64,000 nt of DNA from an uncultured Chlamydiae bacterium (lineage in GTDB: Bacteria; Chlamydiota; Chlamydiia; Chlamydiales; Parachlamydiaceae): NCBI GenBank assembly GCA_963754655.1, contig CAVWGN010000001.1:1760001-1824000 (forward strand), given 5' to 3'. How positions within the stretch are numbered: position 1 is the stretch's first letter; each line of letters opens with the position of its first letter. The translations under genes and the position numbers were made by a program. Positions 1 through 64,000 of the stretch are shown here, in pieces. The notes below the pieces were generated by a model. It saw nothing but the letters and a program-made list of their open reading frames with translations, was not told the DNA's origin and ran no database searches.

Positions 1-1
1 A

Positions 2-1048
2 AATTCTCTTTTAAATTTATCCGATAATCTTGGACCGACTTCAACAGGAATAACAGAAAGCTACGTCTGGTATATGCGCAAGCTCATTTTTGGTTTCTCT
101 ATAGGGCAAAAACAAAAACTGACAGAAATTAGCTCGCACAGTGGAATAAAATTAAAAAAATTAAAAAAAATATTACAGGGATCTACTAGCACAATTCAAA
201 TGGGATATATTGCTCGTCATATAGATGAATTAATTTCTCAACTTAATTCTAAAAAATGTGATGAAATTGATACAAAGTATATGGACAGCCTGCAAAAACT
301 TCAAGCCGCTTTACAATGCAGTTTACCTATCGCTCTTATGCTCCATTATATTAATAGCAACAAAATTGATGATCAAGTTTTAGAACAAGTGGCAAATGAT
401 ATTTGCGAAGAATTAGATCAAATGAAACCAGGCGCGCAACTCCTTCTCCCAATAGAAAGCAAAAATCATGCTATGTTATTAACTTTTCAAAAAATGAAAG
501 ATGATACTCTTTTGCCAATTTTTTATAATACAGGTTATGGAATTAAGAATCATATTACAACAGGCTTAAGATTAGAAGATTTAATTGATCATTTAAATAC
601 AAAAAGAAATTATTACCCTACTTATATTAAATATTGTCCTATTGACTTAAAAAGTCATCAAATGCAATTTAAAACAATGCTAATAGATCTATTAAACTTA
701 CGAAATGGAACAGAGGTAAAAAAGGGATATTCAATTTTAGAAGCAACCTTCGGAAAGGGAAATAAAGGTCCTACAAGGCCTGCTCAAATCAATGGCGTTT
801 GTTCTTTTCAAGTTTTGACTGAAGCATTTAAAAATATTCTAGGTTCAAAGTCGATCTATAATACTTATAAGCTTGATCTTCTGAGTTCTATTCAAGAGGA
901 ATTCCAAGAAATCACTGATGGCATGAAGCTTCTAATGTGTGAAAATGATCAAATGAAAAGTTTTTACAAATTGCATCAGATTTTGTTAAAAGAGAACCAA
1001 AATCAAATAGATCTTACAAAGCAAAAGCTCGCTTTAATCGCTTCCTAG
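2..1048 (+). CDS. 5'-truncated hypothetical protein, possible CE-clan-like cysteine protease effector
   Basis: Frame is open from position 2 through the ATG at 74, so the gene starts before the window. Motifs NHAMLL...FYNTGYG...AQINGVCSF appear in H-N-Q-C order. Confidence 0.6.
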   Translation, partial: NSLLNLSDNLGPTSTGITESYVWYMRKLIFGFSIGQKQKLTEISSHSGIKLKKLKKILQGSTSTIQMGYIARHIDELISQLNSKKCDEIDTKYMDSLQKLQAALQCSLPIALMLHYINSNKIDDQVLEQVANDICEELDQMKPGAQLLLPIESKNHAMLLTFQKMKDDTLLPIFYNTGYGIKNHITTGLRLEDLIDHLNTKRNYYPTYIKYCPIDLKSHQMQFKTMLIDLLNLRNGTEVKKGYSILEATFGKGNKGPTRPAQINGVCSFQVLTEAFKNILGSKSIYNTYKLDLLSSIQEEFQEITDGMKLLMCENDQMKSFYKLHQILLKENQNQIDLTKQKLALIAS

Positions 1049-2205
1049 AAACTTGCATTCCCATCCATCCTCTCAACAGCGTTAGCCAACATAGGAGATA
1101 GGTTCAAAGGTTGCATCACAGCCGCTTTTAGCTGTGTAGACTGTCTTTCTAAAACCGGTGTGTTAAAAAATTGCATGGGCCATCCTTCTGCGGCTTTCGT
1201 CTTTAGATTTTCAAGTTGTTTGGCAAATTCTAAATCAATTGATGAAAGCCTTACAATCCCTCCCTCGTGCAATACCCAGGGATCAACACCACGATTTCTA
1301 AATTTCACAATAAAATGCGCCTCTGAAGGAGCAACTAGCTGATAGTAGTCTTTCGCATGCATAAGCTTATGCATGCTTTCTTGAATAAAAGGCTCTGTTG
1401 AAGAAAAAATTTTATTCCATACATCTTGATCTATTCCAAAATGAATGTCTTTCCAGGAAAGTAATCCGATATCCAGAGCCTTATGCATGGCATCCGCAAG
1501 CCAACGAGAGGTTAGATGATTCTCTGAGCTTCCCCAACAATCCAACGTCATAAATAGGGAAAATTGGGCAAGCTTTTTAGCAAGATCGAGTTTTGTTATT
1601 AGCCACTTTCCTTCAACAAAATGAACATCTTCATACAGCTCTATCGCCTCTTCTTTTGTTAAAAATCCTTGGTAATAGGCTCCCTGAAGATTATAATCAA
1701 TTCGATCTGCGCAAAGATTGGGAAGTTGCTGCTCAAGCATTTGAAATTTGCTTCCTTTGGGAGGAACCTGATTGAGCGTATATCCATGCTTGATCAAGAT
1801 CTCTTCAATGCCTGCATAAGACAAATACAATTGATGAATTGTGTTTTGATAATCTTCTTCTTGATACTCTTTGCCAAACAACCAATCACCCACATGTGAA
1901 AAAACCGTGTGGGAGACATCATGCAAAAGACCAGAGATTTGTTCCTCCATTGAGGCTCCATTTTTTCGCAAAACTGCAAAAACACCTAGAGAATGATCAT
2001 AACGATTGTATTCTTCCGGATGCGTTTGGGTGTAATAAGAAACCCCATATTGATGGATAGATTTTAATCTTTGTAATGCTGGACAATGAATCAATTCAAC
2101 GAGAATAGGCTCTTCGACATTGACTGGGCCATAAAATGTCTGAATCGTTTCCGCAAAAATTGAAAAAAAATAGAAGGTAAAACAAAGAAAAACTCTGCAG
2201 AACAT
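1045..2205 (-). CDS. HD-domain phosphohydrolase (YwfO/dNTPase-like) with hydrophobic N-terminus
   Basis: LQRLKSIHQYG, RYDHSLGV, LLHDVSHTVFSHVGD and ADRIDY motifs. Confidence 0.85.
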   Translation of the reverse strand: MFCRVFLCFTFYFFSIFAETIQTFYGPVNVEEPILVELIHCPALQRLKSIHQYGVSYYTQTHPEEYNRYDHSLGVFAVLRKNGASMEEQISGLLHDVSHTVFSHVGDWLFGKEYQEEDYQNTIHQLYLSYAGIEEILIKHGYTLNQVPPKGSKFQMLEQQLPNLCADRIDYNLQGAYYQGFLTKEEAIELYEDVHFVEGKWLITKLDLAKKLAQFSLFMTLDCWGSSENHLTSRWLADAMHKALDIGLLSWKDIHFGIDQDVWNKIFSSTEPFIQESMHKLMHAKDYYQLVAPSEAHFIVKFRNRGVDPWVLHEGGIVRLSSIDLEFAKQLENLKTKAAEGWPMQFFNTPVLERQSTQLKAAVMQPLNLSPMLANAVERMDGNASF

Positions 2206-2262
2206 AAGTCAAATCCTGATAAAATAGATAGAAGACAAATAAAAATATCAAAACAATTGAAA

Positions 2263-3384
2263 TTAGAAAAGGGAATTTATTGATGCCTTGGCATTACGAT
2301 TCATTAGCATAGCATCTGCTAAGACAAGAGCAAACATCGCTTCTACCACAGGAACAGCCCGAATAGCAACACACGGATCATGACGCGATCCCTTAGGTAG
2401 CGAGAACGTTTGCGCTTGACCTTGAAAATCGACTGTCGTTTGACTTTTACCTATGCTAGAAGTAGGCTTAAAAGGAACACGAATGAAAATTGGCATTCCA
2501 TTGGAAATTCCCCCTAGAGTCCCCCCTGCATGATGACTGGACAACTCTATTTTTTCATTTTTAACATAAAAGAGATCATTATGCTGCGATCCTTTCATGC
2601 TTGCAGCAGCACAGCCCTCCCCTATCTCAAATCCTTTAGACGCAGGCAAAGAAAGCATCGCCTTAGCTAAGTTGGCTTCTAATTTTTCATAAATCGGATC
2701 TCCCCATCCAACAGGAACATTGAAAGCAATAGCCTCGACAACGCCGCCAAGAGAGTCTTGCTCTTGCTGAGCTTGAGCAAGAGCAGTTTGCATTTTTTCC
2801 GTCGCCTGAACGTCTGGACAAAATAATGGACTTGCTCTCACACAACCTTGTAACTCTCCTTCCCTTTCTAACACGTCTGATAATGTAAAATTTGCCTGAA
2901 AGGAGCCTATCGCTCTTAAATAGGCGACCACCCGCACACCAACGTCTGATAACATTTGTTTTGCAATAGCTCCGGCTGCTACTCGGCAAGCTGTTTCGCG
3001 AGCAGATGCACGACCTCCACCCCGGTAGTCATAGCAACCATATTTTTGCATATAAGTATAATTGGCATGACCTGGTCGCAGGACATTTTGAAGCATTTCA
3101 TAGGGTTGTGAATTGGAATCGCGATTCCAAATAATGATAGAAATGGGGGTCCCTGTCGTTTTGCCTTCAAAGATTCCCGATAATATTTCGGCTTGATCGG
3201 GCTCTTGACGAGGAGAAGTGAACGCTTTTCTTCCAGGCGCACGCCAAGAAAGCTCTTCATTGATCATTGATTCGTGTAAAGTGACTCCAGCTGGACAGCC
3301 ATCGACGACAACCCCAATGGCCTTTCCATGCGACTCACCCCATGTCGTCATTTTAAAAATTTTTCCAAAGGAATTCGAAGCCAT
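2263..3384 (-). CDS. aroC: chorismate synthase
   Basis: TWGESHG, RPGHA, DYRGGGRASARET, FKPTSSI and RHDPC signatures. Confidence 0.97.
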   Translation of the reverse strand: MASNSFGKIFKMTTWGESHGKAIGVVVDGCPAGVTLHESMINEELSWRAPGRKAFTSPRQEPDQAEILSGIFEGKTTGTPISIIIWNRDSNSQPYEMLQNVLRPGHANYTYMQKYGCYDYRGGGRASARETACRVAAGAIAKQMLSDVGVRVVAYLRAIGSFQANFTLSDVLEREGELQGCVRASPLFCPDVQATEKMQTALAQAQQEQDSLGGVVEAIAFNVPVGWGDPIYEKLEANLAKAMLSLPASKGFEIGEGCAAASMKGSQHNDLFYVKNEKIELSSHHAGGTLGGISNGMPIFIRVPFKPTSSIGKSQTTVDFQGQAQTFSLPKGSRHDPCVAIRAVPVVEAMFALVLADAMLMNRNAKASINSLF

Positions 3385-3396
3385 TCTTATTCTTTC

Positions 3397-3924
3397 CTAG
3401 ATTTTTTGTGCAATTTTTACGAGTTGATGTAAAGCATCTTGAATATTTAAATCATCCATTTCCACACTATCATCTGCCCATTTTTCATAAATGGCAATTC
3501 TCTCTTGATAAAGACGAGCAAAATCCTGATGGGGGTCATTTGAATTGAGATAGGCAGGCAAAATTTTGCGTTGCCAAATACGTTCTTTCAAAATTTCTGC
3601 TGAGGTTTTGAGGTAAATCAATAGACTGTGCGCCTTCAGGCTTTCTGCATGGCTTGGTTGAAGCAAGGTTCCCCCGCCAGTGGCCAAGACAATAGCAGGC
3701 TGAAACTTTAAAGAAGCAATCACTTGAATTTCAAGATAGCGAAAATAGTCAATTCCAAAGGTTCGGACAATCTCACCTATCGAATGAGACGGATGTCTCT
3801 GTTCAATTAATTGATCTGTATCCACAAAAGGACATTGCAAATGATTTGCTAGCAATTTTCCTAGTGTCGTTTTACCACTGGTTTGAAATCCGATGAGTAC
3901 GAGACTTTTAGAAAGCCTTTTCAT
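3397..3924 (-). CDS. aroK: shikimate kinase
   Basis: P-loop GFQTSGKTT, DTD, FRxxE and ATGGG; lies between aroA and aroC. Confidence 0.92.
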   Translation of the reverse strand: MKRLSKSLVLIGFQTSGKTTLGKLLANHLQCPFVDTDQLIEQRHPSHSIGEIVRTFGIDYFRYLEIQVIASLKFQPAIVLATGGGTLLQPSHAESLKAHSLLIYLKTSAEILKERIWQRKILPAYLNSNDPHQDFARLYQERIAIYEKWADDSVEMDDLNIQDALHQLVKIAQKI

Positions 3925-6695
3925 GTTCTAATTTTAGCTCCTATATGAATGAAATCTCTGATAAAATTGGGATAACTTTTGTCAATGCATTCAATCCCTT
4001 GAATTTCCGTTTCTCCTTCTGCGCTTAAACCTGCTACAATAAGGGACATCGCAAGTCGATGATCCCCATAACTCTTGACGCAAGCTCCTTTTAACTGCGA
4101 TTGTTTGATCTGCAGTCCATCCTCTGTTTCTTCAATAGACGCACCCATTTTCTTCAATTCAGTTGCGACGCAAGCCAAACGATTGCTTTCTTTGCACCGT
4201 GCAATAGAGGCATTGACAAGTTGAGTTTCTCCCTCAGCAAAACAACCAATTACCGCCAAAATGGGAACAGCATCAATGAAATCATTAACATCGATGACCT
4301 GCCCTTTTAACCTTCCTTTTGCTAAGACTTTTAAATGACAGCGGATGGAATCGATCTCTAAAATAGCCCCCATCTGCTGCAAACAGTAGATAAGCGCTTT
4401 ATCGCCTTGAACATCTCGAAGATCGACACGTTGAATGAGAAGCTCAGACCTAGTCACAAGAGCTGCCGCCAGGGGAAAAGCTAAAGAGCTTAAATCTCCG
4501 GGTATTGTGACCTCAAAGGCTGGTCTTACGCGTTTTCCTTGAATGGTAAAATATTCCAAATGATGGTGCGTATAGCTAACCTCCAAGCGATCCAGCCATG
4601 ATAATGTCAATGCCAACCAGGGCTTTTCCCCTGCCTGTTGAACATGAATTTCTGTCTGCCCTTCAATAAAGGCTGCTGCCATTAACAAAGCAGAAACTGG
4701 TTGAGAATCTTTTCCATCTAAACTTGTTTTCCCTGCTTGTAGCGGACCTTTGACAATGAGAGGAGCATAGCCATTTTCTCGAGTTGAAACAGCCCAAGCC
4801 TTCAAGTCTTTTAATCCATCAAGTAAAGGTTGGATGGGACGATTAGAGCGTATAGAGTCATCTCCTGTCACTACCGTATACCCTTCCGAAAGAGCAGCTA
4901 AAGCACTCGCAAAGCGCAAAACTTGGCCTGAATTGCCCGCATCAATCACCTGACTAGGAGTACGAGGATAGCCTGCAACCCCTTGGATAGCCAATCCTGT
5001 TGAAGTTGCCATCACTTTAGCTCCAAATTGACTAGCAGCCTGAATAGCACAGAGTGCATCTGGAGAATCTAAAAGATTATGTAAGAGAGAGGTCCCTTTG
5101 GCAAAAGCTGCTAACAAAACGGCTCGAATAGTATGAGATTTAGAGGGCGGCAGTGAGACATTTCCCTCGAGTATGCTTTTACACACGCGCACAGATGGAA
5201 ATTGTTTCGTTTTAGGTAAATAGCGGCGAATGATTTTTTCAACTTGGTTGTGGGAAATTTGAGAGCCAAACCAACAAACGAATTGCTCAACTGCTTGATG
5301 AATAAACAATTCTCTCCCTGAAATTGTCTCTCCTCCTTTGTTTTTGACTTCACGTAAAAAGCGCGTTTCAACCGGATTCGAAATGACATCGAGCACGACA
5401 ACTTTTTTTACAATCCAATCCATCGGTACAGGAGTCTCCTCAAAAGCTGGAGCCATCCCCACAGAGGTTGCCTGGACGATGCAGCCATATCCATCCTGAA
5501 TCAAAGAGGGAAGTTTTTCTAATGGTCCCCATTGAGCTTTTAAAGGAATAGCAAGACTCTTAGCATGCTCTAATGTGCGATTTAAAATCGCAAGCTGAGC
5601 TCCTTCTTGATGAGCAGCTTGAGCAATCGCTTTAGCTGTTCCACCTGCACCTAAAATCACCATTTTTAAATCTTTCAAGGAAGAGATGTTGAGTGCTTTG
5701 AGAGCTCCTATGCCATCTGTGTTATATCCTTTCCATCCCTTTGGAGTCCATACAAGCGTGTTGCAGGCCGTTAAACCATGAGGATATGGAAGGAGAGCTA
5801 AGATTTTCTCTTTAAAAGGCATTGTCACACTTAACCCTTTAATAGGTAAAAATTTGATTTCTTCAAAAAAACAAGAAAGTTCTTCATCTTTGAGATGAAA
5901 CTTCAAATAAACAGCATTCAAAGAGAGCTCTTTAAAAATAGCATTATGTGTGACAGGGCTAGAGCTATTCTCTACTGGTCTACCAATTAATCCTAATAGC
6001 TTTGTTTCTTTATTAATTTCATGAAAGCGATAAGTCATGATCAATTCTTCCGCTGTCAATTGACCGGGAGCTGTTTCTTGCCCCTTTTCTAAAGAGGCAA
6101 AGGTAAAAGGTTGCCCAACTAGCCCTGCTAGAATCCGCGTAGGCTGCCCAAGCTCCCCCATACAGATGCCACACAAGTGGTTTTTTTCTTGATTCACTTG
6201 TTGAGTGAAATTTAGCATACGCATTGCATCTGTCGTCGAATGGGCAAACGTAGCAATTTTGTAATAGTTAGCCGGTAAGCGAGAGACTTTTTGATAGAGA
6301 ATATGCAAGTTATCTGGAGTGTCAGTTAGATGATGCCAGGAAATGATCCATTGTGTTTTAGGAGACAATTTTTGCAAAGCTTGCAGGAAACAATCGGTAG
6401 TATCGGCTTCAAGATCGATAAAAGCCGGCTGACAATTGAGCAAGAGCGAACTTAAAACATTAAATCTTTCTTCTTCGTTTCCTTGAAAATTGCCTCCTTG
6501 AGAAGCCTTACGAAGAGTCCAAATGAGTGGACAGGGAGAGTGTGCTTCAACAAGAGAAAGAGAATAGGAATCAAAATGAAGTAAATTGTCTAATCGAATT
6601 TCAATTAAATCGGCCCATTGAGCAGCCTCTTCAATTTGCTTTAATAAATGGGGAAGATGCGGATTGCTTAAAGAAATACAGAGAAGACAATTCAT
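3921..6695 (-). CDS. aroA: trifunctional type I dehydroquinase / shikimate dehydrogenase / EPSP synthase fusion (AroD-AroE-AroA)
   Basis: N-term EIRLD/KIA/MGELG (AroD); middle SPVTHN, VTMPFK, NTDG, GAGG (AroE); C-term PPSKSH, GNSG, KESNR, DHRLAMS, KSYPNF (AroA); one uninterrupted 924-aa ORF. Confidence 0.93.
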   Translation of the reverse strand: MNCLLCISLSNPHLPHLLKQIEEAAQWADLIEIRLDNLLHFDSYSLSLVEAHSPCPLIWTLRKASQGGNFQGNEEERFNVLSSLLLNCQPAFIDLEADTTDCFLQALQKLSPKTQWIISWHHLTDTPDNLHILYQKVSRLPANYYKIATFAHSTTDAMRMLNFTQQVNQEKNHLCGICMGELGQPTRILAGLVGQPFTFASLEKGQETAPGQLTAEELIMTYRFHEINKETKLLGLIGRPVENSSSPVTHNAIFKELSLNAVYLKFHLKDEELSCFFEEIKFLPIKGLSVTMPFKEKILALLPYPHGLTACNTLVWTPKGWKGYNTDGIGALKALNISSLKDLKMVILGAGGTAKAIAQAAHQEGAQLAILNRTLEHAKSLAIPLKAQWGPLEKLPSLIQDGYGCIVQATSVGMAPAFEETPVPMDWIVKKVVVLDVISNPVETRFLREVKNKGGETISGRELFIHQAVEQFVCWFGSQISHNQVEKIIRRYLPKTKQFPSVRVCKSILEGNVSLPPSKSHTIRAVLLAAFAKGTSLLHNLLDSPDALCAIQAASQFGAKVMATSTGLAIQGVAGYPRTPSQVIDAGNSGQVLRFASALAALSEGYTVVTGDDSIRSNRPIQPLLDGLKDLKAWAVSTRENGYAPLIVKGPLQAGKTSLDGKDSQPVSALLMAAAFIEGQTEIHVQQAGEKPWLALTLSWLDRLEVSYTHHHLEYFTIQGKRVRPAFEVTIPGDLSSLAFPLAAALVTRSELLIQRVDLRDVQGDKALIYCLQQMGAILEIDSIRCHLKVLAKGRLKGQVIDVNDFIDAVPILAVIGCFAEGETQLVNASIARCKESNRLACVATELKKMGASIEETEDGLQIKQSQLKGACVKSYGDHRLAMSLIVAGLSAEGETEIQGIECIDKSYPNFIRDFIHIGAKIRT

Positions 6696-6731
6696 ATATT
6701 AGTGACTAAAATATAAGGGAATTTATTATTT

Positions 6732-8448
6732 TGTCACATTAGTGTTTGCTTAGTACTCAACCACAGAGTTTTTGCCTATTGGGATTGCTTCAGAGGCCCC
6801 GGGTTGGGATGAGATGATTCTCTTGTAGTCCTTCAGACTACATAAAGAGGGGTAATCTAACCCAGGGTTAAGGTGTTCATTTTGTGCAAAAATGAGCTTT
6901 ATTTTTCACAATAATTGGCATAATTGAATAGAAGTCGCATGTTTATGCCGTCCTTTCAGGACTCGATGTCTTTTTGATAGAACCCAGGCCTCCGCTTCGC
7001 TGCGACCTGGGCTGTAACATGACGGCCCTTCAGGCCTTAACAAGAGATGTTTAAGTCCCTCTTCTATAGCCCCTAAATCATCTTTTTGTTAAGGCCTGAA
7101 GGGGCCCGCGGCCTATTACAGCCCAGGTCACAGCGAAGCGGAGGCCTGGGCTGTAACATGACTGCCCTTCAGGCCTTAACAAGAGATGTTTAAGTCCCTT
7201 CTATAGCCCCTAAATCATCTTTTTTTAAGGCCTGAAGGGGCCCGCGGCCTATTACAGCCCAGGTCACAGCGAAGCGGAGGCCTGGGTTGTAACATGACGG
7301 CCCTTCAGGCCTTAACAAGAGATGTTTAAGTCCCTCTTCTATAGCCCCTAAATCATCTTTTTGTTAAGGCCTGAAGGGGCCCGCGGCCTATTACAGCCCA
7401 GGTCACAGCGAAGCGGAGGCCTGGGCTGTAACATGACTGCCCTTCAGGCCTTAACAAGAGATGTTTAAGTCCCTTCTATAGCCCCTAAATCATCTTTTTT
7501 TAAGGCCTGAAGGGGCCCGCGGCCTATTACAGCCCAGGTCACAGCGAAGCGGAGGCCTGGGTTGTAACATGACTGCCCTTCAGGCCTTAACAAGAGATGT
7601 TTAAGTCCCTTCTATAGCCCCTAAATCATCTTTTTGTTAAGGCCTGAAGGGGCCCGCGGCCTATTACAGCCCAGGTCACAGCGAAGCGGAGGCCTGGGTT
7701 GTAACATAACGGCCCTTCAGGCCTTAACAAGAGATGTTTAAGTCCCTCTTCTATAGCCCCCTAACTCATCTTTTTGTTAAGGCCTGAAGGGCCGGCCTAT
7801 TACAGCCCAGGTCACAGCGAAGCGGGAGGCCTGGGTTGTAACATGACTGCCCTTCAGGCCTTAACAAGAGATGTTTAAGTCCCTCTTCTATAGCCCCTAA
7901 CTCATCTTTTTGTTAAGGCCTGAAGGGGCCGCGGCCTATTACAGCCCAGGTCGCAGCGAAGCGGAGGCCTGGGTTCTATCAAAAAGACATCGAGTCCTGA
8001 AAGGACGGCATAAACATGCGACCTTCAATTCAACTATGCCAATTATTGTGAAAAATAAAGCTCATTTTTTGCACAAAATTAACACCCTAGCCCAGGGCTA
8101 TTTTATTTGAAGCCTTTCAGGCTCTGAACATTGGACATTTTTGAAAGATCTCCTTCTATAACAATTGTAGGGCCATGCCTATTAAATGTTACATCCTCCA
8201 CAATCATTTTAGAGACGGTTAACAAAAAGATGTCCAATGTTCAGAGCCTGAAAGGCTTCAAATAAAAATAGCCCAGGGCATCGCCCTGGGTTAGATTACC
8301 CCTTTTTATGTAGTCTGAAGGACTACAAGAGAATAATCTCATCCCAACCGCGGGAGCTTTCAAGCAATCTAAATACACAAAACTAGTGTGGTTGAGTACT
8401 AGTGGGATGGCTTCAAGCCCAATAGGCAAACACTAATCTGACAGTACT
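6732..8448. repeat. Nested palindromic composite: outer TGTCA(C/G)ATTAGTGTTTGC inverted ends > TAGTACTCAACCAC shell (shell E) > REP-containing element B > inserted element A
   Basis: 6751-6867 is an imperfect inverted copy of ~8284-8401, and 6732-6749 of 8426-8443. 8098-8275 is itself a hairpin. The same layout occurs at 55601-56556. Confidence 0.85.
6868..8090. mobile_element. Palindromic non-autonomous element A with its central ~137-bp unit amplified 7 times
   Basis: Same ends as 23428-23825 and 46732-47129; flanked by CCCAGGG at 6861-6867 and 8091-8097; unit starts at 7026, 7165, 7301, 7440, 7576, 7713 and 7850. Confidence 0.85.
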
Positions 8449-8531
8449 AGCCTAACCTAAGCTCTTTGAAGGTTCAAGCTAAATTTCACTTGTTAAGTCA
8501 TTGCAAAAAATAAATTTCAAAAGATTTGCTA

Positions 8532-9119
8532 CTAGGACTTTTCACTTTTTTGTGTAGGCTTGAGGAGATGAAAAGAGTCGACGAAATATTGATATTCATT
8601 AGGATCGAAATTTTCTTTACGAGCAATATATGATAACATATAGACAATATGACCATCTTGGATTCCTTTTCCCTCAACATGTAAATCTCGATTTTCAAAG
8701 CTAAATTCAATTGCTTGATCTTGTTGAAAGATGGTATCCGATAATTTCACTAAACGATTATCTGGCTTATTATGCATTAATTCTTCAAGATTTTGACGCA
8801 AAATCTTATCTGATGCTGAGGTGTCGACTTCAGAAGGATAGGAGATAACGCTAATTAAGAAAAGCGTCCCATCAATTTTTTCTGCCACATACATGTCATA
8901 GCGACGTTTTTTATCGCTATTTGGAATAGAAATATAGTCTTTTCCATACTGAGGAGAATAAGGTAACAAGACTTTAAACAAATCTGATCTAGGAATAAAT
9001 TCTTTCCAGGTAGCTAAACTATCCGCTTCTCCCTTTCTGACTAGCCAATAGTCATAGGCAGAATAGAGAGTCACACCAAGAATAGCTAGGCACACAACAA
9101 TAATTGCAATTTTCTTCAT
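8532..9119 (-). CDS. hypothetical membrane-anchored or exported protein
   Basis: 195-aa ORF, MKK followed by a hydrophobic N-terminal anchor. Confidence 0.75.
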   Translation of the reverse strand: MKKIAIIVVCLAILGVTLYSAYDYWLVRKGEADSLATWKEFIPRSDLFKVLLPYSPQYGKDYISIPNSDKKRRYDMYVAEKIDGTLFLISVISYPSEVDTSASDKILRQNLEELMHNKPDNRLVKLSDTIFQQDQAIEFSFENRDLHVEGKGIQDGHIVYMLSYIARKENFDPNEYQYFVDSFHLLKPTQKSEKS

Positions 9120-9548
9120 AAAAAGCCTTATTTCTTGCCATCATTACAAATGATGGAGCCTAAAGTGAAGTCAAAATGGAAATTTTGAATTCACTTTGGT
9201 ATATACTCAAAAAAGCAAATTCAGACAATGGAAAAGCTTTGTAATTTTAAGTTCATTTACGTGACTTATTGCTACATGATTTGGAATGAGAGGAAAAAAG
9301 TAGTCACATACTTGAAAAGTAATGCGCATATTTGATCGAAAATCTAGAACCAACGCATGACATCCGCATGAATTTTTATGCGTTGGTTCTAGTCAAAAAA
9401 TTATTGAGGTTTTTCTTTAAAGTTGTTATTGGCATTTTCCAGATTCATTAAACCTGTTTCAAAATGATTTTTGCTCTTTGAATAAAACCTAACTTGCTAT
9501 AAAAAAATAAAAATATTTTATGTAATCCTTTATACCAATCATACAATT

Positions 9549-11405
9549 TTAGATTTGCAAATTGAAAAACCCAGCCATTTTGCTGAAAACGGTAGCCAAG
9601 ACAACCGTTAGATCCTTTTTAAAATTTTCATCTACATATTCAAAAGCCATGCCATCCTGATTAACGGCGGCCAAGACAATCTCTCGATCTTTTTTAAGGC
9701 TTTCATCTGCATATCGAAGAGCCTTGCCATTTTGCTTAACGGCAGCCAAAACAATGTCTCGATCTGTTTTAAAACTTTCATTTACATATTTAAGAACTCG
9801 ACCATCTTGCTGAACAGCAGCTAGCACAATTTCTCGATCTTTTGTAAGGCTTTCATCTACATATTGAAGAGTCCTGCCATTTTGCTTAACGGCAGCCAAG
9901 ACAATCTCTCGATTTTTTTTAAAATTTTCATCTGCATATTGAAGAGACTCCCCATCTTCTTGAACGGCGGTCAAGACAATCTCTTGATCTTTTTTAAGGC
10001 TTTCATTTGCATATTCAAGGGTCCAGCCATTTTGCTGAACAGCAGTCAAGACAATCTCTCTATCTTTTTTAAGGCTTTTGTCTGCAAATAGAAGAGCCTC
10101 GGCATTTTTCTGAACGGCAGCTAAAACAATCTCTCGATCTTGTTTAAAGCTTTTATCTGCATAGACAAGAGCTGTGCCAGTTTCCTTAACGGCAGCTAAG
10201 ACAATCTCTCGATCTTTTTTAAGGCTTTCATTTGCATATTGAAGAGCACTGCCATTTTGCTTAACGGCAGCCCAGACAATCTCTCGATCTTTTCTAAAAC
10301 TTTCATCTGCGTATTGAAGCACCGATCCTCTTAGCTGAACACAAGCCAAGACAATCTCTCGATCTTTTTTACAGCTTTCATTTGCATATTGAAGAGCGCT
10401 GCCATCTTCCTGAACAGCAACTAAGACAATCTCTCGATCTTTTTTAAGGCTTTCATCTGCATATTCAAGAGCCAAGCCATCTTGCTGAACGGCAGCCAAA
10501 ACAATGTCTCGATCTTTTTTAAAGTTTTCATCTGCATATTGAAGAACCTGGCCATCTTGCTGAATAGCAGTCAAGACAATCTCTCGATCTTTTTTAAAGC
10601 TTTCATCTGCAACTATAAAAGCTTTGCCATCTTTCTGAACGGTAGCCAGGATAAACTCTCGATCTTTTTTAAGGCTTTCATCTATATCAAAAACAGAACG
10701 TCCAAAACAGCGAGCAACTTGCATAATTTTTTGTTTATCATTAAAATTGGGAAATTTTTTAAAGGTAGAAATGACTGATTCGTTTGCTAGCTGCCATATT
10801 GGATTGTTTCGGCCACCCAGGTAAAGTTTTGCGATAAAATCATTTTTGATCAATATTAGCCTTTGATCGTCAGTGCCCCATACAAGAGAGTTTAAAATAG
10901 ACAATTGTTCTTCGGCCACTCGCCCGATATTCTTATTGGCGCTGATTTTGCAACCTTGAGGGTCCCATACATAATGATTTAAAAGAGAAAGAAATAAACT
11001 GTTAGCGCAAAATAAAGGTGATTGAACCATTAACAATTTTCTAAAACTTTCTCCGAAGGAACCGTGTTGGGCTCGATCGATCAACTTAAGTTCCTGCGAG
11101 GTAAAATCCTTCTTTTGTTCAGTTGCAAGACATTCTGGAGGAGTATTAATAGAGGATTGAGGACTCTTTTTCAACTGAAAAAGAGTCTGCGCCAAGGAGA
11201 TACAAGGATTCTTCTCAACAACTCTTTTCCATCTTGTACAAGTAAGTAAAACAGAAAAAATATCACTTAAAAGTGGCATTTTTTGATTGACAACCCGATC
11301 AAAAAAAATTTCCAATACCTCATCAGGAAGGATATTGTTTAAGCAAACTTCATTTAAATTGGTTTGCATTTCTTGTAAATTAACGAGCGTAAGTTGCATA
11401 AACAT
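9549..11405 (-). CDS. F-box-like + DUF4116-like 25-aa repeat protein (14 repeats + cap)
   Basis: LPDEVLEIFF...LLTCTRWKRV motif, then DREIVLAAVQQDGxALxYADESLKK repeats. Confidence 0.85.
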   Translation of the reverse strand: MFMQLTLVNLQEMQTNLNEVCLNNILPDEVLEIFFDRVVNQKMPLLSDIFSVLLTCTRWKRVVEKNPCISLAQTLFQLKKSPQSSINTPPECLATEQKKDFTSQELKLIDRAQHGSFGESFRKLLMVQSPLFCANSLFLSLLNHYVWDPQGCKISANKNIGRVAEEQLSILNSLVWGTDDQRLILIKNDFIAKLYLGGRNNPIWQLANESVISTFKKFPNFNDKQKIMQVARCFGRSVFDIDESLKKDREFILATVQKDGKAFIVADESFKKDREIVLTAIQQDGQVLQYADENFKKDRDIVLAAVQQDGLALEYADESLKKDREIVLVAVQEDGSALQYANESCKKDREIVLACVQLRGSVLQYADESFRKDREIVWAAVKQNGSALQYANESLKKDREIVLAAVKETGTALVYADKSFKQDREIVLAAVQKNAEALLFADKSLKKDREIVLTAVQQNGWTLEYANESLKKDQEIVLTAVQEDGESLQYADENFKKNREIVLAAVKQNGRTLQYVDESLTKDREIVLAAVQQDGRVLKYVNESFKTDRDIVLAAVKQNGKALRYADESLKKDREIVLAAVNQDGMAFEYVDENFKKDLTVVLATVFSKMAGFFNLQI

Positions 11406-11500
11406 CTTTTAATTAAATTGATTATTATAGTAATCAAATCTATAAATTTAATTTTTATTGCTAATTTATAAATTTTAATTTTATAAAGTTTAATTTTATA

Positions 11501-11529
11501 ATTCTAAAATTATAAGCCATTTATTGCAA
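11501..11529 (-). promoter_or_regulatory. sigma66/70-type promoter TTGCAA-N17-TAGAAT
   Basis: Position and 17-bp spacing are conserved upstream of most array paralogs. Confidence 0.6.
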
Positions 11530-11641
11530 CTACATTCCTTACAGATAGCTAAATTATCCTTACTATCCTTTTATCCTTTTCTGATAGCCAATAGCCATAG
11601 GTATAATAAAGAATCATCAAATGATTTAAGAAAAACAGGAC

Positions 11642-13498
11642 TCATTTGATTTGAAAATTTAGATCTGCAAATTGAAAAAGCCTGTCGACCTTCCTGATAA
11701 CGGTAGCCAAGACAAATTCTTGATCTTTTTTAAAGCTTTCATCTGCATATTCAAGAGCTCGACCATCTTGCTTAACGGCAGTCAAGACAATGTCTCGATC
11801 TTTTTTAAGACTATCATCTGCATATTGAAGAGCCCAGCCATGTTGCTGAACGACATTCATGACAATATCTCGATCTTTTTTAAGGCTTTCATCTGCAAAT
11901 TTAAGAGCATAGCCATATTGCTTAACGGCAGCCAAGACAATGTGTCGATCTTTTTTAAGACTATCATCTGCAAATTGAAGAGCCGAGCCATGTTGCTGAA
12001 CGACAGTCATGACAATGTCATGATCTTTTTTAAAACTTTTATCTGCAAATTGAAGAGACCCGCCATTTTCCTTAACGGCAGCCAAGACAATCTCTCGATC
12101 TTTTTTAAGGCTTTCATCTGCATATTCAAAAACCAGGCCACTTTGCTGAACAGCAGCTAGGACAATCTCTCGCTCTTTTTTAAATTTTTCATCTGCATAT
12201 TGAAGAGCCAAGCCACTTTGCTGAACAGCAGCTAGGACAATCTCTCGCTCTTTTTTAAAGTTTTCATCTGCAAATTGAAGAGCATAGCCATTTTGCCGAA
12301 CAGCAGCTAGGACCATCTCTCGCTCTTTTTTAAAGTTTTCATCTGCAAATTGAAGAGCATAGCCATTTTGCCGAACAGCAGCTAGGACCATCTCTCGATC
12401 TTTTTTAAGGCTTTCATCTGCATATTTAAGAGCATAGCCATCTTACCGAACAGCAGCCAAGTTAATCTCTCGATCTTTTTTAAAACTTGTATCTGCATAT
12501 TGAAGAGCCAAGCCACTTTGCTGTACGGCAGCCAAGACAATCTCTCGATCTTTTTTAAGGCTTTCATCTGCATATTCAAGAGCATAGCCATGTTTCTGAA
12601 CGGCAGCCAAAACAAACTCTCGATCTTTTTTAAGGCTTTCATCTGCATAGTAAAGAGTATCTCCTCTTTGCTGAACGGCAGCCAAGACAAGGTCTCGGTC
12701 TTTTTTAAGGCTTTCATCTGCATAGTAAAGAGACCCGCCATCTTGTTGAACGGCAACCAAGACAACCTCTCGATCTTTTTTAAGACTTTCATCAAAAAGA
12801 GAATATCCAAAACAGCGAGCAACTTGTATAAAAATTTTTTTATCTTTAAAATTAGAAAATTTTTTAAGCGTGGAGATGACCGAGTGGCTTGCTCGGTACC
12901 ATATGATAGAGTCTCGACCAGCTGCGTAAAGTTTTGCGATAAAATCGTTTTTGATCATCATGAGTCTTTGATCGTCCGTGCCCCATACAAGAGAGTTTAA
13001 AATAGACCATTGCTTTTCAGCCACTTGCCGGATGTTATCATTGGCGCTAGTTTTACAACGTTGCGGATTCCATGAATAGCGATCCAAAAGAGAAAGAAAT
13101 AAACTGTTAGGGCAAAATAAAGGTGATTGAATCATTAACAATTTTTCAAATTTTGCTCCATTGCTGCTGCCGTGATCAATCAATTTAAGTTCTTGAGATG
13201 TAAAAGACTTCTTGTGCTCAGGTGCGATATATTCTCGGAGAGGATGAATAGAAGATTGAGGACTCTTTTTAAGTTGAAAAAGAGTCTGCGCCAAGGAGAT
13301 ACAAGGATTGTTTTCAAGAACTCTTTTCCATCTTGTACAAGTGAATAAAATAGAAGAAATATCACCTAAAAGTAGACTTTCTTGATTAATAACCCGATCA
13401 AAAAAAACTTCTAGTATCTCATCAGGAAGTAGGGTGTTTAAACAAACTTCGTTTGCCATGGTTTGCACGGCTTGTGAATTAATGAACGTAAGTTGCAT
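11642..13498 (-). pseudogene. F-box/DUF4116 paralog with an in-frame nonsense codon
   Basis: ORFs 12443-13498 and 11642-12391 share a frame; TAA at 12443-12445 replaces the consensus CAA. Confidence 0.85.
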
Positions 13499-13563
13499 AA
13501 TATCCTTTAATTAAATTTATACGTTTTATTTTTATTATTCATTTTATAATATTCAATTTTATT

Positions 13564-13592
13564 ATCTTACAAACATAGCATCTTGATTGCAA
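13564..13592 (-). promoter_or_regulatory. sigma66/70-type promoter TTGCAA-N17-TAAGAT
   Basis: Motif conserved across paralogs. Confidence 0.6.
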
Positions 13593-13630
13593 CTATTTTT
13601 TGATATAGATAAAAACATTAATAATATGAT

Positions 13631-13675
13631 TTTTTGATTTTATCCAGTTACCTGCTAATTGGATAAAATCAAAAA
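13631..13675. terminator. possible bidirectional terminator hairpin
   Basis: TTTTTGATTTTATCCA...TGGATAAAATCAAAAA inverted repeat downstream of gene 13946-15637; AT-rich stem. Confidence 0.4.
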
Positions 13676-13945
13676 GCGATGCAAAGAACATCTGGCATAA
13701 CTGAAATTTTAGTACATCATGGCTTCATTTAAGAAGAGAGAAAAGTTGCAGACATACAGCAACTAATAAAATTAAAGCCAATAGGATTAGCATAAAAATG
13801 ACTTGATTTTAGTATTTACTCTAAATATTATTTTTTTAGTAAAAATTACCCTGCCTCCCATCCCTCGAGTTTTATATTCCGAGTTTGGGATGAAGAATGA
13901 CACACCAAATGATTTAAGAAAACACGACTCATTTGATTTGAAAAT

Positions 13946-15637
13946 TTAGATCTGCAAATTGAAAAGCCCCTTCCTCTTACTGGAAGCGATAGCCAAGACA
14001 ATCTCTTGATCTTTTCTAAGGCTTTTATGTGCATATTGAAGAGCCAAGCCATCTTGCTGAACGGCAGCCAAGACAATCTCTCGATCTTTTCTAAAGTTTA
14101 GAGCATATTCAAGAGCTTTGCCATTTTGCTGAACAGCAGCCAAGACAATCTGTCGATCTTTTGTAAGGCTATCATCTGTGAATCTAAAAGCTTTGCCATC
14201 TTGCTGAACGGCAGCTAAGACAATTTGTCGATCTTTTTTAAGGCTTTTATCTGCATATTTAAGAGCCCGGCCATTTTTCTGAACGGCAGCCAAGACAAAC
14301 TCTCGATCTTTTTTAAGGCTATCATCTGCGAATCTAAAAGCTTTGCCATCTTGCTGAACGGCAGCCAAGACAATCTGTCGATCTTTTTTAAAGCTTTCAT
14401 CTGCATATTCACGAGCATCGGCAGTTCGTTTAACGGCTGCTAAGACAATCTCTCGATTTTTTTTAAGGCTTACATCTGCATATTTAAGAGCCCAACCATT
14501 TTGCTGAACGGCAGTCAAGACAATTTCTTGATCTTTTTTAAAGCTTTTATCTACATATTCAAGAGCACAGCCTCTTTGCTGAACGGCAGCCAAGACAAAT
14601 TCTCGATTCTTTCGAAGGCTTTCATCTGCATATTGAAGAGCATCAGCTCTTTGCTGAACGGCAGCCAAGACAATGTCTTGATCTTTTTTAAAGCTTTCAT
14701 CTGCATATTGAAGAGCCCAGCCATATTGCTTAACGGCAGTCAAGATAATCCCTCGATCTTTTTTAAGGCTTTCATCTGCATATTTAAGAGCATCAGCTCT
14801 TTGCTGAACGGCCGCTAAGACAATTTCTCGATCTTTTTTAAGAGTTTCATCTGCATATTCAAGAGCCCAGCCATGTTGCTTAACGGCAGCCAAGACAATC
14901 TCTCGATCTTTTTTAAAGCTTTCATCTATATCAAAAACAGAAGCTCCAAAACAGCGAGCAACTTGAATAAAAAATTTTTTATCGTTAAGATTGCGAAATT
15001 TTTTAAGCATGAAGATGATCGAATCTATTGTCCGGTCCCATATGTCATAGTCGCTACCACCCACGTAAAGTTTTGCGATAAAATCATTTTTGATCATCAT
15101 GAGTCTTTGATCATCAGTGCCCCATACAAAAGAATTTAAAATAGACAATTGCCCTTTGGCCACTTGTCCGATATTCTTATTGGCGCTAGTTTTGCAATCT
15201 TGAAGATCCCATCGATAGTGATTCAAAAGAGAAAGAAATAAACTGTCAGCGCAAAATAAAGATGATTGAATCATTAACAATTTTTCAAAACTTTTTCCAT
15301 AACTGCTGGCTCGATCAATCAACCTAAGTTCTTGAAATGTAAAAGACTTCTTTTGTTCAGTTGCGAGACATTCTTGGAGAGGATTAGTAGAGGATTGAGG
15401 ACTCTTTTTCAACTTAAAAAGAGCCTGCGCTAAGGAGATGCAAGGATTCTTTTCAAAAACTCTTTTCCATCTTGTACAAGTAAGTAAAATAGAAGAAATA
15501 TCACTTAAAAGTGGGCTTTCTTGATTGACAATCCGATCAAAAAAAATTTCTAATATCTCATCAGGAATTAAAGTGTTTAAGCAAACTTCGTTTGAAATGG
15601 CTTGCATTGCTTGTGAATTAACGAGCGTAAGTTGCAT
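13946..15637 (-). CDS. F-box-like + DUF4116-like repeat protein (KRTADA / ASSKR subclass)
   Basis: IPDEILEIFF...TCTRWKRV followed by repeats; ends IASSKRKGLFNLQI. Confidence 0.85.
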   Translation of the reverse strand: MQLTLVNSQAMQAISNEVCLNTLIPDEILEIFFDRIVNQESPLLSDISSILLTCTRWKRVFEKNPCISLAQALFKLKKSPQSSTNPLQECLATEQKKSFTFQELRLIDRASSYGKSFEKLLMIQSSLFCADSLFLSLLNHYRWDLQDCKTSANKNIGQVAKGQLSILNSFVWGTDDQRLMMIKNDFIAKLYVGGSDYDIWDRTIDSIIFMLKKFRNLNDKKFFIQVARCFGASVFDIDESFKKDREIVLAAVKQHGWALEYADETLKKDREIVLAAVQQRADALKYADESLKKDRGIILTAVKQYGWALQYADESFKKDQDIVLAAVQQRADALQYADESLRKNREFVLAAVQQRGCALEYVDKSFKKDQEIVLTAVQQNGWALKYADVSLKKNREIVLAAVKRTADAREYADESFKKDRQIVLAAVQQDGKAFRFADDSLKKDREFVLAAVQKNGRALKYADKSLKKDRQIVLAAVQQDGKAFRFTDDSLTKDRQIVLAAVQQNGKALEYALNFRKDREIVLAAVQQDGLALQYAHKSLRKDQEIVLAIASSKRKGLFNLQI

Positions 15638-15699
15638 AAATATCCTTCGACTAACTTTATGTTTTAATTTATTGATAATTTTATAATATTTGATTTACA

Positions 15700-15728
15700 A
15701 TTTTACAAATATAACATCTTGATTGCAA
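15700..15728 (-). promoter_or_regulatory. sigma66/70-type promoter TTGCAA-N17-TAAAAT
   Basis: Motif conserved across paralogs. Confidence 0.6.
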
Positions 15729-16081
15729 ATATTTTCTTTTTAATATAGAGGAAAGCTTTGACGACCTAATTTTTAATTTTATCAAATTGCCTGTCAATTA
15801 GACAAATCAAAAAAAGTGGTGTCAAAAAACCTGTTGCGTAATTTAAATTATTAAGACATAATGGGCTTATTTTAAGAGGAAAAAAGATGCAGAAATTCAG
15901 AAAAATAAAAAATTAATGCCCCTAAATTAATACCCCTCACTTTAATAAGTGACATAAAATTTTTTAATACGATTGTCAATCCAAGCTTTTAAAGGTAAAT
16001 CGTGTGTTTCTTGAGCCTTTATCTTTTGTCCCTTTTTTCTTACTGTCCACATCATCCCTTAACATTAAATATTTTTAGAAA

Positions 16082-18949
16082 ATGATTACAGAGATTCAAA
16101 ATAATTTTATTAATTTAGATTATCTTTATACATCTTTAGTAAAAAACCCTCCTGATCAAAATAAATTGGAGGAGAGAATTGATAGAATTAGAAGAGTTTT
16201 ATTTCAACTTAAATCTGCTCTTTCTCCTTTTACAATGGCTTTTGCAAAGGAATGGGCTCCTATTTTGGAGGGGTTAAGTGGGCGCATCGAGACATTCAAG
16301 GCAGGAAATCATAAGGTTACGCAATTAATAGATGAGATTTTTAATCTAAAGGTTGAGATAGACAGGGCGCCTTTGCAAGAAAATCAGACTATCTATCGAT
16401 CAAAAATTGATTTTAAATGGATGATATTTCTCGATATGGATTTTCCTGATGACAGCGGCAGTCTTTGCAGAAGTATTGCCTATTACTTCGATCGGAAAGT
16501 CCCTTTGATTACCACCCGCTCTATCTTGAGTGCTCATCATATTGATGATGAGAAGACGAGAATAGCCATTCGGAAAGAGTTAGAAGCAGCAGTATTTAGA
16601 GCTCATAGCGAATGGACCATCTATCAGCAATATGATCCTAAATACGGCAATGAGCTAATTGTCTTTTTACCCAAAAGATTTAATCAAGAGAATCTTGAAT
16701 CTTTCGATCTTGCTGCTGACGGATCTTTAACAATCATTTCTGCTTTAGAAGCTTTTCAAGAACCTGAAAGAAAAGCCTCTATAGAAGCCTTTTACAATCT
16801 TTTTTCAACAAGCCCTAAACTGAACGCAGTGGCTTTTTGGGAAGGGCATGGATTGCCTAATCGCGTAGGGGGATTATTTGCGCACAACGTTTTAAATACT
16901 CTGGATTTTTTTAAAAGGCAAAAATTTAAAGGTGTAGTTGTTAGTTCTTGCTATTTTGGCGGGGAATCCTCTTTGATTCCTTTATCTAAAAGAGAGCCGG
17001 TTTTTGCATTTAATCAAAATCGACTTGACATGCGTTCTTTTCCAATCATTATGCGATCCATTGGGGATTTTGAGGTATATGGGGGACAAGCAGCCGAAAA
17101 AAACATCGATCTGTTTCTAGATGAATTTGCGATTTTTTTAGAGAACGAGGATCAGACTCTTTCAAAATTGCGCCATGTCTTTAACCGATTAGAAAAAGGA
17201 TTCGAAACAAAACATCCTTTTAACTTGGCTAAAGTGAACTTTATCCACACGAGTCATAGCGCGGAAGGGTTTAGGCCAATAGGAGAATCCAATCAGGGGG
17301 AATCTTTGACTTATGTTGCCGCCAAGAGAAACCAGCTTTTTGCCTCTCTATTGTCAATCAATAAAACATATCTCCACCTTCACCCTCAGGTCGTTTCTGC
17401 TTCTATAGAATGGAATAGCTTAGATTGTATTTTGCATTCAATGATTCCGGGAAATGGCCGACATTTGCTGCGCTCGCTGAAACTTTCTTCGATCTCAGCG
17501 GAAGATTTTATCAAAAAAATGCGTGTGGCTTATGATGATTTTGATCATCTTAAACTAGCTTGCAAGGGATTTTTCATTGGATCTCTTCAATCAAAAATTG
17601 ATTGGGACAATAATTTGAGCGAAGTTATTATTTATACTTTTCCATTTAGTAAAACGAGATGTATCTATCGAAAAAAAGAAAAGTATTATCTGACAGACGG
17701 AGAAACGACTTGCCCTCTGACTCCCTTTCAACATGCTCTCTATGTTAAAGAGGTGGAAAGAAGAACGCGGCCTAAAGCAGAAGCTCTTCGCCTATCCACA
17801 GGAGGGCAAGAGGAGATAGAGGACTTTGAAGATGCATTAAGAAGTCTAACCTTTTATCTTGAGGAATCCCAGTCTTTAAAATGCTTGCTTGATTTTGAAA
17901 CGACGACTAAAACACCCCAGAGTCTTAAGAAATGGGTGGATGCCTATCCCCTGGCAGTGGATGACAAAGTCCAGCTGGTTTTGGCATTAGAAGAAATGAA
18001 GTTCTTCGATCTTTCTCTTCAACTTTATCAAGAAATGCACTTCGATGGGAATGCAAAAAATTTCAGTCGCATTCCCTTTATCATTTTGGCATCCATGAAT
18101 GAAAATCTTCCCTTAGTAAAAGAGTTGATCAAGCAAAAAGTGAATATTAATGTCATGAATGCTTTAGATGACTTAAACTCGCCTATGCATTATGCCTGTT
18201 TATCCAAAAATCCTGATCTTTTGGATGCTCTCCTTGATAGCGAAGAAATTGACTGGAAATTAAAAAATTTTGATCCAACAAATAAAAAAGGCCGCGGCTG
18301 GACTGCACTTTCTTTCACTTTACCCGATAAAATTCCTTTTTTGGTTAAAATCCTCGAGAAGAAGGGATGCGAATTGCTTGCTGATCCATTGGGACAGTGC
18401 TTAAAAGAAGTGGTATCCTACTATTCGTTAGAAAAATTAAAGGTTTTGCTAACTATACTAAAAGCTGCAAAAATCGTAAATGGCGATTTTCTCAAGAGTG
18501 TTTTCCAGCACAATAATTGGAATCTATTTAAGATATTGACGGATAAAGTTGAAGTTGTGACTGAAGGCAAAGAAGAAAATCAAATTCTTTCTTTCGGAAT
18601 AAGATATGCAGCCCTTTATAGTTCAGCAAAAGTTTTTAAAGAGCTATTGGCTAAATATAAAAATGATCTGAGGGTTGATGAAGGTTTAAAATATGCGTTC
18701 TTTTCAGGAAGCCGGGAAAAAATTGAAGCGATCAAAGGCTGGCAAATTCATTTTAACAAGGAAGATCACCCTTTATTAGATCTTCTTTTTTCACGTTATG
18801 AAGCATTGGAGGACTTTGAGCAAATAAAGGCTTTGCGTCATTGGAACACAGTTCCATCGCCGGTTCTCGAGAAGTTTATAGTTGACAGGTATAGTCTTCG
18901 CCGCTTGGTTTTATCCAGAAGTGATCATTTAGCTTCTGTTCCACTCTAA
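16082..18949 (+). CDS. large putative effector: caspase-fold-like HG...SC segment plus C-terminal ankyrin repeats
   Basis: AFWEGHG...VVVSSCYFGG; ankyrin-like LVKELIKQKVNIN, SPMHYAC and GWTAL. Confidence 0.7.
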   Translation: MITEIQNNFINLDYLYTSLVKNPPDQNKLEERIDRIRRVLFQLKSALSPFTMAFAKEWAPILEGLSGRIETFKAGNHKVTQLIDEIFNLKVEIDRAPLQENQTIYRSKIDFKWMIFLDMDFPDDSGSLCRSIAYYFDRKVPLITTRSILSAHHIDDEKTRIAIRKELEAAVFRAHSEWTIYQQYDPKYGNELIVFLPKRFNQENLESFDLAADGSLTIISALEAFQEPERKASIEAFYNLFSTSPKLNAVAFWEGHGLPNRVGGLFAHNVLNTLDFFKRQKFKGVVVSSCYFGGESSLIPLSKREPVFAFNQNRLDMRSFPIIMRSIGDFEVYGGQAAEKNIDLFLDEFAIFLENEDQTLSKLRHVFNRLEKGFETKHPFNLAKVNFIHTSHSAEGFRPIGESNQGESLTYVAAKRNQLFASLLSINKTYLHLHPQVVSASIEWNSLDCILHSMIPGNGRHLLRSLKLSSISAEDFIKKMRVAYDDFDHLKLACKGFFIGSLQSKIDWDNNLSEVIIYTFPFSKTRCIYRKKEKYYLTDGETTCPLTPFQHALYVKEVERRTRPKAEALRLSTGGQEEIEDFEDALRSLTFYLEESQSLKCLLDFETTTKTPQSLKKWVDAYPLAVDDKVQLVLALEEMKFFDLSLQLYQEMHFDGNAKNFSRIPFIILASMNENLPLVKELIKQKVNINVMNALDDLNSPMHYACLSKNPDLLDALLDSEEIDWKLKNFDPTNKKGRGWTALSFTLPDKIPFLVKILEKKGCELLADPLGQCLKEVVSYYSLEKLKVLLTILKAAKIVNGDFLKSVFQHNNWNLFKILTDKVEVVTEGKEENQILSFGIRYAALYSSAKVFKELLAKYKNDLRVDEGLKYAFFSGSREKIEAIKGWQIHFNKEDHPLLDLLFSRYEALEDFEQIKALRHWNTVPSPVLEKFIVDRYSLRRLVLSRSDHLASVPL

Positions 18950-19052
18950 TACGATTTCTTCGAGGGATTTATTTTTTTTCGATTACTAAGAAATAGGAGA
19001 AGAATGACAAACCAAATGATTTAAGAAAACAGGACTTATTTGATTTGAAAAT

Positions 19053-20900
19053 TTAGATCTGCAAATTGAAAATCCCAGCCATCTTGCTGAAAATAGCCAA
19101 GACAAACTCCGGATCTTTTTTAAAGCTTTCGTCTGCAAACTGAAGAGCGCTGCCGTTTTGCTGAACGGCAGCCAAGACAATCTCTCGATCTTTTGTAAAG
19201 CTTGTATATACATATTCAAGAAACAAGCCATCTTGCTTAACGGCAGCCAAAACAATCTCTCGGTCTTTTTTAAAGCTTTCATCTGCATATTTAAGAGTCC
19301 AGCCCCTGTGCTGAACAACAGCTAAGACAAACTCTCGATCTTTTTTAAAGCTTTCATCTGCATATTGAAGAACTCTGCTATCTTGCTTAACAGCGGCCAA
19401 AACGATCTCTCGATCTTTTTTAAGGCTTTCATCTGCATAGTAAAGAGCATCGCCATTTTGATGAATGGCAGCCAAGACCATCGCTCGGTCTTTTTTAAAG
19501 CTTTCATCTGCATATAGAAGAGCACAACCCCTGTTCTGAACAGCAGCTAAGACAAACTCTCGATCTTTTTTAAAGCTTTCATCTGCATATTGAAGAGCCA
19601 TGCCACTTTGCTGAACAGCAATCAAGACAATCTCTTGATCTTTTTTAAAGCTTTCATCTGCAAATTCAATAGCGTCGACATTTTTCTGAATGGCAATCAA
19701 GACAATTTCTCGATCTTTTTTAAGGCTTTCATCTGCAAATTGAAGAGCCCAGCCACTTTGCTGAACGGCAATCAAGACAATCTCTCGATCTTTTTTAAAG
19801 CTTTCATCTGCATATTGAAGAACCAAACCATTTTGCTTAACGGTAGCCAAAATAAACTCTTGATCTTTTTTAAAGCTTTCATCCGCATGTTCAATAGCAA
19901 TGCCAATTTGTAGAACAGCAGCCAAGGCAATCTCTCGATCTTTTTTAAGATTTTCATCTGCATGTTGAAGAGCTAAGCCATCTTGCTTAACGGCAGCCAA
20001 GACAATCTCTCGATCTTTTTTAAGAACTTCATCTGCATATTTAAGAGCCCAGCCCCTGTGCTGAACAGCAGCTAAGACAATCTCTCGATCTTTTTTAAGG
20101 CTTTCATCTGCATAGAAAAGAGCTCCTGCCGTTTGCTGAACGGTCGCCAAGACAATCTCTCGATCTTTTTTAAAGCTTGCATCTATATCAAAAACACAAT
20201 GTCCAAAATAGCGAGCAACTTCCATAAGTTTTTTTTTATCGTTAAAATTGGGAAATTTTTTAAGTGTGGAGATCACTGATTCTTTTGCCAACTGCCTTAT
20301 TGGATTTGTTTGACCAGCCAGGTAAAGTTTTGCGATAAAATCATTGTTGATCACCATTAATCTTTGTTCGTCAGTGCCCCATGCAAGAGAGTTTAAAATA
20401 GACAATTGCTCTTCAGCTACTTGTCTGATGTTTTGATTGGCGCTATTTTTGCAATTTTGAAGATCCCATGGATAGCGATCCAAAAGAGAAAGAAATAAAC
20501 TATTAGCACAAAATAATTGTGATTTAACCATTAAGAATTTTTTAAAAATCTCTTCGTAGTTGCTTTGTTGGGCTCGATCGAGCAATTTAATTTCTTGAGA
20601 TGTAAACTCCTTCTTTTGTTTAGTTGCGATGCGTTCTTCAGGAAAATTAATAGGGAAGTGAGAACTCTCTTTAAGTTGAAAAAGAGTCTGGGCCAAGGAG
20701 ATGCAAGAATTTTTTTCAAAAACTCTTTTCCATCTTGTACAAGTAAGTAAAATAGAAGAAATATCACCCAAAAATGGTCTTTTTTGATTGACAACTCGAT
20801 CGAAAAAAATTTCTAACACTTCATCAGGAAGTAAATTGTTTATGTAAACTTCGTGCGGAGTCCTTTGCATGGCTTGTGAATTAACGATCGTGAGTTGCAT
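19053..20900 (-). CDS. F-box-like + DUF4116-like repeat protein
   Basis: Paralog-consensus start MQLTIVNSQ at 20900; the ORF-track extension to 21071 is not conserved. Confidence 0.85.
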   Translation of the reverse strand: MQLTIVNSQAMQRTPHEVYINNLLPDEVLEIFFDRVVNQKRPFLGDISSILLTCTRWKRVFEKNSCISLAQTLFQLKESSHFPINFPEERIATKQKKEFTSQEIKLLDRAQQSNYEEIFKKFLMVKSQLFCANSLFLSLLDRYPWDLQNCKNSANQNIRQVAEEQLSILNSLAWGTDEQRLMVINNDFIAKLYLAGQTNPIRQLAKESVISTLKKFPNFNDKKKLMEVARYFGHCVFDIDASFKKDREIVLATVQQTAGALFYADESLKKDREIVLAAVQHRGWALKYADEVLKKDREIVLAAVKQDGLALQHADENLKKDREIALAAVLQIGIAIEHADESFKKDQEFILATVKQNGLVLQYADESFKKDREIVLIAVQQSGWALQFADESLKKDREIVLIAIQKNVDAIEFADESFKKDQEIVLIAVQQSGMALQYADESFKKDREFVLAAVQNRGCALLYADESFKKDRAMVLAAIHQNGDALYYADESLKKDREIVLAAVKQDSRVLQYADESFKKDREFVLAVVQHRGWTLKYADESFKKDREIVLAAVKQDGLFLEYVYTSFTKDREIVLAAVQQNGSALQFADESFKKDPEFVLAIFSKMAGIFNLQI

Positions 20901-21419
20901 AAATATACTTTTTTTATAATATTTAAGTGTATATTTATATAAATATAATTTCTTTATTGCAATGATTTTCTTTTTGATATAAAAGCCTAGATACTCCTGA
21001 GTATTTGATTTCATCTGTTGACTGTCAATTACATAAGTCAAAAACTGAAGACAAAAGACATGTGGCATCACTTAAATTTTAGTGCATCATGACCTCCTGT
21101 AAGGAGAGAAAATGCAGAAATACAGAAAAATAAAAAACTTAAAGCTAATAGAATAAGTATGAAAATAGTTTGATTTCACTATGAATATTAAATTTCATTA
21201 GTTTTGGCTAATACAATTTTGTACTTTCAACCTTTAGATTTAAACTAATTAACGCCATTCCCTCAAGCCTTATACTCCAAGTTTAAAATGAAGAATGACA
21301 AACCAAATGATTTAAGTCACCTTACGCAAGCGAGGTTAAAGAATCAGTGATATCCTTTAAATAACCAATAGCATGATTTGTTTAATAGCCTGAAAGGCTT
21401 CAAAGAAAATAGCCCAGGG

Positions 21420-21565
21420 CCGGGACTTAACAAAGAACTGTTTTTGGGCTTGGTATTCGTCGCGTCAATTTAACAACACCCCACCTGTAACAGGATTTAG
21501 AGGCATATTTCCCGAAAATGACGCGAAAAACATCAAGCCCAAAACAGTTCTTTGTTAAGTCCCGG
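21420..21565. mobile_element. 146-bp MITE C (TIR CCGGGACTTAACAAAGAACTGTTTT), copy 1
   Basis: Terminal IRs; flanked by CCCAGGG at 21413-21419 and 21566-21572. Confidence 0.85.
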
Positions 21566-21572
21566 CCCAGGG

Positions 21573-23420
21573 CTGGGATGAGAAAACGAGGGCTAAAAAC
21601 CGATTTTTACACAGCTAAAATCGCTAACGGTTCTGATTCCAATTCATTTGATTCTATAGTAAGTTCAATGACATCTGAATTTATTTTGCCCAAACTCAAA
21701 ACTTCTTTTCGTTTTGCTAAATCCGTTTTGCCAATCCATGTTTCTTCCCATTCCTCCAACATTTCGACTGACACCGTTTCTAAAGCCTCTTGTACGATAT
21801 CACAATTATTTTCCCCAACCATTCCTGCAAGACTTAGGATACTTTTAGTTATACTAGATGTCGCTTTGGTTCTCTCTACTATTATTTTCTGTCTTCCTAT
21901 CAAAGACTCTATTCCTTCGCTGCTTCCCACTAACACCTGTCCCTTGGATAGCACTCTACCTTCCTGTTTCAAAAAATAAAAAATCTCTTTTGCCAAATGT
22001 AGTGCTTCTGGTTTCAAACTTCTAAAGTGAAGTCTTGCTTTAAGAAAAAAAGTCGCATAGCTTCGTCTATGAAGACCTTCAGTTCTTACTAAATGCCTTG
22101 CCAAACGAATGATTTCTATCATCTGAGCATATTTTTCAATGACTTCTTCGAAATCGACTATCCAACCAGCTTTATCTTTTAATCTATTTATATCTAAATG
22201 GGGAATCGTCTCTTGCATTTGAAGAAGGTTTAAAATATCTTGTAGCCAATCAATTAAAATATCAGCATTCATGAATCGCGCTTTTTCTCTTTGTTTGGGA
22301 GGGCTCAAAAAAGCCTCTGGACTCTGTTTTGTCTTTTGTTTTGTATCTGTAATCAATTGAATTATGTGTTTCCAAGTATCATCTTTTTCCAGTTCCTTTT
22401 TTAATAGAATTGCTAGTTTATGGACCACATCATAGGTGTTTATTGTTTTTTCATGGTTTTGGCAATATAGTCTTACACCTTTATTTACATCACTGCCATG
22501 ATCTGCCACTATCTGCAGAAATGGGCCAATTTTTTCCGATATTTCTTCTAAAACATGCGCAACTTTTTCACCAGTTGATGAATTCATGGGTTGTAGCGCT
22601 AGTGGTTGGAAATCTTCATGATGAATATCAAAGCTGCCCCTTTTTTCAAACTTACTTTGTAATGTACTTAATTGAACTCCAAGAACTATTAAGCACTTTT
22701 GGTAACCAGCTTGAACTTTAAAATCAACAAGGATAATCCAATCTGAAGCCTTTTTCTTAGCCTTTATAAGCTTGTAAAGCCCATATCGTAAAAACCACAA
22801 TTCGACGCTTTTCCATGAAGGCTGGAAATTGAAATATTTAAATATTGGAATGTTACAACTCTGCATGGAGATGAAAATTCGCTGAATCGCTCTAAATGCT
22901 ATTGCAGCTAATGCAAGTGAAATCACAAAAAATATAAATAATATAGGATATTGATGTCGAGCGACCCTTCGATTGTTGCTAATTTCTTGCTCAATTATTG
23001 CACAAGCTTTTTTTTTAATTCATCAATTTGCTTGTCTTTGATTTTACTTTTCTCTTCTACCTCTTCTAATCTCGACTGAAGGCATTTTATCTGTTTGTTT
23101 AATGCCAAGATATTATCTTGTTCCTTTTGTAGCCTTTCTCCTAATCGTTTCTTATCAGTCATTAGAGCTTGAATCTTAGTTCTTTTTTCTGCGTTTCTTT
23201 GCTTCCATTCATCACGACTTTCCTGGTAATGCTTCACTTGTTTACGTATATCTGAAGGACGCTCATGCTTTTGAGTGCTTTTTGAATCCATTTTATGCCT
23301 CATCTAATTTTGAGCAATCAATTATAAAAGCCTCTTTTTAAAAAGCCAAGCGAATTTAAAATAGGAGGAAAAGCGTTCTAATAATTAGTTGTTAAATATT
23401 TTTTTGTTTTCTCATCCCAG
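21573..23420 (-). mobile_element. 1848-bp insertion sequence, unclassified Mutator-like (IS256-superfamily-like) DDE element
   Basis: Perfect 15-bp TIR CTGGGATGAGAAAAC; CCCAGGG direct repeats at 21566-21572 and 23421-23427. Confidence 0.88.
21607..23303 (-). CDS. transposase, probably expressed as an OrfA(22995-23303)-OrfB fusion by -1 frameshift
   Basis: ILVD, VADHGSD, YDVVH and SSEGIESLIG (D, D, DxxH, E). An A9G run (A AAA AAG) at 23007-23016 leads into a -1 frame that stays open (ACAIIEQ...RHQYP) into OrfB. Confidence 0.75.
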
Positions 23421-23427
23421 CCCAGGG

Positions 23428-23825
23428 CTGGGGTGTTCATTTTGTGCAAAAAATGAGCTTTATTTTTCACAATAATTGGCATAGTTGAATAGAAGGTCGC
23501 ATGTTTATGCCGTCCTTTCAGGACTCGATGTCTTTTTGATAGAACCCAGGCCTCCGCTTCGCTGCGACCTGGGCTGTAACATGACGGCCCTTCAGGCCTT
23601 AACAAAAAGATGATTTAGGGACTATAGAAGAGGGACTTAAACATCTCTTGTTAAGTCCTGAAGGGCCGTCATGTTACAGCCCAGGTCGCAGCGAAGCGGA
23701 GGCCTGGGTTCTATCAAAAAGACATCGAGTCCTGAAAGGACGGCATAAACATGCGACCTTCTATTCAACTATGCCAATTATTGTGAAAAATAAAGCTCAT
23801 TTTTTGCACAAAATGAACACCCCAG
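23428..23825. mobile_element. 398-bp palindromic element A carrying two inverted REP-like cores
   Basis: Ends CTGGGGTGTTCAT / ATGAACACCCCAG; flanked by CCCAGGG and CCCTGGG; near-identical to 46732-47129. Confidence 0.88.
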
Positions 23826-23832
23826 CCCTGGG

Positions 23833-23978
23833 CCGGGACTTAACAAAGAACTGTTTTGGGCTTGATGTTTTTCGCGTCATTTTCGGGAAATATGCCTCTA
23901 AATCCTGTTACAGGCGGGGTGTTGTTAAATTGACGCGACGAATACCAAGCCCAAAAACAGTTCTTTGTTAAGTCCCGG
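23833..23978. mobile_element. MITE C, copy 2 (inverted relative to copy 1)
   Basis: Reverse complement of 21420-21565; flanked by CCCTGGG at 23826-23832 and 23979-23985. Confidence 0.85.
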
Positions 23979-24117
23979 CCCTGGGCTATTTTCTTTGAAG
24001 CCTTTCAGGCTATTAAACAAATCATGCTATTGGTTATTTAAAGGATATCACTGATTCTTTAACCTCGCTTGCGTAAGGTGACTGATTTAAGAAAACAGAT
24101 TCATTTGATTTGAAAAT

Positions 24118-26040
24118 TTAGATCTGCAAATTGAAAAGCCCAGCCATCTTACTGAAAATGGTAGCCAAAACAAACTCTGGATCTTTTTTAAAGCTTTCGT
24201 CTGCAAACTGAAGAGCGCTGCCGTTTTGCTGAACGGCAGCGAAGACAATCTCTCGATCTTTTTTAAAGCTTTCATCTGCATATTTAAGAGCATATCCATC
24301 TTGATTAACGGCAGCCAAGACAATCTCTTGATCTTTTTTGAAGCTTTCAGCTGCATAGAAAAGAGTACGGACATTTTGCTGAATGGCAGCTAAGACAATC
24401 TCTCGATCGTGTTTAAGGCTTTTATTGGCATAGTCTAGAGCATTACCATCTTGCTTAACAGCTGCCAAGACAATCTCTCGATCTTTTTTAAAGCTTTCAG
24501 CTGCAAAGGTAAGAGCCATGCCATCTTGATGAATGGCAGCCAAGACAACTTCTCGATCTTTTTTAAAGCTTACATCTGCATATTGAAGAGCTAAGCCATC
24601 TTGCTGAACGGCAACTAAGACAATCTCTCGATCTTTTTTAAAGCTTTTATCGGCATAGGCAAGAGCCCTGCCACTTTGCTTAACGGTAGCCAAGACAATT
24701 TCTCGATCTTTTTGAAAACTTTCATCTGCATATTGAAGAGCTAAGCCATCTTGCTGAAAGGCAGCCAAAACAATCTCTCGATCTTTTTTAAAGCTTTCAT
24801 TTGCATATTTAAGAACCAAGCCATTTCGCTTAATGGCAGCAAAAAAAATATCTCGATCTTTTTTAAGACTTTCATCTGCATATTGAAGAGCTAAGCCATC
24901 TTGCTTAACGGCAGCCAAGACAATCTCTCGATCTTTTTTAAGAACTTCATTTGCATATTGAAGAGCGGCGCCATCTTGCTTAACGGCAGCCAAGACAATC
25001 TCTCGATCTTTTTTAAGAGTTTCATCTGCATAGAAAAGAGCTGTGCCATCTTGCTTAACGGCAGCCAAGACAATCTCTCGATCTTTTTTAAGAATTTCAT
25101 CTGCATAGAAAAGAGCGGCGCCACGTTGATGAACGGCAGCCAAGACAACCTCTCGATCTTTTTTAAGAGTTTCATCCGCATATACAAGAGCTATACTATT
25201 TTGCTGAACGGCAGCCAAGACAATCTCTCGATCTTTTTTAAAGCCTTCATCTACAAACTCAAGAGCCCAGCCACCTTGCTGAACGGCAATTAAGACAATC
25301 TCTCGATTTTTTTTAAGAATTCCATCTATATCAAAAACAGCATGTCCAAAACGGCGAGCAACTTGCATAAGTTTTTTTTTATCGTTAAAATTGGGAATTT
25401 TTTTAAGTGTGGAGATAACTGATTCTTTTGCCAGGTGCCATATTGGATCTCGACCACCTAGGTAAATTTTTGCAATAAAATCATTATTGATCACCATTAA
25501 TCTTTGGTCGTCGGTGCCCCATAAAAGAGAATTTAAAATAGATAATTGTCCTTCAGCCAATTGCTGGATGTTCTTATTGGCGCTGGTTTTACAATTTTGA
25601 AGATCCCATGGATAACGATCTAAAAGAGAAAGAAATAAACTATTAGAACAAAATAAATCTGATTTAACCATTAAAAATTTTCTAAAACTTTCTCCGTAGC
25701 AGTTTTGTTGGGCTCGATCAAGCAATTTAATTTCTTGAGATGTAAAATCCTTCTTTTGTTTAGTTGCGATACATTCCTCAGGAAAATTAATAGGGAATTG
25801 AGGACTCTTTTCAAGTTGAAAAAGAGTCTGCGCCAATGAGATGCAAGGATTTTTTTCAAAAACTCTTTTCCATCTTGTACAAGTGAGTAAAATAGAAAAA
25901 ACATCACCTAAAAGCGGCCTTTTTTGATTAACAACCCGATCAAAAAAAATTTCTAGTACTTCATCAGAAAGTACATTGTTTATGCAAACTTCGTTCGAAG
26001 TCCTTTGCATTGCTTGTGAATTAACGATCGCAAGTTGCAT
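24118..26040 (-). CDS. F-box-like + DUF4116-like repeat protein
   Basis: 640 aa, same architecture; promoter TTGTAA-N17-TATGAT at 26080-26108. Confidence 0.85.
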   Translation of the reverse strand: MQLAIVNSQAMQRTSNEVCINNVLSDEVLEIFFDRVVNQKRPLLGDVFSILLTCTRWKRVFEKNPCISLAQTLFQLEKSPQFPINFPEECIATKQKKDFTSQEIKLLDRAQQNCYGESFRKFLMVKSDLFCSNSLFLSLLDRYPWDLQNCKTSANKNIQQLAEGQLSILNSLLWGTDDQRLMVINNDFIAKIYLGGRDPIWHLAKESVISTLKKIPNFNDKKKLMQVARRFGHAVFDIDGILKKNREIVLIAVQQGGWALEFVDEGFKKDREIVLAAVQQNSIALVYADETLKKDREVVLAAVHQRGAALFYADEILKKDREIVLAAVKQDGTALFYADETLKKDREIVLAAVKQDGAALQYANEVLKKDREIVLAAVKQDGLALQYADESLKKDRDIFFAAIKRNGLVLKYANESFKKDREIVLAAFQQDGLALQYADESFQKDREIVLATVKQSGRALAYADKSFKKDREIVLVAVQQDGLALQYADVSFKKDREVVLAAIHQDGMALTFAAESFKKDREIVLAAVKQDGNALDYANKSLKHDREIVLAAIQQNVRTLFYAAESFKKDQEIVLAAVNQDGYALKYADESFKKDREIVFAAVQQNGSALQFADESFKKDPEFVLATIFSKMAGLFNLQI

Positions 26041-26322
26041 AAATACCCTTTAATTAATTTTATAATTTTTAAGCCTATAATCATAAAAACACAACATCTT
26101 TATTACAACTAAATTATTTTAATACGAATAAAATTCTTAACGAAATTAGGTTTTTTCTAATACAATTGTAATGCTATAACCGCTTTTTTTTAATTTCTTT
26201 TGAAAGCACATTTAAAATTTAACGCCATCCCCTCAAGTCTCACACTCCAAAATTTAGGGATAAAGAATGATCAACCAAATGATCTAAGAAAACAGAACTC
26301 ATTTTGATTTGAAAATTTAGAT

Positions 26323-26542
26323 CTACAAATTGAAAACTCCCTCCCTCTTACTGGAAGCGATAGCCAAAACAATCTCTTGATCTTTTTTAAGACTTCTATG
26401 TGCATATTTAAGAGCCAAGACATTTTGCTGAACGGCAGCCAAGACCATCTCTTGATCTTTTTTAAGGCTTTCATCTGCATAGTAAAGAGCATAACCATTT
26501 TCCTTAACGGCAGCCAAGATAATCCCTCGATTTTTTTAAGAC
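26323..26542 (-). pseudogene. orphan 3' tail of an ASSKR-subclass paralog
   Basis: Repeat units plus IASSKREGVFNL directly after the stop of 26543-28465; no N-terminus. Confidence 0.75.
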
Positions 26543-28465
26543 TTACATCTGCAAATTGAAAAGCCCAAGCATCTTATTGAAAACAGTGGCCAAGACAAAC
26601 TCTCGATCTTGTTTAAAACTTTCGTCTGCATAGTCAAGAGCACTGCCATCTTGCTGGACAGCAGCCAAGACAATCTCTCGATCTTTTTTAAGGCTTTCAT
26701 CTGCATAGTCAAGAGCGCTGCCATCTTGCTTAACGGCAGCCAAGACAATCTCTCGATCTTTTTTAAGGCTTTCATCTGCAAATCGAAGAGCTAAGCCATT
26801 TTGCTTAACGGCAGCTAAGACAAACTCTCGATCTTTTTTAAGGCTTTCATCTGCATGGAGAAAAGCATTGCCAGTTTGCTTAACGGCAGCCAAGACAATC
26901 TCTCGATCTTTTTTAAGGCTTTCATCTGCATAACAAAGAGCATAACCACTTTGCTTAACGGCAGCCAAGATAATCCCTCGATCTTTTTTAAGGCTTTCAT
27001 CTGCAAATCGAAGAGCGTTGCCTCTTTGTTGGACTGCAGCTAAAACAATGTCTCGATCTTTTTTTAAACTTTCATCCGCATATTCAAGAGCTTTGCCTTT
27101 TTGCTTAACAGCAGCCAAGACAATCTCTCGATCTTTTTTAAAACTTTCATCTGCATCTTCAAGAGCCCAGCTATTTTGCTGAACGGCAGCCAAGACAAAC
27201 TCACGATCTTTTTTAAGGCTTTCATCTGCATATTCAAGAGCTAAGGCATTTTTCTCAATGGCAGACAAGACAATCTTTCGATCTTTTTTAAAGCTTTTAT
27301 CTGCATATTCAAGACCGCAGCCAGTTTGCTTAATGATAGCCAAGACAAACTCTTGATCTTTTTTAAGACTTTCATCTGCATATTCAAGAGCATAGCTATG
27401 TTGCTGAACGGCAGCCAGGACAATCTCTCGATCTTTTTTAAAGCTTTCATCTGCATATTCAAGAAACAAGCCATCTCGCTGAACGGCAGCCAAGATAATC
27501 TCTTGATCTTTTTTAAAGCTTTCATCTGCATATTTAAGAGCTCTACCATATTGCTGAACGGCAGCCAAGACAATCTCTCGATCTTTTTTAAGACTTTCAT
27601 CTGCATATTGAAGAGCTTGACCCTCTTGCTGAACGGCAGCTAAGACAATCTCTCGATCTTTTTTAAGACTTTCATCTGCAAATTCAAGAGCCATACCCTC
27701 TTGCTTAACGGCAGCTAAAACAATGTCTCGATCTGTTTTAAAGCTTTCATCTATATCAAAAACGGCATGTCCAAAACAGCAAGCCACTTGCATAAGTTTT
27801 TTTTTATCGTTAAAATTGGGAAATTTTTTAAGTGTAGAGATAACCGATTCTCTTGCCACCAGCCATATTGAATCTTCCACACCCAGGTAAAGTTTTGCAA
27901 TAAAATCCTTGTTGATCATCATTAATCTTTGGTCGTCAGTGCCCCATGCAAGAGAGTTTAAAATAGACAGTTGCTTTTCAGCCACTTGCCGGATGTTTTG
28001 ATTGGCGCTATTTTTGCAAACTCGAAGCTCCCATGGATAGCGATCCAAAAGAGAAAGAAATAAACTGTTAGTGCAAAACAACTGAGATTTAACCATTAAC
28101 AATTTTCTAAAAATTTCTTCGTAGGAGCTTTGTTGGACTCGATCAATCAACTTAAGTTCTTGAGATGTAAAATCCTTCTTTTGGTCAGGTGCGATACATT
28201 GTAGGGGAAAATTAATAGGGGCTTGAGGACTCTTTTTCAATTGAAAAAGACTCTGAGCCAAGGAGATGCAAGGATTCTTCTCAAAAACTCTTTTCCATCT
28301 TGTACAAGTGAGCAAAATAGAAGCAATATCACCTAAAAGCGGCCTTTTTTGATTAACAACCCGATCAAAAAAAATTTCTAACACCTCATCAGGCAGGATA
28401 TTATTTAAGCAAACTTCATTTAAATTTGTTTGCATTTTTTGTGAATTAACGAGCGTAAGTTGCAT
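26543..28465 (-). CDS. F-box-like + DUF4116-like repeat protein
   Basis: 640 aa; close paralog of 29225-31003; promoter-like motif at 28530-28558. Confidence 0.85.
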   Translation of the reverse strand: MQLTLVNSQKMQTNLNEVCLNNILPDEVLEIFFDRVVNQKRPLLGDIASILLTCTRWKRVFEKNPCISLAQSLFQLKKSPQAPINFPLQCIAPDQKKDFTSQELKLIDRVQQSSYEEIFRKLLMVKSQLFCTNSLFLSLLDRYPWELRVCKNSANQNIRQVAEKQLSILNSLAWGTDDQRLMMINKDFIAKLYLGVEDSIWLVARESVISTLKKFPNFNDKKKLMQVACCFGHAVFDIDESFKTDRDIVLAAVKQEGMALEFADESLKKDREIVLAAVQQEGQALQYADESLKKDREIVLAAVQQYGRALKYADESFKKDQEIILAAVQRDGLFLEYADESFKKDREIVLAAVQQHSYALEYADESLKKDQEFVLAIIKQTGCGLEYADKSFKKDRKIVLSAIEKNALALEYADESLKKDREFVLAAVQQNSWALEDADESFKKDREIVLAAVKQKGKALEYADESLKKDRDIVLAAVQQRGNALRFADESLKKDRGIILAAVKQSGYALCYADESLKKDREIVLAAVKQTGNAFLHADESLKKDREFVLAAVKQNGLALRFADESLKKDREIVLAAVKQDGSALDYADESLKKDREIVLAAVQQDGSALDYADESFKQDREFVLATVFNKMLGLFNLQM

Positions 28466-28699
28466 AAATATCCTTTAATTAAGTTTGTAATTTTAAACTT
28501 TTAATAATTTTATAATAGTTAAGTTTATAAATATACAAACACAGCATCTTCATTACAAGTAAATTATTTTAATGCAAATAAAATATTTAACAAAATTATT
28601 TTTTTTCTAATACAATTGTAATGCTATAACTACTTCTTTTATTTTTTTTGAAAGCACATTTAAAATTTAACGCTATCCCCAAATCTTATACTCTAAGAG

Positions 28700-28747
28700 T
28701 TAAGAAGTGGCTTGAATTGCTTGTGAATTAACGAATGTAAGTTGCAT
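28700..28747 (-). pseudogene. 5' stub of a deleted paralog (MQLTFVNSQAIQATS*)
   Basis: Family start and AAGGA RBS are present, fused directly to the conserved 3' flank sequence. Confidence 0.7.
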
Positions 28748-28892
28748 AAACATCCTTTAACTAATTTTATATTTCAACGTATTTGTAACATCATAATATT
28801 TAAATTTATAATTGTAAAATAATATATATATATATCGATTGCAAGTATGTTCTTTTGATATAGTTGAAAGCCTTAACAACTTGAGTTTTGAT

Positions 28893-29224
28893 TTAAAAAA
28901 ATAGGATGCATTTGATTTGAAAATTTAGATCTGCAAATTGAAAAAGCTCCGCCCTCTTACTGGAAGCGATAGCCAAGACAATCTCTTGATCTTTTCTAAG
29001 GCTTTTATGTACATATTGAAGAGCCAAGCCATCTTGCTGAACGGCAGCCAAGACAATTTCTCGATCTTTTCTAAAGTTTAGAGCATATTCAAGAGCTTTG
29101 CCATTTTGCTGAACAGCACTCAAGACAAACTCTCGATTTTTTTTAAAGCTTTCATCTGCATATTCAAGAGCATCTGCAGTTCGTTTAACGGCTGCTAAGA
29201 CAATCTCTCGATTTTTTTTAAGAC
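28893..29224 (-). pseudogene. orphan 3' tail of a KRTADA/ASSKR-subclass paralog
   Basis: 29163-29234 matches 14408-14479; contains YALNFRKDRE and ASSKR. Confidence 0.75.
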
Positions 29225-31003
29225 TTACATCTGCAAATTGAAAAGCCCAACCATCTTATTGAAAACAGTGGCCAAGACAAACTCTCGATCTTGTTTAAAA
29301 CTCTCGTCTGCATATTCAAGAGCCCACCAACATTGCTGGACGGCAGCCAAGACAATCTCTCGATCTTTTTGAAGGCTTTCATCTGCATATTTAAGAGCCC
29401 AGCCGTCTTGCTTAACGGCAGCCAAGACAAACTCTCGATCTTTTTTAAGGCTTTCATCTGCATGGAGAAAAGCATTGCCAGTTTGCTTAACGGCAGCCAA
29501 GACAATCTCTCGATCTTTTTTAAGGCTTTCATCTGCATAACAAAGAGCATAACCACTTTGCTTAACGGCAGCCAAGATAATCCCTCGATCTTTTTTAAAA
29601 CTTTCATCTGCAAATTGAAGAGCGTTACCTCTTTGTTGGACTGCAGCTAAAACAATGTCTCGATCTTTTTTTAAACTTTCATCCGCATATTCAAGAGCTT
29701 TGCCTTTTTGCTGAACAGCAGCCAAGACAATCTCTCGATCTTTTTTAAAACTTTCATCTGCATATTCAAGAGCCCACCCACATTGCTGAACGGCAGCCAA
29801 GACAAACTCACGATCTTTTTTAAGGCTTTCATCTGCATATTCAAGAGCTAAGGCATTTTTCTCAATGGCAGACAAGATAATCTTTCGATCTTTTTTAAAG
29901 CTTTTATCTGCATAGTCAAGACCGCAGCCAGTTTGCTTAATGATAGCCAAGACAAACTCTTGATCTTTTTTAAGACTTTCATCTGCATATTCAAGAGCAT
30001 AGCTATGTTGCTGAACGGCAGCCAGGACAATCTCTCGATCTTTTTTAAAGCTTTCATCTGCACATTCAAGAAACAAGCCATCTCGCTGAACGGCAGCCAA
30101 GATAATCTCTCGATCTTTTTTAAAGCTTGCATCTGCATATTTAAGAGCTCTACCATATTGCTGAACGGCAGCCAAGACAATCTCTCGATCTTTTTTAAGA
30201 CTTTCATCTGCATATTGAAGAGCTTGACCCTCTCGCTGAACGGCAGCTAAAACAATGTCTCGATCTTTTTTAAAGCTTTCATCTATATCAAAAACAGAAT
30301 GTCCAAAACAGCGAGCCACTTGCATAAGTTTTTTTTTATCATTAAAATTGGGAAAATTTTTAAGTGTAGAGATAACCGATTCTCTTGCCACCAGCCATAT
30401 TGAATCTTCAACACCCAGGTAAAGTTTTGCAATAAAATCCTTGTTGATCATCATTAATCTTTGGTCGTCAGTGCCCCATGCAAGAGAGTTTAAAATAGAC
30501 AGTTGCTTTTCAGCCACTTGCCGGATGTTTTGATTGGCGCTATTTTTGCAAACTCGAAGCTCCCATGGATAGCGATCCAAAAGAGAAAGAAATAAACTGT
30601 TAGTGCAAAACAACTGAGATTTAACCATTAACAATTTTCTAAAAATTTCTTCGTAGGAGCTTTGTTGGGCTCGATCAATCAACTTAAGTTCTTGAGATGT
30701 AAAATCCTTCTTTTGTTCAGTTGCGATACATTGTCGGGGAAAATTAATAGGGGCTTGGGGACTCTTTTTCAATTGAAAAAGACTCTGAGCCAAGGAGATG
30801 CAAGGATTGTTCTCAAGAACTCTTTTCCATCTTGCGCACGTGAGTAAAATAGAATAAATATCACCTAAAAGCGGCCTTTTTTGATTAACAACCCGATCAA
30901 AAAAAATTTCTAATAATTCATCAGGAAATAAATTGTTTATGCAAACTTCGTTTGAAGTAGTTTGCATTCCTTGTGAATTAATGAGCGTAATTTGCATAAA
31001 CAT
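29225..31003 (-). CDS. F-box-like + DUF4116-like repeat protein
   Basis: 592 aa; recent duplicate of 26543-28465 with fewer repeats. Confidence 0.85.
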   Translation of the reverse strand: MFMQITLINSQGMQTTSNEVCINNLFPDELLEIFFDRVVNQKRPLLGDIYSILLTCARWKRVLENNPCISLAQSLFQLKKSPQAPINFPRQCIATEQKKDFTSQELKLIDRAQQSSYEEIFRKLLMVKSQLFCTNSLFLSLLDRYPWELRVCKNSANQNIRQVAEKQLSILNSLAWGTDDQRLMMINKDFIAKLYLGVEDSIWLVARESVISTLKNFPNFNDKKKLMQVARCFGHSVFDIDESFKKDRDIVLAAVQREGQALQYADESLKKDREIVLAAVQQYGRALKYADASFKKDREIILAAVQRDGLFLECADESFKKDREIVLAAVQQHSYALEYADESLKKDQEFVLAIIKQTGCGLDYADKSFKKDRKIILSAIEKNALALEYADESLKKDREFVLAAVQQCGWALEYADESFKKDREIVLAAVQQKGKALEYADESLKKDRDIVLAAVQQRGNALQFADESFKKDRGIILAAVKQSGYALCYADESLKKDREIVLAAVKQTGNAFLHADESLKKDREFVLAAVKQDGWALKYADESLQKDREIVLAAVQQCWWALEYADESFKQDREFVLATVFNKMVGLFNLQM

Positions 31004-31297
31004 CCTTTAATTAAGTTTATAACTTTAAAATTTTTATTCATAAATTTATAATGTTTAATTTTAAAAAAATACAAATACAATATTTTGATTTCAACTAGAT
31101 TATTTTAACACAAATAAAAACTTTAACAAGATTATTTTTTTCTAATACAATTGTAATGCTATAACTGCTTCTTTTTAATTTTTTTGAAAGCACATTTAAA
31201 ATTTAATGCTATCCCCCAAGTCTTATACTCTAAGAGTTGGAATGAGGAATTATAAACCAAATGATTTAAGAAAATAGGACGCATTTGATTTGAAAAT

Positions 31298-33148
31298 TTA
31301 GATCTGTAAATTGAAAAACCCAGCCATCTTACTGAAAACAGTAGCTAAGACAAAGTCTTGATCTTTTTTAAAGCTTTCATCTGCATATTCAAGAGCCCCA
31401 CAATCTTGCTCAACGGCAGTCAAGACAATCTCTCCATCTTTTTTAAGGCTTTCATCTGCATATTCAAGAGCCCAGCCACTTCGCTTAACGGCAGCCAAGA
31501 CAATCTCTCGATCTTTTTTAAGGCTTTCATCCGCATATTGAAGAGCGCCGCCATTTTGCTGAACGGCAACCAAGACAATCTCTCGATCTTTTTTAAGGCT
31601 TTGATCTGCAAATTGAAGAGCCCAGCCATTTTGCTGAACGGCAGCCAAAACCATTTCTCGATCTTTTTTAAAACTTACATCTGGATATTCAAGAGCTATG
31701 CCATCTTGTTTAATGGCAGCCAAAACAACCTCTCGATCTTTTTTAAAGCTTTCATCCGCAAATTGAAGAGCTTTGCCTCTTTGCCGAACAGCAGTCAAGA
31801 CAATCTCTTGATCTTTTTTAAAATTTTCACTTATATATTTAAGATTCCAGCCACTGTGCTGAACGGCAGTCAAGACAATCTCTCGATCTTTTTGAAAGCT
31901 TTCATCCGCATATTCAAGAGCCCCACCAGCTTGCTGAATGGAAATCAAGACAATCTCTCGATCTTTTTTAAGACTTTCATCCGCAACCTTAAGAGCTAAG
32001 CCATCTTGCCGAACAGCAGCCAAGACAATCTCTCGATCTTTTTTAAGATTTTCATCGGCATAGATAAAAGCTAAACCATCTTGCTGAACAGCAGCTAAGA
32101 CAATCTCTCGATCTTTTTTAAAGCTTTCATCCGCATATGCAAGAGCTAAGCCATCTTGCTGAACAGCAGCCAAGACAATCTCTCGATCTTTTTTAAGACT
32201 TTCATCCACATATTCAAGAGCTGAGCCATTTTGCTGAACGGCAGCCAAGACAATCTCTCGATCTTTTTTAAGGCTTTCATCTGCATAGTAAAGAGCTCGG
32301 CCATCCTGCTGAATGGCAACCAGAACAAGGTCTCGATCTTTTTTAAGGCTTTTATCTACATATTCAAGAGCCCGGCCCTTTTGCTGAACGACAGCCAAGA
32401 TAATTTCTCGATCTTTTTTAAAGGTTTCATCTATATCAAAAACAGAATGTCCAAAACAACGAGCAACTTGTATAAAAAATTTTTTCTCGTTAAAAATGGG
32501 AAATTTTTTAAATGTGGAGATGACTGATTGTTTTGCCAGCTGCCATATTGGATTTTTTTGACCACCGGGGTAAAGTTTTGCGATAAAATCATTTTTGATC
32601 ACCCTTAATCTTTGGTCGTCAGTGCCCCATGCAAGAGAGTTTAAAATAGACAATTGCTCTTTAGCTACTTGCTCCATGTTTTGATTGGCGCTGGTTTTGC
32701 AAACTTGAGGATCCCATAGATAGCGATTCAAAAGAGAAAGAAATAAACTATTAGCGCAAAATAAAGTTGAATTAACCATTAACAATTTTCTAAAACTTTC
32801 TCCGTAGTGGTTGTGTTGGACTCGATCGATCAACCTAAGTTCCTGAGAGGTAAAAGACTTCTTTTGGCCAGTTGCGATACATTCTCGGGGAGGATTAATA
32901 GAGGATTGAGGACTCTTATTAAGTTGAAAAAGGGCCTGCGCCAAGGAGATGCAAGGATTCTTTTCAAAAACTCTTTTCCATCTTGTACAAGTGAGTAAAA
33001 TAGAAGAAATATCACTTAAAAGTGTGCTGTTTTGATTAACAACCCGATCAAAAAAAATTTCTAATACTTCATCAGGAAGGATAGTGTTTAAGCACACTTC
33101 GTTTGAAGTGGTTTGAGTTGCTTGTGAATTAACGAGCGTAAATTGCAT
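31298..33148 (-). CDS. F-box-like + DUF4116-like repeat protein
   Basis: Consensus start MQFTLVNSQ at 33148 with AAGGA RBS. Confidence 0.85.
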   Translation of the reverse strand: MQFTLVNSQATQTTSNEVCLNTILPDEVLEIFFDRVVNQNSTLLSDISSILLTCTRWKRVFEKNPCISLAQALFQLNKSPQSSINPPRECIATGQKKSFTSQELRLIDRVQHNHYGESFRKLLMVNSTLFCANSLFLSLLNRYLWDPQVCKTSANQNMEQVAKEQLSILNSLAWGTDDQRLRVIKNDFIAKLYPGGQKNPIWQLAKQSVISTFKKFPIFNEKKFFIQVARCFGHSVFDIDETFKKDREIILAVVQQKGRALEYVDKSLKKDRDLVLVAIQQDGRALYYADESLKKDREIVLAAVQQNGSALEYVDESLKKDREIVLAAVQQDGLALAYADESFKKDREIVLAAVQQDGLAFIYADENLKKDREIVLAAVRQDGLALKVADESLKKDREIVLISIQQAGGALEYADESFQKDREIVLTAVQHSGWNLKYISENFKKDQEIVLTAVRQRGKALQFADESFKKDREVVLAAIKQDGIALEYPDVSFKKDREMVLAAVQQNGWALQFADQSLKKDREIVLVAVQQNGGALQYADESLKKDREIVLAAVKRSGWALEYADESLKKDGEIVLTAVEQDCGALEYADESFKKDQDFVLATVFSKMAGFFNLQI

Positions 33149-33214
33149 AACTATCCTTTGATTCAATTTATAATTTTAATTTTTATTCATAATTTTATAA
33201 TGTTTAATTTTAGA

Positions 33215-33243
33215 ATTATACAAATACAACATATTGATTTCAA
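33215..33243 (-). promoter_or_regulatory. sigma66/70-type promoter TTGAAA-N17-TATAAT
   Basis: Near-consensus; same motif at 36920-36948. Confidence 0.7.
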
Positions 33244-33446
33244 CTAGATATTTCAATGTAAATAAAAGCTTAAAAAAATTAGCTTTTTTTCTAATACAAT
33301 TGTAATGCTATAACCTCTTCTTTTAATTTTTTTTGAAAGCACATTTAAAATTTAACGCTATCCCCCAAATCTTATACTCTAAGAGTTGGAATGAGGAATT
33401 ATAAACCAAATAATTTAAGAAAACAGGATTTATTCAATTTGAAGGC

Positions 33447-35439
33447 TTAGAGTTGGAAATTGAACAGCCCGGCCATCTTACTGATAACAGTAGCTAAGAC
33501 AAAGTCTCGATCTTGTTTAAAACTTTCGTCTGCATATTGAAGAGCCATGCCATCTTGCTGAACGGCAGCTAAGACAATCTCTCGATCTTGTTTAAGACTT
33601 GCATCTGCATCTTTAAGATGCATGGCCATCTTGCTGAACAGCAGCCAAGACAATCTCTCAATCTTTTTCAAGGCTTTTATCGGCATAGGCAAGAGCCTAG
33701 CCACTTTGCTTAACGATAGCCAAGACAATCTCTCGATCTTGTTTAAAGCTTTTATCTGCATATGCAAGAGCTAAGCCATCTTGCTGAACAGCAGCCAAGA
33801 CAATCTCTTGATCTTTTCTAAGGCTTTTATGTACATATTGAAGAGCCAAGCCATCTTGCTGAACGGCAGCCAAGACAATCTCTCGATCTTTTCTAAAGTT
33901 TAGAGCATATTCAAGAGCTTTGCCATTTTGCTGAACAGCACCCAAGATAATCTCTCGATCTTTTTTAAGGCTATCATCTGCGAATCTAAAAGCATTGCCA
34001 TCTTGCTGAATGGCAGCCAAGACAATCTGTCGATCTTTTTTAAGGCTTTTGTCCGAATGTTTAAGAGCCCGGCCGTCTTGTTGAACGGCAGCCAAGACAA
34101 ACTCTCGATCTTTTTTAAGGCTATCATCTGCGAATCTAAAAGCTTTTCCATCTTGCTGAATGGCAGCCAAGACAATCTCTCGATTTTTTTTAAAGCTTTT
34201 ATCTGCATATTCAAGAGCATCGGCAGTTCGTTTAACGGCCGCTAAGACAATCTCTCGATTTTTTTTAAGGCTTTCATCTGCATATTTAAGAGCCCAGCCA
34301 TTTTGCTGAACGGCAGTCAAGACAATCTCTCGATCTTTTTTAAAGCTTTCGTCTGTATATTTAAGAGCACCGCCTCTTTGCTGAACAACAGCCAAGACAA
34401 ATTCTCGATTCTTTTGAAGGCTTTCATCTGCATATTGAAGAGCATCGCCTCTTTGCTGAACGGCAGCCAAGACAATGTCTCGATCTTTTTTAAAGCTTTC
34501 ATCTGCGAATCTAAAAGCATTGCCATCTTGCTGAACGGCAGCTAAGACAATCTGTCGATCTTTTTTAAAGCTTTCATCTACATAGTCTAGAGCATTGGCA
34601 GTTCGTTTAACGGCCGCTAAGACGATCCCTCGATCTTTTTTAAGGCTTTCATCTACATATTGAAGAGCATGGCCATTTTCCTGAACGGCAGCCAAGACAA
34701 TCTCTCGATTTTTTTTAAAGCTTTCATCTATATCAAAAACAGAAGCTCCAAAACAGCGAGCAACTTGAATAAAAAAAATTTTATTGTTAAGATTGCGAAA
34801 TTTTTTAAGTGTGGAGATGATCGAATCTCTTGTTCGGTCCCATATGTCATAATAGTCTCTACCACCCACGTAAAGTTTTGCGATAAAATCATTTTTGATC
34901 ATCATGAGTCTTTGTTCGTCAGTGCCCCATACAAGAGAGTTTAAAATAGACAATTGCTCTTTGGCCACTTGCTGGATGTTCTTATTGGCGCTAGTTTTGC
35001 AATCTTGAAGATCCCATCGATAGTGATTCAAAAGAGAAAGAAATAAACTGTCAGCGCAAAATAAAGGTGATTGAATCATTAACAATTTTTCAAAAATTTT
35101 TCCATGACTGCTGGCTCGATCAATCAACTTAAGTTCTTGAGATGTAAAAGACTTCTTTTTAGTTGCGAGACATTCTCGGAGAGGATTAATAGAGAATAGA
35201 GGATTCTTTTTAAGTTGAAAAAGAGTCTGCGCCAAGGAAATGCACGGATTTTTTTCAAAAACTCTTTTCCATCTTGTACAAGTAAGTAAAATAGAAACAA
35301 TATCACTTAAAAGTGGGCTTTCTTGATTGACAATCCGATCAAAAAAAATTTCTAATATCTCATCAGGAAGTAAAGTGTTTAAGCAAACTTCGTTTGAAGT
35401 GGTTTGAATTGCTTGTGAATTAACGAGCGTAAATTGCAT
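33447..35439 (-). pseudogene. F-box/DUF4116 paralog truncated at TAG 33697, with a further stop and frameshift in the tail
   Basis: ORF 33697-35439 ends mid-repeat; degenerate repeats and cap continue to 33447. A truncated product could still be made. Confidence 0.7.
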
Positions 35440-35447
35440 AACTATCC

Positions 35448-35769
35448 GGGTGTGATTAAATCTGGGAGTTTATATTTTTTAGCAGATCGATACGAAATGG
35501 TAGGGCGGCGGTAGCCGCTTTCAGTGGGAAGCCCCGTATGAAGCGAGCTTGCGAGCGGAATGCGGGGTGTAGGCAAGATAGCATTGAGCTGCGGAAGCAG
35601 CGTAAGATCACTCACACCGCTTCCGCGGTTTATATTTTATTGATGCCCACCCCGCATTCCACTCGCAAGCTCGCTTCATACGGGGCTTCCCACTGAAAGC
35701 GGCTACCGCCGCCCTACCATTTCGTATCGATCTGCTAAAAAATATAAACTCCCAGATTTAATCACACCC
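35448..35769. mobile_element. 322-bp palindromic MITE with REP-like arms and 9-bp target duplication TAA(C/T)TATCC
   Basis: GGGTGTGATTAAATCTGGG inverted ends, ~120-bp arms; duplication at 35439-35447 and 35770-35778. Confidence 0.85.
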
Positions 35770-35836
35770 TAATTATCCTTGGATTCGATTTATGATTTTA
35801 TTTTTTGTTGATAATTTTGTAATATTTAATCTTATT

Positions 35837-36847
35837 TTAGATCTGAAAATTGAAAAGCCCAGCCATCTTACTGAAAACATTAGCTAAAACAAATTCTCGA
35901 CCTTTTTTAAAGCTTTCATCTGCATATTCAAGAGCCTCACAATCTTGCTCAACGGCAGCCAAGACAATCTCTCGATCTTTTTTAAGACTTTCATCTGCAT
36001 AGTAAAGAGCTCGACCATCCTGCTGAATGGCAACCAAAACAAGGTCTCGATCTTTTTTAAGGCTTTTATGTACATATTCAAGGGCTTTACCGTCTTGCTG
36101 AAGAGCAGCCAAGATAATTTCTCTCTTTTTTAAAGCTTTCATCTATATCAAAAACAGAATGTCCAAAACAACGAGCAACTTGTATAAAAATTTTTTTCTC
36201 GTTAAAAATGGGAAATTTTTTAAATGTGGAGATGACTGATTGTTGTGCCAGGTGCCATATTGGATTTTTTTGACCACCTGGGTAAAGTTTTGCGATAAAA
36301 TCATTTTTGATCACCCTTAATCTTTGGTCGTCGGTGCCCCATGCAAGAGAGTTTAAAATAGACAACTGCTCTTCAGCCACTTGCCGGATGTTTTGATTGG
36401 CGCTGGTTTTGCAAACTTGAGGATCCCATAGATAGCAATTTAAAAGAGAAAGAAATAAACTGTTAGTGCAAAATAAAGGTGAGTTAACCATTAACAATTT
36501 TCTAAAACTGCCTCTGTAGTAGTGGTTGTGGGCTCGATCGATCAACCTAAGTTCCTGAGAGGTAAAAGACTTCTTTTGGCCAGTTGCGACACATTCTCGG
36601 GGAGGATTAATAGAGGGTTGAGGACTCTTATTAAGTTGAAAAAGGGTCTGCGCCAAGGAGATGCAAGGATTCTTTTCCATCTTGTACAAGTAAGCAAAAT
36701 AGAAGAAATATCACTTAAAAGTGTTCTGTTTTGATTAACAACCCGATCAAAAAAAATTTCTAATACTTCATCAGGAAGGATAGTGTTTAAGCACACTTCG
36801 TTTGAAGTGGTTTGAGTTGCTTGTGAATTAACGAGCGTAAATTGCAT
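35837..36847 (-). pseudogene. degraded paralog of 31298-33148 (two frameshifts, most repeats deleted)
   Basis: Split among ORFs 36542-36865, 36087-36689 and 35837-36142. Confidence 0.85.
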
Positions 36848-37105
36848 AACTATCCTTCGATTCAATTTATAATTTTATTTTTTATCTTTATTCATAATTT
36901 TATATTTTTTAAGTTTAGAATTATACAAATACAAAATATTGATTTCAACTAGACATTTCAATATAAATAAAAAAAAATTTAACAAAACTAGTTTTTTTTC
37001 TAATAAAATTGTAATACTATAACCGCTTCTTTTAATTTTTTTTGAAAGCAACTTTAAAATTTAACGCCACCTCTCGAGTCTTATACTCCAAATTTGGGGA
37101 TAAAG

Positions 37106-37523
37106 CCCACTCCTAGACCAGGAAGATAAGTTTTTTGAATTAGTTAAGAGCTCTGTCGTTAGGCCTGAAGGGCCGTCATGTTACAGCCCAGGTCGAAGCG
37201 AAGCGGAGGCCTGGGTAAAATAAAAAAGAATCGAGTCCTGAAAGGACGGCATACTCAAAGGAGTGATTTCGCTTCGCAAGGGAATGGAGGATTTTTTATC
37301 TCTACATTAGCTCTAGAAGGAGAAAAAAATATTTTGCTTCTCAAAAAGAACACCAAATATTTGTGGGATTAATTTATGCCGTCCTTTCAGGACTCGATTC
37401 TTTTTTTATTTTACCCAGGCCTCCGCTTCGCTTCGACCTGGGCTGTAACATGACGGCCCTTCAGGCCTAACGACAGAGCTCTTAACTAATTCAAAAAACT
37501 TATTCTCCTGGTCTAGGAATGTG
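37106..37523. mobile_element. palindromic MITE with the same REP core as element A in a different shell; 8-9-bp target duplication (G)GGATAAAG
   Basis: Inverted arms ~37106-37252 and ~37375-37523; GGATAAAG at 37098-37105 and 37524-37531 within the conserved 3' flank. Confidence 0.85.
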
Positions 37524-37582
37524 GGATAAAGAATGACAAACCAAATGATTTAAGAAAACAAGACTCATTTTGCTTTGAAAAA

Positions 37583-39235
37583 TTAGATCTGCAAATTGAA
37601 AAGCCCCTCCCTCTTACTAGAAGCGATAGCCAAGACAATCTCTTAATCTTTTCTAAGGCTTTTATGTGCATATTTAAGAACCCAGCGATTTTGCTGAACG
37701 GCAGCCAAGACAATCTGTGGATCTTTTTTAAGGCTTTTATCTGCATATTCAAGAGCTTTGCCATTTTGCTTAACAGCAGCCAAGACAATCTCTCGATCTT
37801 TTTTAAGGCTTTCCTCTGCATATCGAAGAGTATTGCCATTTTTCTGAACGGCAGCCAAGATAATCTCTCGATCTTTTCTAAAACCTTTATCTGCATGTTT
37901 AAGAGCCTCGCCATCTTGTTGAACAACAGCCAAGACAAACTCTCGATCTTTTTTAAGGCTTTCATCTGCGAATCTAAAAGCTTTGCCATCTTGTTGAACG
38001 ACAGCCCGGACAAACTCTCGATCTTTTTTAAGGCTTTGATCTGCGAATCTAAAAGCTTTGCCATCTTGTTGAACGACAGCCCGAACAAACTCTCGATCTT
38101 TTTTAAGGCTTTGATCTGCATATTCAAAAGCATCGGCAGTTCGTTTAATGGCGGCTAAGACAATCTCTCGATCTTTTTTAAGGCTTTTATCTGCATGTTT
38201 AAGAGCCTGGCCAATTTGCTGAACGGCAGCTAAGACAATCTCTCGATCTTTTTTAAGGCTTTTATCTGCATAGTGAATAGCCCAGCCATTTTGCTTAACA
38301 GCCGCCAAGACAAGGTCTTGATCTTTTTTTAAGCTTTCATCTGCATATAGAAGAGCTCGACCATCTTGCTGAATAGCAGCCAAAACCACCTCTCGATCTT
38401 TTTCGAGGTTTTCATCTGCATATTCAAGAGCTCTACCATTTTGCTGAACGGCAACCAAGACAATCTCTCGATCTTTTTTAAAGCTTTCATTTATATCAAA
38501 AACAGAAGCTCCGAAACAGCGAGCAACTTGAATAAAAATTTTTTTATCGTTAAGCTTGGGAAATTTTTTAAGGGTAGAGATGGCTGATTCTCTTGCCCGG
38601 TCCCATATCACTAGTCGATCATTTACCACTCCTTGACCACCCACGTAAAGTTTTAAGATAAAATCATTTTTGATCATTATTAATCTTTGATCGTCATTAC
38701 CATATACAAGAGAGTTTAACATAGATAGTTGTTCTTCGGCCACTTGCTGGATATTCTTATTGGCACTAGTTTTACAAACTTGTGGATCCCATGAATAGTA
38801 ATCCAAAAGAGAAAGAAATAAACTGTTAGCACAAAATAAACTTGATTGAACCATTAACAATTTTCTAAAACTTTCTCCATAGAAGTAGGGATGGAGTTGG
38901 ACTTGGGCTCGATCGATCAACTGAAGTTCCTGAGAGGTAAAAGACTTCTTTTGATCAGTTATGACACATTCGAGGGGAAACGTAATAGGTGATTGAGGGC
39001 TCTTTGTAAGTTGAAAAAGAGTCTGCGCCACTGAGAGGCAAGGATTCTTTTCAAAAACTCTTTTCCATCTTTTACAAGTGACTAAAATAGAAGAAATATC
39101 ACTTACAAGTGGCCTTTTTTGATTGACAACCCGATCAAAAAAAATTTCTAATATCTCATCAGGAAGGATGGTGTTTAAGCAAACTTCGTTTGAAGTGGTT
39201 TGCATTGCTTGTGAATTAAGGGGCGTAAGTTGCAT
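37583..39235 (-). CDS. F-box-like + DUF4116-like repeat protein (ASSKR subclass); premature TAA at 37643 removes the cap
   Basis: 530-aa ORF; cap sequence continues in frame to TAA at 37583. Confidence 0.75.
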
Positions 39236-39344
39236 AAATATTCTTTAATTAAATTTATATATTTTAATTTTTATTCGTGATTCTATAATAATAGATCAGA
39301 TTTTTAATCTAAAGGTTGAAATAGACAGAACACCTTTGCAAGAT

Positions 39345-41255
39345 TTAGATCTGCAAATTGAACAGCCCGGCCATCTTACTGATAACAGTAGCTAAGACAA
39401 AGTCTCGATCTTGTTTAAAACTTTCGTCTGCATATTGAAGAGCCATGCTATCTTGCTGAACGGCAGCTAAGACAATCTCTTGATCTTGTTTAAGACTTGC
39501 ATCTGCATATTCAAGAGCACGGCCATTTTGCTGAACGACTGCCAAGACAAACCCTCGATCTTTTTGAAGGCTTTCATCTGCATAGAGAAAAGCAATGCCA
39601 TCTTGCTGAACAGCAGCCAAGACAATCTCTTGATCTTGTTTAAGACTTGCATCTGCATATTCAAGAGCTTTGCCATTTTGCTGAACGGCAGCCAAGACAA
39701 TCTCTCGATCTTGTTTAAAGCTTTTATCTGCATATTGAAGCGCATAGCCATTTTGCTGAACAGCAGCTAAGACAATCTCTCGATCTTTTTTAAGGCTTTC
39801 ATCTACATCTTGAAGAGCCCAACCAGTTTGCTTAACGGCAGTTAAGACAACTTCTCGATCTTTTTTAAAACTTTCATCTGCATATTTAAGAACCCCACCA
39901 CTTTGCTGAACGGCAGCCAAGATAATCTCTCGATCTTTTTTAAAACTTTCATTTGCAAATTTAAGAGCTACGCCATTTTTCTGAATGGCAGCCAAGACAA
40001 TCTCTCGATCTTTTTTAAAACTTTCATCTGCAAATTGAAAAATCTCGACATTTTTCTGAATGGCAGCCAAGAGAATCTTTCGATCTTTTTTAAAGCTTTC
40101 ATCTGCATATTCAGGAGCCCAGTGACTGATAGCCAAGACAAACTCTTGATCTTTTTTAAGACTTTCATCTGCATAGTAAAAAGCATAGCCATTTCGCTGA
40201 ACGGCAGCTAAGACAATCTCTCGATCTTTTTTAAGGCTTTCATCTACATGTTGAAGAGCATAGCCATGCTGAACGGCAGCCAAGACAATCTCTCGATCTT
40301 TTTTAAGGCTTTCATCTGCATTGTAAAGAGCGTTATAGCCATCGTGCTGAACGGCCGCCATGACAATTTCTCGATCTTTTTTAAGACTTTCATCTGCATA
40401 TTGAAGAGCACCTCCTGTTTGCTGAACGGCAGCCAAGACAATCTCTCGATCTTTTTTAAGGCTTTCATCTGCATATTCAAGAGCTTCGCCCTTTTGCTGA
40501 ACGGCAGCTAAAACAATCTCTCGATCTTTTTTAAGACTTTCATCTATAGCAAAAATAAAATGCCCAAAACAGCGAGCCAGTTGTATAAGTTTTTTTTTAT
40601 CTTTAAAGTTGGGAAATTTTTTAAGTGTGGAGATAACCGATCTGATTACCAGCCGCCATATTTGATCTCCACTACATAGGTAAAGTTTTGCAATAAAATC
40701 ATTGTTAATCATCATTAATCTTTGGTCGTCAGTGCCCCATATAAGAGAGCTTAAAATAGACAATTGTTCTTCGGCCACTTGCCGGATGTTTTGATTGGCG
40801 CTGGTTTTGCAATGTTGCGGATTCCATGAATAGTGATTCAAAAGCGAAAGAAATAAACTGTTAGCGCCAAATAAAGGTGAATTAAGCATTAACAATTTTT
40901 TAAAACTTTCCCCATAGGAGCCTTGTTGGGCTCGATCGATTAACTTAAGTTCTTGAGATGTAAAATTCTTCTTTTCAGTCGCGAGAAATTCTCGGAGAGA
41001 ATTAATAGAGGATTGAGGACTCTTTTTAAGTTGAAAAAGACTCTGAGCCAAGGAGACGCAAGGATTCTTCTCAAGAACTCTTTTCCATCTTTTACAGGTG
41101 AATAAAATAGAAGAAATATCACCTAAAAGTGGCTTTTTTTGATTGACAACCCGATCAAAAAAAACTTCTAATACTTCATCAGGAAGTAAATTATTTAGGC
41201 AAACTTCGTTCGAAGTGGTTTGTATTCCTTGTGAATTAACGGGCGTAATGTGCAT
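39345..41255 (-). CDS. F-box-like + DUF4116-like repeat protein
   Basis: 636 aa; promoter TTGTAA-N17-TATAAT at 41278-41306. Confidence 0.85.
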   Translation of the reverse strand: MHITPVNSQGIQTTSNEVCLNNLLPDEVLEVFFDRVVNQKKPLLGDISSILFTCKRWKRVLEKNPCVSLAQSLFQLKKSPQSSINSLREFLATEKKNFTSQELKLIDRAQQGSYGESFKKLLMLNSPLFGANSLFLSLLNHYSWNPQHCKTSANQNIRQVAEEQLSILSSLIWGTDDQRLMMINNDFIAKLYLCSGDQIWRLVIRSVISTLKKFPNFKDKKKLIQLARCFGHFIFAIDESLKKDREIVLAAVQQKGEALEYADESLKKDREIVLAAVQQTGGALQYADESLKKDREIVMAAVQHDGYNALYNADESLKKDREIVLAAVQHGYALQHVDESLKKDREIVLAAVQRNGYAFYYADESLKKDQEFVLAISHWAPEYADESFKKDRKILLAAIQKNVEIFQFADESFKKDREIVLAAIQKNGVALKFANESFKKDREIILAAVQQSGGVLKYADESFKKDREVVLTAVKQTGWALQDVDESLKKDREIVLAAVQQNGYALQYADKSFKQDREIVLAAVQQNGKALEYADASLKQDQEIVLAAVQQDGIAFLYADESLQKDRGFVLAVVQQNGRALEYADASLKQDQEIVLAAVQQDSMALQYADESFKQDRDFVLATVISKMAGLFNLQI

Positions 41256-41634
41256 ATCTATCCTTTTTAGCTTTATTATTATAAAAACATAACATCTTAA
41301 TTACAATTACATTTTTAAATTTATTCTATTGTCACTAATAGATTTAACCTAATTTTAGTAATGATTTGAGCCTGAAAAGGGCTCTAAGGTGAAATAGCCA
41401 GCCAGCAGCCTGGGAAAACAGACCTCTATCTTAGTCTGAATAAGTTGCATAAATATGCTTTAATTAAATTAATTATTTTAATAATTAAATCTATATTTTA
41501 ATTTTATTTATAATTGCAACTTCACACATTCTGAATTTATAATTTTTAATATTATAATTCTATAAATACAACATCTTTATTGCAACTTCATATATTCTTG
41601 AGAAGCCAGTTTAAAACTAATCCCTAGCAAGATC

Positions 41635-42861
41635 CTAATAACAGCTTCCCATCGATTGTCCGGCAAGCCATCCTGTTGTCCAAGCATTTTGAAAGTTAAA
41701 TCCTCCCGTTACACCATCGATATTGAGAATTTCTCCAGCAAAATACAACCCGGGTACAATTCGGCTTTCCATTGTTTTAAAATCCACCTCCTCTAATGCC
41801 ACTCCCCCACATGTGACAAATTCTTGCTTATAAGTTGTTTTACCTTGAATATTTAATGAGGTGCAACGCAGCTGCCGGACTAGCGCTTGCAGTTGCTTAT
41901 GGGACAATGCGGACCAGCGCACCTCTTCAGGAATGCCAGCCAGGTTCACTAATCGCTTCCATAATTGCTTTGGCAAAGAAAAGTGAGGCTCTGTTCCAAC
42001 CTGACGAAGAGCAACACCTTGCTTGCTTTCTTGCAATCGCTGACGCACTTCCTCCTCTGCAAGTAAAGGAATCCAATTCACGAGCACCTGCGTCTGATAA
42101 TGTAGAGAATGCAATTCACGAGCTGCCCAAGCAGATAACTTTAGGACGGCAGGCCCACTTAATCCCCAATGGGTAAAAAGCAAGGGTCCCAGTTGTTCAA
42201 ACCCCCATTGAGGAAGTTGCACTAAGACAGGCGACACTGCCACTCCCTGCAAATCAAGAAAAGGAGAATCTGGAATATTAAAAGTAAAAAGAGAAGGAAC
42301 AAGAGGAATCACTGTATGGCCAAGCTGTTCGATTAAGGGATAAATTTTAGGAGAGCTTCCTGTTGCCAGAAGTAAACGATCACATTCTAATTGCTGACCA
42401 TTTGACAGTTCCAAAATAAATCCTTGTGGGTCACGTCGTCTAATTGTCTGAACTCCCTGTTCTAATTGGAGCTCGACCCCAACTCGTTTGGTTTCATTCA
42501 ATAGACATTCAATAATCGTATCTGATCGATCTGTAATGGGAAACATACGTCCATCTTCTTCAGTTTTAAGAATGACACCCCGGCTCTCAAACCATTGAAT
42601 GGTATCTTTTGACTGAAATCGACTAAAAGGACCTCGCAACTCTTTATGGCCCCGTGGATAGTTTTTAACAAGAAGTGCAGGATCAAAACAGGCATGAGTC
42701 ACATTACAGCGTCCTCCACCTGAAATGCGTACTTTAGCCAATACTTGACGCGTTTTTTCAAGTAGAAGAATACGATGCTCTGGATAATGTTGAGCACTGG
42801 TGATGGCCCCAAAGAAGCCTGCAGCCCCTCCCCCAACCACAACGATGGTCAAAGAATTCAT
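41635..42861 (-). CDS. HI0933/BaiN-family flavoprotein
   Basis: GGGAAG, ISGGGRCNVT, LLFTHWGLSGP, GEILNIDGVTGGFNFQ; start MNSL overlaps the upstream stop (ATGA). Confidence 0.92.
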   Translation of the reverse strand: MNSLTIVVVGGGAAGFFGAITSAQHYPEHRILLLEKTRQVLAKVRISGGGRCNVTHACFDPALLVKNYPRGHKELRGPFSRFQSKDTIQWFESRGVILKTEEDGRMFPITDRSDTIIECLLNETKRVGVELQLEQGVQTIRRRDPQGFILELSNGQQLECDRLLLATGSSPKIYPLIEQLGHTVIPLVPSLFTFNIPDSPFLDLQGVAVSPVLVQLPQWGFEQLGPLLFTHWGLSGPAVLKLSAWAARELHSLHYQTQVLVNWIPLLAEEEVRQRLQESKQGVALRQVGTEPHFSLPKQLWKRLVNLAGIPEEVRWSALSHKQLQALVRQLRCTSLNIQGKTTYKQEFVTCGGVALEEVDFKTMESRIVPGLYFAGEILNIDGVTGGFNFQNAWTTGWLAGQSMGSCY

Positions 42862-44800
42862 GACGCCTCTTCTCCAGCTTGCAAATCCAAGCTCGCTTGT
42901 TCCCACTGTTCCATCGCGTTTAGGAGGTTATTCTCTAATTGAAGTTTATCATTGACTAACTGTTGCTGCTCTTCACGAGAAGTGCGTTGATAAAAACCTT
43001 CATTAGCCATGCGCATATCCAATTCTTGAATTTTCTTTTCTAGCTGGTGGCAGTTTTCTTCCGCTTGAGTCACTCTCTTGCGCAACTGAGCCATTTGACT
43101 TTTTAATTTTTTTTGATGGTTATAAGGATTGGTAGAGAGACTTTTAGGAGAAGTATTTTCATGAGAATAGCGTTGACTTAAGGGAAGATTGGAAGTCAAA
43201 TAATCTTTTTCCTGCTTTTCGAGATAGTCGGCATAAGTTCCCTTAAAATCTTTTACTCCCTGATAGGAAATCTCTATGATGCGATTAGCGAGACGCGAAA
43301 CAAAATAGCGATTATGGCTGACAAGTAAAAGTGTGCCCTCAAAGTTCTCAAGCGCTTTTGCTAATTCCTCAATAGCTTCCATATCTAAGTGGTTGGTAGG
43401 CTCGTCAAAGAGGAGGACATTAGGTTTTTGCAACATCATTTTGGCTAGCAGAAGGCGAGCTGTTTCACCTCCGCTTAACGTGTGGATAGATTGATTAACA
43501 GTCTCTCCGGAGAAGAGCACGCGTCCTAAGAGATCCCTCAAACGCTCTTGTGGAATCTCTCTATCAAATTGACCTAACCATTCTAGAAGGCTTAATGAAC
43601 CTTTAACCTCTCGGGCATGATCTTGAGGAAAATAGGCTAAACGAGCCGCAAATCCCCACTGAAACATCCCTTGATCGGCGGTTTGGTTTTGGGCAAGAAT
43701 TTCTAATAAAGTAGACTTTCCAATCCCGTTAGGACCAATAATGGCAACTTTTTCTCCACGTTCAACTTCAAAGGAAACGCGATCTAAAACCTTTTTAGAG
43801 CCATACGCCTTACTCATTTCTTTCACCGTTAAGACAGTAACACCAGAGGCACGTAAGGGCTCAAAGATTAATTGAGGATAAATACGTGAACTTGGAACGA
43901 GGTCTAAAGACTCCATCTCCTCTTCTAGTTGTTCGACAAGGCGCGCCTTGGATTGGGCTTGGCGTGCTTTGCTCGCTTTGGCACCAAAGCGATCAATAAA
44001 TCCTTGCAAATCAGTGCGCCGCTTGCCATGCTTTTGCAGCATATGCTCTTTAAGTTCACGATCCAAAATTTTTTGTTCTTGGAATCGCTCATAATTGCCT
44101 TTATAAATTTTAATAGTTCCATAATCGACATCGGCAATATGAGTACAAATGCCATTCAAAAATTCGCGATCATGGGAAGTGAGGACCAGTGTACCTGGAA
44201 AATTGCGCAGATAATCTTCCAACCATTTAATAGAATATAAGTCCAAATGGTTGGTCGGTTCATCCAAAACGAGAATATCTGGTTTGCCAAATAACACTTG
44301 AGCCAGCAAAACACGCAATTTATAGCCTCCTGAGAGGACATCAAGAGGTTGACGATGCCACTGTTCACGCACTCCTAATCCTTCCAACAATTTTGCCGCT
44401 TCTCCCTCGGCTACATAGCCCTCCTGTTCCTCTATGACTTTTTCCCATTTCACTAACATATTACAATCTTGGTCGTCAAAGCCTTCTTTTTCTAAAAGAA
44501 TTCTTTTTTTTCTATGGCTTCCCAAAGCTTTTTCTTGCCTTGTAAGACGACATCTAGAATCAACTGTTGTTTATACACATAATGGTCTTGGCTCAATGAT
44601 CCTAAAGCAAGTTGTTGAGGAAGGCTCACTTGACCACTTTCAGACGTCAATTCACCAGTTAAGATTTTGATTAAGGTTGATTTTCCGCAACCATTTGCGC
44701 CCACTAGTCCATAACGATTTCCCGCATTGAATTGCAAAGAAACATTGTGAAACAAAATTTTGGCGCCAAAGCGCATGGAAAGTTGAGTTAGAGTCAGCAT
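42858..44800 (-). pseudogene. ABC-F family ATPase (YbiT-like) split by a frameshift in an A8 run
   Basis: Walker A GANGCGKST in ORF 44492-44800; LSGG, LDEPTNHLD and a second NBD in ORF 42858-44525. One extra A at 44504-44511 restores the frame, so this may be a sequencing error. Confidence 0.8.
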
Positions 44801-45011
44801 ACTGAAATTTTAGTTAAATTATTTTTAATAATTGTATCATATTGATTAATATAAAATAAATTAAAAGAAATTAAAGAAAATTAAAAGGAAGTCAAGATGT
44901 TGCATGCCCTTCAAATTGTAGGGACGTTACTATTCATTGCGATTTTGCTGCAACTTTTTCTAATCAAAAAGCTCTTAGACCGAGATTAAGAGTCATGAAG
45001 TAGGCGTCTTT

Positions 45012-45239
45012 TTAAGGATGCATCGCAGCTGGAGGTTGCCATCCCGTATAAATCAATACTACCCCGATTAAAATGACAATCACTCCCCCTAAGAGAAACC
45101 ATCTCGTTCGTTGCGTATAATGACCTGTTACGCCCTCTACTACCTTATTTGTTAGTGTTTGCGTTTTTCTACCTCCATATCCAATTAAAAAAACTCCTAT
45201 GACTAATAGAATGACTCCAATGAGACTTAAAATTGTCAT
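45012..45239 (-). CDS. small two-TM membrane protein (DUF3185-like)
   Basis: Two hydrophobic helices separated by VTGHYTQRTRW; GGAGG RBS. Confidence 0.7.
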   Translation of the reverse strand: MTILSLIGVILLVIGVFLIGYGGRKTQTLTNKVVEGVTGHYTQRTRWFLLGGVIVILIGVVLIYTGWQPPAAMHP

Positions 45240-45311
45240 TTTTCCTCCTAATTTTTTTTAACTTGATCCCATTGCCCTTCGTACCAGAAAGTGACCGAAG
45301 GAGCAAAAATT

Positions 45312-46583
45312 TTATTGCTGCTTTTTGCCTTCTTGCAGCAAATCATGTAGATTGAAATGCTCGTAAGGCTGGCTCCATGCCACCTCTCCGAGAGGGCCAG
45401 CATGCGCCACCCAAACATCTAAACTTGTGGGAGCAAAAATGGCAGTGTGAAGATTACTTGAAAGCCCCCCTTCTCCCTTAATGATCTCTTGTAGATCTTT
45501 AATCTCTATCCTTCCATAGGACTTAAGGATACGCTGAATTAAAACAGGGTAACGTTGTGGATGGCAAAAACCTATTAAAATTAAACAATCCTCCGGCTGA
45601 GTATGAATTAATCCCCATAATTGCTTTTTTTCCTGCTCTTTAAATAAAAGAGTTTGATAGGGAGAAATTTGCATTTGAGAGTGATTAAATACTTTCTTGT
45701 CATCGTTTATCCCACTAGTTTCATTGCATAGGTCACCGGCATCAAAGAGAGCATAAGAAGTTCCTGGTTCAATAAATTGCACTTGTTGGCTTGTCGCATA
45801 TACTCCTATTGATTCTCCACTCTTGCCATCTGAAAAGACATAATAGTACTCGCATGTGCGTTGGGTAGTAGCTAAAATCTTTTTCACTTCTGACAAGCTG
45901 TCAGCCTCTTCTAAAATTTTTCGGATTAAAAAAGCCATGGGCATTCCCTCATATTGACCATACCCTTTTCCACCAATTTCTCCAATGGCAATGTGCTGAC
46001 CATTCATTCCAGTAACAGAGCCAATAAAGCCAGCATAAGACACATTTAAAAAAGGAATTTTGCCTTCAGGTTGAACAACCATAAGAACAGCCGTATCTTG
46101 TAAGTTCTTTCCAACAGAATAGTCTAAGACCCTAACATGATAAAGATCTGCGCTTTTTGTCGCTTTTCCTTTCACAGTTAATCCACTACAATGAAACATT
46201 TCGGGAAAAAGATTGAGCAACAAAATTTTCTCATAGGGAAGCCCTGCTCCATCAGCGAGCCCTTGAAGTTCTTGTAAATAATCCTGGGGAATATGTTTGA
46301 GAACCTTTGGAAGTTTTGCAAGAAAAGATTGGATTTGGGGGTGCTCTGAATGAGCAAGGATTTGATGATCAATTAACCGTTTGACATTATAGGCAACAGC
46401 CTCTTTTAATTGCTGACCATGCTGATAGCCTAATTCGTAAGGAGAGCCTTTCAAAAACAATTTAGTAGGAACAAAGGGCTTTTTTTCTATTTTTTGCTCT
46501 AACTCATCCCAAGTAGTTATTCCCATTAGCATTCCACATATCAGGCAGCTAAATAAATAGATGATTAATACTTTTAGCTTCAC
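45312..46583 (-). CDS. peptidase C45 / Ntn-hydrolase (acyl-CoA:6-APA acyltransferase-like), exported
   Basis: GSPYELGYQHG, ELQGLADGAG, HCS nucleophile site, GMN; signal-like N-terminus. Confidence 0.85.
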   Translation of the reverse strand: MKLKVLIIYLFSCLICGMLMGITTWDELEQKIEKKPFVPTKLFLKGSPYELGYQHGQQLKEAVAYNVKRLIDHQILAHSEHPQIQSFLAKLPKVLKHIPQDYLQELQGLADGAGLPYEKILLLNLFPEMFHCSGLTVKGKATKSADLYHVRVLDYSVGKNLQDTAVLMVVQPEGKIPFLNVSYAGFIGSVTGMNGQHIAIGEIGGKGYGQYEGMPMAFLIRKILEEADSLSEVKKILATTQRTCEYYYVFSDGKSGESIGVYATSQQVQFIEPGTSYALFDAGDLCNETSGINDDKKVFNHSQMQISPYQTLLFKEQEKKQLWGLIHTQPEDCLILIGFCHPQRYPVLIQRILKSYGRIEIKDLQEIIKGEGGLSSNLHTAIFAPTSLDVWVAHAGPLGEVAWSQPYEHFNLHDLLQEGKKQQ

Positions 46584-46678
46584 AGATTTCTCCTCTTTTC
46601 ACGATCATTCTTTGATTAAATGCAAGCGGATATCTTATCAGAATCAAGAATATCTTAAACAGTCCTTCGTTTTTTTAC

Positions 46679-47183
46679 CTAGTACTCAACCACATTAGTT
46701 TTGTGTATTTAGACTGCTTCAAAGCCCCGGGGTAGGGTGTTCATTTTGTGCAAAAAATGAGCTTTATTTTTCACAATAATTGGCATAGTTGAATAGAAGG
46801 TCGCATGTTTATGCCGTCCTTTCAGGACTCGATGTCTTTTTGATAGAACCCAGGCCTCCGCTTCGCTGCGACCTGGGCTGTAACATGACGGCCCTTCAGG
46901 CCTTAACAAGAGATGTTTAAGTCCCTCTTCTATAGTCCCTAAATCATCTTTTTGTTAAGGCCTGAAGGGCCGTCATGTTACAGCCCAGGTCGCAGCGAAG
47001 CGGAGGCCTGGGTTCTATCAAAAAGACATCGAGTCCTGAAAGGACGGCATAAACATGCGACCTTCTATTCAACTATGCCAATTATTGTGAAAAATAAAGC
47101 TCATTTTTTGCACAAAATGAACACCCTAGCCCAGGGGCTTTGAAGCAGTCTAAATACACAAAACTAATGTGGTTGAGTACTAG
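46679..47183. repeat. ~500-bp palindrome: CTAGTACTCAACCAC shell E with element A (46732-47129) at its CCCNGGG centre
   Basis: 46679-46724 is inverted at 47138-47183; A is flanked by CCCCGGG and CCCAGGG. Confidence 0.88.
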
Positions 47184-48019
47184 GGAGCGTACCTAAAAGA
47201 TTTAAATTAAATAAGTTATGATTTATAATTTTCTCTGATAAAACAAGGAGAAAATTTGAATGAATAGGATAGTATTAACCAATGAAAGATGGATAAAATT
47301 AAAACCTTTATTGCCAAAAGAACGAGGATATTGGGGCAGACCAAGCCGGCCTCATCGTAAGATTTTAGAAGGCATTATTTGGGTTTTAAGAACAGGAGCC
47401 GCTTGGAGGGATCTACCGCCCAAGTATGGTCCTTGGAGCACATGTTATAATCGCTTTAATCGATGGACAAAGGCTGGAATCTGGCAAACGATTTGGCAAG
47501 CTTTAAAAGATGAAATTGACGAAGAAAATTACTCTGTAGACAGCTCAATTGTTGAAGCGCATCAAGATGCTTGTAGGATAAAAAAAAGCCGAAGAAGCCA
47601 TGGGAAAATCAAGGGCCGGAACAACCACAAAAATTCATGCAGTAACAGATGGATTAGGTCGTTGTATTGATTTTATCTTGACAGAAGGTCAAGTACACGA
47701 GAGCACTCAAATGAAGCTTTTACTCAGTGGAAAAAATCCACAAAATGTTATAGCTGATAAAGCTTACGACTCAAATGAAATCAGAGATTTTATAGAAAAG
47801 ATGGGAAGTCAAGCTGTCATACCCAGCAAAGTATCAAGAGCTGAACTAATTGAACATGATAAACATATCTACAGAGAGCGTTGCTTGGTAGAAAATTTTT
47901 TTCAGTTTATAAAACGATTTAGGCGTATTGGAATAAGATACGAAATGAAAACTCAAAATTATGCAGGAATGTTGACAATCACTTGTATTATACAATGGTT
48001 AATCTTTTAGGTACGCTCC
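47184..48019 (+). mobile_element. IS5-family (IS427-group-like) element, copy 1
   Basis: TIR GGAGCGTACCTAAAAGAT, CTAG duplication, two overlapping ORFs. Confidence 0.92.
47260..48010 (+). CDS. IS5-family transposase OrfA (47260-47670) / OrfB (47600-48010)
   Basis: WVLRTGAAWRDLP..YGPW; GKSRAGTTTKIHAVTD, ADKAYDS, VENFF. Confidence 0.88.
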
Positions 48020-48076
48020 CTAGTACTTCATTGCATTAGTTTGAGATCAGAAAAGATCTAAGAAATGACTAAAGAA

Positions 48077-48104
48077 GAGGTCAATAGGGTTAACTATTGA
48101 CCTC
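48077..48104 (-). terminator. rho-independent terminator
   Basis: 11-bp stem GAGGTCAATAG / CTATTGACCTC followed by TTCTTT on the minus strand, just after 48118. Confidence 0.7.
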
Positions 48105-48117
48105 ATGAAAGGAAAGT

Positions 48118-48837
48118 TTAGAAAGATTGTCTGAGAGCAAGACCCAAACTATGATCTCTTGCATGCTCTCTTGCAACAAAGTAACGATATTCGAGGCCAA
48201 GAGAAGTATCCTGTGTGAGGCGATAGCTAATGCCAGCAATCGCTTGGCCTGCTATTCCATTACCTGTCCCCTTTTTACTCTCGATCAAAAGCCCATCGTG
48301 ATGCACTTTCACATGACCGCCTATGTGAGTATATCCAATTCCTACACCAACATAGGGCACAATGTTAGGACAGTAGCAAGACACACCATCAAAGTCATAA
48401 AGAAAATTAGCCATATAGGACCATGAATAGGTAGAACCAGAAACTTTGTAATTTTCAGCAAAAGTAGTCGATTCCCCATGCTTGATCTGGTTCTTTCTAT
48501 AAGCAACCTCGCCTTCCATGCGAAATCCATTATTAAATTTATAGCCAAGCGATAATGCCGTAGCATATCCTACTCGTGTTTTAAGCTTAACATCATGTGT
48601 GTGGTGAAAATTTAACCAATTTGCTCCTCCAAAAGCACCAACATAAAATCTTCCTCCCTGGGAACAGGGATCACATCGTCCCACACAAGGATCTTCACAG
48701 TATCCTACACATTGATCAGCATATCGATATTGCTGTGGATAATTGCATTGGTTATAAGATGGATTTGCATAAATATTTGCTACTAAAAACAAAGAGATCC
48801 AAAAAGAATAAATCGATAATAATTTCTTCATACTCAC
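48118..48837 (-). CDS. OmpA-transmembrane-like 8-stranded outer-membrane beta-barrel with a Cys-rich N-terminal segment
   Basis: Signal peptide, FYVGAFGGANW, GFRMEGEVAYR, PYVGVGIGY, terminal Phe. Confidence 0.85.
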   Translation of the reverse strand: MSMKKLLSIYSFWISLFLVANIYANPSYNQCNYPQQYRYADQCVGYCEDPCVGRCDPCSQGGRFYVGAFGGANWLNFHHTHDVKLKTRVGYATALSLGYKFNNGFRMEGEVAYRKNQIKHGESTTFAENYKVSGSTYSWSYMANFLYDFDGVSCYCPNIVPYVGVGIGYTHIGGHVKVHHDGLLIESKKGTGNGIAGQAIAGISYRLTQDTSLGLEYRYFVAREHARDHSLGLALRQSF

Positions 48838-49263
48838 TCCAAATGAAGTTAATTTAAATTTTTATTTGTTTTCAAAAAAAACAAACCTCTATTAATTGAG
48901 CAACTTCCAATTAATAGCCTGACATCTTAGACCTTTATAAGATTTTAAGTAAAGATAGAATAAAAATTTTAAATAATTCAATTAAATCTATTAAGACATA
49001 TCTGTGAGCCATTTACATCTTATTCATTTGATATTCAAGGAAATGAGTTAATTCAAATAAAAAATTTATAACTTTTTATTTTTCATTTGAAATTGAATAC
49101 TCTATGTTTTTAAACTGATGAATATGATAGAATATGTCTTTTGTTAAAAAATTTGATTACTTACTTTTCCTATGTTTATAAAAAATTAATTTATTCTTTA
49201 ATAGAAAAATAATTTTAAATATTAAAATAATTATAGTTTTAATCAAACAAAACAAGGGCACCG

Positions 49264-50226
49264 ATGTTAGCAAAAACAATTATAGCAAGCTTATTTTGCA
49301 TGTTACTTACCTGCGGGAGTGCACTAGATGGATTTGATGTTAAATTTAATAAATTTTCTAATTATTATTTTTTAGATCAGCATATTGATTGGGGAAATTT
49401 ATATCTAGAAGGGGTTGATATTGATTTTAAAGCTGCTGAACTCGCTCAGCAAAAATTAAAGGGCGGCCGATTTGATGAAACGATTCACTCAGTAGTGCCT
49501 AATGATTTTTTTGTAACTGATAGAGAATGGAAGCAAGCGAAGGATTATATTGCGTATGTGATTGGACCTATTCCTAATCTCAATAAAAAAGAAAGCGCTC
49601 GATGGGAGAATAGCTCTAAAAACGTGGATCAACTTTTACAAGATGCCGAGCAAGTATCACCAATTTTTAAGAGAGATTTTCAACAGATTGCTTATCGCAT
49701 CCAAGCAGTCGCTAATTTTGGACCAAATGATCAATTTATTGTGAAATCCAAAAAGAGTTTAACAGAAAAAGTTGATCGAGATGCCAGCTTATTTAAAATG
49801 TCAAAAGAAGAAGCGGTTATAAAAATTGGCGATGCTATAAGAGGAACGATCATTGTAGATCATTTGCAAAAAATCCCGACAGTCATTAGTGCAATCATGC
49901 AATATGCTGATAATAAGGGAGCAAAAGTTGCCTTTAAAAATTTATGGATTGAAGATCGAGAATCGGGATATGTAGGGATACATGCAAAAATTCTTTATCC
50001 TTTACCACATGCGAAAAACGGAACAGAAGACCGTTACATCCTGGCAGAAATGCAAATTCATCTAGCCAATATGGTCGATGGAACTGAAGCGAGTGCTAAG
50101 GAGCGGGCCCACTTCATTTATGAACAAGTTCGCGATGAAGATTTAAATCCAGAAGAGCTCGCTGCAGCGTCCAAGTTGTTCTTTTTAACAGCTATGGAAG
50201 AGGTTCTAGCAAAATTAGAAAAATAA
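49264..50226 (+). CDS. signal-peptide-bearing RelA/SpoT-like nucleotidyltransferase domain protein
   Basis: VKSKKSLTEKV, IGDAIRGTI, ESGYVGIHAKI and AEMQIH motifs. Confidence 0.7.
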   Translation: MLAKTIIASLFCMLLTCGSALDGFDVKFNKFSNYYFLDQHIDWGNLYLEGVDIDFKAAELAQQKLKGGRFDETIHSVVPNDFFVTDREWKQAKDYIAYVIGPIPNLNKKESARWENSSKNVDQLLQDAEQVSPIFKRDFQQIAYRIQAVANFGPNDQFIVKSKKSLTEKVDRDASLFKMSKEEAVIKIGDAIRGTIIVDHLQKIPTVISAIMQYADNKGAKVAFKNLWIEDRESGYVGIHAKILYPLPHAKNGTEDRYILAEMQIHLANMVDGTEASAKERAHFIYEQVRDEDLNPEELAAASKLFFLTAMEEVLAKLEK

Positions 50227-50382
50227 TATTGCCTTATGATGAATTGAAAATAAGTGTTTTCAAAACTGAAATGATACCAGTTAAAATAGAAGACAAGCGT
50301 GCTTTAAGAGTCGGCGATAGATTGCCTTAAAAGGTTTTTGAGATACACATCCAAACGCAACAGCGGTTGGATGGTGGATTTA

Positions 50383-50841
50383 TTATTGAGGAATAATGCG
50401 AGAGCGACCATAGGGGCTAATTATCACATAAACAGGTTGACCCATATTAAAAGCTTGATCTCGGCCTTGAACAACTGTAATGAAATTGCCATTATAGAGC
50501 TGAACAGTATATTCAAAAGCCATTTGTTGTTTTAAATTTTTTTCAACTAAGGATCCAGCGACAGCACCTGCAATGGCTCCTGCAGCAGTAGGAACAAAAT
50601 TCCCCCTACCCAAAGCATTTCCAACCATACCGCCTGCAACTCCACCGCCAACGATTCCCAGTCCATTATCTTCCAGCTGATCCCCTTGTTCCACACAAAC
50701 ATAACGCACATTTCTGATGACACCTGGATAAGTTGTTGAAACTTCTCCTACTTGTCTAGAAGCGTAAACATTCGAATCAATTTGTTTTGCACAAGATGTA
50801 AATGATATTGCACATAATGCAAGTAATATTATTTTTCTCAT
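50383..50841 (-). CDS. SlyB/17-kDa-antigen-like glycine-zipper lipoprotein
   Basis: Lipobox FTSC; GGGVAGGMVGNALGRG...AGAIAGAVAG. Confidence 0.85.
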   Translation of the reverse strand: MRKIILLALCAISFTSCAKQIDSNVYASRQVGEVSTTYPGVIRNVRYVCVEQGDQLEDNGLGIVGGGVAGGMVGNALGRGNFVPTAAGAIAGAVAGSLVEKNLKQQMAFEYTVQLYNGNFITVVQGRDQAFNMGQPVYVIISPYGRSRIIPQ

Positions 50842-51158
50842 ATTTTATCCTTTTATTTATTTCCATATAAATTGTTTCATAAGGTTAATCAGCTTATCTT
50901 TTCTATGAAAAATGGCTCATATACCTACCTCATCGCATGAAAAGGAGTTGAGTGTAGCAAAATCCCCTATTTTTTGCCCTCAGAAAAAAATGAGTTTAAT
51001 ATTAGGAGTAAATTCAAAAATTTAATTTTATTATTTGATTAAATTCAATTCTGTTTAGAGTGAGGTTGAAAGAACCTGTGAATATCGTTTGTTAAAATGG
51101 TAAAACAAGCCATTTGTACGTTACTGATATGCAATCAAGTTTAATATAGGATGGCCAT

Positions 51159-52742
51159 ATGTCTTTTATTTTCACTCTTGAAAAGTTTGATGTTTTAAAA
51201 AATTTTCCCGATATGAAAATTTTTCAAACAGATTATCAATATGCTGAAAAAAATGATTTAATTAAACGCGTCTCCGCTTTAAAGAATGAATTACCTAAAA
51301 ATCTACGGTCTTTACTAGAAGGGATTTGTCACCCTGATTTTAAAGTTACTATTTATGATAGTGTTCTTTTACACGAGCTTAAAAAAGTTTCTCTTTTTTT
51401 TGCTAAACATGCAAATTTTAGACCCGCTGAAGCAAACCAGCAGGCTTTTTGGCAAACAATTGCTTTCAATTTAGATCGATTAATTCAAGAAAAAGCAGCT
51501 TTTCCATTGCTTAACCTTGATTCAGATATTTTATATGAGCTTTTTTCTTATCTTTCATTGACTGATATTTCCACTTTAATTCAAGTAGCCTATGTGAAAG
51601 ATACTTATCTCAACCCTTTTGTTACATCTACAAGACAAATTCCCCCGAACTTAAAAATAAGAAAGAGTCATGAAGGATGGACGAATCTCGTACAAGAAGT
51701 GCTTATTAACCATCCTTTTTTGATTTCATCAGCACCTAATAGTAGCCATATCCAAAAAGCACGCATCTATCTGAAAGTAAGCAAAGAATGCCAAAAAAAG
51801 CAACCTATTGCTCTTTCCAGTCTTTTTTCCAGTCTTTATGCTCCAACTAATGAAAGGGTCCGCCAACACTATTTGCTTGAATTATCCGATGATCAACTAT
51901 TCAAAAATTTTCTTGGTTATACTTGTCCGACAGGCAAAATTCTTACGCTAGAAATCCCATCCAAAAGGTCTTCTAAATCGCCTTATGCTTGCTCATTATT
52001 GCAGCCTATATCACAATCCATAAATTATTGGAATCAGTTGATTAAAACCTTTTCAGATACTGAAAAATTAAAAATCACAACACTTTTCAATGATGATCTT
52101 CTTATTCTCGAGAAACAAAAACCCATCTTAGAAGTAATTAATCAACTGCCAAATGTTCTCCAATTGGAATTAGAATTTTATCACTTTACGCAATTTGTTC
52201 CTGTCTATTCTGCTACGCGACTTGAATCTTATAACACCTTCATTCACAAATTTCCACAACTCACAAAATTGATTTTAATTGGCAAAGATATTTCTTCAAA
52301 TTCTAAAAATATCGACAATCTTCAGCAACGGTTTCCAGAAGCATTCGAGACTGCTTATCAAAACATCTACCATTTGTCCTTTCCCATCCGAAAGCTTCTT
52401 CATCCCAATTTAGGAATTCAATCAATTCAAATCAATCTCGACTATTTTCCCTATCTTCCATTAGAGCGTTTCGAAGACTACCACAAACAAAAGCGCACCC
52501 TTTATCCAGCTTATTATCTCAAATGTCTAATGAAAGCTATTCTCCACGCATTTAATTTAAAATTTCTTTCAGAAATGCAATTATACATTCCTAAACCACC
52601 CATCGTTAACACATGGGAAGAAATCGCTCCTTTATTAAGTCCACAATTTCAGGCACTGAATCTCCATACTGAGATGAAAATTTTAGATGACCAGATGGTC
52701 TTTACTTTCCAAAAGAATCCAAATCCGATCTCTCTTCAATAA
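51159..52742 (+). CDS. putative effector with an internal F-box-like motif and Leu-rich C-terminal region
   Basis: FPLLNLDSDILYELFSYLSLTDISTLIQV. Confidence 0.65.
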   Translation: MSFIFTLEKFDVLKNFPDMKIFQTDYQYAEKNDLIKRVSALKNELPKNLRSLLEGICHPDFKVTIYDSVLLHELKKVSLFFAKHANFRPAEANQQAFWQTIAFNLDRLIQEKAAFPLLNLDSDILYELFSYLSLTDISTLIQVAYVKDTYLNPFVTSTRQIPPNLKIRKSHEGWTNLVQEVLINHPFLISSAPNSSHIQKARIYLKVSKECQKKQPIALSSLFSSLYAPTNERVRQHYLLELSDDQLFKNFLGYTCPTGKILTLEIPSKRSSKSPYACSLLQPISQSINYWNQLIKTFSDTEKLKITTLFNDDLLILEKQKPILEVINQLPNVLQLELEFYHFTQFVPVYSATRLESYNTFIHKFPQLTKLILIGKDISSNSKNIDNLQQRFPEAFETAYQNIYHLSFPIRKLLHPNLGIQSIQINLDYFPYLPLERFEDYHKQKRTLYPAYYLKCLMKAILHAFNLKFLSEMQLYIPKPPIVNTWEEIAPLLSPQFQALNLHTEMKILDDQMVFTFQKNPNPISLQ

Positions 52743-52894
52743 GAGTCTTTGATTGACAGTCTTATTATAAGATTTTACATGCAAATTATTATATAGATAA
52801 TTGTTAAATAATTAGATAAAAAAAATATATTATATTGATTTTATAAAACGAATAAATTAGAATAATTTAAACAAATATTTAAATAAAGGATATT

Positions 52895-54715
52895 ATGTTT
52901 AACTATTATATTAATAACTACAGAGAATTTAGTTCAGATTTGGTTGAAGAAAATTCACTATTAAAACCAAATAATAATACACAAATAGATAATACACAAA
53001 TAGATCAATTATCTAAAGAAGCCTTTTCTCAATTACAAGATTTATCAAGAAAATATCCAGAAAAAGAATTTGCTAAACAGCAGGCATCTTATTATTCAAT
53101 ACCACCTGACTGTAGTAAGCACAATGAAGCTTTAGTGTGTGCTCGAGTATACGGCAAAAGGGTGCGAGATAAAAATGAAGAAATAGAAAGGGCTACAAAA
53201 AGAATTCGTCATCGATACGAAAGCGACGTTGAAGGGAAAGAGAAGACTGATAAACAAGATGAATATGGTAAACTCACTTATTCTAATGGTGATGTATTTG
53301 AAGGAGGATTTAGAGAAGGGAAGCGACATGGTCATGGAAAATTGATTTATTGTAAAGGAGATGTATTCGAAGGAGAATTCAAAGACAACAAGATAGATGG
53401 TCCTGGAAAATTGTATGTTTCTTCTGGAACAATATTTGAAGGTGATTTTAGAGAGGGAAAATGTAACGGGCCTGTCAAAGTGACATTTCCTGATGGAAAA
53501 ATTCTTGAAAGCGAATTCAACGATGGCAAGGGAAGTCATGTCGGAAAGGTAACATTTGTTAACGGAATCATTCTTTATGGCAACTTCAAAAATGGGAAGA
53601 TAAATGGTTCTGGAAAAATCGTTTTTCCAGATGAGAGAATTTTTGAAGGAGAATTAAAAGATAGCGAGGCAAATGGCGCTGGGAAGATTATCTTTCCTGA
53701 TGAAAAAATTTTCCAAGGGGCATTTAAAGATGGTAAAGCAGATGGCGATGGAAAAATGATTTATCCTAATAATAAGACTTTTGAAGGAAAATACAAAGAT
53801 GGCAAGGTAAATGGTCCAGGAAAATGGACCTTTCCTGATGGAAGAATTTTTGAAATTGAATTTAAAGATGGCAATCCACACGGCATGGGAACCACATATT
53901 TTCCTAACAATAGAATTGTTAAGGAAAAATTTAGTCATGGTTGGAAGTATGGCCTCGCGCAACTGATTTTTTCTGATGGAAGAACTTTTGAAGGGGAATG
54001 CAATAATGGCGAAATGCATGGTCATGGAAAGATGACCTATCCTAATGGCAAAATTTTAGAAGGGATATTCATAAATGACAACGCGCATGGCTTAGGAAAA
54101 ATCACTTTTCCTGATGGAAGAATCTTTAAAGGAGAGTTAAAAGATAATCTGGCGAATGGCTTCGGAAAACTCACTTTTCCTAATGGAAAAATCTTTGAAG
54201 GGATGTATAAAGATAATCAGGCGAATGGCTTCGGAAAATTTTTTTTTCCTAATGGAAGAATCTTTGAAGGGGCGTATAAAGATAATCAGGCGAATGGCTT
54301 CGGAAAAATCTTTTTTCCTGATGGAAGAATCTTTGAAGGAGAGTTAAAAGATAATCAAGCGAATGGCTTCGGAAAAATCATTTTTCCTGATGGAAGAATC
54401 TTTGAAGGGGCGTATAAAGATAACCACGCGAATGGCTTCGGAAAAATCTTTTTTCCTGATGGAAGAATCTTTGAAGGAGAGTTAAAAGATAATCAAGCGA
54501 ATGGCTTCGGAAAAGTCATTTTTCCTGATGGAAGAATCTTTGAAGGGGAGTACAAAGATAACCAGGCGAATGGCTTCGGAAAGATCATTTTTCCTGATGG
54601 AAAAATCTTTATTGCAAAACTTGAAAATCAGAAATTGAAAGGCACGGGAAAGCTCATTTCTACTAATGGAAAAGTCTCTAGGATAGAAGAAGAGGATCTT
54701 TATAAAAATGGATAA
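52895..54715 (+). CDS. MORN-repeat protein
   Basis: About 20 repeats of 23 aa (FEGE.KD.QANGFGKI.FPDGRI); near-identical 69-bp units at ~54100-54610. Confidence 0.92.
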   Translation: MFNYYINNYREFSSDLVEENSLLKPNNNTQIDNTQIDQLSKEAFSQLQDLSRKYPEKEFAKQQASYYSIPPDCSKHNEALVCARVYGKRVRDKNEEIERATKRIRHRYESDVEGKEKTDKQDEYGKLTYSNGDVFEGGFREGKRHGHGKLIYCKGDVFEGEFKDNKIDGPGKLYVSSGTIFEGDFREGKCNGPVKVTFPDGKILESEFNDGKGSHVGKVTFVNGIILYGNFKNGKINGSGKIVFPDERIFEGELKDSEANGAGKIIFPDEKIFQGAFKDGKADGDGKMIYPNNKTFEGKYKDGKVNGPGKWTFPDGRIFEIEFKDGNPHGMGTTYFPNNRIVKEKFSHGWKYGLAQLIFSDGRTFEGECNNGEMHGHGKMTYPNGKILEGIFINDNAHGLGKITFPDGRIFKGELKDNLANGFGKLTFPNGKIFEGMYKDNQANGFGKFFFPNGRIFEGAYKDNQANGFGKIFFPDGRIFEGELKDNQANGFGKIIFPDGRIFEGAYKDNHANGFGKIFFPDGRIFEGELKDNQANGFGKVIFPDGRIFEGEYKDNQANGFGKIIFPDGKIFIAKLENQKLKGTGKLISTNGKVSRIEEEDLYKNG

Positions 54716-54761
54716 ATGGATGATAGCAAGGTTCAGTAATAAAAATAAATCGTCTTACTAG

Positions 54762-55600
54762 GGAGCGTACCTAAAAGATTTAAAATAATAACTCTTATGA
54801 TTTATAATTTTCTCTGATAAAACAAGGGGGAAATTTGAATGAGTAGGATAGTATTAACTAATGAAAGATGGATAAAAATAAAACCTTTATTGCCAAAAGA
54901 ACGAGGATATTGGGGCAGACCAAGTCGGCCTCATCGTAAGATTTTAGAAGGCATTATTTGAATTTTAAGAACAGGAGCCGCTTGGGAGGGATCTACCACC
55001 CAAGTATGGTCCTTGGAGCACATGTTATAATCGCTTTAATCGATGGACAAAGGCTGGAATCTGGCAAACGATTTGGCAAGCTTTAAAAGATGAAATTGAC
55101 GAAGAAAATTACTCTGTAGACAGCTCAATTGTTGAAGCGCATCAAGATGCTTGTAGGATAAAAAAAAAGCCGAAGAAGCCATGGGAAAATCAAGGGCCGG
55201 AACAACCACAAAAATTCATGCAGTAACAGATGGATTAGGTCGTTGTATTGATTTTATCTTGACAGAAGGTCAAGTACACGAGAGCACTCAAATGAAGCTT
55301 TTACTCAGTGGAAAAAATCCACAAAATGTTATAGCTGATAAAGCTTACGACTCAAATGAAATCAGAAATTTTATAGAAAAGATGGGAAGTCAAGCAGTCA
55401 TACCCAGCAAAGTATCAAGAGCTGAACTAATTGAACATGATAAACATATCTACAGAGAGCGTTGCTTGGTAGAAAATTTTTTTCAGTTTATAAAACGATT
55501 TAGGCGTATTGGAATAAGATACGAAATGAAAGCTCAAAATTATGCAGGAATGTTGACGATCGCTTGTATTATACAATGGTTAATCTTTTAGGTACGCTCC
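54762..55600 (+). mobile_element. IS5-family element, copy 2 (OrfA inactivated; OrfB 55181-55591)
   Basis: Same TIRs and CTAG duplication; TGG>TGA near 54960 and an extra G near 54985. Confidence 0.9.
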
Positions 55601-56556
55601 CTAGTACTCCATTACATTAGTTTTAGCCTATTGGGAGTGCTTCAAAGCCCTGGGATTGGAATGAGATGATTCTCTTGTAGTCCTTCAGACTACATGACGA
55701 GGGCTAATCTAACCCAGGGCGATGCCCTGGGCTATTTTTATTTGAATCCTTTCAGGTTCTGAACATTGGACATTTTAGAAGACTTCCTTCTATAACGATT
55801 GTAAGGCCCATGCCTATTAAATGGTACATACTCCACAATCATTTTAGAGATGGTTAACAAAAAGATGTCCGATGTTCAGAGCCTGAAAGGATTCAAATAA
55901 AAATAGCCAGGAGGGCATCGCCCCATACGCATCAAGCTAAGAGATGAGCGTAGGCTACGCGACGCATTCAGTCGCCGCGCCGCTTCGCTCTGGGCTCTAG
56001 GTAAGGGGTTTGAGAACCCACCGTTCGGTCGCCCTCCGGGCTCGGTCACGGTGGGCTATTACCAGTCGTCCTACGGACTCTAGCGGCATTATCAGAACGC
56101 CTTAAATAGCATTCAATGGCTTCTACATTGCCGCTAGAGTCCGTAGGACGACTGATTCTAGCCCACCGTGACCGAGCCCGGGGGGCGACCGAACGGTGGG
56201 TTATTACCAGTCGTCCTACGGACTCTAGCGGCAATGTAGAAGCCATTGAATGCTATTTAAGGCGTTCTGATAATGCCGCTAGAGTCCGTAGGACGACTGG
56301 TAATAGCCCACCGTAACTGAGCCCGGAGGGCGACCGAACGGTGGGTTCTCAAACCCCTTACCTAGAGCCCAGAGCGAAGCGGCGCGGCGACTGAATGCGT
56401 CACCCAACAAAAAGTAGCATTTTCCAAACACGCCCTGGGTTAGATTAGCCCTCGTCATGTAGTCTCTGAAGGACTACAAGAGAATCATTTCATCCCAATC
56501 CCAGGGCTTTGAAGCACTCCCAATAGGCAAAAACTAATGTAATGTAATGGAATACT
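55601..56556. repeat. Nested palindromic composite (shell E > element B) with inserted element D
   Basis: 55603-55730 is inverted at ~56431-56556; homologous to 6751-8401. Confidence 0.85.
55924..56430. mobile_element. GC-rich element D: unrelated ends around a ~440-bp palindrome with three REP-like hairpins
   Basis: CGCCC at 55919-55923 and 56431-56435; palindrome 55961-56401. Confidence 0.7.
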
Positions 56557-56826
56557 CTGTCACATGAGCTTTTGCCTATTGAGACTGCTTCAAAGTTTCG
56601 CTTCGGGGTTGAATCGGCATAAGTAGATCCAATATTATATACACACCGCGGTCAAGTTGACCGCCTTTTAAAACAATGTTCGGACATGAAATAAATATTT
56701 ATTTCTTGCTATAGTGCGGAGCGAATGAGTGTATTGACATAAAAAAATTAAATAACCTAAGATCTGAAAATTAAAAAAATAAATTTCATTTAACTATTAT
56801 ATTAATTAATTTAATTAAAAATAATC

Positions 56827-58104
56827 ATGCAACTGACTCCCCTTCATTCGCAAACACTGCAAAACACTTCTAACGAATCTTTCTTAGACTCCTTAATTCC
56901 CAATGAGATATTAGGAATTGTTTTTGATCAAGTTGTCGTCAATCAAAGCCGATCTTCAAGTGACATTTCTTCTATTTTATTCACCTGTAAAAAATGGAAA
57001 AGTATTCTGGAACAGAATCCCTGTATTTTCTTGGTGCAAGCCCTATTTCAACTTAAGCAGAGTCCTCAATCTGCTATTACACGTTTTCAGGATTGTAGAG
57101 CAACTGATCAAAAGAAACATTTCACCTCGCAGGAACTTAAACTGATTGATCGAGGCAGCAGCAATGGAGAAAAATTTGAAAAATTATTAATGGTTGAATC
57201 AGAATTATTTAAATTGAATAGTTTATTTCTTTCTCTTTTGGATCGCTACTCATGGAATCCTGAAATGTGTCAAAACAGCGCCCATAAAAACATCCAGCAT
57301 GTAGCTAAAGAGCAATTGTCTATTTTAAACTCTCTTGCATCAGGCAGTGACGCCCAAAAATTAATGGTGATCAAAAATGACTCTATCGAAAAACTTTATC
57401 GAGGCACACAAGTAAGTCAAACATGGAAGCAGGCAAAAATATCTGTCATCTCTACACTTAAAAAAAATTTTCACAATTTTAATGATAAAAAAATTTTTAT
57501 TAAAGTTGCTCGCTGTTTTGGATATGCTGTTTTTGATATAGATGGAAGCCTTAAAAAAGATCGAGACATTGTCTTAGCTGCCGTTAAGGAAAATGGCTTG
57601 GCTCTTCGATATGCAAATAAATGCCTTAAAAAAGATCGAGAGATTGTCTTGACTGCTGTTCAGCAAGATGGGTGGGCTCTTGAATATGCCGATGAAAGCT
57701 TTAAAAAAAATCGAGAGATTGTCTTGACTGCTGTTCAGCAAGATAGCAGGGCTTTTCATTGTGCCAATGAAACTCTTAAAAAAGATCGAGAGATTGTCTT
57801 GGCTGCCGTTAAGCAAGATGGCTGGCTTCTTAAATATTCAGATGAAAGTCTTAAAAAAGATCGAGAGATTGTCTTGGCGGCCGTTAAGCAACATGGTTGG
57901 GCTCTTCAATATGCAGATGCAAACTTAAAAAAAGATCGGGAAATAGTCTGGACTGCTGTTCAGAAAGCAAGCACCGCTATTGTAGATGCCGATTTAACTC
58001 TTCGAATTAAACTTGCCCTCACTGCACTCCTACAAATGACACAAGATTATATACTCCATGGTATTTATAAGTTTTTTGGTCAGTTGATAGATACAAGTAA
58101 ATAA
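56827..58104 (+). CDS. dispersed F-box-like + DUF4116-like paralog (about 6 repeats, distinct C-terminus)
   Basis: IPNEILGIVF...FTCKKWK; repeats; TTGACA-N18-TAAGAT upstream at 56734-56763. Confidence 0.85.
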   Translation: MQLTPLHSQTLQNTSNESFLDSLIPNEILGIVFDQVVVNQSRSSSDISSILFTCKKWKSILEQNPCIFLVQALFQLKQSPQSAITRFQDCRATDQKKHFTSQELKLIDRGSSNGEKFEKLLMVESELFKLNSLFLSLLDRYSWNPEMCQNSAHKNIQHVAKEQLSILNSLASGSDAQKLMVIKNDSIEKLYRGTQVSQTWKQAKISVISTLKKNFHNFNDKKIFIKVARCFGYAVFDIDGSLKKDRDIVLAAVKENGLALRYANKCLKKDREIVLTAVQQDGWALEYADESFKKNREIVLTAVQQDSRAFHCANETLKKDREIVLAAVKQDGWLLKYSDESLKKDREIVLAAVKQHGWALQYADANLKKDREIVWTAVQKASTAIVDADLTLRIKLALTALLQMTQDYILHGIYKFFGQLIDTSK

Positions 58105-58302
58105 ACAATATTGACTCTTTAATACTATTGATACAGCAGATCAGTGGCTTTAATCGACAAAACCTTTCTAAATTGTACAACACTCAATTTCCTAAACTAA
58201 TTTAAAAACAAAATACATGTTGATAATAATGTTAAAATGAGTTATCATTGATAACAAGCCGAATAATTAACTTATTCGCACAATAAAATGGAGTTTAATT
58301 AT

Positions 58303-58437
58303 ATGAATAATTTAATATTAACCAACACTTTCCAAAATGGATGTTGGCCCTATCAAATAACTTCGTCTCATTATCGTCCTTCTTTTCTTCTTATTCTTCT
58401 ATCCTTTGTGGGTATTCTACCCATTATTAGTCTTTAA
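58303..58437 (+). CDS. possible 44-aa hydrophobic peptide or gene relic
   Basis: GGAG upstream of the ATG; C-terminal FLLILLSFVGILPIISL. Confidence 0.25.
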   Translation: MNNLILTNTFQNGCWPYQITSSHYRPSFLLILLSFVGILPIISL

Positions 58438-58637
58438 TCTTATTTTCTCATTTAATAATTTAATTTGAATCGAAATAAATTTTTAAACTTTTGTTTGTAA
58501 ATAAAAGTTAAAAATTAAAAAATAATTTATAATTTTTTATAATTATTATTTATAATTAAAATTTTAATTTTAATAATTGAAAATCCTACGATTTTCCGTG
58601 TAATAATTTTTTAATCTATTTTAAAAACAAGATTTTT

Positions 58638-59876
58638 ATGAATGAACTAAAACATAATAGACCCAATTTCATGTCCTATAATTTATTGGATCAAAAACTA
58701 AATACAGAATTAAATCAAAAAAAAGTTAATGCTTTTTTAGAAAATTATCAAAACATTATCTCTTTTGGAATAGAGACAATGAATAAGGTAAAGGAAGGCT
58801 ATATTCCCGACCCTACCGTGGGAGAAAATGCTTGTCAAATTCGTGCAGCCATGTTTGGCGAATTTATGAATTCAGCAGATTTTTCCAATACAGTTGAAAC
58901 AACAAAAATCAATTTGGAGAATACTCTACAAGCAATAAAAGAAATCAAACCAAAAATAGATGAAAAGTTTCAAAAAGTAAGAAAAGAAAAAGATGAACAA
59001 TTAAAAACTTCTTATACATGCACATTAGAGAATTTATTAGAGAATTATCGTCTTAATATCACACTAGATGAAAGAATCTGTCAATTAATTGCTGCTGATT
59101 TATTGATGTTTTGTCGAATGCCTAAAAGAAGCTTTGAAAAGCTGGATGGCAAAGTCCAACCATTGGAAAAGATTGAACAAATTGATGCTTTGCGGGCAAG
59201 GAATTTTTCCGCAAACACGGTTACAACTATTGATAAAGCAGCAAGAAAATACTTATCGGAAGCTTCTGTGCAATTTTTGCAAAAAAAGGCAAAAATGATA
59301 ATCGATGAAGACGAGCAAAACAGATTATATTCTTCAGTTAGTGGCCAGAATGTGAAGACCACTAAACTTGGGCTCTCATCTGTCCCCTGTTTCAGTGGTT
59401 CTGAAATTATTTTTGCGCAAGCACATCAGCAAAAAATTCCTTTGGTTGTCAAAGTTCTCAGATTGGATTCGGAAACAGCTTCTCAAGAAGGAGAGGAGAT
59501 TTTTTTCTTCCAATCGGATGGTTCTCGCTATTGTCAGGTCGACAAAGAAAAAATCACTCAAAAAGCAATGTTAGTTTGCGAAGCAGTTAGTATTGCTCAT
59601 CCTGTTTTAAGTAAGGAAGCTTTGCAAGAAGAAATAAAAAAACGAGACATAAAAGAGGCTATCTTAGCTTTTATGGCTACTCATCCCATTTATGGAGGGG
59701 AACTCAAAACAGTAAAAGAGGGGCCCGAAGAAGAAAACGAGAAAAGAAAGGAATATATTGATAAAGCGCTTGAATGGGGCTGTTGTCCGGATAATCAGCG
59801 TATTTGCCGTCTTTATCATATGTATGCAAGTTCTAACATCATAAATAAAAATGAGGAAGCATCATGCAAACTTTAA
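58638..59876 (+). CDS. hypothetical protein
   Basis: 412-aa ORF in an AT-rich context; no family recognised. Confidence 0.7.
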   Translation: MNELKHNRPNFMSYNLLDQKLNTELNQKKVNAFLENYQNIISFGIETMNKVKEGYIPDPTVGENACQIRAAMFGEFMNSADFSNTVETTKINLENTLQAIKEIKPKIDEKFQKVRKEKDEQLKTSYTCTLENLLENYRLNITLDERICQLIAADLLMFCRMPKRSFEKLDGKVQPLEKIEQIDALRARNFSANTVTTIDKAARKYLSEASVQFLQKKAKMIIDEDEQNRLYSSVSGQNVKTTKLGLSSVPCFSGSEIIFAQAHQQKIPLVVKVLRLDSETASQEGEEIFFFQSDGSRYCQVDKEKITQKAMLVCEAVSIAHPVLSKEALQEEIKKRDIKEAILAFMATHPIYGGELKTVKEGPEEENEKRKEYIDKALEWGCCPDNQRICRLYHMYASSNIINKNEEASCKL

Positions 59877-60928
59877 CAATAAAAGACTTAGAATATTTGG
59901 CCATTGGAACTGCTATTTTAGGTTCAGGAGGTGGGGGGAATCCAGAAAATGAGGTCTTGATGACGAAGCACTCTATGCAACAGCATGGCCCTATCCAATT
60001 GAGAGATCCCAGTTCATTAACCAAGGAAGATTTCATTCTTCCCGTTGCTGTTATGGGTGCCCCTTTAGTAGGACTTGAAAAACTACGCAGCGGACGTGAA
60101 TTTCTTCATTTAATGAAACTCGTTGAAAAGAATCAAGCACGAAAACCCACTCTTTTGATGCCTCTAGAAATTGGAGGAGCAAATGCATTTGCAGCTTTTG
60201 CAATTGCAGGGCAAATGGGCCTTCCCGTGCTCAATGGAGATTTAATGGGCAGGGCCTTTCCTCAATTGCAAATGACTTCATTTACAATCAAGGAGATCAT
60301 CCCTTCACCTTTATTCTTAGCTGATAGTCTTGGAAATACAGCGGTGATTGAATCAAATGATACTATGACTCTGGAAAACATTGCTCGGCATATCACTGTA
60401 TCCATGGGTTCTAGCTGTTGCATTGCTTTTTGTCCAATAAATGGAGAAAAGGCTAAACATGCTGTGGTTCCCCACACAATGACGCAAGCCATCGAGATAG
60501 GCAAAGTCATTGCGCAAGCAAGGGAAAAGGGATTAGATCCAATTGATGCCTTTTTAACAGATTCTCAAGCCGTTTGCTTAGGCAATGGAACAATTACTTC
60601 GATCGAGCAAAGCATCAAACAAGGTTTTTTAGAAGGGAGTGTCTGCATTTTAGGAGAAGAGACTCGTTATGAACTTCTCTATCAAAATGAATACCTACTT
60701 GCTAAAAAAGATGGGTTAACAATGGCTTGTACACCAGATATCTTAATGTTGTTAGAAAGAGAAACTGCAACGCCTATCACATCTGAATCTCTTCGCTATG
60801 GTCTGCAGGTGTGTCTGATAGCAATGCCTGCACCCGCGATTTGGCAGAGCAAACGAGGGCTAGAATTGGCCGGTCCCCAATGTTTTGGGTATCCTATTCA
60901 TTATCAAACTATAAGGAGGAAAAAATGA
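59864..60928 (+). CDS. DUF917-family protein
   Basis: GTAILGSGGGG, MGAP, EIGGAN, DLMGRAFP, YQNEYL, PDIL. Confidence 0.9.
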   Translation: MQTLTIKDLEYLAIGTAILGSGGGGNPENEVLMTKHSMQQHGPIQLRDPSSLTKEDFILPVAVMGAPLVGLEKLRSGREFLHLMKLVEKNQARKPTLLMPLEIGGANAFAAFAIAGQMGLPVLNGDLMGRAFPQLQMTSFTIKEIIPSPLFLADSLGNTAVIESNDTMTLENIARHITVSMGSSCCIAFCPINGEKAKHAVVPHTMTQAIEIGKVIAQAREKGLDPIDAFLTDSQAVCLGNGTITSIEQSIKQGFLEGSVCILGEETRYELLYQNEYLLAKKDGLTMACTPDILMLLERETATPITSESLRYGLQVCLIAMPAPAIWQSKRGLELAGPQCFGYPIHYQTIRRKK

Positions 60929-62487
60929 AACCTTTATATACTATTGGCATAGACATTGGAGGAACAAATACAGACGCGGTTCTTATCAATGCCCAAGACA
61001 AAATTGTAGCAGCAGTTAAAACTATCACAACAAACGACATCACCAGTGGCTTTTCTCAAGCCCTCAAAAGTCTTTTAGCACAAGCAGCTATTGAGGCATC
61101 TGCCATCCGCGCTCTTTTTTTAGGAACGACGCATGCTACAAATGCGATTTTACAGCAAAAAGATCTTTATCAAGTCGGACTCATACGGCTAGCTGGACAT
61201 CATCCTCAATCACTTCCTCCTTGTTTTGACTGGAAAGAAGATTTGAAACAGACTCTTAATATTCGCCATATAACAATCAGTGGAGGATATGAATGCCATG
61301 GCGCTTCTATCACCCCTTTTTCTTTAGAAGAAGTGCGGCAAGCAGTTACTACATTATTGGCAAAAGGCATAGAAAGCTTAGCTGTTGTTGGCGTATTTGC
61401 TCCTCAGAACCGGGAACAAGAACTTGAAGTTAAACGAATTGCACTAGAAATTGCAGGTAAAGATTTTCCTGTTTCTCTTTCGCATGAAATTGGAGGAGTG
61501 GGCTTCATTGAGCGGGAAAACAGCACTATTTTAAATGCTGCTCTTAAGAAGGTCATGGCTCAAGGCTTTTATGCACTTGAAGTCGCGTGCCGCCAGTTGC
61601 AATTAAACTGTCCCTTTTTTATCACCCAAAATAATGGGACTATTCTAGACCTGGCTCGCGCGCTTGAGTATCCTGTCTTGACAATTTCAGCAGGACCCAC
61701 CAATTCTTTTATTGGAGCAAGCCGTCTAACAGGATTGTCCGATGCACTTATTGTTGACATTGGAGGGACATCAACTGATATAGGACTCATCAAACAAGGG
61801 TTTCCACGCAGAAGTTTAAACACTTCCCATATTGGAGGCGTAAAATTGAATTTTTCTATGCCCGATGTTCTTTCAATCGCATTAGGAGGAGGCAGTTATC
61901 TCGATTTATCTCATGAGACACCTAGAATATTGCCGAAAAGCGCAGGCAAAGATATTGTCACCCACGCACGTTGCTTTGGAGGTCAATTTTTGACTTTTAC
62001 TGATGCAGCTGTCGCTTTAGGACTCTCAATTCCAGGTGCTACATCGGAAGGATTAGGTTGTTCTTTTTTTGAAGCGCAGAAAATCATTCAAGAAGCGCTT
62101 AAGAAAATGGAACGTGAAATTAAGGTTCTTGAAGGAGGAAAATGCACACTTCCTATTGTTTTCGTTGGAGGAGGTGCTCAACTTTTCCCAAGAGAATTTT
62201 TGGAAGAAAGAATACTCGTTCCAGAACACGCCAACGTGGCGAATGCTTATGGAGCAGCGTTATCCGAAATTTCACATGTTATTGACCAAGTGGTCAGCTT
62301 AAATCAGCGTGATACAATTCTTCAAAGAATGCAAGAAGAAGCTTTGCAAGGAGCGGTGCGATGCGGAGCGAATCCAAAAAACGTTAAAATCGTTGACATG
62401 CAAATTATTCCTTATCACTACGTTCCTAATCAAATGGCACGCGTGATCATTACAGCAGCTGGCAAACAAATGCCTTTTTATATTTAA
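60925..62487 (+). CDS. hydantoinase/oxoprolinase family protein
   Basis: IGIDIGGTNTDAV, GTTHATNA, DIGGTSTDIG, ANAYGAA; start MKPL with AGGAGG RBS. Confidence 0.9.
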   Translation: MKPLYTIGIDIGGTNTDAVLINAQDKIVAAVKTITTNDITSGFSQALKSLLAQAAIEASAIRALFLGTTHATNAILQQKDLYQVGLIRLAGHHPQSLPPCFDWKEDLKQTLNIRHITISGGYECHGASITPFSLEEVRQAVTTLLAKGIESLAVVGVFAPQNREQELEVKRIALEIAGKDFPVSLSHEIGGVGFIERENSTILNAALKKVMAQGFYALEVACRQLQLNCPFFITQNNGTILDLARALEYPVLTISAGPTNSFIGASRLTGLSDALIVDIGGTSTDIGLIKQGFPRRSLNTSHIGGVKLNFSMPDVLSIALGGGSYLDLSHETPRILPKSAGKDIVTHARCFGGQFLTFTDAAVALGLSIPGATSEGLGCSFFEAQKIIQEALKKMEREIKVLEGGKCTLPIVFVGGGAQLFPREFLEERILVPEHANVANAYGAALSEISHVIDQVVSLNQRDTILQRMQEEALQGAVRCGANPKNVKIVDMQIIPYHYVPNQMARVIITAAGKQMPFYI

Positions 62488-62494
62488 GATAGAG

Positions 62495-62531
62495 AAAAAA
62501 AAAGCCTTAGAAGCAAAGAGCTTCTAAGGCT
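62495..62531 (-). terminator. rRNA operon terminator (possibly bidirectional)
   Basis: 12-bp stem AGCCTTAGAAGC / GCTTCTAAGGCT plus a T-run on the minus strand. Confidence 0.8.
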
Positions 62532-62541
62532 GAAAGAAAAA

Positions 62542-62658
62542 GCTTGGCGGCGACCTACTCTCCCACACTCTTGTGTGCAGTACCATCGGCGATGAAGGGC
62601 TTGACTTCTGAGTTCGGAATGGGATCAGGTATTTCCCCTTCTCTAATAGCCACCAAGC
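62542..62658 (-). rRNA. rrf: 5S rRNA
   Basis: GGCGACCTACTCTCCC...GAGTTCGGAATGGGATCAGGT. Confidence 0.96.
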
Positions 62659-62800
62659 AAAAGTCATATTAGAAATGATCGTTAATCAGTTCACTGATAA
62701 AAAACAGCGCTTGAAGACTCTCTTCACACTCGCTTGATATGTAATTTGCGACCACACTTAGATGTGCTGAAGGGGATGTCTCTTCCTTCAGTAAAAAAAA

Positions 62801-64000
<1,200 letters not shown>

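Follow-up and report, generated by a model that had tools for sequence, protein, structure and literature searches.

A tandemly clustered family of F-box-like DUF4116 repeat proteins with three hypervariable repeat positions in a parachlamydial genome

An array of repeat proteins within a genome-wide family

What might a bacterium gain from a tandem array of proteins that share an F-box-like head and differ mainly at a few positions of a short repeat? We addressed this question in a window of 64,000 nucleotides (the whole stretch of DNA analysed) from an uncultured member of the Parachlamydiaceae. The ORF listing confirmed the 12 co-oriented loci of the preliminary description on the - strand at 9549-41255, together with one further locus at 56827-58104 (+). 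Eight of the 12 array loci have a canonical end, and four are truncated or broken. By the listing, two members stop within a repeat (33697-35439 and 37643-39235, the latter placed just past a repeat boundary in its own row). The array is broken up by an ankyrin gene (16082-18949, + strand) and also by an IS-like element (~21565-23428). The loci are as follows:

9549..11405, - strand, member with canonical end, 616-618 aa; 14 repeats (HMM), 15.0 (Tandem Repeats Finder, TRF); DUF4116 E 1e-145
11645..13498, - strand, member cut by a single in-frame TAA (12443-12445, repeat position 11)
13946..15637, - strand, member with canonical end, 563 aa, 12 repeats
19053..20900, - strand, member with canonical end, 615 aa counted from the conserved MQLT start, 14 repeats
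24118..26040, - strand, member with canonical end, 640 aa, 15 repeats
26326..26535, - strand, 2-repeat remnant in another frame, downstream of the stop of the 26543-28465 member; TRF array 26362-27752
26543..28465, - strand, representative member with canonical end, 640 aa; used for fold models
28896..29255, - strand, remnant of 3-4 repeats in another frame, overlapping or following the end of the 29225-31003 member
29225..31003, - strand, member with canonical end, 590-592 aa, 13 repeats
31298..33166, - strand, member with canonical end, 616 aa counted from the conserved start (33148), 14 repeats
33450..35439, - strand, member with a frame that stops within a repeat; ORF 33697-35439, 580 aa
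35840..36874, - strand, decayed member: head pieces in two frames and ~3 repeats, many stops, frameshifted
37643..39235, - strand, member without tail, ending just past a repeat boundary, 530 aa, 11 repeats
39345..41255, - strand, member with canonical end, 636 aa; 12 clean repeat matches (HMM), 16.1 copies (TRF)
56827..58104, + strand, member of another subfamily, 425 aa with 6 repeats and a different tail

The member at 11645-13498 carries its head and four repeats upstream of the TAA and ten repeats plus the tail downstream in an unchanged frame, and its 75-nt array runs unbroken from 11699 to 12793 (TRF). Beyond ORF 33697-35439, repeats run on in another frame to 33450. The 29225-31003 member is a recent duplicate of the 26543-28465 member, from which it differs by two whole-repeat gaps, and the 56827-58104 member falls outside the clade containing the array on the tree.

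The window had been described as a local library of 12 genes; instead, it contains one of the clusters of a family that numbers about 90 members. Genome-wide, the head HMM matched 110 ORFs and the repeat HMM 114 ORFs. We counted 87 full-length-like members, which occupy 158,163 bp (5.0% of the genome) in 16 clusters; 86 copies retain open frames, and 23 of the 110 head-matching ORFs are not full-length-like. Genomic clusters grouped on a quick tree (21 label changes vs. a shuffled mean of 59.6). Repeat number differs among paralogs in whole 75-nt units, and whole-repeat insertions and deletions together with mosaic blocks between paralogs bear out the recombination-type diversification that had been proposed. 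These data show a family that expands through tandem duplication in place, gains and loses whole repeats, and loses copies to decay.

Protein architecture and the DUF4116 solenoid

Family members share one plan, in which a polar leader and an F-box-like motif are followed by a helical linker of ~175 aa and then by 2-17 DUF4116 repeats of 25 aa each. In the representative, these parts are laid out as follows:

28400..28465, - strand, polar leader, residues 1-22, pLDDT 27-40
28268..28399, - strand, F-box-like motif, residues 23-66
27734..28267, - strand, helical linker domain, residues 67-244; AlphaFold confident from about residue 130
26609..27733, - strand, 15 DUF4116 repeats, residues 245-619
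26546..26608, - strand, C-terminal tail, residues 620-640

The leader is S/T/Q/N-rich as described, with these four residues making up 46% of residues 2-20 vs. 25% of residues 21-240 (86 members). The linker matched no Pfam family and gave fold matches at noise level only; across 55 heads, it is as conserved as the F-box-like motif and has many invariant residues. The C-terminal tail consists of a last repeat read onward in the +1 frame of the repeat array, a frame that stays open.

To our knowledge, no function has been proposed so far for DUF4116. The assignment of the repeats to this family (PF13475; gathering score 24.9 bits) was secured by matches in 13 of 16 scanned proteins (E 1e-45 to 8e-219, 150-708 bits); the three proteins without a match were the ankyrin protein, an IS ORF and a head-only fragment. 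DUF4116 matched at least 200 times in the genome itself and in 0 of 14 control genomes. In each full member, Tandem Repeats Finder detected 75-nt arrays of 11.5-18.5 copies (scores 950-1615). AlphaFold modelled the repeats as an alpha-solenoid with pLDDT >90, in line with the fold expected from the preliminary description, placing three helices in each 25-aa repeat (positions 2-11, 13-18 and 21-25) with a break at position 12. The closest solved folds were designed helical repeats, ARM, HEAT and importins (Foldseek E ≥1.4e-3). An alpha-solenoid model of DUF4116, the same repeat family, was described earlier by Bassot and Elofsson 2021 (PMC8078820), and our AlphaFold prediction reproduces it.

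Three repeat positions carry most of the variation

We then measured variation along the repeat. In the 161 window repeats, entropy reached 2.75, 3.75 and 2.87 bits at positions 12, 14 and 17 (X, Y and Z), with all other positions at ≤1.56 bits, as the preliminary description had anticipated. The 995 repeats of the whole genome gave 2.77, 3.84 and 2.96 bits vs. ≤1.68 bits elsewhere, and contained 432 distinct X/Y/Z triplets. All residues listed for X, Y and Z were observed. The claim that they vary freely holds for position 14, where all 20 residues occur and W, L, Y and R lead, but not for position 12, which is 74% N/D/S/T, or position 17, which is mainly Q/E/K/R. Likewise, triplet order differs across paralogs only in part and is otherwise collinear. 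Four relatives yielded ≥30 distinct repeats from the loci examined, and in each of them position 14 again varied most. From the DSSP register of the predicted structure, we infer that the three positions line one face of the solenoid.

An excess of amino acid replacement was found at the same positions in two differently built sets of pairs. In 786 nearest-neighbour repeat pairs, dN over pooled dS was 1.48, 2.30 and 2.02 at positions 12, 14 and 17, and 0.60 over the other 22 positions. In 28 disjoint gene pairs selected by head identity, the corresponding values were 1.88, 3.73 and 2.40, with bootstrap intervals lying above 1 and excluding it, and 0.53 at the other positions; head omega was 0.44. 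The scaffold and the head are under purifying selection. When each position was compared with its own dS in the 28 gene pairs, the ratios were 1.74, 0.85 and 1.15; synonymous rates vary widely from codon to codon. These own-site ratios leave positive selection unproven, and the contrast between X/Y/Z and the scaffold could also be inflated by misaligned repeats or by gene conversion.

Such values bring up a mostly non-adaptive expansion, in which drift in a small isolated population, through the birth and death of tandem copies, multiplied the family and X/Y/Z are simply the least constrained surface residues. The frequency of broken, truncated and remnant copies (4 of 12 array loci, 23 of 110 head-matching ORFs), the own-site value of 0.85 at position 14 and the grouping of genomic clusters on the quick tree are consistent with it, and Domman et al. 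favour drift plus purifying selection in their account of the chlamydial NEX and PEX families (PMC4209131). Drift alone is harder to reconcile with the 86 open copies, the head omega and the scaffold ratio of 0.53, with dN above pooled dS at three positions in two analyses, with the abundance of W, Y, L and R at position 14, or with the variability of that position in four other genomes. We regard a largely non-adaptive origin as quite unlikely.

A divergent F-box-like motif in the head

The preliminary description had assigned an F-box to the N-terminus. Homology to genuine F-boxes was evident at the profile level, whereas most heads fell below Pfam thresholds and the motif took no confident fold. 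Of 55 heads, 40 matched PF12937 at E≤1, the best at 2e-4, and 15 matched PF00646, compared with three for the next Pfam family; the Pfam F-box matches always lay at residues ~24-61. No window member reached the Pfam F-box cut-off (13.5 vs. 24.3 bits for the representative), which three members elsewhere in the genome did (26.1, 25.7 and 24.4 bits). Using hhalign against 11 Pfam-detected F-box segments from unrelated proteins, an 80-aa family profile aligned over 38 columns (90.7%, E 1.3e-6), and a 240-aa whole-head profile aligned in the same region, residues 19-66 (63.2%, E 6.9e-5). The match spans profile positions ~1-38 of 47, with a 6-residue insertion. The most conserved head positions (P25, L29, F33, S49, L51, C54 and W57) belong to the part of the head aligned with genuine F-boxes.

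For the motif, AlphaFold predicted helices over residues 26-37, 45-52 and 55-62, at a pLDDT <50 that also applies to residues 1-100 in both models. The head profile had no match at E≤10 among PDB sequences (hmmsearch), and fold searches with Foldseek and VIA-align returned noise-level matches only, including one chain of the SLY1-ASK1 complex at Z 4.0.

We also searched for relatives. Searches of 40 related genomes failed to detect the family head, and public protein sets yielded only five distant relatives. F-box plus DUF4116 proteins above the Pfam cut-off occurred in two related genomes, G025 and G027, the latter encoding two further, sub-threshold proteins of this type. DUF4116 arrays of related chlamydiae also carry PARP, DUF294/SidM_N-like and LRR heads. 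Together with the hypervariable stripe, this variety of heads points to a target-binding role, and across chlamydiae the DUF4116 array appears, judging from domain combinations, to be a portable targeting module under varied heads (F-box, PARP, nucleotidyltransferase-like).

The same observations bear on whether the head still engages a ubiquitin ligase. If the F-box-like motif no longer recruits an SCF complex, the proteins would still be secreted host binders, and the conserved head, made up of an F-box remnant and the helical linker, could, for example, sequester, scaffold or relocalise the bound host proteins. The sub-threshold F-box signal, unfolded in the models, and a linker conserved like the motif but matching no known family are compatible with such a loss; moreover, the quite different heads on relatives' arrays indicate that the array does not need SCF. 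Against it, the top conserved head residues fall within the F-box-aligned stretch, three members pass the Pfam cut-off, and clear F-box plus DUF4116 proteins exist in related genomes. We consider this alternative unlikely.

Proposed role of the family

On balance, we lean towards the reading that the family comprises secreted, host-directed SCF-type adaptors with a diversifying binding stripe, amplified in this lineage. A type III system would export the proteins into the host cell, where the F-box-like motif would dock on host Skp1, so that each protein would serve an SCF ubiquitin ligase as its substrate receptor. Each paralog may use the variable stripe along its solenoid to bind a host protein of its own, which would then be marked for ubiquitination. 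Export is plausible: the genome encodes a type III ATPase (640 bits vs. a curated cut-off of 604.75), the leader is polar and disordered by composition and low pLDDT, and NEX and PEX members from other chlamydiae are described as possessing working type III signals (PMC4209131).

Alternatively, the proteins might work within the bacterium or at its surface, for example in the envelope, in the developmental cycle or as surface proteins subject to phase variation, without ever encountering the host ubiquitin machinery. Frameshift-prone repeats with an open +1 frame are reminiscent of phase variation, and a membrane-anchor-like N-terminus occurs in one DUF4116 protein encoded by the genome and in its counterpart in a congener. 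The family members themselves showed no signal peptide, membrane segment or hydrophobic signal, their head is F-box-like, and relatives combine DUF4116 with heads aimed at eukaryotes (PARP and SidM_N-like domains, for example), all of which makes a purely bacterial role very improbable.

These results give DUF4116 a concrete and testable putative role, that of a target-binding solenoid with a mapped putative specificity stripe; in related chlamydiae, heads of the F-box, PARP and nucleotidyltransferase-like types all have it as their partner. More speculatively, the ~90 adaptors, built on one scaffold, might form a natural combinatorial library of binders, with specificity set by three positions per repeat. 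Diversifying selection, the gain and loss of repeats, and exchanges among paralogs would keep renewing this library, which the symbiont would use to keep pace with changing host or competitor proteins. DUF4116 might then be a general evolvable recognition module that is fitted to various catalytic heads by intracellular bacteria, perhaps also by amoebae and giant viruses. We offer this extension as a tentative possibility.

Comparison with known systems

Designed ankyrin repeat proteins and TAL effector repeats combine a near-fixed scaffold with a few specificity positions per repeat. The present repeats resemble them in that few positions hold nearly all variation and in their variable repeat number, but the resemblance is one of analogy, not homology; structurally, generic helical repeats come closest. 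Should a binding code prove true, the scaffold could become a new natural template for designed binders.

Among bacterial F-box effectors, which include Agrobacterium VirF, Legionella AnkB joins an F-box to ankyrin repeats and Ralstonia GALA proteins join one to LRRs. These effectors hijack the host SCF ligase, with Skp1 binding demonstrated, and are encoded by single genes or small families. The present family likewise places an F-box(-like) head before a repeat domain, which selects substrates in the known effectors; it differs in its ~90 members and its repeat type.

The closest parallels lie within the Parachlamydiaceae, for which Domman et al. 2014 described the expanded ubiquitination-related families NEX1, NEX2 and PEX1 and also mentioned lineage-specific F-box expansions (PMC4209131). 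As described there, tens to >100 paralogs per genome sit in tandem clusters and turn over by birth and death; each starts with an F-box (or BTB/RING) and continues with a conserved middle and a variable number of C-terminal repeats, and the families are presumed type III effectors of amoeba symbionts. Like NEX and PEX, the family reported here is a large, tandem-clustered set of paralogs with an adaptor-like head, repeats and birth-and-death turnover. It differs in that its repeats are DUF4116 rather than LRR or TPR and in that its head was undetected in 40 related genomes. Homology to the NEX and PEX families, which are marked by LRR or TPR repeats and by BTB, RING, DUF294, OTU or CHAT parts, was not seen with Pfam, which found DUF4116 and weak F-box matches only, and no LRR, TPR, BTB or CHAT match, in window members. 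Selection differs as well: for NEX and PEX, the published account gives a global dN/dS of 0.29-0.63 and no positive selection, whereas three defined repeat positions of the present family exceed the pooled synonymous rate. Thus, next to published expansions described under purifying selection only, this one carries a localised signal of diversification. Its F-box is too divergent for Pfam thresholds, and a domain census of the type presented in PMC4209131 would therefore miss nearly all members, leaving another very large putative effector family of Chlamydiae hidden from such surveys. Overall, the family is best read as a new variant among the known F-box expansions of chlamydiae.

Organization of the array

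The window spans C1:1760001-1824000 of a genome that comprises 3.12 Mb plus 35 kb, with a G+C content of 38.8%. ORF listing bore out the 12 co-oriented genes and pseudogenes, plus one at 56827, of the preliminary description: 12 loci of one family occupy the minus strand within 9549-41255, with one more on the plus strand at 56827-58104. Pfam detected DUF4116 (PF13475) in 13 of the 16 proteins scanned (E 1e-45 to 8e-219), confirming the repeat type named there, and Tandem Repeats Finder reported 75-nt arrays of 11.5-18.5 copies in full members (scores 950-1615); matches and arrays exceed chance by far. The canonical tail closes eight of the 12 array loci, and the array displays both tandem birth and decay.

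Features in and near the array
12443-12445, minus strand: in-frame TAA splitting one member
16082-18949, plus strand: ankyrin-repeat gene (955 aa; Pfam Ank_2, Ank_3, Ank_4) breaking the array
about 21565-23428: IS-like insertion between two members, breaking the array (ORFs 21607-22926 and 22995-23303)
26326-26535, minus strand: short repeat remnant behind a family gene
28896-29255, minus strand: short repeat remnant behind a family gene
33697-35439, minus strand: member ending inside or right after a repeat (ORF listing)
35840-36874, minus strand: pile of frameshifted pieces of one member
37643-39235, minus strand: member ending inside or right after a repeat (ORF listing)
52895-54715, plus strand: MORN-repeat protein near the array (606 aa; E 1.6e-74), a eukaryote-like repeat protein

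The ankyrin protein is a candidate for another eukaryote-like host-interaction protein. Pfam returned nothing at E≤0.01 for the 439-aa ORF 21607-22926 of the IS-like element. Short AT-rich tandem repeats of 15-27 nt lie directly upstream of several members (11465-11501, 33167-33217, 36865-36917 and 41461-41502) and may be a shared promoter-region feature co-duplicated with the genes.

Family size and turnover

HMMs built from the window's heads and repeats were run against all genome ORFs of at least 50 aa. The head HMM matched 110 ORFs and the repeat HMM 114; a complete head with at least two repeats was present in 87 (2-17 repeats, median 10), and 86 of these had a recognisable Met start. 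Family ORFs take up 5.0% of the genome (158,163 bp) and are spread over 16 genomic clusters, the window's being among the largest. Exceptions among the genome's DUF4116 proteins were few: a single one begins with a markedly different N-terminus resembling a membrane anchor, and the head of another is very divergent. In a quick maximum-likelihood tree, the 86 heads grouped strongly by genomic cluster (label changes numbered 21, against a mean of 59.6 under shuffling; none of 200 shuffles went as low). Eleven array members fell into one clade (SH-aLRT 100), shared with members of clusters at 0.72, 1.07 and 1.67 Mb, and the plus-strand member at 56827 lay outside it. Elsewhere on the same contig, more groups of ORFs that resemble each other in size and match the F-box-like model weakly (G000:C1:2072206-2083655, 2326261-2342955 and 2511847-2527755) suggest that other families may also have expanded in this genome.

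Across most of their length, the recent duplicates 26543-28465 and 29225-30997 show 0-6 mismatches per 75 nt, with two one-repeat gaps and a far more divergent first 75 nt (14 mismatches). Such whole-repeat gaps, and the range of repeats per member, corroborate that paralogs differ in repeat number. In other paralog pairs, blocks of 1-3 mismatches adjoin blocks of 12-16. For 491 of 995 repeats, the closest DNA relative belonged to a different cluster; for 162 it sat at a different rank in a neighbouring gene. Because 75-nt units hold little signal, these patterns suggest, rather than demonstrate, repeat exchange between paralogs.

The +1 frame of the repeat DNA contains no stop codons and reads IERLSWLPFSKMAGLLNMQMKALKK; a frameshift in an array would therefore yield a long alternative protein, not an early stop. 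The conserved C-terminal tail of one subfamily (..FSKMAGLFNLQI), found at 26546-26608 and in 14 of 86 members genome-wide, is the +1 frame of a last repeat, and the ending ..KKIERLS of other subfamilies is the same frame entered elsewhere.

Three hypervariable positions in a helical solenoid

We utilized AlphaFold to model the representative member (26543-28465, minus strand, 640 aa). The full-length model had pLDDT >90 across 15 repeats, upholding the proposed 25-aa solenoid; an alpha-solenoid was already predicted for DUF4116 (PMC8078820). The closest solved folds were designed helical repeats, armadillo, HEAT and importin-type solenoids (Foldseek E at least 1.4e-3); the full model retrieved only such generic helical repeats. 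DSSP assigned each repeat a helix at 2-11, a break at 12 and short helices at 13-18 and 21-25.

Repeat register
D1 R2 E3 I4 V5 L6 A7 A8 V9 K/Q10 Q11 X12 G13 Y14 A15 L16 Z17 Y18 A19 D20 E21 S22 L/F23 K24 K25

Per-position entropy over 995 in-register repeats singled out the same three hypervariable positions as the preliminary description, with 2.77 bits at position 12 (X), 3.84 at 14 (Y) and 2.96 at 17 (Z), and at most 1.68 at the other 22. All 20 residues occur at position 14, where W, L, Y and R are the most frequent, and there are 432 distinct X/Y/Z triplets among the 995 repeats. In each of the four relatives whose sampled repeats sufficed, position 14 was again the most variable. Positions 14 and 17 are separated by a single helical turn on the short helix that position 12 directly precedes; N, D, S or T fills position 12 in 74% of repeats, which is compatible with a helix-capping role. 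Given this placement and the stacking of the repeats, the three positions would form a continuous band along the modelled solenoid.

Substitution rates were estimated by the Nei-Gojobori method on two pair sets. In 786 nearest-neighbour repeat pairs, dN over pooled dS was 1.48, 2.30 and 2.02 at positions 12, 14 and 17, against 0.60 for the rest of the repeat. In 28 disjoint gene pairs, picked on head identity only and globally aligned, the ratios were 1.88, 3.73 and 2.40 (bootstrap 95% intervals 1.55-2.27, 3.18-4.46 and 2.01-2.86), against 0.53 at the remaining repeat positions; head omega was 0.44. In either set, repeat misalignment or gene conversion could distort the contrast. Head and scaffold are under purifying selection, and the three positions change fast. 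With each site's own dS, the 28 gene pairs gave 1.74, 0.85 and 1.15. Synonymous rates vary strongly from codon to codon, and dS is inflated by path averaging where codons were hit more than once. The anticipated elevation of dN/dS therefore held against pooled dS in both pair sets but not at position 14 against its own dS. An expansion driven largely by drift, with the variable positions simply unconstrained surface residues, would accommodate this last value and accords less well with the pooled ratios; we consider it quite improbable. Overall, the rates agree with diversifying selection acting on a scaffold under purifying selection, short of proof.

The F-box-like head

An alignment of 55 heads, each at least 53% identical to the representative, contained 19 invariant columns, several of them within LP.E.L..(F/I)FD...N(6)...SILLTC..W. 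The representative scored 13.5 bits against Pfam F-box-like (cut-off 24.3). When heads were scanned singly, PF12937 matched 40 of 55 at E≤1 (best 2e-4) and PF00646 matched 15 of 55, always at the same place in the head; no other family matched more than three. Aligned by hhalign to 11 F-box segments that Pfam detects in other proteins (nine of this genome, two of relatives), a profile of 49 family N-termini gave 90.7% probability and E 1.3e-6 over residues 23-66, and the whole 240-aa head profile selected the same region (63.2%, E 6.9e-5). Against single F-box plus DUF4116 proteins of two related genomes, the head aligned with nothing in one (G025) and over 15 columns at 0.9% in the other (G027); a protein of a third (G011) gave 44% and E 2.3e-4 over 116 columns.

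Residues 1-100 had pLDDT <50 in both AlphaFold models, with helices drawn at 26-37, 45-52 and 55-62. The head profile matched no PDB sequence at E≤10 (hmmsearch), and Foldseek with the head model returned nothing at E≤0.001. A wide VIA-align search peaked at Z 6.2 over residues 157-232, the noise level for helical proteins. In a protein atlas, the nearest clusters were giant-virus F-box proteins (0.82-0.84, under the 0.9 level), a lead only. Over roughly residues 130-240, the linker is modelled with confidence as helices continuing into the solenoid; it matched no known family.

The F-box assignment of the preliminary description thus held at the level of the profile match, with three members reaching the cut-off, all outside the window; the window's own members stayed below it, and the fold searches gave noise-level matches only. 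We term the motif F-box-like, and its homology to the F-box is likely on these alignments. A head that works without SCF would agree with the sub-threshold scores and the low-pLDDT model, and less readily with the profile alignment; we regard it as unlikely.

Distribution among relatives

None of 40 related genomes, including three of the same genus and 24 of the same family, contained a match to the head profile. Its congeners are only remotely related, the housekeeping proteins of the flanks being 65-74% identical. A set of 5.8 billion clustered proteins yielded 39 head matches, 38 of them from the genome itself; among 1.84 billion representatives, 20 clusters matched at E≤0.001, four of them from outside it. 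Five foreign relatives were found across both sets, all with DUF4116 repeats, including a source-named DUF4116 protein of Candidatus Protochlamydia phocaeensis. Searching a species-representative genome collection with the head alignment gave 54 pattern matches, of which 0 were confirmed. Two array-flanking genes are 365 kb apart in one congener (G002) and on different contigs in the others (G001 and G003), precluding an empty-site comparison.

Of the 40 relatives, 17 carry DUF4116 itself, two of them with more than 100 matches each. F-box or F-box-like matches occurred in 4 of 36 DUF4116 proteins sampled from relatives, two exceeding the cut-off; all four were among the six sampled from G025 and G027. 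Other heads appeared once each (a PARP catalytic domain; DUF294 with DUF294_C and SidM_N; weak LRR matches; a membrane anchor), and the remaining proteins had no named head. One relative (G009) encodes two very large DUF4116 proteins, L071 (G009:C17) and L068 (G009:C168): one of 1823 aa with an N-terminal PARP catalytic domain, the other of 1438 aa with DUF294, DUF294_C and SidM_N-like matches. By their domains, they look like enzymatic effectors with the DUF4116 repeat as a putative targeting module.

Possible mechanism and comparison with known systems

The genome encodes a type III secretion ATPase (640 bits, above the curated cut-off of 604.75). Two matches to the YscC secretin model both fell under its cut-off, and HrpJ (PF07201) had no match anywhere, controls likewise, and was uninformative. 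The leader is polar and disordered; S/T/Q/N account for 46% of its residues, compared with 25% of those in the remaining head. From this leader and the presence of a type III system, we infer that members may be exported. The F-box-like motif would then dock on host Skp1, and the variable band could recognise different host proteins, which might become ubiquitinated. We judge a role of the proteins inside the bacterium highly improbable.

Among the matches listed for DUF4116, the accessible literature gave no function, and no title was chlamydial. Among the papers listed on chlamydial F-box expansions, no title or abstract described the present family, and the supplementary tables of Domman et al. 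could list DUF4116 proteins. The closest known systems are NEX and PEX, expanded ubiquitination-related effector families of Parachlamydiaceae (Domman et al. 2014, PMC4209131), with which this family has its plan and evolutionary mode in common. On the basis of this shared plan and the literature negatives, the family is, as far as titles and abstracts go, a previously undescribed variant of the known chlamydial expansions. Unlike NEX and PEX, which carry LRR or TPR repeats and showed purifying selection only in that study, it combines DUF4116 repeats with fast change at three positions.
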